Sequence record: DRR723986_10858
Reading direction: 5' to 3' (one strand)
DNA length: 35,192 bases
The notes under the pieces are model-generated. The model saw only the letters and a list, made by a program, of their open reading frames with translations, did not search any database and was not told the DNA's origin. How positions within the stretch are numbered: the stretch's first letter is position 1; each line of letters begins with the position of its first letter. Made by a program: the position numbers and the translations under genes. This document shows positions 1-35,192 of this stretch, piece by piece.

Positions 1-242
1 CCCCCGCACTTCGTTTGCTGCCTGGCTTATGTTAATCATGTTTGGCACTGAATTTTCAATTATCAGCCTGTGAAGCAAGACATACAACAGTTGAGCCTTG
101 AGGAGCGGAATTAGAATTAGAGATTAGAGCAGTTCATTTGTGATTCGAGCCTGACCAGTTCCGGACAGTCTCGGAGACTGTTAACTTTTGACCCGGTGCA
201 AAACAAGAAGCTCATAAAGCCAGCTGCAAGGCAGCGCTGCAA
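1..242 (+). repeat. Copy A of ~305-bp dispersed non-coding element (left end cut by the window edge)
   Basis: Colinear with ~30140-30377: shared CGTTT..TGGC..ATGTTTGGCA.TG, AGCAAGACATA, CATTTGTG, TTTT.ACCCGG and terminal AAAC..TCA.AAAGC.AGCTGC...GCAGCGCTGCAA. Confidence 0.8.
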
Positions 243-453
243 TGGTTTGTGGCCGCACGGGAAGGAAGATTTAGATCACTAGTAAACTGTTTGCATCTGC
301 TTTATTCTGCGAATACAATGACAGAATGGGATGCTGCCAGGAATGAATAGGCCGGCCATTGAAACCCAGGCGACACACCTTGACTAACACATGTTAACAT
401 CTTGAATCTTCCCTTCTATTGGAATTAAATGGCCCCATGAATATTTTAGTGTT

Positions 454-2193
454 ATGGACATTCAACTGGACAAAAAACCGTCTGAACGCGCCCGGCTGGA
501 AATAGAAGCAACACTCAAAGATTTCCGCAAGTGTACGAATGATGAAGAACGACTGCACTTCCTCAATACGGACGGCAAAACACTGCCAAACCTGAATCCG
601 CATGTTTATATCTCACTGGCTGAAGAGATACTTGCGCGGCATGACGGCCATTCGCATCTGGGCTTGATTGGAAGAGTTACATATCGCAGCGGAATAGCAC
701 AGGGGCAAGTTCTCGACGTTTCATCCGCACTGAAGAACCTCGAATCGGCGCGCAGAATCGCCATTGAACTCAAAGATCAGGTACTGCTCAATGCGGCAAG
801 TGAAGGTTTGGCAGAGACTCAGGTCTACAATGGATTGGCTAAGAAGGGACTGGAAACACTACTATCGGCCCGTCGGTCCTATGGTGAGTTTCCAGATACA
901 AGGCATGAATTCGAACGGCGCATGAGTTCGAGTATGATAGCCGCGACTGCATATATAATGACAGGTCAGCTGGTAGAAGCAATGCAGGAGATGTTCACAT
1001 TTGTCGACATAGCACGCAAGCGCGGCACAGATCGAAAGCCTTACAATATCCAGAGCCACCTGGCAATGATGTATACCTTCCTGGGTGAATTCGACAAAGC
1101 CGAGCGTTTCTTTGAGTTGGAAATAGGCCTGGCACGTGCTTCCAAGTACAGACGATCCATCTCCAACCAATTGAGCCATATGGCATGGATGCGCTGCCAA
1201 AATGGGCAAACTGATTCGCTGACGGAAACTCTCATTCAGGAAGCACTTTCTGTTTCAAGAGAGATGCAGGATCCGCGCATGACGCTCACAGCAGAGGGAA
1301 TTTATGCACAATATCTTTCGCAGGCGGGGCAGTTGGAAGCAGCACATACACTCTCCGTAGCAACCGTGGACAAGTGTAGAAAATACAATATGCCTTTTTC
1401 CCTGAGCAGCGCGCTCGCACGCCTTGCCCGTATCGAATACCTCAAGGGAAAACTTGATGCCGCCAAACAAAGTGCCGAGGACTCTCTGGCTCTGGCGCAA
1501 GAACAGGGTTATCAGTTTTATGAAATAGAAAATATCGAGATTCTTAAGCAGATTGCGGTTGCCAATCAAAATTTCGAACAGGCCCTCGTCCTGAGTGAAA
1601 AACACACTGACTTGCAACGAGCTTTTTTGGCACAGCGTGCCGATGCAAAGTTTCGGGAGCTGGAAACAGCTATCAACTCTGAGCTTGCAGAGCAACAATT
1701 AATGCTCGAATTAAAACGGACCGAATCTCTGCAGGATCAGTCTGCAAAACTTCAAATGGAACGCGACAGCATCCGCCAGCAGCTGATTGCCAAAACAACA
1801 CACAATGCGGCAAAAAATGAACTCCTGCAGGATTCGCGGCGCCTCATAAAAAAAGCTGCCAGATCGGCCGAAGCCGAACTCAAAACATCACTCAGGGACC
1901 TGGCGCGCAAGATTGATTTGCACCTGGATGAGGACAACCTTTGGAAAGAGTTTGACGAGCAGTTTGCTTTAGTGCATCCCGGATTTCAGGAAACGCTGCG
2001 GCGCAAATTCACCGAACTCTCAAACACTGAGCGCAAAGTCTGCGCGTTGCTGCGCCTGGAGATTCCCTCCAAAGATGTATGCCGCATTCTGGGTATCGGT
2101 GTGCGCGGTATTGAATCACACCGCTATAATATCCGCAAGAAAATCGGTGTCAAGGGCAAAGTCCAGCTTAGTGAAGTTTTGGCCAACATTTGA
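454..2193 (+). CDS. TPR-repeat, LuxR-type HTH transcriptional regulator
   Basis: 579-aa ORF with helical TPR-like repeats and a coiled coil. C-terminal LSNTERKVCALLRLEIPSKDVCRILGIGVRGIESHRYNIRKK is a LuxR/GerE-type HTH, preceded by WKEFDEQFALVHPGF typical of FCB regulators. Confidence 0.9.
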   Translation: MDIQLDKKPSERARLEIEATLKDFRKCTNDEERLHFLNTDGKTLPNLNPHVYISLAEEILARHDGHSHLGLIGRVTYRSGIAQGQVLDVSSALKNLESARRIAIELKDQVLLNAASEGLAETQVYNGLAKKGLETLLSARRSYGEFPDTRHEFERRMSSSMIAATAYIMTGQLVEAMQEMFTFVDIARKRGTDRKPYNIQSHLAMMYTFLGEFDKAERFFELEIGLARASKYRRSISNQLSHMAWMRCQNGQTDSLTETLIQEALSVSREMQDPRMTLTAEGIYAQYLSQAGQLEAAHTLSVATVDKCRKYNMPFSLSSALARLARIEYLKGKLDAAKQSAEDSLALAQEQGYQFYEIENIEILKQIAVANQNFEQALVLSEKHTDLQRAFLAQRADAKFRELETAINSELAEQQLMLELKRTESLQDQSAKLQMERDSIRQQLIAKTTHNAAKNELLQDSRRLIKKAARSAEAELKTSLRDLARKIDLHLDEDNLWKEFDEQFALVHPGFQETLRRKFTELSNTERKVCALLRLEIPSKDVCRILGIGVRGIESHRYNIRKKIGVKGKVQLSEVLANI

Positions 2194-2584
2194 TGTAAAA
2201 ATCGGAAAACCGACCATTTTCCGTAGTTTTTCAGTAGTGCATTCAGCAGCACATTTAGCCATATTTGTACTGTCATTAGCTCGGCCCGTAAGCGGCTCTA
2301 CGTCTGGTTTCAGACACTGGTTCGCCGGCCTGTTTCATCGTCCGGAGGGAGAACTCTGCCAGAGATCCACTGCGAATTTTTGCAGATAAAAACAGCGGCA
2401 GAGTTCACACAGAAACCCTTGAATTTTCGGCCTTGAACAACACGTTTGTTAAGTGATGAACAATGTGCTATGCACATTGCAGGAATTCCTTTATCCACTT
2501 AAACATACAATCCACTCAAACCGAAGTGGAGCGGGTGAGCTATGCCAAAACTATTCGATCAACGCATAACTTTCAGAGGACTGT

Positions 2585-5500
2585 ATGCACAAGTCAGGCC
2601 AGGGCAAAAAACTGCCGCCGATTGTTAACCGGGTATCACAAGAAATTCTGAAGGCGCAGCGCCAGTTAATCAGGCTTCTACATCGCCAGGACAGTTCCTT
2701 CGCCGTGCGCCAACGCATCGCACTGCTTAACAAACGCCTTGCGAGTTATGGCATAAACGTTAACGCGCCAAAACTTGCCGGCCTGCGCAAACTCGCAGGG
2801 GCTGCAGCATTCAGTGCAGCCACGTTTCTGCCAAATGTGCAGGCACAGGCCTCAGGCCTGACCTTCACTGCCGATCCTAAGAGCGATTCAATCGGCGTGG
2901 CGCGCGACGCGAATATCTGCCTGACTTTCAGCGAAAAGATGAGTACCAACTCATTTACGACTGTGCCGACGCCCAGCGGAGCAAATTTAACAGTCTGGGG
3001 ATCACAGACTGGGATTATCTCAACAGCTGCGACAGTGACGCTTGAAGACTCGGCTAAAAAGCTGAGAATTGACCCGCTTGATGACTTCTTTCCGGGAGAG
3101 CTGATTAGCCTGACGGTTACCGGAGCAACGACGGCACAGGGGCAAGTCATGCCCTTTCCAATTGGCTATTCATTCAGAGCCGCTGTGGCTCCCAGCCAGG
3201 GCAAATTCGAAGAAAGTGTTAAGCTGACCGATTTTGATGACGGCAACCTGATTGAAATGGGTGATATGGATGGCGATGGTGATCTCGACATTGTGACAAT
3301 ATATGCCTACGATGACCTGGCTGTTCTCAGAAACGATGGGAACAATAATTTCACTGAAAATTACCGAAGTTTTTCCAGGGCCGGTGCGCTTGAACTTGGT
3401 GACTTTGACAATGACGGTGATTTGGATGTGGTCGTTAATGCATTAAATGGTATTCTACGCACCTTTATGAATAATGGTGATGCTACTTTCACTAATTCTT
3501 CAACGTTAATGCCGCATAACAGGTTTCTAGGCATGGCTACAGGCGACCTTGACGCAGACGGTGATCTGGATGTTGTAATTTCGTCCTCAGAACCGGCAAA
3601 ACCGCCGCAAATTCTAGTGAACAACGGCGATGGAACCTTTGCATTCAATTCCCTGCCAGCCATACGCAGCTCTGATTGCGTGATAGGTGATTTCGACGGT
3701 GATTCGGATATGGATATTTTCATGCCAAGCAATGTCAGTTCTCAACAAAGCAAATTCCTGAAGAATGATGGCAAGGGCAACTTTACAATTTCCGATGTAC
3801 CCATTAAAAAATATAACCGTGCGGAAGCGGGTGATATGGACGGCGATGGTGACCTTGACATCGTTCTCAATTCCGGAAATGCTCTATTGGACGGAGCACT
3901 ATTAACAAATGACGGATCGGGCAACTTCTCATTACAATCCATTGGGACTAAGGGCAGGCACAGAGATCTTGATGTCGCGGACTTGAATGGCGATGGTGCC
4001 CTGGACGTCATAATCAGTCTCGCAGAAGTGAGCGTCTTTAACACACCGGGCGGTGTAGAAGTCTTGCTAAATTCGGGCACCGGGACCTTCACATCACACT
4101 TATACGGAAACCCGGATGACTTTACTCAGTCACTTGGTTTCGGCGACCTGGACGGTGACAATGACATAGACCTGGTGGTTGGCAACGAAGACCTGAACCT
4201 GAAAATTCTGGAAAATGTCGTTCCACCTTCCGTCACTTCCATGTATCCAATTTGTTTGGAAACCAGCCTGGATTCTATCCCGCTATGTTTTATTGGTGAT
4301 GGCCTCTCAAGCGTCACGGGTGCAAGCCTGACTCTGCCTGGGAGCAATATTCTCTTTGCCAGCGGCGCATCTGTAAGTCTGAGTGTTAACTCTTTGACTG
4401 CCACAAAATTAAACACACAAATTCCCGCGGGCAACGGTACGCAGTTTGGACGTTACGCTATCACGCTGTACAATTCGGACGGCCAATCCAGCTTTGAATT
4501 TGACATTAACCCCAATGTTGAGTTGACAGGGCCGGAATGTGTTTACCCTGGACAAGTGGCGCGCTATACGCTCCAACCGGAAGGCCTGGAGTTAATGGTC
4601 AATGACTCTCGAACAGGGGCGCGAGCGATTAGCAACGCTGTTTTAGGGCGCAGAGTATCGATTCGCGAACATGAAGTCGAATTCATACCCGACAGTATCG
4701 GAAGCATTCTGTACCGCAAGATTATCTGGCGCAATAAATGTCGAAGTCAGACAGATACCATCTTTGTTCAAACAAACAGCCGCCGCGGTGTTGACGATCA
4801 AAGTCAGGTATCTCCCGGCTCTACTACCATGATTGACGTCCTGGCCAATGATCCGGGAGCTGAGCTACAATTGACTAGAATTGACCAGCCTGAGTCCGGC
4901 AGTGCGTATATCTCCAACAATCAGATTTCGTTTACGGCCGCGGAAGACTCCAGCGCTACCTGTGTCATTTTCTATGAGGCCAAAGACAGTAACGACTGCG
5001 CTATCGCCGCGCAACTGGTTGTGACAATTGGCAATGCCAAACCCGAGACAGAACTTGCATTTATTCAGCGCCGCAAAGACCGCAAACAGGGCGTTCGCGG
5101 CCTCCGCAGAGTTGAAGATGTGGTAGTCAGTCCTAACGGCAAACACGTCTATGCGACCGGACGCAGCGATCACTCTCTGGTATTGTTTAACCGCGATAGC
5201 TCAGATGGAACTATCGACTATGTTAAACGCTGGCGCGAAGGCAAAGGTGGAATACGAGGCTTGCGTTTTGCGTCTAACATTGCGATCAGCCCCACTGGCG
5301 ACCATCTGTATGTCAGCGCATATGGTGGCAAATCTATAACGGTATTTGACCGCAATGAGAACACTGGAGACCTGACACGCCGGCATACTAAGACTTTGGC
5401 AGGAGGAGCTCTCCCACGCGGAGTTGCAGTATCTCCGGATGACAATTTTGTTTATGTAGCCGCCGGCAATACCAGTACGGTAGCGGTATATCAGCGCGGT

Positions 5501-6823
5501 AGCGGCGATAGTCTGGCCTTTGTACAGCAGGTGCGCGATGGGCAGGGTGGCATCAATGGACTGCGTGGAGCCAATGATTTGACCATCAGTCCTGACGGTC
5601 AGCATTTGTACGTTACTGGGCCTGGCGACGATGCAGTCGCGATTTTCAAACGCAATCTGTCTAACGGCTCACTCAGTTTTGTTGGACTGGTGCGAGACAA
5701 CGTCAATGGCGTAGATGGACTCAACGGTGCAAGTGCTGTTAAGGTACGCAAGGATGGCAAATTCATCTACGTAGCCGGCAATCAGGACGACGCGGTTGCC
5801 GTATTTTCCCGAAATGCAGCCACTGGAGCCTTGCGATTTGTTCAGGTAATCAAAAATCGCGGCGCAGGCATCAGCGGACTGGATGGCGTTACTGATGTGG
5901 CGATCAGCCCAGACAGAATGGCTGTCTACGCTGTGTCACAAAGTGAAAATGCTCTTGTAGATTTTCAGGCTGAGGACTCAACGGGTCGCATAATATTTAA
6001 CAGTGTCAAGCGCGATGGACGCGACGGTGTTGACGGTCTGCGCGGTGCCAAGGCAGTCGACGTGAGCTCCGACAGTAAATTTGTCTACGTAGCTGGGTCT
6101 TCAGATAATGCCGTGGCCGTATTCCGTCGCCGCCTGAAACCATTGGCCAAAGATGATCGCTTTGTCTCATTTGTCGGAACTTCCCCATTTGGTGGACTAA
6201 ATGTAGAATTCCTAAGCGTTCTGGAAAATGATTTCGACTTTGAAGGTGAGGGCTTAACAATTGTTGCTGTCACAAGCCCCGCGGTCGGATCGGTTCTAAT
6301 TTCTGCGAATGACAAGAAAGTGAAGTTTACTAAGCCAACATTCAGCGAGGCAGAGCTGGATACGTTAACACCGGGCTGGACAACAAACTTCACGTATACC
6401 GTAGAGAACCAAAGTGGTGCCCGAGCTACCGCCAGTGTTGTAGTACAATTAACACCTGAAGCAGAAGTAAGCGACAGCCTTGATAAACAGCAGTTGAGAC
6501 AACAGTTGCCAGTTGAGGCCATGCCACAATTCACATTGCTTGAGTCTCTGACAGCAGCACCGAACCCCACTGACGGTTTAAGCACAATTGGCTATCAACT
6601 CAATGGTGACGCTGCGGTTGATATCGCCGTTTATGATCTGACTGGTCGTAAAATCACGAGTCTTGTTAACACACATCTTTCGTCCGGTGAATATCGCGTC
6701 AACTGGAATGGAAGTGAACACAATGACCAGGTTCTGCAAAGCGGAAGTTACTACGTCGTCATAAAGGCTGATAATGGTCAGCAATCCGAAACACAGTCAA
6801 TCGCACTTAAACTGGTGCATTGA
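2585..6823 (+). CDS. Secreted multidomain surface protein: Ig-like domain, 7x FG-GAP/VCBS propeller, Ig/cadherin-like domains, 7-blade lactonase-like propeller, T9SS type-A/FlgD-like C-terminal domain
   Basis: Seven GD(M/F/L)DGDGDLD-type repeats (~3255-4180); seven SP(D/N)G.hhYV-type blades (~5050-6130); IDVLAND and LSVLEND Big_9-like motifs; C-terminal APNP...IGYQL...IAVYDLTGRKI...WNG...SGSYY; signal-like segment ending VQA-Q. Confidence 0.9.
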   Translation: MHKSGQGKKLPPIVNRVSQEILKAQRQLIRLLHRQDSSFAVRQRIALLNKRLASYGINVNAPKLAGLRKLAGAAAFSAATFLPNVQAQASGLTFTADPKSDSIGVARDANICLTFSEKMSTNSFTTVPTPSGANLTVWGSQTGIISTAATVTLEDSAKKLRIDPLDDFFPGELISLTVTGATTAQGQVMPFPIGYSFRAAVAPSQGKFEESVKLTDFDDGNLIEMGDMDGDGDLDIVTIYAYDDLAVLRNDGNNNFTENYRSFSRAGALELGDFDNDGDLDVVVNALNGILRTFMNNGDATFTNSSTLMPHNRFLGMATGDLDADGDLDVVISSSEPAKPPQILVNNGDGTFAFNSLPAIRSSDCVIGDFDGDSDMDIFMPSNVSSQQSKFLKNDGKGNFTISDVPIKKYNRAEAGDMDGDGDLDIVLNSGNALLDGALLTNDGSGNFSLQSIGTKGRHRDLDVADLNGDGALDVIISLAEVSVFNTPGGVEVLLNSGTGTFTSHLYGNPDDFTQSLGFGDLDGDNDIDLVVGNEDLNLKILENVVPPSVTSMYPICLETSLDSIPLCFIGDGLSSVTGASLTLPGSNILFASGASVSLSVNSLTATKLNTQIPAGNGTQFGRYAITLYNSDGQSSFEFDINPNVELTGPECVYPGQVARYTLQPEGLELMVNDSRTGARAISNAVLGRRVSIREHEVEFIPDSIGSILYRKIIWRNKCRSQTDTIFVQTNSRRGVDDQSQVSPGSTTMIDVLANDPGAELQLTRIDQPESGSAYISNNQISFTAAEDSSATCVIFYEAKDSNDCAIAAQLVVTIGNAKPETELAFIQRRKDRKQGVRGLRRVEDVVVSPNGKHVYATGRSDHSLVLFNRDSSDGTIDYVKRWREGKGGIRGLRFASNIAISPTGDHLYVSAYGGKSITVFDRNENTGDLTRRHTKTLAGGALPRGVAVSPDDNFVYVAAGNTSTVAVYQRGSGDSLAFVQQVRDGQGGINGLRGANDLTISPDGQHLYVTGPGDDAVAIFKRNLSNGSLSFVGLVRDNVNGVDGLNGASAVKVRKDGKFIYVAGNQDDAVAVFSRNAATGALRFVQVIKNRGAGISGLDGVTDVAISPDRMAVYAVSQSENALVDFQAEDSTGRIIFNSVKRDGRDGVDGLRGAKAVDVSSDSKFVYVAGSSDNAVAVFRRRLKPLAKDDRFVSFVGTSPFGGLNVEFLSVLENDFDFEGEGLTIVAVTSPAVGSVLISANDKKVKFTKPTFSEAELDTLTPGWTTNFTYTVENQSGARATASVVVQLTPEAEVSDSLDKQQLRQQLPVEAMPQFTLLESLTAAPNPTDGLSTIGYQLNGDAAVDIAVYDLTGRKITSLVNTHLSSGEYRVNWNGSEHNDQVLQSGSYYVVIKADNGQQSETQSIALKLVH

Positions 6824-6840
6824 TCGAATCGAACGCAGCT

Positions 6841-6867
6841 ATGGGGTGTGATCTGTGCGCACCCCAT
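6841..6867 (+). other. Stem-loop just after the stop codon
   Basis: ATGGGGTG...CACCCCAT inverted repeat. Confidence 0.5.
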
Positions 6868-6974
6868 GGCATGTGTTCCTCTGTTCTGCGAACCGACTTA
6901 CAGTACAAGAATCCGCATGCAATTTCTGAATCAACTATTTGGGCACATTTGGTGATTCGGAGATTGCGTCTTCG

Positions 6975-7012
6975 GTCCGGAAAGTTAACCATCTTCCGGA
7001 CTTTTTGTTTTT
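6975..7012 (+). terminator. Rho-independent terminator
   Basis: GTCCGGAA...TTCCGGAC stem followed by TTTTTGTTTTT, downstream of the 1412-aa gene. Confidence 0.75.
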
Positions 7013-7452
7013 AACATTTGCGTACTAGTTTATTTTGCAGCAAGACTTTAACTGCCTTGAGGAAGAGCACTTCGCTCCTGCATTCGCCTGACGGCATCAC
7101 TTGTAGCTTGTTTTTTTCTTTTGTTAGTTTGTGTGTTGTCCACTGTTAGGCTGGATTCCGCTGTTGAGTCCCTCACAGAATAGTTTTAATGCACGTTTCG
7201 AAACAACGAGTATCCGCGCTTCGATCACGGTAATCTATGCTGTAACATTCAAGTCAGGCGGGTGGAGCAAACCAGGTCCCGTCACGCATATTCAAGGCTG
7301 GGAACAGTGCTTCAAAGGTCGGCTGGCCCAACAGTTTATGTACGCCAAGTAGGCTTGTAAGGACGACTGCCGTCACCAACAACTGAAGGAGTGATCCTGC
7401 TGTATAGCTGAACTCGCACATCGCAGGTGTTAATGCCAGAACCTTCTAATGA

Positions 7453-7761
7453 AATTTCGGAACCAGCGAATCCAACATCGAAGCATTCTTTAGCCCCGAA
7501 GGTTCATTCAGAGTTGGCGGATCAATCGGAGGGCGCGTCTGGGTGTACAACCAACCCAAGCGCTGGGGTGTTGCTCCTTTTGGTATAGGGTTTACAGTTG
7601 CTAATCACCCAATCCAGAACCTGCCATACTGCAATTCCAATGCCTGGGCAGGTGCCTACAGTACAGAAAACACTCTGTTAATGACCGGTGTGTGTTTATA
7701 TGTTAACACTGAAGGTGTGTTTCTGACAATGATTCTGGGCGCACTCACCTTCAAACAGTAA
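7453..7761 (+). pseudogene. Possible decayed gene remnant (beta-rich, weakly avidin-like C-terminus)
   Basis: Frame open 7453-7761 after tandem TAA TGA; no convincing start or SD; protein-like text FGIGFTVA..NSNAWAGAY..TMILGALTFKQ. Confidence 0.25.
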
Positions 7762-8020
7762 GTGAAAATCTGGCGGCGGAGAAAACGCCGGTTCAGGCTT
7801 TGACACAAGAATTCTGCTAAAATCAGCGCCGCTCAGATCATTGACCTGAGCGAGGTTTGTATTTTTATGCTAATGCCAGTGAGTGGCAATAATCTCGCTA
7901 GTTTCTATCGCACAATCCGGGAACTCTCCAACACTGGAAATGCATCATCTGGCTTTTCGCCCCAAATAGCGTTTCAAATCGTTGACTTGCAAGACTGATG
8001 TTGTTAATAGGCTTTCCGGG

Positions 8021-8156
8021 TTGCAGCGCCACCTCTGCTGATTCGGCGGCTTGCTTCTTGATGTTTGAGCGCTGCAGCCCTCTCACTCAGTTTGTTACTT
8101 CGTTTGGTGCTTGGCGTGTTTTTGTCATGCTAGTTTTTGAGATCAAGCTCCCAAGC
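8021..8156 (+). repeat. Copy B (left part) of the ~305-bp element
   Basis: TTGCAGCGCC..GATTC.G.GGCT.GCTTCTTGATGTTTGAGCGCTGCAGC matches 30073-30129; continuation matches 1-50 and 34684-34773. Confidence 0.85.
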
Positions 8157-8172
8157 TCTGCGTCACTTAACC

Positions 8173-8213
8173 AAAAGAACCGCAGTGGAATCGGACTTCA
8201 GACTCCACTGCGG
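8173..8213 (-). terminator. Rho-independent terminator of the paralogue cluster
   Basis: CCGCAGTGGA...TCCACTGCGG 10-bp stem followed on the minus strand by TTCTTTT, ~20 bp after the stop at 8235. Confidence 0.8.
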
Positions 8214-8234
8214 ACTTCAAGCACAGAGTTTCGC

Positions 8235-8687
8235 CTACTGATAAGCGACTTGTCCGGTGCTGGTGTTAATAACTACGTCGGTAATATCTGCGGCGGGGCT
8301 GCTGAGAGGCTGTAGCCCCGCAATTTTGAGGCTTTTACCGGCCGCCAGACTAATATTGCCTTCCGGGTCGATCAATATTCGCGGTGTGCCATTCACATTC
8401 AGCCGGAAGACTCCGTCCTTCGTGTCAAATTCAAAGATCAATTTTCCACCTGCATATCCGCTCCAGTGTCTCCTGCGTCCGCTACTGTCTTCGGGACGAA
8501 CGCTTGCAATCGCAGCGGATCCCTCCGACTGAACTGTTAACATCGCATCGGTCTGGGTGGCGCCCTTCCCCATTCCAATACTAACATTCTCAACCGCCAA
8601 AGCCAGAGGGCTTGCATTCATATTGTCATCACTGACAATTTGCCAATTTCCGCTCAGATTGTCTTTTACAATCAAATCAAAACTCAT
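8235..8687 (-). CDS. Hypothetical beta-rich protein, tail-fibre-like paralogue 3 (150 aa)
   Basis: Start moved to ATG 8687 (MSFDLIV) by alignment with its paralogues and an upstream AAGGTAG; colinear with the two adjacent genes. Confidence 0.85.
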   Translation of the reverse strand: MSFDLIVKDNLSGNWQIVSDDNMNASPLALAVENVSIGMGKGATQTDAMLTVQSEGSAAIASVRPEDSSGRRRHWSGYAGGKLIFEFDTKDGVFRLNVNGTPRILIDPEGNISLAAGKSLKIAGLQPLSSPAADITDVVINTSTGQVAYQ

Positions 8688-8738
8688 AATACTACCTTGA
8701 GTGTTTAAATTGCACAATATGTTTTTACTGGGGGCATA

Positions 8739-9185
8739 TCATTGATGACCAATCTGCGCCGTCTTCTTGTTGATCACAATATCTCGTACAGAGTCGCCAG
8801 AAAGTTGTTGTAAGCCCGTGATAGTCAAATTCCCTTTCGGATTGAAAGTAATATCACCGTCTGAACTGATACTCAGGCGTACAACATTATTTACAGACAC
8901 AAAGAAGGAATTCCCGCAGGTGGCGAGGCAAAACACCTCCTGACCGTCAACATTACCAGACAAGTGCCGTCGCGTGTTTTGGTCGTCCTGCCTTGACGTT
9001 TGGATAGCAGAAACGCCAGTTTGGGCAGCAACCGACAAGCTCATATCGCTAACAAATGACGCCGGCCCAGTTCCTACGGCAACATTATTTTTCGATAAAA
9101 CTAGTGGACTCTGACTTCCACTTTGGCTCTGAACTAATTGTGGACCTGAATTAAGCTGCTCTTTAACCACTAAATCTACTGACAT
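8739..9185 (-). CDS. Hypothetical beta-rich protein, tail-fibre-like paralogue 2 (148 aa)
   Basis: MSVDLVV...TAQIGHQ; SD GGGAG; colinear with paralogues. Confidence 0.85.
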   Translation of the reverse strand: MSVDLVVKEQLNSGPQLVQSQSGSQSPLVLSKNNVAVGTGPASFVSDMSLSVAAQTGVSAIQTSRQDDQNTRRHLSGNVDGQEVFCLATCGNSFFVSVNNVVRLSISSDGDITFNPKGNLTITGLQQLSGDSVRDIVINKKTAQIGHQ

Positions 9186-9251
9186 TCTAGTTCTCCCAAC
9201 AAAGTGTAATAAAACTCTTTTTATTCATGTTTTTTTGAGCAGAAAACCCGC

Positions 9252-9695
9252 TCATTGATAACCGATCTGACCTGACGATGTATCAACAACCAGGCTGGTA
9301 AGGTCATTGCCACTCGACGCTGAAAGCCCCTTGATAGAAAAAGAGCTTCCGGCATTTAATGTGATGTTGCCCGAACCATCAATCGTAAGGCACGAAGCAG
9401 CGCCAACCATCAGGCTGAATTCATCCTGCCTGCTTTGCACGGAAAATACTTGATTGCTCCCAGCATACCCGGTCCAATGATTTCCTCCATCTGCAGTAGC
9501 ACATATAGTCGCTATGGCACCAATATCAACCGGAGACTGAACATTGAGTCGCGCATCTGTCGGAAACGTCGTGTCTCCCGTGGATATACCAACCTGCGCG
9601 TCGCTTAACACCAGTGCACTTGGGTTGCCTGATTGGTCATTAACAGTTTGCGGGTTTGAATCGAGTTCAGCATTTACAATCAAATCGTAACTCAT
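9252..9695 (-). CDS. Hypothetical beta-rich protein, tail-fibre-like paralogue 1 (147 aa)
   Basis: MSYDLIV...SGQIGYQ; strong SD AAGGAGG; colinear with paralogues. Confidence 0.85.
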   Translation of the reverse strand: MSYDLIVNAELDSNPQTVNDQSGNPSALVLSDAQVGISTGDTTFPTDARLNVQSPVDIGAIATICATADGGNHWTGYAGSNQVFSVQSRQDEFSLMVGAASCLTIDGSGNITLNAGSSFSIKGLSASSGNDLTSLVVDTSSGQIGYQ

Positions 9696-9938
9696 AAATT
9701 CCTCCTTGGAACTTCAACTATCTGTTGGACATACCTCACCCGGCACCCACCGGATAGAGGTGTTCTAGTAACTATTATGATTTATGTTGTTTAGTCAGTC
9801 TGCAGAATTGGATGCTGCCGGCTCTGAATCGGCTCCGTACTGTTAGTTGAGCGATGTTAAGCAACGCAGTTTCACGAGACAACATCAGAGCCGGCCGACA
9901 GCGGCCAAGCGGTTCGCACAAAGACGTGCAGAATTGGA

Positions 9939-10385
9939 TCAGGTCGGGAAGGTCGGGTCAATTAAGGATATGTCCATCGCACCCAAGGTCCATGTTGGAC
10001 GTACATCACCATCGAAATGAAGGTTTAACATATTGGCGCTACCTGCGGACTGCTGGGTGTTTTCCGTAAGTGTCAAGTGAATATCTGTTTCGGGCATTGA
10101 CACAATGTAACAGCGCTCCCCAGCGAGTTGGGCTGTTTCCGCAACAGCTTGGACGTGCACCGTCGTTTGCACACCCAGGGGCAACAGAACTGACGCCAGT
10201 AGAATCCTTTGTTCCACAGGTTTGCCGTGAACGACCAGGAACAAGTCTACTGAGTATTCATCAACGGCCGGGTCGGGTTTTGTCGCCATTCCACACAACA
10301 TTGTGGGTACGACATCATGGATGTTAAAATAATAGTGAACCGGGTTATTAGTCAGTTTGGAACTTGAATGATTGGACTGTGACAT
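9939..10385 (-). CDS. Hypothetical protein (148 aa)
   Basis: ORF with SD CAGGAG, co-oriented upstream of the paralogue trio; no recognised motif. Confidence 0.65.
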   Translation of the reverse strand: MSQSNHSSSKLTNNPVHYYFNIHDVVPTMLCGMATKPDPAVDEYSVDLFLVVHGKPVEQRILLASVLLPLGVQTTVHVQAVAETAQLAGERCYIVSMPETDIHLTLTENTQQSAGSANMLNLHFDGDVRPTWTLGAMDISLIDPTFPT

Positions 10386-10662
10386 AAAGCTCTCCTGATT
10401 GCGAAATTCGTTTCGACGTTCTCCTTAAACGCAAAGCCAATCTAAGAAAGCGGTTGAAGTACTGAAATAATAGATTTGTCAGTTTTTCGCATTTCTGATC
10501 GTGATCAACGTTGGTTGGGTGATCCATTTAGTGCGTTTTCTGCTAAATATCGGCGGTTTTGCAAAATCAGGTATCGCATCTCCGGACGGACAAAGGTTTG
10601 GCATCCTGACCATTTTTTGCCAGATTGAGGCCCCTGCTTTTACAAAATATTCGCGGAGACAC

Positions 10663-12222
10663 ATGAGTGCATCTAACGATCTCTTTGAGCTGATTAAATC
10701 AATGACCAGCCATGAGAAGCGCCACTTTAAACTTTATGCAACCGCATACATAAGCGGTAAAAGCAACAAAGCCACCCGGTTGTTTGATGTAATTGATGCC
10801 CAGACAGAATACGATGAACAGGCTCTAAAACGTGAATTGCTGGCCAAAGGCATTCAAACTAATTTACCATCAGCCAAATACAATCTCACCGGACTTATTC
10901 TAGACAGCCTTTCACTTAACACGAGCGAGGGCTCGATCATAATGGAACTGCGCACTCAAATGGCGCGGATCGAAGTCCTCTTCCGCAAAGGGCTGTTTGA
11001 GCAGTGCCGCAAACTCATTGCGCGAACGCGTAGACGCGCCCTGAAACATGAACGTTTCGAGTTTCTTTTGGAAATCCTCTACTGGGAACGTCGCTACATC
11101 ATTCGCGATATGTCTGAAACACTCGAAGACCAGTTGCAGGCGCATTACTCTAGCCTGCGCGAAACTCTCGACAAAATTAGCAGCACCAGCAATTACCTTG
11201 AATTGCTCGACAAGATCCAATCGATCTGCGCCAGATATCAGCGACTGCATCGCGATGAGGATTTAGAACAGATTCGGGCCATTGTTGATACGCCCCTCCT
11301 GCAAAATGAGAGTCTGGCTACAAGCTTTGTGGATAAAACCTCGCGCCTGGAAGCACTCGCATTTTATTCATGGATCACTGGTGACCTGGCTTCAGCTATG
11401 CGCCATTATCAACAGGCGATTCAGCTTTGGGAACAGCGGCCCGAATACATTGTTGAGAATCTGAATCGTTTCAAGGATTACATGACCAACTACCTGGTTT
11501 GCTGTGTCTCGGTCAAGCAGTTCGATGACTTTGAGGCGAGTGTTGCCAAAATCAAGGCTTTGCCGGCCGCCTCTCCAACGGCTGAAGTCCGTGTGTTTGA
11601 AAACGTGGACTACCTGGAGTTAATCTATTACCTCAACAGCGCGCGTTTACAGGAGGCTCTAAGCCGTGCCCAGGAAATTGAACGCAAAATACCGAGTTAT
11701 CAGAGCTCGCTGCGTCCCAACCGCCTGCTGGCACTTTATCACACTTGCGCAATCGTATATTTCCTGAATGAACGATTCGGCCAGGCGCTTGAAGTTCTGC
11801 ACAATATCCTAAACTTCACAGATTCTGACTCGCGGCGTGACCTACGTATATTCGCACGTATATTCCAACTGATAATTCACTACGAACTCTCGAACTTCGA
11901 AGCCCTGGAACGTATAATTGTCAATACTACGCGTTTCCTGCGCAGCCGCACGGAGCGTGAACAATACCAACAGCTGGTCATTTCAGCCATTCGTAAACTC
12001 CTCAACGCGAGTGATAAAACGGCTGCACAAGCTACTTTTCTTAGACTGCGCAGCGAACTACTCGAAGAGCTGCAGAAGGGCAGTACGGCACCGGGAATCG
12101 TTGAGATCCTTTTCTGGATTGAAAGCAAACTGAGCCCGAGTACAATGCCAGAGATTTATGCCGACAAAATGTCCGGTCCACCGCCAGAAAACCCGGCGGA
12201 CCTGTTCAAAAGTGAGCATTAA
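10663..12222 (+). CDS. Conserved hypothetical all-helical (TPR-like) protein of FCB type, possible regulator (519 aa)
   Basis: Start at ATG 10663 with GGAG SD. N-terminal DLFELIKSMTSHEKRHFK..LFD.I..Q.EYDE motif recognised from Bacteroidota hypothetical proteins; C-terminal LIIHYEL and WIESK. Confidence 0.8.
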   Translation: MSASNDLFELIKSMTSHEKRHFKLYATAYISGKSNKATRLFDVIDAQTEYDEQALKRELLAKGIQTNLPSAKYNLTGLILDSLSLNTSEGSIIMELRTQMARIEVLFRKGLFEQCRKLIARTRRRALKHERFEFLLEILYWERRYIIRDMSETLEDQLQAHYSSLRETLDKISSTSNYLELLDKIQSICARYQRLHRDEDLEQIRAIVDTPLLQNESLATSFVDKTSRLEALAFYSWITGDLASAMRHYQQAIQLWEQRPEYIVENLNRFKDYMTNYLVCCVSVKQFDDFEASVAKIKALPAASPTAEVRVFENVDYLELIYYLNSARLQEALSRAQEIERKIPSYQSSLRPNRLLALYHTCAIVYFLNERFGQALEVLHNILNFTDSDSRRDLRIFARIFQLIIHYELSNFEALERIIVNTTRFLRSRTEREQYQQLVISAIRKLLNASDKTAAQATFLRLRSELLEELQKGSTAPGIVEILFWIESKLSPSTMPEIYADKMSGPPPENPADLFKSEH

Positions 12223-12344
12223 CTCTTGACTGTTGACTGTTGGCATCTTCCTTGGCTGAGGCCTGATTTCTGCATGGCTCCTGGGCCCCCGCTTATGCAC
12301 GCCGGAGCTTTTGACTCACAATCGGTGCAACGCTACGAGTTGAT

Positions 12345-12761
12345 CTAGACTGGACTGCCCTCCAAAAGCCGTTTCAGCCGCGTTAAATACAAGGCCGCCC
12401 AGTAATAACTAACCAGGCCGAACACGCCGGTGGTATCCTGCCAATTGGAATGTCTGAAATGCAGCTCACAGGCGGCATCCCCTTGCACAATGTTAAACTC
12501 TACCGTCGTTCCAATCCAGTCACGATGCAGATGTTCGCTACATTCCCAGTAGACGCGCTTATTGGCCTGCAAATCGAGAATTTTCATCTTGATAAAACCT
12601 TGCTTGGACGAAAGCGGAAAACTTGCAGTTGTGCCTACTTCGCCACTGGTTCGCGCACCTTCAAGCCACCAGTGGTTGAGTGCGGCTTCATCTACAAGGG
12701 CACGATACAGAGCGGCCGGCGTGGATTGAATCGGGACAATATGAAATATTTCATGCATCAT
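12345..12761 (-). CDS. SRPBCC/AHSA1 (START-like) domain protein
   Basis: LYRAL....L.HWW, RVYW, WIGT.VEF.I, LHFRHSNW and W..YL..LK.LLE signature. Confidence 0.9.
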   Translation of the reverse strand: MMHEIFHIVPIQSTPAALYRALVDEAALNHWWLEGARTSGEVGTTASFPLSSKQGFIKMKILDLQANKRVYWECSEHLHRDWIGTTVEFNIVQGDAACELHFRHSNWQDTTGVFGLVSYYWAALYLTRLKRLLEGSPV

Positions 12762-12885
12762 TAAAGCCCAATGTAAGTTCTTACAGTTTTACTTATGAAA
12801 GATTTACGTAGCACATCACCGATACAACTTCTGACTATTGCTCCCTCAATTTGCCAATTTTGGCGCTGATCAACAATTCGAATCT

Positions 12886-12942
12886 CTTCACTCACTGCCA
12901 AACAAAAGAAATCAAAAAGCAAGCTGCCTGGCAGCGCTGCAA
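12886..12942 (+). repeat. Copy C (right end) of the ~305-bp element
   Basis: TTCAC.C...G.CAAACAAAA..A.TCAAAAAGCAAGCTGC...GCAGCGCTGCAA matches ~30323-30377 and ~190-242. Confidence 0.8.
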
Positions 12943-13125
12943 GGTTTGCTAATAGAGACGGAACAACTGAGATTATCCCTCTAAACACAAAAGTCAGGTT
13001 CCGCCGAAAGTACACTCACCATAGTGGCTACTGTATCTCGGCAAAACCTGACTACTGTATTGCGTGTTAACACGAACACGTCAAAGCGGGCTTAACTCGG
13101 CCTCGTGTGTTGTGTTAAGCAGCAT

Positions 13126-16100
13126 TTACCAGGGAATCACAATCTCCGCTTTTTCGGAACTCGTGTCTCCATCGCGGCTAAGCAATTCACTGTTTGGATC
13201 GTTAGCACGGTTGTCCCGGCGATACACAAATTTGAGCTTGTACGTACCCTGTGTAATCGTCGTACTCGAAGCATGTGCCGAGTCGATAAACAAGAGAAAT
13301 GCGGTTCCATCAACCTTGCGGTTAAGTTTAACATTGGCGACCGAAGCAAACAATTCCTCGTTAAGAAACTGCCTTGAATGAATCAGGTCACTTGCATTGC
13401 GCAGTCGCAGAGTCACTGATTTTCCGCCAAAACGATCAACTGGCGAATCGTCTTTTTGGGCTATAACACGCGCTTCAACACAGGCATCCGGACTTGCCGT
13501 CGGCGTTGCGCCAAACACCTGGATCACGGTGCCGGCGGGCCGGGCAACTTCACCTGTAAACGTATAGTGATTGCGCCACACCATTTCTGCAACTGACATT
13601 TCCATAAACTGCGCTCCGGTATTTTGACAACAATAGAGTGCAATTTTACCGGCGGCATGTGTTGTGTCTTTCACGGAAAACAACTCGGCACCATTTAACA
13701 TTCCTGTTAGAATATTGCCAACACAATCGATCGTTACAAAGTACTCATCCTGTGTGTTGAAGCCACTCTGTGTGTCTTCCCATAAGGTTGTAGTCTGGCC
13801 ATTCTCCTTTTTAGTCAGACGTCTGAATGTCTGCAGTTTGTTCATTGAAAAACGATAGTAATTGTCTTCGTCAATGTAGCGGAACATCACACCAATCGAA
13901 CCGTCGTCAGCAGATTTCAGTCGTGTGGTCAGCCTGTAGTCCGTCCAGGAACTTTCGCCGGCCAAAGCATAGGTGCCCAGGAAAGCATCGTTGGCAGTGT
14001 TGCCGTTTATATCACTTTGCTGACGGAGTTCGCCGGATGCCACGGACCAGTCGGACGGTGTGTTTAAGGTACCGTCGTCATAGAACTTCCAGCGATTGAC
14101 ATTTAACACATCAAACTCGTCCCTGAGGGTATACTGCTGTGTTAACATCTCTAGTGGATAAACCTGTGCACGCACAAATCTGGCCGCTGTATTACGCCAG
14201 CAGTACAAGCCGACTTTGCCCTGCGGATGTGAGCTGTCGTCAAACTCCAGGACCTGGGCTCCGTCCATGAATACACGGATCAGGCGACCTTCAAGGACAA
14301 CCGTAAACTCGTATTCACGGTGTTCGTATTCGAACTCATCGGCCCACAGCTCCGTCATTACCCCGTTGACATTCTTTATCAGTCGGCGGAATTGACGCTG
14401 TTTGTCCATTGAAAAACGATAGTAGTTTTTCGAGTCCGTATAGCGGAACATCACACCGATACTGTTAACATCATTGGACCGCAAAACAGTTTTGAAGACC
14501 AGATCATCCCAGTCTGAGCTGCCGGCAACCGCAAAGGTGCCGCGTTTGTGAATGGCCAAACCTGCGGATGGATCATCGTGAACATTGCGACTTTGTTCAT
14601 AGGCTCCATTGTTAAACGCCCAATTGGAAGGTGTTTCATAGGTTCCGTCATCTACAACTGTCCATTCACTTGCATCTTTGCTTGCAAACTTATCGGCAAA
14701 CAAAGCGTAGGTACTTAATGGCATTCTGCGCACAACAAATTCATCAAAGTAGGCTTTTGTGTTTTCAGCACAGTATAGTCCAGCCTGGCCCTGCGAATGT
14801 GTAGAGTCGTTAAGATCAAAGAGTTTGTTGTCATCCACGTAGGCGACAATTCGGTTGCCCACCAGATCAACACGCACTTTGAAGGCTGTATAGCGCACGT
14901 ATCCAGGCTGACTCGTCTGGCTCCAAATCTGCGAGTAGCTGCCATTCTGTTTTTTGAGAAGTTTGATGTATTGACCGCTTACGTTAAACGAGAGACGGTA
15001 GAAGTTATCTTCGTCCACAAAACGAAAGACCACACCTATGTCTTCAGCAGAATCTGACTGCAGCGTTGCATTAATCCGATAGTCGGACTCCGCCACACCG
15101 GTCGTGACTGCGTATGTACCCGTTTTTTCACTACCAGAGCTGCTGCCGATGGCGCTAATCTGTTTAAGTGATTTTTCGTAACAGGTCCATATTGAACGGC
15201 CGGACAAATTGCTTTCGTCATAAATTGCCATCCCCGCCCCAACTGCGCGCCTGGGATCGGTAACTATGACGTTCTCAAATTGCACAACAACTTTGCGCCA
15301 TGTATACAGCGCCACATGCCCACTATCCAGGTCTTTGTCGATGACGTCACAGAGCAAATTCCCATCCAGATGCACGGCTATCTTACTCCCTACATTGGTA
15401 ATAGTTAAATCATGCGCCTGTGAAACAGTGAAACCATTGTTTGGGTCTTTCCAGAGCAAGGTAAACACACCATTGACTTTCTTAACCAGATGGCGGTACG
15501 TGCGCGAAGGGTCGGCATCCATCGAGAAACGATAGTAATTGTCTTCATCCACGTAGCGGAACATGACTCCGAGCGCACCGACATCATCGGCTGTGAACCG
15601 CAGGCCAATTTCAGTATCCCTGAGGCTGCCGGTCTGTGCAATGGCATAGGTTCCGGGTTTGGGCAAGTCGGTTTCATTGTTAGTCCCGCCGTGAATATTG
15701 CCATCCTGTAGCAATTTGCCGCCGGATACCAACCACTCAGACGGTGCATCGATACTGCCCTCGTCGACTATCACAACATCATCAAGACTGTTAAACTCTG
15801 GGTTCCACAACAGGAGCTTGGCACGTAGTTCTTCGACCAAAAGTTCATCGAATTCAGCGCCTGTATTTTTCCAGCTGTAGAATCCAACACGTCCATTGAA
15901 GTTGCTTGAATCCTCAACAGCAAACATATATCGATTGTTAATTGAGCCGACAATGTTACTACCCTGAACCTGAATGACAAGTTCGTGACTCTGCGAGGTT
16001 GCCATGACTTGTGTATCTTCCCACAGAACACTTACCGTTCCACCGGAAACTTTAACAAGTCGTCGGTTGCCGCTTGAGCCATTTGTGTTAATTGAGAAGC

Positions 16101-19100
16101 GGTAGTAGTTTTCCTCGTCAGTGTAGCGGAAGACCAGCCCCGAAGCCCCGGAGGCGGCAACCTCAAGTCCAAGCCTAACGCGATAGTCCGTCCATTGTTC
16201 AGAGCCGATTAAAGCAATAGTCCCACGTGCGTCCGGTTCGGTTCCGGCGAAGGTGGCATTCCTTTGAATGATTGCTCCACCGGCAACCTGCCAATTGGAG
16301 CCAGGTGAGGCACCGGCCTGGTCTATGATTTCATACAGATCGAGCGCATTCGTCCCAAAGTCTTCGTGGTACAGCTGTCCGCAGCTTCCACTGCCGTGGT
16401 CTACCACAAAAACGACGGAGTCGGATTCAGGTGGTTCAAAGATGCCGCCACCTGATGGCGGATCATAGGTTTCGAGTGTGTAGCCGTTCAGATTCGTCGC
16501 GCTATTTAACACCAGTGAAACAGATTCGCTGCCCATATTGGCATTGCCAAATGAGACATCTGCAATCCGGGCGGCTCCGGCTCCCACACCGCTCTCGATC
16601 GGATTGGCAGCATATAAGACATCAAGATCCGTCCGTGCCCAGTCAATTGGCTCTGGTGACTCAAGCAGCAAGGCATAAGCATGACCTGAACGTTCGATGC
16701 GCGAGGCTTGCAGTTCAGGTGGGTTTGTTAAGGAGTCCTGGCCATTAACAATCTCTGCAAATTCAGCGTACTTACGTTGTTCCAGATCCGTTGGCGCTGT
16801 AGCCGGCGCATTAGCAGTACTTACAAAGGTGCTGATAACACCATCGTAGGGCGTTGCCGGCAGCAGCTCATTTAACCACGTACTATCTCTGTAACTGTTT
16901 ATATGCTGTATGAAGTTTGCGTAGTTAGACGTTGTGAACTGAAAACGATACACTACAGGCGCGGCTTCACGAAAGTCGTCAACCCGAATGTCTCTGAACT
17001 GTGCATCTGAGTTGCGGCTGCAATACAAGCCAATTCCGCCTTTGTCAAATGCGCTGTCCTGCACGCTGAACAGCAATGCACCATCCAGGTAAACATTTAA
17101 CAGTTCACCAATTGCTTCAACCGTGACCAGATAGTCCCGGTCACTGGTATATGCGACCCGATCCTGCGCCAGGACTGTTACAACTCCAGCTTTGTTTCTG
17201 AGCAAGCGCCTGTAGCCATTCTGCTGATCCATGTGGAACTGGTAGTAGTCGTTAACACCATTGTAGCGGAAGACGACGCCAATTGTGTCAGTATCGCTGG
17301 AGCGCAGGTAGAGACTGTATCGATAATTGTCCCAATTACTGGATGATGTATGTATTAACATTGCCCCAGGGCGATGCGCCGTACTTCCCGGCCCTGTGAA
17401 GCCCATACCCGACGTCTGACCAATGTAACGCGTGGCGTCGGCTCCGGCGCCGTCCTCGAATATCTCCCAGGTGGAATCACCGCTCGCTCCCGACTGTTGT
17501 TCCACCGACCACGGTCCGATACTCGTGCCGGAGCCAATGGCTGTCTGGCCAAGCGTATATTCCCTAAAGTCATCGTGCACCAACAAGGGTACCAGACGCG
17601 CTTCGTAAAATACATCCGACTTAAGCACCTGATCTTTATTACGCGCAGCCGCTCTGTCATCATGTGGAATGGTCGCTTCATCAATGTTTGGGGTTGCAGG
17701 ATCGCAGTTAACAATACTCAGGTCGTTAATCCAATTCTGCTCCTCGGCATCCAAGGTCAGTGACTCGGCTTGTCCCCAGGCGTTGTTTAATATTATTAAA
17801 CGGCCTTGGGCATCGCGCACGGGTTGATTGTTGTTGTCAAACAGGTACAGGTTCAGTGTGCGCCCTGCCATGCGATACATTAGCTCAACGTAGTCCTCGT
17901 TAAAGTCGGCACCAACGTCGTAGGCGCGATAAATTGGTCTTGGCAATGGAGTTTTCTTGCCTGCTGCAGGTACGGTTGCCGGTAATGTCTGGCGCACATA
18001 ACGCTGCAGGTCACTAAGTCCACTTTCAAAGTTATCGGCAACCTGGTTAACGGGTAGCGAATAATTCGCCAGTCCCGGTGGCCCTTCGGTTTTGAAGTAT
18101 GCATATTCCGTTATCGCATGGGTGTTGGGGACATCATCAACAGCCTGTTTGCCTGTTTCTTTTGTTTGTATTTCGGTCTGGAGCCGCAAGCGATATTCGG
18201 TGCTCGGTTCAAGAACGGCTCCTTTGTCGGCCCATCGGGCTGTTTCGTCCTGATTGTGCTGCTGCATCGCTTCGCGCAATGTGACTTCGGATGGATCGGG
18301 GCCCAGGTTAGCACAGACTTCAACAAAACAGGCCTGGGCTGCGCCCGGACGACCATTACTGCGCACCCAAACTTGTTCCAGATTCGGCACCGGTAACCAG
18401 ATAACACTTCCGTTTGAAACATATGGGCCTGTTTGAACTGCGTCAGAATCCGTCGCATAGGCGGCAGTTGTTCCGCTTGGTACCGCCGAATCACGGCAAA
18501 CCGTGCGCAGGTAATTTTGAGCTGTTGGCGAATTGATCGTAATCGCCTTAATATTGCGAACATCAACAAACACTGTTTGCACACTGGAGTCAGGTGCAAT
18601 GTGAAGCGTCGCAATCACTTCATCACTCTCGTTAAGGGCCTTTACGGTTCCGGCCTCGTTTAATACCAGCTCAAGTGCAACACCGTCCGTCAGTTGCGGA
18701 AACGAGATCTTGGTGTTCGTTTCCAGGTCCAACGCACGGCCGCCACTTAACTCTACAATCTGTGAACTCTCATACGGGTTGCTCTCGGCATTCATCGCCA
18801 GGAACGATACGCCGTTAACGATTCGCGGGTTTGACGCGGTATCAGGTGTAGCTGTCGAAAGATCAGAACAGATTCCATTAACACCTTCAGAATTACTGGC
18901 GCATTCAAAGCAGTTATAGCAGATTTCACGCAGGTAGTTTAATGTATAATCGTTGTCCGCAGTAATCAGGATTGATATCGTTCCGGATTTCGAGATTTCA
19001 ACCGTCTGAAAAGACGGCGAGGCGGCCACGGCGGTGGATGTCCTTTGGTAGAACGCATCAATGGTCTCGATTGTTAATGACGACTCAGTGATGAGTTTTA

Positions 19101-22100
19101 ACTCGACCCAATCAATTGGACATGGGAATGTTATTTCCAGGGTCTTGCTGATAAACAGAACTCTGGCTCCACCCTGATAGGATGTTATCTCAGTGTTCGC
19201 CTCTGCAGCGGGACCGGGCCTCCAGGCCTTAAACGTGACACCATCCACTATTCGCGGATTGGGGCCCAGGTCCGGCGTGACTGCATCGAGGTTGATACAT
19301 TCCTTACTCGACTTCTGGCCGTCGGCATGCATCAGGATGCGCGCATTGCGCACCGGAGCGCCAAAGTCGATCGTTGCACCATGAAAGCCAACAAAACAAG
19401 CGCCGCGGGTTTTGCCTTCGATCGGCGGATCAAGTTCCGCAATTGTAAACCATGGCACCTGATGTGTATCAACGGTAAACGTAATGCTGGGGTCACCCGC
19501 ACAGATGTAGGGTGAGGGTAGTCGATCGCCGACATTATAGTCTTCAAAGTCACAGCAGGTGCGACTGTCGGGAGCTACAGGAATGCAGGGATAGTCGTTA
19601 AAATAGTTGGCCCACCAATCGCGCCAGTCTGCACCGGTACGCCGCAAATAGTCATAGGGCGTTTTGGACCAGAGCCACAACTTGGTTTGGCCAACGTTAA
19701 CACCACCACCATCGGGCATTGCGGGCACGGGCGCCCAGGAGCCGAAGAGCGTGTCAACACCCGCGCCATTGGGCGTTGTAGCTTTGCGGGCAACTGTTAC
19801 CCAGCTGCCTGCCTCCTTTTTCTGCAGCGCAATTTCTTTCAGGCTGTAGCGCGTTAAGACCGGTCCTTCATTCTTGGATGGGTCACCCAGGATCTCCCAT
19901 GCCGGCGTAACCGGCTGGACGATTACACCAACTTTGGCATCATCATGCACCGGTCGGCTAAAGGTGACGTGTGGCCGTGCATCCAGCGGAATCACGGGTA
20001 TATGTGCGGGGTTTGGCTCACCACTTGCTTCCGGCGTTGCGGTGTACATACCGTCGCCATCTTCGTAGTCGGGTAACAACAGGCGCTCACCGCCGCCGCC
20101 GGGTGCCAGACGTGGCAAGGGCCAGGTAGCCGAAACCTTAAAGTGTTCAATTGCCAGTTCCTTAAGTGGAATTGGCAACTTGGGCGCATCACCTTTCGGC
20201 CCCCATTCAACTTTAATTGTTACCTTGATATCTTTGAGTGGCCATGGAAGTTTAATGCCCACGTCAAAACTTAACAGAATGTGTAGAGGATCAAAAACTC
20301 CAAGCTGAACTTTGGCATCGCGTGATAACACAACGTCAAACCCAAACACACTGAGGCCCACAAGACCATGCAGCCAGAAGTCTGCCGAGAGGTACGACGG
20401 GCTCCAGGATAGAACGGCGTTACCTTCGATCCAGGCTTCCAACATGACGGCCAATGGACCGAATTCCCAGCGTTTGTCGTAGCCCATGAATGCACCCATC
20501 GCCAGCTGCTCCGAGTCCAGCATAAAGTATGCATTGGCTTCAAAGAATCGGTATATCACTGAAGCGCGAATGCGCTGCTCAAGCGGATCACGCACGCCGA
20601 GATAGAGGTGCCAGGCCTTTGGATCGCGGAAACTATAAAACGCTTCGGCGCCGGCACGAATGTCAATAATTTGGCCGTCTTTTCCGTAGAGATATTGCGC
20701 ATCCACACCGACCAGAAAACTTTCTTCGCGATTGTCAAGCACGGCCAGGGCGCGGAAGATTGGCTCATCGTCCAAAGCCGCGCGTTTCTTGAGCATGTTG
20801 GCTTTGCCTTCCAGCATGATGATCGGTCCGGGGAAGATCAAAACCAGCATAAACCGTGCGTTAACTAAAAATCCGTTGTCGGGTGCGGTGCCAAGTGTTA
20901 CTCCGGCGCCGAAGCCCATACTCGAATCTTCGGGCCGCCACTTGTTGTTAATATCCGTCACACCAATATTTGGCCGTTTATACCAGCCATCGTTCGCGCC
21001 GATTCCATACCAGCGTTCGTCCGAGCGTTTATCCGGCTCCATGTTCATCGCGAACATACCAGACACACCGTACAATGAGAGGCCTGTAGCCCAGAGTGGA
21101 ATACCAGCGCCAAAATCAGCAGATAGATAGAGCGCAAAAAAGCTGAACTCTTTACCTGTTCCTGGATCCAGTTTACGACCGATCACGATTTTGGCGTCAA
21201 CAACAATCCCCAGGGCCATCAGGTTAACTTCAATCGAACCATCGAAACGTTTGGTGCTTCCCAGGTCTCTGTACGAAACTGCGCCCTTAAACTGCAGGAC
21301 ATCTGGAATCTCAAACTCAACTCCCACTCCGTCAAAGGTGATGCGACTTGGACGTCCGTCATCATACCAAATAACGCGCAGCCCTTCAACTGATGCACCG
21401 GCTTGCAGGTTTTTAACCAGTGTTAAACCACCGGATGCACCGATATACTTTCCGCCGTCGCTCGTCTTTCCAAACCCAATCTTGGTGATTTCGAGCATAA
21501 AACCGTTAAAGTCAAGCGCGTATTGTTTCGGCAGGTTGAGCCATCCGCCTTCCAGACTGACGTTGCCGTCGGAGTCAATCGCCAGGTCATCAACGCGAAA
21601 TGCCGGCCAGTTAAAGCCACCAATATCTGGTGTCAACTCACCACTGACAATTACTTTAAAGTCACCGTCTTCGATTTCGAATGCAAGACTTTCGAGTTGA
21701 GCGGTTAAGACGCCGGGTTTGCTGAGGGTGTAGATGCCATTGGGTGAGGTGGCGGCTAGTTTGATGGAGATATTGCCGCCCATATCGAGACCAAGTTCGA
21801 CGTTAACGGGTTCGTCGAAGAATGGGAGTGTTAATTTCCCTTTAATTGAAAATTCAGAGATCGAGTTTTGATTCAACTCAATTTCAAAGAATTCTAACTC
21901 AAAATCCAGACCAAGAATCGTGCCCTGATAAGGATTAGTCCATGAGGCGGATACGGCTCCTGTGAAGCCGCCTTTTCCGATATAGCAGTCTTCTATTGTT
22001 ACTCTGCTAGGTACGGCCGATCGTAAGGATTCAGGCAAGATAATTCTTGCCTCCTCTATAAATACTCCGGTAAACCCCGTTGCTTGCCCTTGGGGAGGTG

Positions 22101-22674
22101 CTGCATTTTGATCCAAGTGTAACGATATCAAGTCACTTTCAATGACAATTCCTGTGTTTCCGAGCATCAGAGGCTTTAACCGTACCCCTGCGCCGTTTAC
22201 ACCAAAATCAAAGCTTACATTGCCATCTGTATCGGCGGAGAGACTAAGTCCATTAAGGTTTAATTGGTATGGCGCAATATCTCCGTTTGCAGCCAGAATT
22301 GGTACGTATGAGTCTCCCTTTAGTTCAACGGGTGCAAGAAGTTCAATATCGAACCGCAGTGCTGGACTTACATTCGGGAGTGTTAACGTTCCTAGTGACT
22401 CATCAATTTGTATAGTTGCCGGTATTTCTGTCAATCCTCCTTCCGAATTTATGACTAGCTCAATCGGCAAAAAGGAAAGAGCTATACCAAGCTCATCTAT
22501 GTATTGAAGTGTGACATCGTATGTTCTGAGTGGGAGTGAATTGTCATTGGAATAACTGTAGTCCTTAATGCCAACTCGATATAGGAGTGCATCGCGCCCA
22601 GCTAGATCGAAAATATGTCGCGGAAACTCCCAAACGTAACCAATGGGAACAAAATTCTGATCAAAGAGTGCCAT
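13126..22674 (-). CDS. Giant 3182-aa protein: N-terminal DUF6603-like beta-rich region, nested beta-sandwich modules, six ConA/DUF1080/TSP_C-like jelly-roll repeats
   Basis: Uninterrupted ORF with SD AGAGG. Six repeats of consensus W.DY.....L.S.D...IGVMFRY.D.DNYYRFSM...G..GLY...N..A.F. N-terminal ~840 aa of Gly/aromatic amphipathic strands (GIPLWATGLSLYGVSGMFAMNM, FPGPIIMLEGKA). Confidence 0.9.
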   Translation of the reverse strand: MALFDQNFVPIGYVWEFPRHIFDLAGRDALLYRVGIKDYSYSNDNSLPLRTYDVTLQYIDELGIALSFLPIELVINSEGGLTEIPATIQIDESLGTLTLPNVSPALRFDIELLAPVELKGDSYVPILAANGDIAPYQLNLNGLSLSADTDGNVSFDFGVNGAGVRLKPLMLGNTGIVIESDLISLHLDQNAAPPQGQATGFTGVFIEEARIILPESLRSAVPSRVTIEDCYIGKGGFTGAVSASWTNPYQGTILGLDFELEFFEIELNQNSISEFSIKGKLTLPFFDEPVNVELGLDMGGNISIKLAATSPNGIYTLSKPGVLTAQLESLAFEIEDGDFKVIVSGELTPDIGGFNWPAFRVDDLAIDSDGNVSLEGGWLNLPKQYALDFNGFMLEITKIGFGKTSDGGKYIGASGGLTLVKNLQAGASVEGLRVIWYDDGRPSRITFDGVGVEFEIPDVLQFKGAVSYRDLGSTKRFDGSIEVNLMALGIVVDAKIVIGRKLDPGTGKEFSFFALYLSADFGAGIPLWATGLSLYGVSGMFAMNMEPDKRSDERWYGIGANDGWYKRPNIGVTDINNKWRPEDSSMGFGAGVTLGTAPDNGFLVNARFMLVLIFPGPIIMLEGKANMLKKRAALDDEPIFRALAVLDNREESFLVGVDAQYLYGKDGQIIDIRAGAEAFYSFRDPKAWHLYLGVRDPLEQRIRASVIYRFFEANAYFMLDSEQLAMGAFMGYDKRWEFGPLAVMLEAWIEGNAVLSWSPSYLSADFWLHGLVGLSVFGFDVVLSRDAKVQLGVFDPLHILLSFDVGIKLPWPLKDIKVTIKVEWGPKGDAPKLPIPLKELAIEHFKVSATWPLPRLAPGGGGERLLLPDYEDGDGMYTATPEASGEPNPAHIPVIPLDARPHVTFSRPVHDDAKVGVIVQPVTPAWEILGDPSKNEGPVLTRYSLKEIALQKKEAGSWVTVARKATTPNGAGVDTLFGSWAPVPAMPDGGGVNVGQTKLWLWSKTPYDYLRRTGADWRDWWANYFNDYPCIPVAPDSRTCCDFEDYNVGDRLPSPYICAGDPSITFTVDTHQVPWFTIAELDPPIEGKTRGACFVGFHGATIDFGAPVRNARILMHADGQKSSKECINLDAVTPDLGPNPRIVDGVTFKAWRPGPAAEANTEITSYQGGARVLFISKTLEITFPCPIDWVELKLITESSLTIETIDAFYQRTSTAVAASPSFQTVEISKSGTISILITADNDYTLNYLREICYNCFECASNSEGVNGICSDLSTATPDTASNPRIVNGVSFLAMNAESNPYESSQIVELSGGRALDLETNTKISFPQLTDGVALELVLNEAGTVKALNESDEVIATLHIAPDSSVQTVFVDVRNIKAITINSPTAQNYLRTVCRDSAVPSGTTAAYATDSDAVQTGPYVSNGSVIWLPVPNLEQVWVRSNGRPGAAQACFVEVCANLGPDPSEVTLREAMQQHNQDETARWADKGAVLEPSTEYRLRLQTEIQTKETGKQAVDDVPNTHAITEYAYFKTEGPPGLANYSLPVNQVADNFESGLSDLQRYVRQTLPATVPAAGKKTPLPRPIYRAYDVGADFNEDYVELMYRMAGRTLNLYLFDNNNQPVRDAQGRLIILNNAWGQAESLTLDAEEQNWINDLSIVNCDPATPNIDEATIPHDDRAAARNKDQVLKSDVFYEARLVPLLVHDDFREYTLGQTAIGSGTSIGPWSVEQQSGASGDSTWEIFEDGAGADATRYIGQTSGMGFTGPGSTAHRPGAMLIHTSSSNWDNYRYSLYLRSSDTDTIGVVFRYNGVNDYYQFHMDQQNGYRRLLRNKAGVVTVLAQDRVAYTSDRDYLVTVEAIGELLNVYLDGALLFSVQDSAFDKGGIGLYCSRNSDAQFRDIRVDDFREAAPVVYRFQFTTSNYANFIQHINSYRDSTWLNELLPATPYDGVISTFVSTANAPATAPTDLEQRKYAEFAEIVNGQDSLTNPPELQASRIERSGHAYALLLESPEPIDWARTDLDVLYAANPIESGVGAGAARIADVSFGNANMGSESVSLVLNSATNLNGYTLETYDPPSGGGIFEPPESDSVVFVVDHGSGSCGQLYHEDFGTNALDLYEIIDQAGASPGSNWQVAGGAIIQRNATFAGTEPDARGTIALIGSEQWTDYRVRLGLEVAASGASGLVFRYTDEENYYRFSINTNGSSGNRRLVKVSGGTVSVLWEDTQVMATSQSHELVIQVQGSNIVGSINNRYMFAVEDSSNFNGRVGFYSWKNTGAEFDELLVEELRAKLLLWNPEFNSLDDVVIVDEGSIDAPSEWLVSGGKLLQDGNIHGGTNNETDLPKPGTYAIAQTGSLRDTEIGLRFTADDVGALGVMFRYVDEDNYYRFSMDADPSRTYRHLVKKVNGVFTLLWKDPNNGFTVSQAHDLTITNVGSKIAVHLDGNLLCDVIDKDLDSGHVALYTWRKVVVQFENVIVTDPRRAVGAGMAIYDESNLSGRSIWTCYEKSLKQISAIGSSSGSEKTGTYAVTTGVAESDYRINATLQSDSAEDIGVVFRFVDEDNFYRLSFNVSGQYIKLLKKQNGSYSQIWSQTSQPGYVRYTAFKVRVDLVGNRIVAYVDDNKLFDLNDSTHSQGQAGLYCAENTKAYFDEFVVRRMPLSTYALFADKFASKDASEWTVVDDGTYETPSNWAFNNGAYEQSRNVHDDPSAGLAIHKRGTFAVAGSSDWDDLVFKTVLRSNDVNSIGVMFRYTDSKNYYRFSMDKQRQFRRLIKNVNGVMTELWADEFEYEHREYEFTVVLEGRLIRVFMDGAQVLEFDDSSHPQGKVGLYCWRNTAARFVRAQVYPLEMLTQQYTLRDEFDVLNVNRWKFYDDGTLNTPSDWSVASGELRQQSDINGNTANDAFLGTYALAGESSWTDYRLTTRLKSADDGSIGVMFRYIDEDNYYRFSMNKLQTFRRLTKKENGQTTTLWEDTQSGFNTQDEYFVTIDCVGNILTGMLNGAELFSVKDTTHAAGKIALYCCQNTGAQFMEMSVAEMVWRNHYTFTGEVARPAGTVIQVFGATPTASPDACVEARVIAQKDDSPVDRFGGKSVTLRLRNASDLIHSRQFLNEELFASVANVKLNRKVDGTAFLLFIDSAHASSTTITQGTYKLKFVYRRDNRANDPNSELLSRDGDTSSEKAEIVIPW

Positions 22675-22715
22675 TCTCTAAGCCTCTATTTATTTAGTGA
22701 TTTACGAATTTGAGT

Positions 22716-25190
22716 TTAGATGATAAAGCTGTCGTAGTCCAGGTCTTGGTTGTTAAGGTGAGTTGAAAATCCTGGGTCGCCATCTCCTGTATCAACACCT
22801 TCATCCAGATCTACTATTCTCGCGTTCTGAGAAGTAGGTTCATTTGCTACATTTCCCGTTACGTTTATTGTATAATCTTCATAGTCAATATCAATGTCAC
22901 GCACACCAACGGCCGTACCTCTAAGTATGTATATTCCGCCACCTATTCCATGGCCAACATGATTGGCTTGGTTTGTCTTAATTTCACAATTCTTTTTGAC
23001 GTCTAGAGTCACGTCACCAAATTCGAACACCTTAATCAGAATTGCCTGCCACATTTCCGTCCCTTCTGGTCCGATAGAGCCTTCACTCACGGCGGACAAG
23101 GTCAATCCACCGCCTGCCCAACCTGTGCTACTGTTGTTACGTATGATTGTTTTATCGGTAGCGGTACTTCTGACTTGGCAATGCACATTTCTCATCGAAA
23201 CGCCGCCGCCGCCAGGAAATGCATTAGATGTATTCTCAATGATTGTATCTTTTTGTATTGAGAGGTCGGACCCCATTGAAGCCCTTACGCCGCCACCGCC
23301 GCCACCGGCAGTATTGAATTCAATTGTGTTGCTTTGCAGTGCAAAACGAGACATTACCGAAGCATAAATTCCGCCGCCATCGTCTGTTGCCAAATTGTTA
23401 TCAATTTGATTGTTTGAGATATACACAAAACTATTCTGCCCCTTTTTAACTCGAACTTCATCAAACAGCTCCCACTTTATTCCTTGTACAAATGCTTGGG
23501 ACAAAGGGGCCATATAATTAGCCAGTTGATCAATGTTAATAATTACAGATGCGAGCCAAGTCGCCAAGAATGAAGCAACATCTATTGGGCCCATATTATT
23601 GAGGTAGTCAATAAATTTGTCCATCAAAGTTTCATAGGTATGATCTCGATTCTGCTTATCTGGTAAACAAATCTCAAGAGCAATACCGCCTCCATCACGC
23701 CGCCCCGAAGTATTTGGACCATTATTGGTAATGGTGTTGTGTTCAATGACGGGCCAGCCATAACCAACGACCCCAATTCCTCCTCCTCGGCCACCTACAA
23801 TATTATCTTCAATCAAGCATTGTCTGATAAAACCACAACTCCAACCAAAACAGACGCCTGCACCGAATGACTGACCTGAGACAGGATAGTTGGGGTACGT
23901 TGTATTGGTTCCCGAAGCAACAATTCTCGCCCTAATAAGTGTAACCAGATCTTTTTTCGCACCAGAAGGTAAACCGCCGATCAAAACGTCAATTTTAGCC
24001 AGGAAATCTGAACTCCCAAGAATGTTCGTTGATGTAGTATTACCTCGGATGCAACAGCGTTCAATACGAACACGTTGGCTATCCAGAACACCAATTCCAG
24101 CACCACCAATTTCCTTTGGAATCGTTGAAGTGGTAGTAACCCCACCTTCAACTGTTAATTGAAATATACCGACTGGTTCATCGCCCACATCTTTAACTAA
24201 AATCACTCTTCCACTTCCGCCGGAGGGCCGAATCTGTGGCAACTGATTTGAAGCAAACGCATTGTCTCGCGGGTTGAGACCTGCCGTGGACATCAGCACT
24301 AAAGGTTTGTCAATTGTAATCTCGCCTTCTGTATATATTGCCGTGTCCAGTACAATAACTGTGTCGTATGGGTTGGCATACTGTATTGCCTCTTTTAAGT
24401 CACGGGCTGGCTTGTTTGGATCTTTAAAGTAGCCGGAAACGGGTCCCCCGTGATTGGCCGCTGTCACTGTATTGGGATGTGTCTCCATCACATATCGAAA
24501 ATCTCCACCACTCCACGCTGGCCAGGAGACATCAATCAGTAGGGATTTTAAACTGTGAGTCTCCAGCTCCAAGAATAGCTCTCGGTATGTTTCGACAAAA
24601 GAAGACAAACCTGCGTCTAGACTCGACACCCCAAGACTATTGAATTTGCCACAAACCGTGTATGTTCGGCTACCTGGACTAGACGTGCCGTTAATATCAA
24701 CTAGTTGCGATCCTGCTCGTATAGGAAGTGTTCCAGTTCCATTGAGTAGCTCATCAACCATGGTTGTCCAGCTCTCAAAATTCTCCCACCATGAAATACC
24801 CATTGATTCAAGTGTTCGTCTAAGGTCGTTTGCATCAATTCCACCGTACACGATAGCATCTGGATATACTGACCACGCAGGTTTCGCATGTTTTATGGCT
24901 TCGTTCAGTACAGGGTCGATAACAGTTAGTGTTAACTCACCCGAAACAGTATCATACTTCAATGAACCGTTAAACATTGCAAATAGATTACAAAGGCTGG
25001 ATGTCGTTGGTGCCGTTAGTTCCCAGCCACGGCTGAATGTAACTCCCGAGGTTCCTGGCTGGCCATTGAATCCCATATTTCTGAACTGAGGACTGGAAAT
25101 TGAGCCATCTGAACCAAATGGTATTTTGGCCTGCAGGCTTGTCGTCGCATCTTCATAAGCTCGCGAATGAGGATATGGTTTAATTGCCAT
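22716..25190 (-). CDS. Right-handed parallel beta-helix (pectin-lyase-fold) protein, ~824 aa
   Basis: Start moved to ATG 25190 (MAIKP), 13 bp after the upstream stop, which removes a 173-bp overlap. LKEAIQYANPYDTVIV...Y.EGEITIDKPLVL cap motif and repeated I..N...GGG(I/V) rungs. Confidence 0.85.
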   Translation of the reverse strand: MAIKPYPHSRAYEDATTSLQAKIPFGSDGSISSPQFRNMGFNGQPGTSGVTFSRGWELTAPTTSSLCNLFAMFNGSLKYDTVSGELTLTVIDPVLNEAIKHAKPAWSVYPDAIVYGGIDANDLRRTLESMGISWWENFESWTTMVDELLNGTGTLPIRAGSQLVDINGTSSPGSRTYTVCGKFNSLGVSSLDAGLSSFVETYRELFLELETHSLKSLLIDVSWPAWSGGDFRYVMETHPNTVTAANHGGPVSGYFKDPNKPARDLKEAIQYANPYDTVIVLDTAIYTEGEITIDKPLVLMSTAGLNPRDNAFASNQLPQIRPSGGSGRVILVKDVGDEPVGIFQLTVEGGVTTTSTIPKEIGGAGIGVLDSQRVRIERCCIRGNTTSTNILGSSDFLAKIDVLIGGLPSGAKKDLVTLIRARIVASGTNTTYPNYPVSGQSFGAGVCFGWSCGFIRQCLIEDNIVGGRGGGIGVVGYGWPVIEHNTITNNGPNTSGRRDGGGIALEICLPDKQNRDHTYETLMDKFIDYLNNMGPIDVASFLATWLASVIINIDQLANYMAPLSQAFVQGIKWELFDEVRVKKGQNSFVYISNNQIDNNLATDDGGGIYASVMSRFALQSNTIEFNTAGGGGGGVRASMGSDLSIQKDTIIENTSNAFPGGGGVSMRNVHCQVRSTATDKTIIRNNSSTGWAGGGLTLSAVSEGSIGPEGTEMWQAILIKVFEFGDVTLDVKKNCEIKTNQANHVGHGIGGGIYILRGTAVGVRDIDIDYEDYTINVTGNVANEPTSQNARIVDLDEGVDTGDGDPGFSTHLNNQDLDYDSFII

Positions 25191-25203
25191 AGTATTTTTC
25201 TGT

Positions 25204-28200
25204 TTATGTTGGTTGTAGATCTGTTGAAATAGTTTTATTCCCGACTTTGGTCCTTCCGATGATGAAATATGATGAGCCCTCAATTTGGTTGAACCCAGGT
25301 ATTGCAACCTCAAACAACCAATTCCCTGATACTCCATCATACTTACCCGACAACCACTTAGAAATGGGTTTTTCATTTCCAGTTGTCGCGGACTTCTGCA
25401 TTACGATACACTCCTGTATGTAATCGCATTTCCATTTCCCTATTAGCAGTCCGTTAACAGCTTGATACGTCAGAATGTCCCATTGCGGAGGGTTTGGAGG
25501 CAGATATTCATACGGCATTGACACTTTCACACTACCAGGTGTAGACGAGTTCAGATTTGTATCTAGCGCTGTAATACGATAATAATATTTCGTCCCTCCG
25601 ATCAACGAATCATCCACCCAACTCACCTCAGCCGGACGGCTCGCAGGCGCTAAAGTCTCTACAACTGTCTGCACCAATTCCATCGATCGAATATCACGCG
25701 CGTCATCTGCACTCTCCGCCCGATAGACCCGATACTCCTTCAAGTCCGGCTCGCGGTTCGAGGCCCATTTGATCGTAATCTGTTTATCACCACCCAAAGT
25801 CTTGGTGACTTTGGGTTTAAGTGGCGGAACAACATCCGGAAGGCAAATGGGTGGCGTGCTATCACTTGGCGGACCAGTGATGTGCACCGAGTTAACATAT
25901 GCATAGCGATAAAAGTACTTGCTGGTGGTTTTTCCATCCAGGGTATCAACATACGCTCTTAAACTGCTGCTCGGTGAATAGCCCAGATCGTTGTCCGGAC
26001 CAACTTTATCTGCATTTGCAGGTGCATTGGGATCCAATGGCTGGATTGTTAACTGGGCAAAAGCTTCTTCGTTACCTTCCAGATTGGCCAACACCCACAA
26101 TGCCTTGGGGTTTAGACCTTCGTAAATCGGCAGTGCCGCCGCAAAATCTACCGCGCTGTCCAATGGCGCAATGTCCGCTATCACAGCACTCTTTTCAGCC
26201 GAATTATACGATGCCGGAAATGCAGCGTCACCATGCCCTAAAGGCCCGCGCGCAGCCCTTAAGCCCCAATCAATCTGAAACAATGTGTTGTCAACCGCGC
26301 GCAGAATGTGCGTCTTCATGTGTGCTGACGGAATCCAGCGGAAAGTATAAAACGACTCCGCATGGTAGTCTGCAGCCGTTGCCTCAATACACTCCTTCGG
26401 ATAAATCGGCAGGTTTGGCTTTGAAGGCACTTTACGAAACACTCGGAATACCAATGCCGCAGGACTGACCACACTCTCGTTTCCAGTACGATTGCCAAAA
26501 GGTGTTCCATTCCATTTGGCGTCGTCACCCGTCGAGATTTTGTCATCTACAGCCGTAATGCCAACATTAGCGTAGTAGATTGGCGAGCTCTCCGATACAG
26601 GCATCGAAAAGCCGGTTACAGTTCCTGGAGGTGGCGGAAGCAACGGTAGAATCACATCGTAGAAACGAGTTCCGTCAGGCTCCAGCGTATATGAGTTGGC
26701 ATAATCGTTAACATAGATTCGTTCATTCCATTGATTCGCCGCTGCACCACTATTGGGAGAGGCATAACCTGGGTTATAGTAAATTCTAAACTCTTTAGTA
26801 TCAGGAGCAGCGCGCATATGCATGGGTGTCCACCTCCAGGTCACACGCAGGCCTATGGTATCAGGCGGTAGTACAGCTGCTCGCCAGGTGTTATACTTTG
26901 GGTCTTGTACGACGTATGGATCAAACGGATCAAGCGCAAACGCTTCGATTGCAGTCGGAACCGGCGGCGGCGTTTTATCGCGCAAATCAACCGCATAGTT
27001 GTTTTTGATGTTGTTTAACAATCCCGGAACGTAGTACCAGGGCTCTGGATTCGGCACAGGCTGCCACTGCTTCCACATGGCGGGAGCACTGAACTCTGTC
27101 CAGCGTCCAAAAATGTCGATACCAGTGATTCGATAACTGTACCAACCGTCGTCTAATGCACGGTCAATGTAATGCATCACCTCCTGTGGCCAGTCTTTGG
27201 GCCGTTGCAGATTCTGCCCGGGTGTTATCAACGAATCACCAATCAGGACTGGCTGACCATCTGTTAACAAACTGTGCTGATCAATCGCTTCGGGTCCGCT
27301 CGGCGTTGCAATTGCATCACCCAAGCTAGAGCGCCAAACATGGTACAGAACCGGAGACCGCGTTAAAAGGATGTTACCCGAGATACCCAGGTCCCACGTC
27401 AACCCCGCATTGTTAACAGCATTTATCAATGGTGGTATCGCCTGCGGATTGTGGTCCGGCACCATCATTCCCGGCAAGTTGTACCCAACCGGATTATCCG
27501 GCGCGCTCAATGCCGCATGCTGTTCCATTTGTGCACAGGGAAGGATATAGGCCTCGACATCATCAAAACCCTTGTTTGCAATCCAACCCGCCGGGTCATT
27601 CTCGTCGACCTTGCCGCGATAGTCGGCAACAATCAGGTAGTCATACGCTACGTTTAACTGCGTGGAGTCATCGTAGTAATACAGCCCCAACATCTGGGCA
27701 AAATCGACATCTACTGTGCTCAGAGCCAGATAATCGAGATGAAAACGCTCCTGCATCGTCGGTTCGTCGCTTGCCGCTACAGGCACCGAAACACCCTGCT
27801 CAAAAGTGGATTTCTGGAACATTGGAGTGCCGCCCGGTCCGCCTGCTACAATAGCCTCCAGCTCATCATGCAGTTTGCTAAAGTTGTCGTTAAACCACGT
27901 GTTGTCTTTTGTACCGTCCAGTTCACGCGATTCTGCCAGGGCACGTGCCGCCGCTTCATCCCGCGGCATCGATACACAGGGATAATCAGGATGATACACT
28001 GGTAGACTGAAAGGCTGACAGCTGTTGGCCCAGTCACTGGGGTTTGTTGTACAGTTGGGTACTAATTGCCAGCCTGTTCTGGAATCCTGCGAAACATTGT
28101 TACAACAAACCTGACGCAGCCTTGCCGGGCCCGGGTTCCAGAGCACGCTGTTAAATTCAGATAGATCATACTTAAACAATTTGACTTCACCCGACAATCC

Positions 28201-29106
28201 CTCAACCGTCTCCTCGTAGACCTTGTGTTCGCCGCTGTATACACTGACATGGACTTCGTGTGTTTCGCCATTCACATCGATGACATTGTACTTAACACTG
28301 TCCAGAAGCTGCTCCGAATCACCTGGCAAGACATGTACTGAAACGATGTCTTCCCCGGCAAGTCCAAGCGATTCCAATTCACCCGTGCCTTGTAATGTCA
28401 TCGACGCAACAATTTCTTCACTCGAGTTTTTGGCAAGCACGGTTCCCGGCGCATCACCGGCCAGGAGTGTTAGCTCAACGTAGTTAACCGGATCCGGTAG
28501 GGTCACTGCAACTTCTTCTCTGCAGACCAGTGTGCTGCGCGAGTCAAACTCCTTAATTTCAACCGTGGCGACAGGCTGTCCATCGCCATCCAGGGCCGTA
28601 AATGTTAACTCAGCGGAAGTTAGTGGGTTGTCATACTCGTCTTCCGGATAATCACTGAAATCGACAGTCTCACTGGTTAAGCCGTCTCCAACGAACGCAA
28701 TTTCGGCTTCAACCTTACGCATTGGTTCGTCGGGTGGATGTGCCATCTTGAGGTATTCGCGTTCTTCCAGACTCATCTCCAGCCAACCATTTGGCGAGAA
28801 TTCGTCCGTAATCACCATATCCTGGTTGCTACTGAAAACACCTACATCATTTTCAAACTCACATACTCCCGTCGACTCAGCGCTGTAGGAATAGCGAAAG
28901 GCTGCCCAGTTATTACAGGGCTCGGGCGTAGAAAGGTGCGTACGGCGAAATAAATAAAAGCCGTACCAGGGAAATCCCAGGTCCTTCTCAAACATCCAGC
29001 GCAGATGGATTCCATTGCCGAGTTTAACCTGAGGAGTATGTTGTGGCGGACTGTCCTGCCAAACTCCTAATGCGATCATTTTTAACTTATCTGTCTGTAA
29101 GGCCAT
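25204..29106 (-). CDS. Fibronectin type III repeat-containing protein, 1300 aa
   Basis: SD GGAG; GIHLRW, YSYRITGIDIFGRWTEFS, DKTPPPVP, DVVPPLKP..ITIKW..EPDLKEYRVYR..YYYRITALD FN3 motifs. Confidence 0.85.
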   Translation of the reverse strand: MALQTDKLKMIALGVWQDSPPQHTPQVKLGNGIHLRWMFEKDLGFPWYGFYLFRRTHLSTPEPCNNWAAFRYSYSAESTGVCEFENDVGVFSSNQDMVITDEFSPNGWLEMSLEEREYLKMAHPPDEPMRKVEAEIAFVGDGLTSETVDFSDYPEDEYDNPLTSAELTFTALDGDGQPVATVEIKEFDSRSTLVCREEVAVTLPDPVNYVELTLLAGDAPGTVLAKNSSEEIVASMTLQGTGELESLGLAGEDIVSVHVLPGDSEQLLDSVKYNVIDVNGETHEVHVSVYSGEHKVYEETVEGLSGEVKLFKYDLSEFNSVLWNPGPARLRQVCCNNVSQDSRTGWQLVPNCTTNPSDWANSCQPFSLPVYHPDYPCVSMPRDEAAARALAESRELDGTKDNTWFNDNFSKLHDELEAIVAGGPGGTPMFQKSTFEQGVSVPVAASDEPTMQERFHLDYLALSTVDVDFAQMLGLYYYDDSTQLNVAYDYLIVADYRGKVDENDPAGWIANKGFDDVEAYILPCAQMEQHAALSAPDNPVGYNLPGMMVPDHNPQAIPPLINAVNNAGLTWDLGISGNILLTRSPVLYHVWRSSLGDAIATPSGPEAIDQHSLLTDGQPVLIGDSLITPGQNLQRPKDWPQEVMHYIDRALDDGWYSYRITGIDIFGRWTEFSAPAMWKQWQPVPNPEPWYYVPGLLNNIKNNYAVDLRDKTPPPVPTAIEAFALDPFDPYVVQDPKYNTWRAAVLPPDTIGLRVTWRWTPMHMRAAPDTKEFRIYYNPGYASPNSGAAANQWNERIYVNDYANSYTLEPDGTRFYDVILPLLPPPPGTVTGFSMPVSESSPIYYANVGITAVDDKISTGDDAKWNGTPFGNRTGNESVVSPAALVFRVFRKVPSKPNLPIYPKECIEATAADYHAESFYTFRWIPSAHMKTHILRAVDNTLFQIDWGLRAARGPLGHGDAAFPASYNSAEKSAVIADIAPLDSAVDFAAALPIYEGLNPKALWVLANLEGNEEAFAQLTIQPLDPNAPANADKVGPDNDLGYSPSSSLRAYVDTLDGKTTSKYFYRYAYVNSVHITGPPSDSTPPICLPDVVPPLKPKVTKTLGGDKQITIKWASNREPDLKEYRVYRAESADDARDIRSMELVQTVVETLAPASRPAEVSWVDDSLIGGTKYYYRITALDTNLNSSTPGSVKVSMPYEYLPPNPPQWDILTYQAVNGLLIGKWKCDYIQECIVMQKSATTGNEKPISKWLSGKYDGVSGNWLFEVAIPGFNQIEGSSYFIIGRTKVGNKTISTDLQPT

Positions 29107-29873
29107 GAATTACTCCACGGGTTAAATACTTCCTACCAAGGCAGGTCTGAAATTTTTCATTTGGGTAAAGGAATCCCTCGTTCTGTCTGCGGCAATTCTG
29201 GCGAATCACGTGCAGACAGGACATAGAAAGGGTGTGTCACGCATAGATGTTAATCTATGCGGACAGCTGCGGCTAAAGCCGTATGAGTTGTTTAATCAGA
29301 ACATTCAACCGAATGCATTTAACAGAATCAACACTCTGGCCTCAGTGACCAGGGGTAGTCCGCGTAGACGTGGCAGGGGGCAACCGTGAGCGATGTACAG
29401 ACTAGTGGGTTGAGGTTCGATAATGCTCGTGGTTTGCAGCGTCTGTTGATTCGTGCCAATCCAGTATATGGCGGTTTGTTTAATGTGATACGGTTTGTAT
29501 CGACCAGGCAATGTTTCCCAATTGAGGGAAAATGCACTGCCAGTCTTCTCCTTCAACTACTCCTTAATCACATCTATAAATATATCTTGTGTTGTACCCA
29601 GCACGATAAATATTTCCACCAATTCGCGATCAACTGTGTAACTTTTTGGCCCTTGCGGGATTGCAACAGACTGCCGAATTTTTCGCTGGGGTCACAAGGT
29701 AGACAGATGATTTGTTTAACGCAAGCCATATTTACAACTTTTTTCAAGACAGACACTACCGACGTATCAAGAGTTTAAAAAATCAGCCTTAACGTCTTGT
29801 TTTGGGCTATTTGCTCTGTGAAACAGTTCGAATATTTTAGGGGTGATTTTTGGGGAACGATCAAATTTATGGG

Positions 29874-30007
29874 TGACGAATTTTCGACAGGCCTATTAAG
29901 CCTGCAAAGTGCGATTCTGCCAGTCTGGTGCTGACGAATTTTCGTCAGGGATTTTTAACTTTTCAACTAAACATTTTTGCAAAAAGTGGTGACGAATTTT
30001 CGTCAGG
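29874..30007. promoter_or_regulatory. Three palindromic 18-bp repeats with exact 58-bp period (operator-like array)
   Basis: TGACGAATTTTCG(A/T)CAGG starting at 29874, 29932 and 29990; core TGACGAA-TT-TTCGTCA is an inverted repeat. Confidence 0.8.
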
Positions 30008-30072
30008 TTTAACAGTTAAGATTCTTGATTAGAGTCTCAATCCTCTCACTTGTTGTATACTCAAATTCTGCG

Positions 30073-30377
30073 TTGCAGCGCCCCTTCATCGATTCAGTGG
30101 CTCGCTTCTTGATGTTTGAGCGCTGCAGCACCTGCACTTCGCCAAGCTACGTTTAGCGCTTGGCTGTTTTGATTATGTTTGGCATTGTGGCAACAGATTT
30201 AAGTCTTAGAGCAAGACATAAACCTGTTGCGACGTCAGGAACAGAGTGGCTCGTCACAACCCGGTTCGCATTTGTGTGAGTGCGTGCGCGCCATGCCTGC
30301 GTCTCTCAATAACTGAAAGGTTTTCACCCGGCGACAAACAAAAAACTCAAAAAGCAAGCTGCTACGCAGCGCTGCAA
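30073..30377 (+). repeat. Copy D, complete ~305-bp element with inverted termini (MITE-like or structured ncRNA)
   Basis: Starts TTGCAGCGC and ends GCGCTGCAA, with a longer imperfect inverted match (GCTTCTTGA vs TCAAAAAGC); homologous to 1-242, 8021-8156, 12886-12942 and 34684-34908. Confidence 0.85.
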
Positions 30378-30480
30378 TGTATTAGAGCCTACCGCCGGCG
30401 GAACGACCTGAGCCTGTGCGCCAACAGAATGACCTTCCTATACTCATCCACTCCCCGGCAGACCTGCAACGAACCAGCGC

Positions 30481-31473
30481 TTAAATGGCGACTTCATTTG
30501 GACTTGTGCCAATGCTTGTAAAACAGTCCAGATTAAACACCGTAGTCTCAGCAATGTTTGTTAGCGCGGTCTCCGTCAGGAATGCCTGGTGGCTTGTAAT
30601 CAGAACGTTCTTGAAAGTCATCAGCCTGGCAATCGTGTCGTCCTGCAAGATATCCTCGGAGTGGTCCTCAAAAAAGAGTCCCTCTTCCTCTTCGTAGACA
30701 TCCAAACCAAAAGAACCAATATGTTTAATTTTCAGTGCGTCAATCACGGCCTTGGTGTTAACCAGCCCGCCACGGCTTGTATTAATCAACATCACTCCCG
30801 GCTTCATTTTTTGGATGCGTTCCCGGTCGATAATGTAGCGTGTATCTTCCGTCAGAGGGACTTGCAGGGTGATGATGTCGGCACGCGCACACAAAGAATC
30901 GCAGCTGGTATATTCAACGTCATACTTTGTACACAGTTCGGAATCTTCGAACTTATCATAGGCCAGAACCTTGCAGCCAAATCCATGCAGAATTTTAACC
31001 AACACGCGTCCAATCTTTCCCGTACCGATGATTCCGACCGTTGTTCCATTTAAGTCAAAACCCACCAATCCATCGAGCGAAAAGTTAAGATCCATCACAC
31101 GGTTGTGCGCCCGAATGAGTTTGCGGTTAAGTGCCAAAATCAGCGCTACCGTATGTTCGGCAATTGCATAGGGCGAATAGGCCGGAACGCGCGCCACCGA
31201 CATCCCCAGCTCAGCGGCTTTGTGCAGGTCAACATGGTTAAATCCCGCCGAACGCAATGCCAGATACTTAACTCCATGCTCGTGAAGCTTCTGCAGCACC
31301 TCAGCCCCGGCATCGTCACCGGCAAAAATACACACAGCCTCACAGCCCTCGGCAAGAGCCGCAGTCGTGAGCGAAAGTCGCGCTTCAATAAATTTCAACT
31401 CGTGCTTAATAGCGTTTGCTCGTAACAGATACGGCTTCTCAAATTTGTGTATGCTGAATACGGCTACTTTCAT
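30481..31473 (-). CDS. ldhA: D-lactate dehydrogenase (D-2-hydroxyacid dehydrogenase)
   Basis: ALRSAGFNHVD, RVPAYSPYAIAEH, GIIGTGKIG, INTSRGGL, LDVYEEEEGLFFED and NVLITSHQAFLT motifs. Confidence 0.95.
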   Translation of the reverse strand: MKVAVFSIHKFEKPYLLRANAIKHELKFIEARLSLTTAALAEGCEAVCIFAGDDAGAEVLQKLHEHGVKYLALRSAGFNHVDLHKAAELGMSVARVPAYSPYAIAEHTVALILALNRKLIRAHNRVMDLNFSLDGLVGFDLNGTTVGIIGTGKIGRVLVKILHGFGCKVLAYDKFEDSELCTKYDVEYTSCDSLCARADIITLQVPLTEDTRYIIDRERIQKMKPGVMLINTSRGGLVNTKAVIDALKIKHIGSFGLDVYEEEEGLFFEDHSEDILQDDTIARLMTFKNVLITSHQAFLTETALTNIAETTVFNLDCFTSIGTSPNEVAI

Positions 31474-31838
31474 TCTGTGGCGTCCTTAACATTTTGTTAA
31501 CAAAATGGCATATCCTGAATCAACTGTGAGCAGCAGCGCGGTGTCAAGAACCGTGAAATTTGGCAGCTGTTCATCAATTGAGAACTAAGATAGGTAGTAG
31601 GTCATTTAAAGACTATAAGGCCGCTCATATTTGGATATGACTTTGGTCAGGTTTGGACGCTAAATTCGCCCTAACGAAGTCACCATTGATGCCAAACTCT
31701 CAGCTCTGGACTGCGTAAAAGGGAAACCTATTTTTGGCGGCGGAGAAACGCGTTTATTCCTATCAAATAACTTCTGTCAACACACTGTCGGGGGACTCTA
31801 AAACAGTTCTTTTGCGATATATGGTTTCCGTGCCTAAA

Positions 31839-32864
31839 CTATTCCGTATCCTCATACATATAGGTTTTAAATGGCCGATGCCCAGTCCACAATCCGTCTT
31901 TTTTTTGCGCATACGTCCGGCAGGTTGTCACCATTTTTGTTTCAGATCCAAACCGTAGGTATTCAGTTCTCAACTCACTCCTTGCGTTAACAGCGGCTTG
32001 ACCTACGCCATTGGTTGCCAACAGAAGAGCACCGTCACGCCCTTCCCTCACTGACACATCAAGGATCCTTTGAACTTCTTTGACACCTGGACGTTGCTTG
32101 CTCCAATGCTTTATTTCCACGTTGTAAACGGCAAGCCCATCAATAGTAAAGTCAGCAACAATCAAATCTTTGCCGCCATCTTGCGCACTTTGCGTCAAAT
32201 GTACAGCATAGCCTAACTCCGTTAGCACAAGTGACATAAGGCGCTCCAAGTCTCTCCACTCGACCTGCCTCAAACTCGCTTCCGCCCGACCAATTGCAAG
32301 CGCAACTTTTTCAATCATATCTAGAACAAATTTGACGACTATATCCAATTCGGTCAAATCACTTGTCAATAGCTTTTCCAAGCGAGACCGAACGTCTTCA
32401 AAACTCCAAAGCTCGAGACGTGGGCCGGCAGAGCGCAATACCTTGGAACTAACATTCCAGTCAAAACCAGCTGGAGTGACCATTAGGACACGCGTTGGAT
32501 CTTGAGGTGCTAGAGTACTAACATGGTTTATTAGCGCTCCAGGGATCAAAGTACGCGGCTTGTTGTCACGAGAAAACTTGTAATCAATCAGGATACGATC
32601 GTCTCCACCGACAATATTTTCGGCAACTAAATCAAACCGGATCCCATCCTTCTCTAGTGCTTCTGTCTTGAGTTTATAACCAGATAGCGCAAAAAGAGGC
32701 TGCATTATTAAGGATATTGCATGTTCACTGACTTTATCTCCAGCATCTTTGTGTTTGTCCAACGCTGCGAGACACTCTCTAACAATCCGGTTTCGAGCAT
32801 CGGGAGCAAGTGACATTGCTTGCTTGCCTGTCAATGAGGCGCGTGTAAACTCATCGCGTAACAT
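31839..32864 (-). CDS. Mrr-like restriction endonuclease with two PD-(D/E)xK domains
   Basis: C-terminal WRDLERLM..VL..LGY.V.LT..AQDGGKDL...VEIK; N-terminal LF..SGY...RFDLVA...LIDYK...LMVT...LELW; SD AGAGG. Confidence 0.8.
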   Translation of the reverse strand: MLRDEFTRASLTGKQAMSLAPDARNRIVRECLAALDKHKDAGDKVSEHAISLIMQPLFALSGYKLKTEALEKDGIRFDLVAENIVGGDDRILIDYKFSRDNKPRTLIPGALINHVSTLAPQDPTRVLMVTPAGFDWNVSSKVLRSAGPRLELWSFEDVRSRLEKLLTSDLTELDIVVKFVLDMIEKVALAIGRAEASLRQVEWRDLERLMSLVLTELGYAVHLTQSAQDGGKDLIVADFTIDGLAVYNVEIKHWSKQRPGVKEVQRILDVSVREGRDGALLLATNGVGQAAVNARSELRTEYLRFGSETKMVTTCRTYAQKKDGLWTGHRPFKTYMYEDTE

Positions 32865-32932
32865 CTCGTTCCTCTACTATAGAATTAGACCGGCATCTTG
32901 TACAAACATCAGGTGAGTCTCAATTCTCCCCC

Positions 32933-34450
32933 TCAATGCACATAATGCAGCCGCCCACGCTCATCAGTCTCAAACTTGTAAATATCCCAGCGCTTGGACT
33001 TCGACCGTTGCGCCTCCAGCCGCTGTGTTACAATCATGCGTTCACCGTCACAACGCACGTTAATCATGCCGTAGTTAGCCACCGAACGCTCAATGACTTT
33101 CAGATGTTCGTCTAGGCGCTTGCTCGCGGCACGTTTCTGTTTGGCTGTAGCCTCATCGTCATGAATCACACTCATTTCCTTTTCGATCTTGCCGCGCAGC
33201 TCCCGACGCACCAGGTTCGGGTGTTTAATCGACTCCTTGCCCGAGCGCGCCAATTCAGTCGAAAATATTAAAGGTCTGTCGGAACGGCTGTATTTACCGA
33301 TCATGCCCAAGGTGTCGGGCCGCGGGTGACTGTGTGGTTCATTGTCTCCGCTCGAAATCACGGTCGCCAGCGGATTTGTCGCCTGTAGAAACGTTGTGCT
33401 GACATGTGAACTGCCGTGGTGGCATGCCTTCGCAATATCAACTTCAAAATGTTTACGGCCTTCGTCTACCAGCAGCTGCAAATCACCAATCGTTTTGGGT
33501 CGCGCGTCCAGGCCCGTGTAATGTTCCAGCAGATAATCCTGCGACTTCTCGTTTAAGTCGCCACCCAGTAGCATTTTGATTTTACCGATCTCCAATAATA
33601 AAACAACAGAATGTCCATTTTTTGTCTCGCCGACACTTCCCAGTTTTGGTAGCGCAACTTTGCCATCCGGCAGAATCCGTGGCACGGGCCCCAACACTTT
33701 GAGCGTCATTCCAGCCTTATCGGTCGGTCCGTAACCGGGCAGATACCCAGGATCTTCAACTTCGGGTTTTGCGAGTACACCAATTATATCTTCCACGCGC
33801 CCAGATTCGACGGCCGTTTTTAACATATTTGGATACAGGCGCCGGCCACACCGTGTTTTACTTTTGGTAATGCTTGCCAATTCAGTCTTGGTTTGCACTA
33901 AATCTGTTAAGTATTTTTTACGACCTATTTTCCGTTCAGTACCCAGCGAGCTTTTTCCGCCCTGTACCTGCTCAACGATACTATTGTGGTACAAGGTACC
34001 GACATGTACTTTCTCGTGTTCCAGCAGTGGTTTAAAACCGTTGTAATGGTCTTTATCCGGGTGGCTGACAATAAATGATTCGAACTTAAACCTACGTGCG
34101 AACCGGCCATAACGCCAGCGCAAGAACCGGTACATGTTGTCACCTTCACCGGCATCAATTACTATCGCTTTGTCTTTCATTGTTTGTACATGGCATCCAT
34201 CGCCCTGGCCAATATCAACAAAGTTAACTTCCAGAATCCGATCCGCCTGCAAGTTGTCTTTACGCACCCATCCGCTGCGGCCCCGCGTACGCACTTTAAC
34301 CCAGTTGCCTTTAACTTCTTCAACGCGCGCCCAGTCGCCCCACAAAAGTTCGTTAATAGCGGTTTTGCCGCGTTTAGCCGTGTCCGTTCCCGGGGTTTTA
34401 TACTGCACAGCATTGGGGTAACTTATGTACATGCTTTTGCCGACTTTCAT
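32933..34450 (-). CDS. SH3-like plus ComEC/Rec2-type metallo-beta-lactamase-fold hydrolase
   Basis: FVDIGQGDG, IDAG, SHPDKDH, GGD, KACHHGS and SSGDN..HSHP motifs; N-terminal LLWGDW..GNWVKV...SGWV SH3b-like segment; start could alternatively be 34432. Confidence 0.9.
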   Translation of the reverse strand: MKVGKSMYISYPNAVQYKTPGTDTAKRGKTAINELLWGDWARVEEVKGNWVKVRTRGRSGWVRKDNLQADRILEVNFVDIGQGDGCHVQTMKDKAIVIDAGEGDNMYRFLRWRYGRFARRFKFESFIVSHPDKDHYNGFKPLLEHEKVHVGTLYHNSIVEQVQGGKSSLGTERKIGRKKYLTDLVQTKTELASITKSKTRCGRRLYPNMLKTAVESGRVEDIIGVLAKPEVEDPGYLPGYGPTDKAGMTLKVLGPVPRILPDGKVALPKLGSVGETKNGHSVVLLLEIGKIKMLLGGDLNEKSQDYLLEHYTGLDARPKTIGDLQLLVDEGRKHFEVDIAKACHHGSSHVSTTFLQATNPLATVISSGDNEPHSHPRPDTLGMIGKYSRSDRPLIFSTELARSGKESIKHPNLVRRELRGKIEKEMSVIHDDEATAKQKRAASKRLDEHLKVIERSVANYGMINVRCDGERMIVTQRLEAQRSKSKRWDIYKFETDERGRLHYVH

Positions 34451-34683
34451 AGTGGTACCGCGAATAGTGAATGTTAAATGTAGATTGCCACAATACTATA
34501 TTTTGGTTCACCAAAAATAGGACGAAATGGCGTAATTCAAAATACGGTCAGCACAATTACAGTAAATGGCTGCTTACGTGTTCCCAGGCGGGAGCCCGTT
34601 TTAAGTACGCAGGTATACACTCAGGTCAAATTAATTGCGACCACAATGCTTCAACTTCTTCAGATCATATCACATAACAGGCA

Positions 34684-34908
34684 TGAGCGCTGCGCCCCGG
34701 TCACCTCAGCAGACTTCGGTTTGGTGGCTGGCTGTTTCCTCTTGGTAGTACCGCTGGGCTGCGCACCCCAAGCCTCAATCCCCTGAGAGTTTCAGTCTTT
34801 TTTGCCGATGTGCCGATGTGTCTTTGAGTCTGGAGCAGTATTTGTGTGCTTGCGCCGGATCCAGGGCATTCACGTCTGACGGCGCAGAGTCTTGCCCAAT
34901 TTTCCCGG
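34684..34908 (+). repeat. Copy E (internal fragment) of the ~305-bp element
   Basis: TGAGCGCTGC.GCCC..TCAC.TCAG..ACTTCG.TTTGGTG..TGGC.TGTTT matches ~8066-8121; GAGCAGT.ATTTGTGTG and TTTTCCCGG follow at about the same offsets as in copy D. Confidence 0.7.
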
Positions 34909-35073
34909 ACACTTATGCAGTTTTTAGGTCCGTTCAGCGGCGAATACAGTCACTTTAGCAAGTAGTGTTTGTTTGGAGGCATGCATCCTGTGCATTTTGG
35001 TACTTGTTAATCCTCCGGAGGATCAACCGCGCAGTCAGGGCCCGCAGAAACTTAGGTGATGACGGGTTGTATT

Positions 35074-35119
35074 AAAATGGGAGCACGCTTCAAATCGTAG
35101 TGCGTGCCCTCAAAAAAAA
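35074..35119 (-). terminator. Possible terminator for a gene beyond the right edge
   Basis: GCACGC...GCGTGC stem with flanking A-tracts. Confidence 0.3.
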
Positions 35120-35192
35120 TCCCGAAAAGTTGGGCAGGGAGAGTTGTGTTCTAGTTTTTTTGGTATGGTCATGGCCTTCTGGTGGCGGTGGC

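What the first reader, a model, noticed from the sequence alone, without database searches (positions are those of the whole stretch)
1..34908. Unannotated ~305-bp non-coding element whose five copies mark the gene-module boundaries
Seen: diverged but colinear, same-orientation copies at 1-242, 8021-8156, 12886-12942, 30073-30377 and 34684-34908. They partition the window into [LuxR + T9SS protein], [paralogue cassette], [giant operon] and [ldhA-Mrr-MBL]. No transposase or integrase lies in the window and no target-site duplication is evident. Inference: a recombination or cassette-boundary element (functionally attC- or REP/RIT-like), an old MITE family, or a repeated structured RNA that seeds shuffling of accessory modules.
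Basis: partly seen in the sequence, partly recalled or inferred. Interest (0 to 1): 0.8.

Follow-up and report, generated by a model that had tools for sequence, protein, structure and literature searches.

The report
Mosaic of REP-like intergenic hairpin repeats
The "305-bp element" is a cluster of shorter hairpin repeat units that this bacterial lineage keeps in hundreds of copies in the gaps after genes, much like the REP/BIME repeats of E. coli, so it is an ordinary kind of feature in an undescribed family and not a cassette-boundary device.

Summary
The repeats are real, but the unit was mis-drawn. The window holds about ten copies of a 50-85 nt unit. Each unit is an A-rich tract, then a short GC stem (AGC / 2-nt bulge / variable hairpin / GCT), then a fixed tail in one of two classes. 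Only 30067-30383 has the full three-unit mosaic. The other four "copies" share subsets of it. A further unit lies at 7061-7131.

The same family occurs at about 70 copies per Mb in two related MAG genomes, G002 and G006. It was found in no other genome of 254 in their order or 401 in their phylum. It has no match in Rfam, plasmids or phages.

Units are intergenic and enriched between convergent genes. They show no strand bias between same-direction genes. Where two lie close, the A-tracts always face each other. Between G002 and G006 they sit at orthologous sites and are better conserved than neighbouring spacer DNA, with changes mostly in loops. No RAYT transposase, target duplication, insertion polymorphism or master copy was found.

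Best reading: an old, now fixed REP/BIME-like repeat family kept by selection. It probably acts as a terminator or insulator hairpin at gene ends. The cassette-shuffling idea is not supported. Side note: TGTTAACA is strongly over-represented genome-wide.

The parts
9..64 (-). Class II-like unit ('B module'), cut near the window edge. Read on the + strand it is a hairpin region followed by a T-rich tail.
   Evidence: Covariance model R1: 15.1 bits, E 0.042. Local alignment to the B module of 30118-30201: z 8.0, 0/500 shuffles.
65..179 (+). Linker ('spacer C'), shared only with 30202-30314.
   Evidence: Local alignment z 7.2, 0/500 shuffles; a 36-nt block is conserved. Also repeat D16.
180..248 (+). 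Full class I unit: A-rich tract, then AGC / bulge / GCTGC-loop-GCAGC / GCT, then a GCAA tail.
   Evidence: R1 62.4 bits, E 8.8e-13. nhmmer E 5e-10.
7061..7131 (-). It lies 238 nt after the stop (6823) of the + strand T9SS-tail protein gene, in terminator orientation for that gene.
   Evidence: nhmmer with the class II profile built from G002: E 1.1e-5. R1 E 0.21. Alignment to the B module: z 4.8, 0/500.
8015..8066 (-).
   Evidence: R1 24.5 bits, E 3.2e-4. Its hairpin 8035-8049 plus T-rich tail is flagged terminator-like on the + strand.
8066..8133 (-). Class II-like B module, directly abutting the A module.
   Evidence: Alignment to 30118-30201: z 8.8, 0/500. To 34679-34760: z 8.1. 8111-8133 is flagged terminator-like on the + strand.
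12879..12948 (+). Solo class I unit, 178 nt after the stop (13126) of the 3182-aa gene on the - strand, in terminator orientation for that gene.
   Evidence: R1 60.9 bits, E 1.9e-12. 12935-12923 is flagged terminator-like on the - strand.
30067..30117 (-). Class I unit (A module), the left arm of the only complete mosaic.
   Evidence: R1 22.8 bits, E 7.7e-4. nhmmer E 0.0036.
30118..30201 (-). Class II-like B module with a 7-bp stem (GCCAAGC/GCTTGGC) and a T-rich tail on the + strand.
   Evidence: R1 15.9 bits, E 0.027 for 30154-30201. Significant alignments to the three other B modules.
30202..30314 (+). Linker ('spacer C'), holding an internal hairpin.
   Evidence: Homologous to 65-179. The hairpin appears in both strand folds.
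30315..30383 (+). Full class I unit, 98 nt after the stop (30481) of the D-2-hydroxyacid dehydrogenase gene on the - strand, in terminator orientation for that gene. With 30067-30201 it forms an inverted pair with A-tracts facing inward.
   Evidence: R1 69.5 bits, E 2.2e-14. 30370-30358 is flagged terminator-like on the - strand.
34679..34749 (-). Class II unit.
   Evidence: nhmmer class II profile: E 6.8e-5. Alignments to B modules: z 8.1 and 6.9, 0/300. The rest of 34750-34908 is not significantly similar to any copy.

Best explanation
**What it is.** The window holds about ten copies of a lineage-specific intergenic repeat unit of 50-85 nt.
- Read from its A-rich end, a unit is an A-rich single-stranded tract, then a 3-bp stem AGC/GCT, then a 2-nt purine bulge. 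A GC-rich hairpin follows, whose first two pairs are fixed and whose top varies in sequence and length.
- The unit ends in one of two fixed tails. Class I ends in GCGCTGCAA. Class II ends in a GAAGCGCT-type tail.
- Units stand alone, in same-strand tandems, or as inverted pairs whose A-tracts face each other.
- The '305-bp element' at 30067-30383 is such a mosaic of three units plus a linker. This is the BIME way of building clusters from REP units.

**How it works (inferred).**
- The family spread by an old, now silent copying process and has since been kept in place by selection.
- On the strand where the hairpin precedes the T-rich complement of the A-tract, a unit has the form of an intrinsic terminator. 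It would stop, or 3'-protect, the transcript of the gene just upstream.
- An inverted pair would stop transcription from both sides without letting the two transcripts overlap.
- Units in the opposite orientation would block antisense read-through or act as mRNA hairpins.

**Shown:** the repeat family, its structure, its copy number, its placement, its pair geometry and its conservation.

**Inferred:** termination or insulation as the selected function, and past mobility.
For: **Structure.**
- All 45 units folded one by one give the same AGC / bulge / GC-stem / GCT hairpin.
- On 28 aligned class I units, 96.9% of stem cells pair. Pair 51-72 switches between C-G (20), U-A (5) and G-C (1).
- On 38 model-aligned units, 90.2% of cells pair. 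The covariation score is 0.100 against 0.042 for shuffles, 0/500.

**Copy number and range.**
- 55 nhmmer hits at E<1e-3 in 788,354 nt of G002.
- 173-226 first-look candidates in each of G002 and G006.

**Placement** (my own gene calls).
- A unit lies in 16 of 53 convergent gaps, against 24 of 277 other gaps (odds ratio 4.6, p 8e-5).
- 4 of 55 units overlap a gene call.

**Pair geometry.**
- 21 of 55 units have a partner within 300 nt on the opposite strand on the A-tract side.
- None has a partner in any of the three other arrangements.
- The nine close pairs have spacers of -12 to 229 nt.

**Terminator form.**
- A generic hairpin-plus-T-tract scan flags 4 of the 10 window units.
- Three window units lie 98-238 nt after a stop codon in the right orientation.
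- In G002, the seven solo terminator-oriented units between same-direction genes lie 32-117 nt after the upstream stop. Six of them are 270-1171 nt from the next gene; the seventh is 130 nt.
- 9 of 11 solo units in convergent gaps lie nearer the gene they would terminate.

**Selection.**
- G002 against G006: units are 81.1% identical (732/903) and neighbouring non-unit spacer 67.9% (1412/2081), Fisher p 5.5e-14.
- Each orthologous site keeps its own hairpin variant, and changes lie mainly in loops.
- The units after two G002 paralogous genes that are 74-76% identical differ at one base across the hairpin and tail.
- The 50-nt core is 86-90% identical between the window (48.6% GC) and G002 (57% GC). 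Two window proteins find no homologue there.
Against: - **Orientation is not what a dedicated terminator predicts.** Between same-direction genes, 12 units are co-oriented with the genes (A-tract first) and 9 are in terminator orientation.
- **Some units have no gene to terminate.** 5 of 62 divergent gaps hold units. In the window only 3 of 10 units follow a recognisable ORF in terminator orientation.
- **The gene calls are rough.** They come from my own codon-score caller on MAG contigs. At least one earlier length-based call was visibly wrong (198629).
- **Strand evidence points the other way.** The A-first strand, not the terminator strand, folds more stably in 39 of 45 units. It also carries 18 G-A/A-G mismatches against 2 C-T. 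That fits a purine-rich functional strand or mere composition bias.
- **Terminators do not need fixed flanks.** Ordinary terminators do not need a conserved ~25-nt tail and ~10-nt head. The fixed flanks suggest recognition by a protein that I have not identified.
- **Covariation is thin.** The basal stem is nearly invariant, so covariation rests on two pairs.
- **No expression data could be obtained.**
Confidence: 0.6

Rival explanations
1. A still-active selfish non-autonomous element of REPIN or MITE type, whose inverted pair is the replicating unit. It would be copied in trans by a transposase encoded elsewhere in the genome, with any effect on transcription incidental.
For: - High copy number.
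- A strict inverted-pair geometry, as in REPIN doublets.
- Conserved outer ends that are inverted repeats of each other (TTGCAGCGC ... GCGCTGCAA).
- Both orientations relative to genes.
- Conserved flanks in hundreds of copies imply copying at some time.
Against: - No Y1/RAYT transposase in G002 or G006 by six-frame search: 0 of 2 genomes, while the control rang in 6 of 14 known genomes.
- No transposase or integrase domain in the 16 window ORFs scanned.
- Only one inverted pair in 788 kb has a 0.5-5 kb spacer (2655 nt; three more are 6.5-15.4 kb apart). The ORF within it begins like a thiolase, a name read by eye from its first 60 residues, with no family search.
- No gain or loss of single units across about 13 orthologous sites at ~85-91% genome identity.
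- No master sequence: hairpins differ between sites and are the same at orthologous sites.
- The two arms of a pair can belong to different classes (L071).
- No target-site duplication seen.
Confidence: 0.17
2. A DNA-level binding site for a lineage-specific or nucleoid-associated protein. The model is gyrase or IHF binding at BIMEs (a recalled example): a site that relieves or insulates supercoiling between genes. The hairpin would matter as a cruciform or only as an inverted repeat.
For: - No strand bias relative to transcription between same-direction genes (12 against 9).
- Strongest enrichment between convergent genes, where positive supercoils would build up.
- Invariant flanks of about 9-10 nt on each side of a variable stem, which look like protein contacts.
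- Conservation across genomes of very different GC content.
Against: - The unit itself is asymmetric.
- Stems keep pairing through double changes, which a plain duplex binding site does not need.
- No candidate protein was identified.
- Nothing here distinguishes this reading from an RNA-level role.
Confidence: 0.13
3. A structured RNA acting on the A-first strand. Examples would be an RNase entry or processing site, or a binding site for an RNA-binding protein in 3' UTRs and operon spacers.
For: - The A-first strand folds better in 39 of 45 units (mean 1.5 kcal/mol).
- Stems carry G-A/A-G mismatches (18) far more often than C-T (2).
- At least one unit sits inside a ~100-nt spacer between two co-oriented genes (C70 163028).
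Against: - About half of the informative units are antisense to the flanking genes.
- No Rfam family matches.
- The z-scores of the composite fold are modest: -1.7 on the + strand and -3.0 on the - strand.
- The strand asymmetry may be only purine-rich composition.
Confidence: 0.07
4. A site-specific recombination or cassette-boundary element (attC-like) that shuffles accessory gene modules.
For: - Units flank blocks of accessory-looking genes in the window.
- Two of four larger indels between G002 and G006 abut a unit.
- A variable hairpin between conserved ends is superficially attC-like.
Against: - Units lie on both strands and are dispersed at ~70 per Mb rather than in a one-way array.
- No integrase in the window.
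- Units are position-stable between G002 and G006.
- The two conserved ends are not complementary to each other as attC R''/R' sites are (the attC feature is recalled; the ends are read).
- Units lie in five of the window's nine gaps longer than 100 nt, so the coincidence with 'boundaries' carries no information.
Confidence: 0.03

Closest known systems
REP elements and their mosaic clusters (BIMEs) of enterobacteria and pseudomonads; tagged REP superfamilies of Di Nocera et al. 2013 (PMC3733652; abstract and passages read)
   Same: - Short GC-rich imperfect hairpins in intergenic DNA at hundreds of copies.
- Found singly and as close inverted pairs.
- Mostly downstream of genes, between convergent and same-direction ORFs. 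The paper reports the same placement for REPs.
- Proposed roles in termination, mRNA stabilisation and supercoiling.
- Clusters built as mosaics of unit types and linkers.
   Different: - No GTAG or CGTC tag at the foot of the stem.
- A long conserved A-rich flank is part of the unit.
- The top of the hairpin differs from site to site, where REPs repeat the hairpin itself.
- No RAYT gene found.
- The host lineage looks Bacteroidota-like, not proteobacterial.
REPIN-RAYT systems (Bertels & Rainey 2011, PMC3116915; PMC3337134; search listing and abstract openings only)
   Same: - Inverted doublets in one fixed geometry.
- Singlets alongside the doublets.
- Vertical persistence in a lineage.
   Different: - No RAYT in either related genome.
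- No master sequence or cloud of near-identical copies.
- The arms of a pair can be of different classes.
- Spacers range from -12 to 229 nt.
Intrinsic (Rho-independent) terminators, including the inverted DNA-uptake-sequence pairs that double as terminators in Neisseria (the latter recalled, not checked here)
   Same: - GC hairpin followed by a T-rich tract on one strand.
- Sits 30-240 nt after stop codons.
- Inverted pairs between convergent genes.
   Different: - Ordinary terminators share no ~25-nt tail or ~10-nt head sequence.
- About half of the informative units face the wrong way for the neighbouring gene.
MITEs such as Correia, ERIC or RUP elements (general features from the abstract opening of PMC3184786; the element names are recalled)
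   Same: - The 317-nt composite has inverted terminal arms.
- It lies in intergenic DNA.
- It could carry transcription signals.
   Different: - No target-site duplication.
- No parent IS.
- No insertion polymorphism.
- The 'arms' are independent units that mostly occur alone (33 of 55 in G002 have no partner).

Membership tests
REP / REPIN-RAYT | Short GC-rich imperfect palindrome, intergenic, tens to hundreds of copies per genome | tested here: met
   Hairpin in 45 of 45 units folded. 55 hits in 788 kb. 4 of 55 overlap a gene call.
REP / REPIN-RAYT | Inverted doublets in one fixed arrangement | tested here: met
   21 of 55 units have a partner on the opposite strand on the A-tract side; 0 in the three other arrangements.
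REP / REPIN-RAYT | A RAYT (Y1 transposase, PF01797) gene in the same genome | tested here: not met
   0 of 2 genomes (G002, G006) at E<=1e-3 in six-frame search; the control rang in 6 of 14 known genomes. Both are MAGs, and the window's own genome is not held, so absence is not proven.
REP / REPIN-RAYT | GTAG or CGTC tetranucleotide tag at one end of the stem (Di Nocera 2013, passages read) | tested here: not met
   The invariant columns of alignment A1 next to the stem read AAAGC.AGC and GCGCTGCAA. Neither tag is present.
REP / REPIN-RAYT | Population of near-identical copies around a master sequence | tested here: not met
   Hairpin tops differ between sites. Near-identical ones are confined to duplicated gene neighbourhoods and to G002/G006 orthologues.
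MITE | Terminal inverted repeats with a flanking target-site duplication | tested here: not met
   Inverted arms are present. The bases outside the ends at 30067/30383 and 8015 show no duplication. Tested by eye only.
MITE | A related autonomous IS with the same ends | tested here: not met
   No transposase domain in 16 window ORFs. In 788 kb, only one inverted pair has a 0.5-5 kb spacer. The ORF within it begins like a thiolase, a name read by eye from its first 60 residues. No match in plasmids or phages. ISfinder is not available here.
MITE | Insertion polymorphism between close relatives (filled and empty sites) | tested here: not met
   10 of 11 G002 units have a unit at the orthologous G006 site; the 11th lies in a G002-only segmental duplication. 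The 2 weak G006-only hits have 81-84% identical G002 counterparts.
Integron attC site | One-way array at cassette 3' ends beside an intI integrase gene | tested here: not met
   Units lie on both strands and are dispersed. No integrase domain in the window ORFs scanned.
Integron attC site | Complementary R''/L'' and L'/R' core sites with extrahelical bases (feature recalled) | tested here: inconclusive
   The two conserved ends of a unit are not complementary to each other. No attC model was available to run.
Intrinsic terminator | GC-rich hairpin directly followed by a T-rich tract | tested here: met
   On the strand opposite the A-tract. A generic scan flags 4 of the 10 window units. Hairpin energies are -7 to -17 kcal/mol.
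Intrinsic terminator | Lies downstream of, and co-oriented with, a transcription unit | tested here: inconclusive
   3 of 10 window units qualify. In G002, 9 terminator-oriented against 12 opposite between same-direction genes. 9 of 11 solo units in convergent gaps lie nearer the gene they would terminate.
Intrinsic terminator | Transcript 3' ends map to the T-tract | not testable with these tools
   No sequencing run was listed for the window.
Any Rfam RNA family | Match at the family's gathering score | tested here: not met
   0 matches in the window at gathering. Only chance-level hits at E<=10 on 29850-30480. 0 at E<=1 on four G002 loci.

The most novel reading that the evidence does not exclude
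The fixed ~25-nt A-rich flank and ~10-nt tail, kept nearly unchanged at hundreds of position-stable sites in genomes of 48.6% and 57% GC while the stem between them drifts, may be the recognition signal of a dedicated trans-acting factor. On this reading the family is a lineage-wide, factor-dependent termination, 3'-end-processing or domain-insulation code. It would not be a relic repeat, and no RAYT-type enzyme would be needed to maintain it.
Probability: 0.12. Interest if true: 0.6.

Novelty: new member of a known kind. Interest (0 to 1): 0.3.

Why it matters
- **For annotation.** The long 'non-coding' gaps of this lineage hold a definable repeat family that can be masked or modelled. The covariance model and profiles built here find it cleanly. 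Apparent 'elements' bracketing gene blocks should not be read as mobile-island ends.
- **For biology.** This is a REP/BIME-style family outside the Proteobacteria. It has no detectable RAYT, its positions are stable and it shows signs of purifying selection. That adds a case to the open question of whether such repeats persist as replicators or as host-selected signals.
- **Practical use.** If the units terminate transcription, they are compact, orientation-defined parts for a poorly tractable group.

This is not a new kind of system.

Tried and rejected
**Searches that found nothing**
- Whole genome of the window: none is held. Copy number and synteny in the organism itself therefore could not be measured.
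- Metagenome scan with a 23-base pattern from the class I unit: 0 matches. I did not use the second scan that was allowed.
- Sequencing runs for 27000-33000: none was listed, and no RNA holder was listed.
- Rfam: nothing at gathering. The weak RT-6 (E 0.083) and microRNA-family hits near 29929-30236 fall far below their cut-offs.
- Plasmid and phage collections: no match.
- RAYT search: no hit.
- Earlier notes of this scan, searched by sequence and by place: nothing.
- Paper searches for REP/RAYT in Bacteroidetes and for the TGTTAACA motif turned up no description of either. That is three searches of an open-access library and does not show they are unpublished. Supplements were not consulted.

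**Leads that did not hold**
- G131, the third 'hit' in G002's order, is only an A-tract in 33% GC DNA and not a family member.
- Many of the 40 matches cover only the A-rich tract. The count was redone with profiles.
- A coding reading of the repeat was rejected. Differences between copies are not in 3-nt phase, copies differ by indels, and the shared 'MFERCS' peptide pieces come from the DNA repeat.
- My first, length-based gene calls proved unreliable, so I replaced them with a codon-score caller.
- Using G-U against A-C counts to choose the functional strand gave too few cases: 2 against 0.
- Two window proteins (505 aa and 886 aa) found no homologue in G002 or G006 with these queries. Window synteny could therefore not be compared.
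- The G006-only 1.5-kb insertion beside a unit holds a 497-aa ORF that I did not characterise.

**Not established**
- The taxonomic name of G002/G006 was not obtained. The record is titled only 'bacterium'.

Full report
**1. The observation**

The window is 35,192 nt at 48.6% GC.
- 199-247 / 12899-12947 / 30334-30382 (76-80% identical)
- 177-244 / 30312-30379 (79%)
- 8040-8087 / 30091-30138 (85%)
- 8066-8086 / 30117-30137 / 34684-34704 (81%)
- 74-109 / 30210-30245 (75%)
- 8-40 / 8097-8129 (79%)

blastn of 30050-30400 against the window finds 9-244 (E 3e-17), 8014-8129 (E 6e-16) and 12870-12945 (E 9e-11). All are on the + strand. It does not find 34684-34908.

Local alignment against shuffles confirms these matches. 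It also shows that the fifth stretch matches copies 2 and 4 only over its first ~70 nt (z 8.1 and 6.9, 0/300). Its match to copy 1 is marginal (z 3.7, 1/300) and it has no match to copy 3 (z 0.6).

So the similarity is real, but 'five copies of a 305-bp element' is not the right description.

**2. Anatomy**

The left and right ends of 30067-30383 are inverted repeats of each other. The outer ends read TTGCAGCGC ... GCGCTGCAA, and inside them lie a T-rich and an A-rich tract.

Comparison with related genomes (section 3) showed that each arm is an independent unit. Read from the A-rich side, a unit has these parts:
- an A-rich tract;
- a 3-bp stem, AGC pairing with GCT;
- a 2-nt purine bulge;
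- a GC-rich hairpin whose first pairs are fixed and whose top varies in sequence and length;
- a fixed tail: GCGCTGCAA in class I, a GAAGCGCT-type tail in class II.

All 45 units folded one by one give this hairpin. On 28 aligned class I units, 96.9% of stem cells pair, and one pair alternates between C-G (20), U-A (5) and G-C (1). On 38 model-aligned units, 90.2% of cells pair, and the covariation score is 0.100 against 0.042 for shuffles (0/500). The basal pairs hardly vary, so formal covariation is limited.

A covariance model (R1) and two nhmmer profiles place these units in the window:

| Position | Strand | Type | Support |
|---|---|---|---|
| 9-64 | - | class II-like B module | R1 E 0.042; alignment to other B modules z 8.0 |
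| 180-248 | + | class I, full | R1 E 8.8e-13 |
| 7061-7131 | - | class II | nhmmer E 1.1e-5 |
| 8015-8066 | - | class I, short A-tract | R1 E 3.2e-4 |
| 8066-8133 | - | class II-like B module | alignment to other B modules z 8.8 |
| 12879-12948 | + | class I, full | R1 E 1.9e-12 |
| 30067-30117 | - | class I, short A-tract | R1 E 7.7e-4 |
| 30118-30201 | - | class II-like B module | R1 E 0.027 |
| 30315-30383 | + | class I, full | R1 E 2.2e-14 |
| 34679-34749 | - | class II | nhmmer E 6.8e-5 |

A linker (65-179 and 30202-30314) is shared by copies 1 and 4 only (z 7.2). The complete 'element' is therefore a mosaic of three units and a linker.

**3. The family outside the window**

No genome is held for the window. 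Relatives of its D-2-hydroxyacid dehydrogenase are mostly Bacteroidota (best 76% identity). One of them lies in a MAG titled only 'bacterium', here G002, at 72%.
- G002 holds many matches to the unit.
- A relative, G006, holds as many: 2 of 31 genomes searched, with 225 and 226 first-look candidates.
- In G002's order, 3 of 254 genomes matched. The third, G131, is only an A-tract in 33% GC DNA.
- In a sample of its phylum, 1 of 401 genomes matched, namely G002 itself.
- A profile finds 55 units at E<1e-3 in 788,354 nt of G002. That is about 70 per Mb, which extrapolates to roughly 390 per 5.6-Mb genome.
- Rfam, plasmids and phages and a metagenome pattern scan gave nothing.

The window carries 10 units in 35 kb, which is denser than G002.

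The window's organism shares two things with G002: this family, at 86-90% identity over the 50-nt core, and an over-represented oligomer (section 9). Two of its proteins find no homologue in G002 or G006 with these queries. The window's gene content looks Bacteroidota-like: a T9SS sorting tail and nearest Atlas clusters from Bacteroidota.

**4. Placement and geometry in G002**

These figures rest on my own codon-score gene calls; an earlier length-based caller was unreliable.
- Of the 55 units, 4 overlap a called gene and 3 lie at contig edges.
- The other 48 divide into 21 between convergent genes, 6 between divergent genes, 12 between same-direction genes and co-oriented with them, and 9 between same-direction genes in the opposite (terminator) orientation.
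- By region, 16 of 53 convergent gaps hold a unit, against 5 of 62 divergent and 19 of 215 tandem gaps. Convergent against the rest gives an odds ratio of 4.6, p 8e-5.
- The seven solo terminator-oriented units in tandem gaps lie 32-117 nt after the upstream stop. Six of them are 270-1171 nt from the next gene; the seventh is 130 nt.
- 9 of 11 solo units in convergent gaps lie nearer the gene they would terminate.
- Where two units are close, the geometry is fixed. 21 of 55 have a partner on the opposite strand on the A-tract side within 300 nt, and none has a partner in the three other arrangements.
- The nine close pairs have spacers of -12 to 229 nt.
- The window's 30067-30383 obeys the same rule.

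**5. Stability and selection**

G002 and G006 are colinear over about 95 kb at roughly 85-91% identity.
- 10 of the 11 G002 units in that span have a unit at the orthologous G006 site. The 11th lies in a G002-only tandem duplication of a gene plus its unit.
- Two weak G006-only hits have 81-84% identical G002 counterparts.
- So no single unit has been gained or lost.
- Units are 81.1% identical (732/903) between the two genomes, against 67.9% (1412/2081) for the non-unit spacer within 150 nt (p 5.5e-14).
- Each site keeps its own hairpin variant, and differences lie mostly in loops and internal loops.
- In the duplicated G002 segment the genes have diverged to 74-76%, yet the units after them differ at one base across the hairpin and tail.
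- There is no master sequence.

**6. Tests for a mobile element**
- A six-frame search for the RAYT family (PF01797) found nothing in G002 or G006, while the control rang in 6 of 14 known genomes.
- None of the 16 window ORFs scanned has a transposase or integrase domain.
- Only one inverted pair in 788 kb has a 0.5-5 kb spacer (2655 nt; three more are 6.5-15.4 kb apart). The ORF within it begins like a thiolase, a name read by eye from its first 60 residues, with no family search.
- No target duplication is visible.
- The arms of one pair belong to different classes.

**7. How it most likely works**

Hundreds of copies with the same flanks must descend from a copying process. That process now looks silent, and the units look selected.

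On the strand where the hairpin precedes the T-rich tract, a unit has the form of an intrinsic terminator.
- A generic scan flags four of the ten window units.
- Three window units follow a stop codon in the right orientation: 238 nt after 6823, 178 nt after 13126 and 98 nt after 30481.
- The fixed pair geometry is the one that stops convergent transcription from both sides without transcript overlap.

I therefore favour terminator or insulator hairpins of REP/BIME type.

The weak points are these:
- There is no orientation bias between same-direction genes (12 against 9).
- Units occur in divergent gaps.
- Seven window units have no ORF to terminate.
- The flanks are more conserved than a terminator needs.
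- The A-first strand folds better in 39 of 45 units. It carries 18 G-A/A-G mismatches against 2 C-T.

These points keep three rival readings open: a DNA-level protein-binding role, an RNA role on the A-first strand, and a dedicated trans-factor. No expression data could be obtained.

**8. Comparison with known systems**
- **REP/BIME.** The placement (downstream of genes, between convergent and same-direction ORFs), the close inverted pairs and the proposed functions match what Di Nocera et al. describe for REPs (PMC3733652, abstract and passages). The family lacks their GTAG/CGTC tags, and no RAYT was found, so I do not file it as a REP/RAYT member.
- **REPIN.** It resembles REPIN doublets in geometry only (PMC3116915 and PMC3337134, listing and abstract openings).
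- **MITE and attC.** The defining features tested were not met.
- **This scan.** Earlier notes report similar lineage-specific REP/BIME-like families in other phyla. This agrees with reading the case as ordinary.

**9. Seen in passing**
- TGTTAAC occurs 36 times against 4.9 expected (0/100 shuffles).
- TGTTAACA is the window's most over-represented 8-mer.
- In G002, TGTTTAAC and TGTTAAAC are the most over-represented 8-mers: 256 and 244 against 14.5 expected.
- The motif occurs at about 1 per kb in both coding and non-coding DNA. This is a HIP1- or uptake-sequence-like pattern, for which three literature terms found no description.
- Other items are listed in the separate field.

**10. Verdict**

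The feature is real. The unit and copy count were mis-stated, and the cassette-boundary reading is not supported. This is a new family of a known kind.

Noticed in passing
whole window; also G002 contigs C70, C58, C78, C13 (L111-L130, L140-L159): A short palindromic oligomer is strongly over-represented in both coding and non-coding DNA. In the window, TGTTAAC occurs 36 times against 4.9 expected (0/100 shuffles), and TGTTAACA is the top 8-mer. In 788 kb of G002, TGTTTAAC occurs 256 times and TGTTAAAC 244 times, each against 14.5 expected, and the top 10-mers are about 60-fold over. The density is about 1 per kb. This looks like a HIP1- or DNA-uptake-sequence-like iterated motif shared by the two organisms. 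A literature search on three terms found no description.
   Followed up: partly
window 29870-30007: Three copies of an 8-bp inverted repeat with a 2-nt centre (CTGACGAA TT TTCGTCAG; the first copy is imperfect) lie exactly 58 nt apart. They sit 760-900 nt upstream of the start of the 1300-aa gene, between it and the repeat mosaic. They look like operator sites or small hairpins. A weak Rfam RT-6 hit here (E 0.083) falls far below its cut-off.
   Followed up: no
window 6824-8014, 29107-30066, 34451-35192: Three long stretches (about 1.2, 1.0 and 0.74 kb) have no ORF of 80 aa or more on either strand and no Rfam match. Terminator-oriented units at 8015-8133 and 30067-30201 face them, as if something unannotated were transcribed on the + strand.
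   Followed up: partly
window 8235-10385 (- strand): Four tandem paralogous ORFs of 147-160 aa have no Pfam family. A strong classical terminator hairpin follows at 8213-8180.
   Followed up: no
window 13126-22674 (- strand): A 3182-aa ORF has an internal ~564-nt periodic repeat (13.8-17.3 kb). It carries 3-keto-disaccharide hydrolase-type and lectin-like domains. It is followed by 886-aa (beta-helix) and 1300-aa ORFs with no other family match.
   Followed up: no
G002 contig C58 78534-124829 (L126-L129): One open reading frame of about 15,400 aa has a repeat unit 58 nt after its stop.
   Followed up: no
G002 C70 165803-177820 against G006 C36 9122-15540: G002 carries a tandem duplicate of a ~1650-aa gene together with its downstream repeat unit. 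The two gene copies are only 74-76% identical, yet the two units differ at one base across the hairpin and tail.
   Followed up: partly
G006 C33 47829-49369 (L137 7829-9369): A 1.5-kb G006-only insertion holds a 497-aa ORF on the - strand. It lies directly beside a conserved repeat unit, at a site where G002 has a 116-nt spacer.
   Followed up: partly
window 2203-2223: A 21-nt hairpin between the LuxR-type gene and the T9SS-tail protein gene is flagged as terminator-like on both strands. It is not a member of the repeat family.
   Followed up: no
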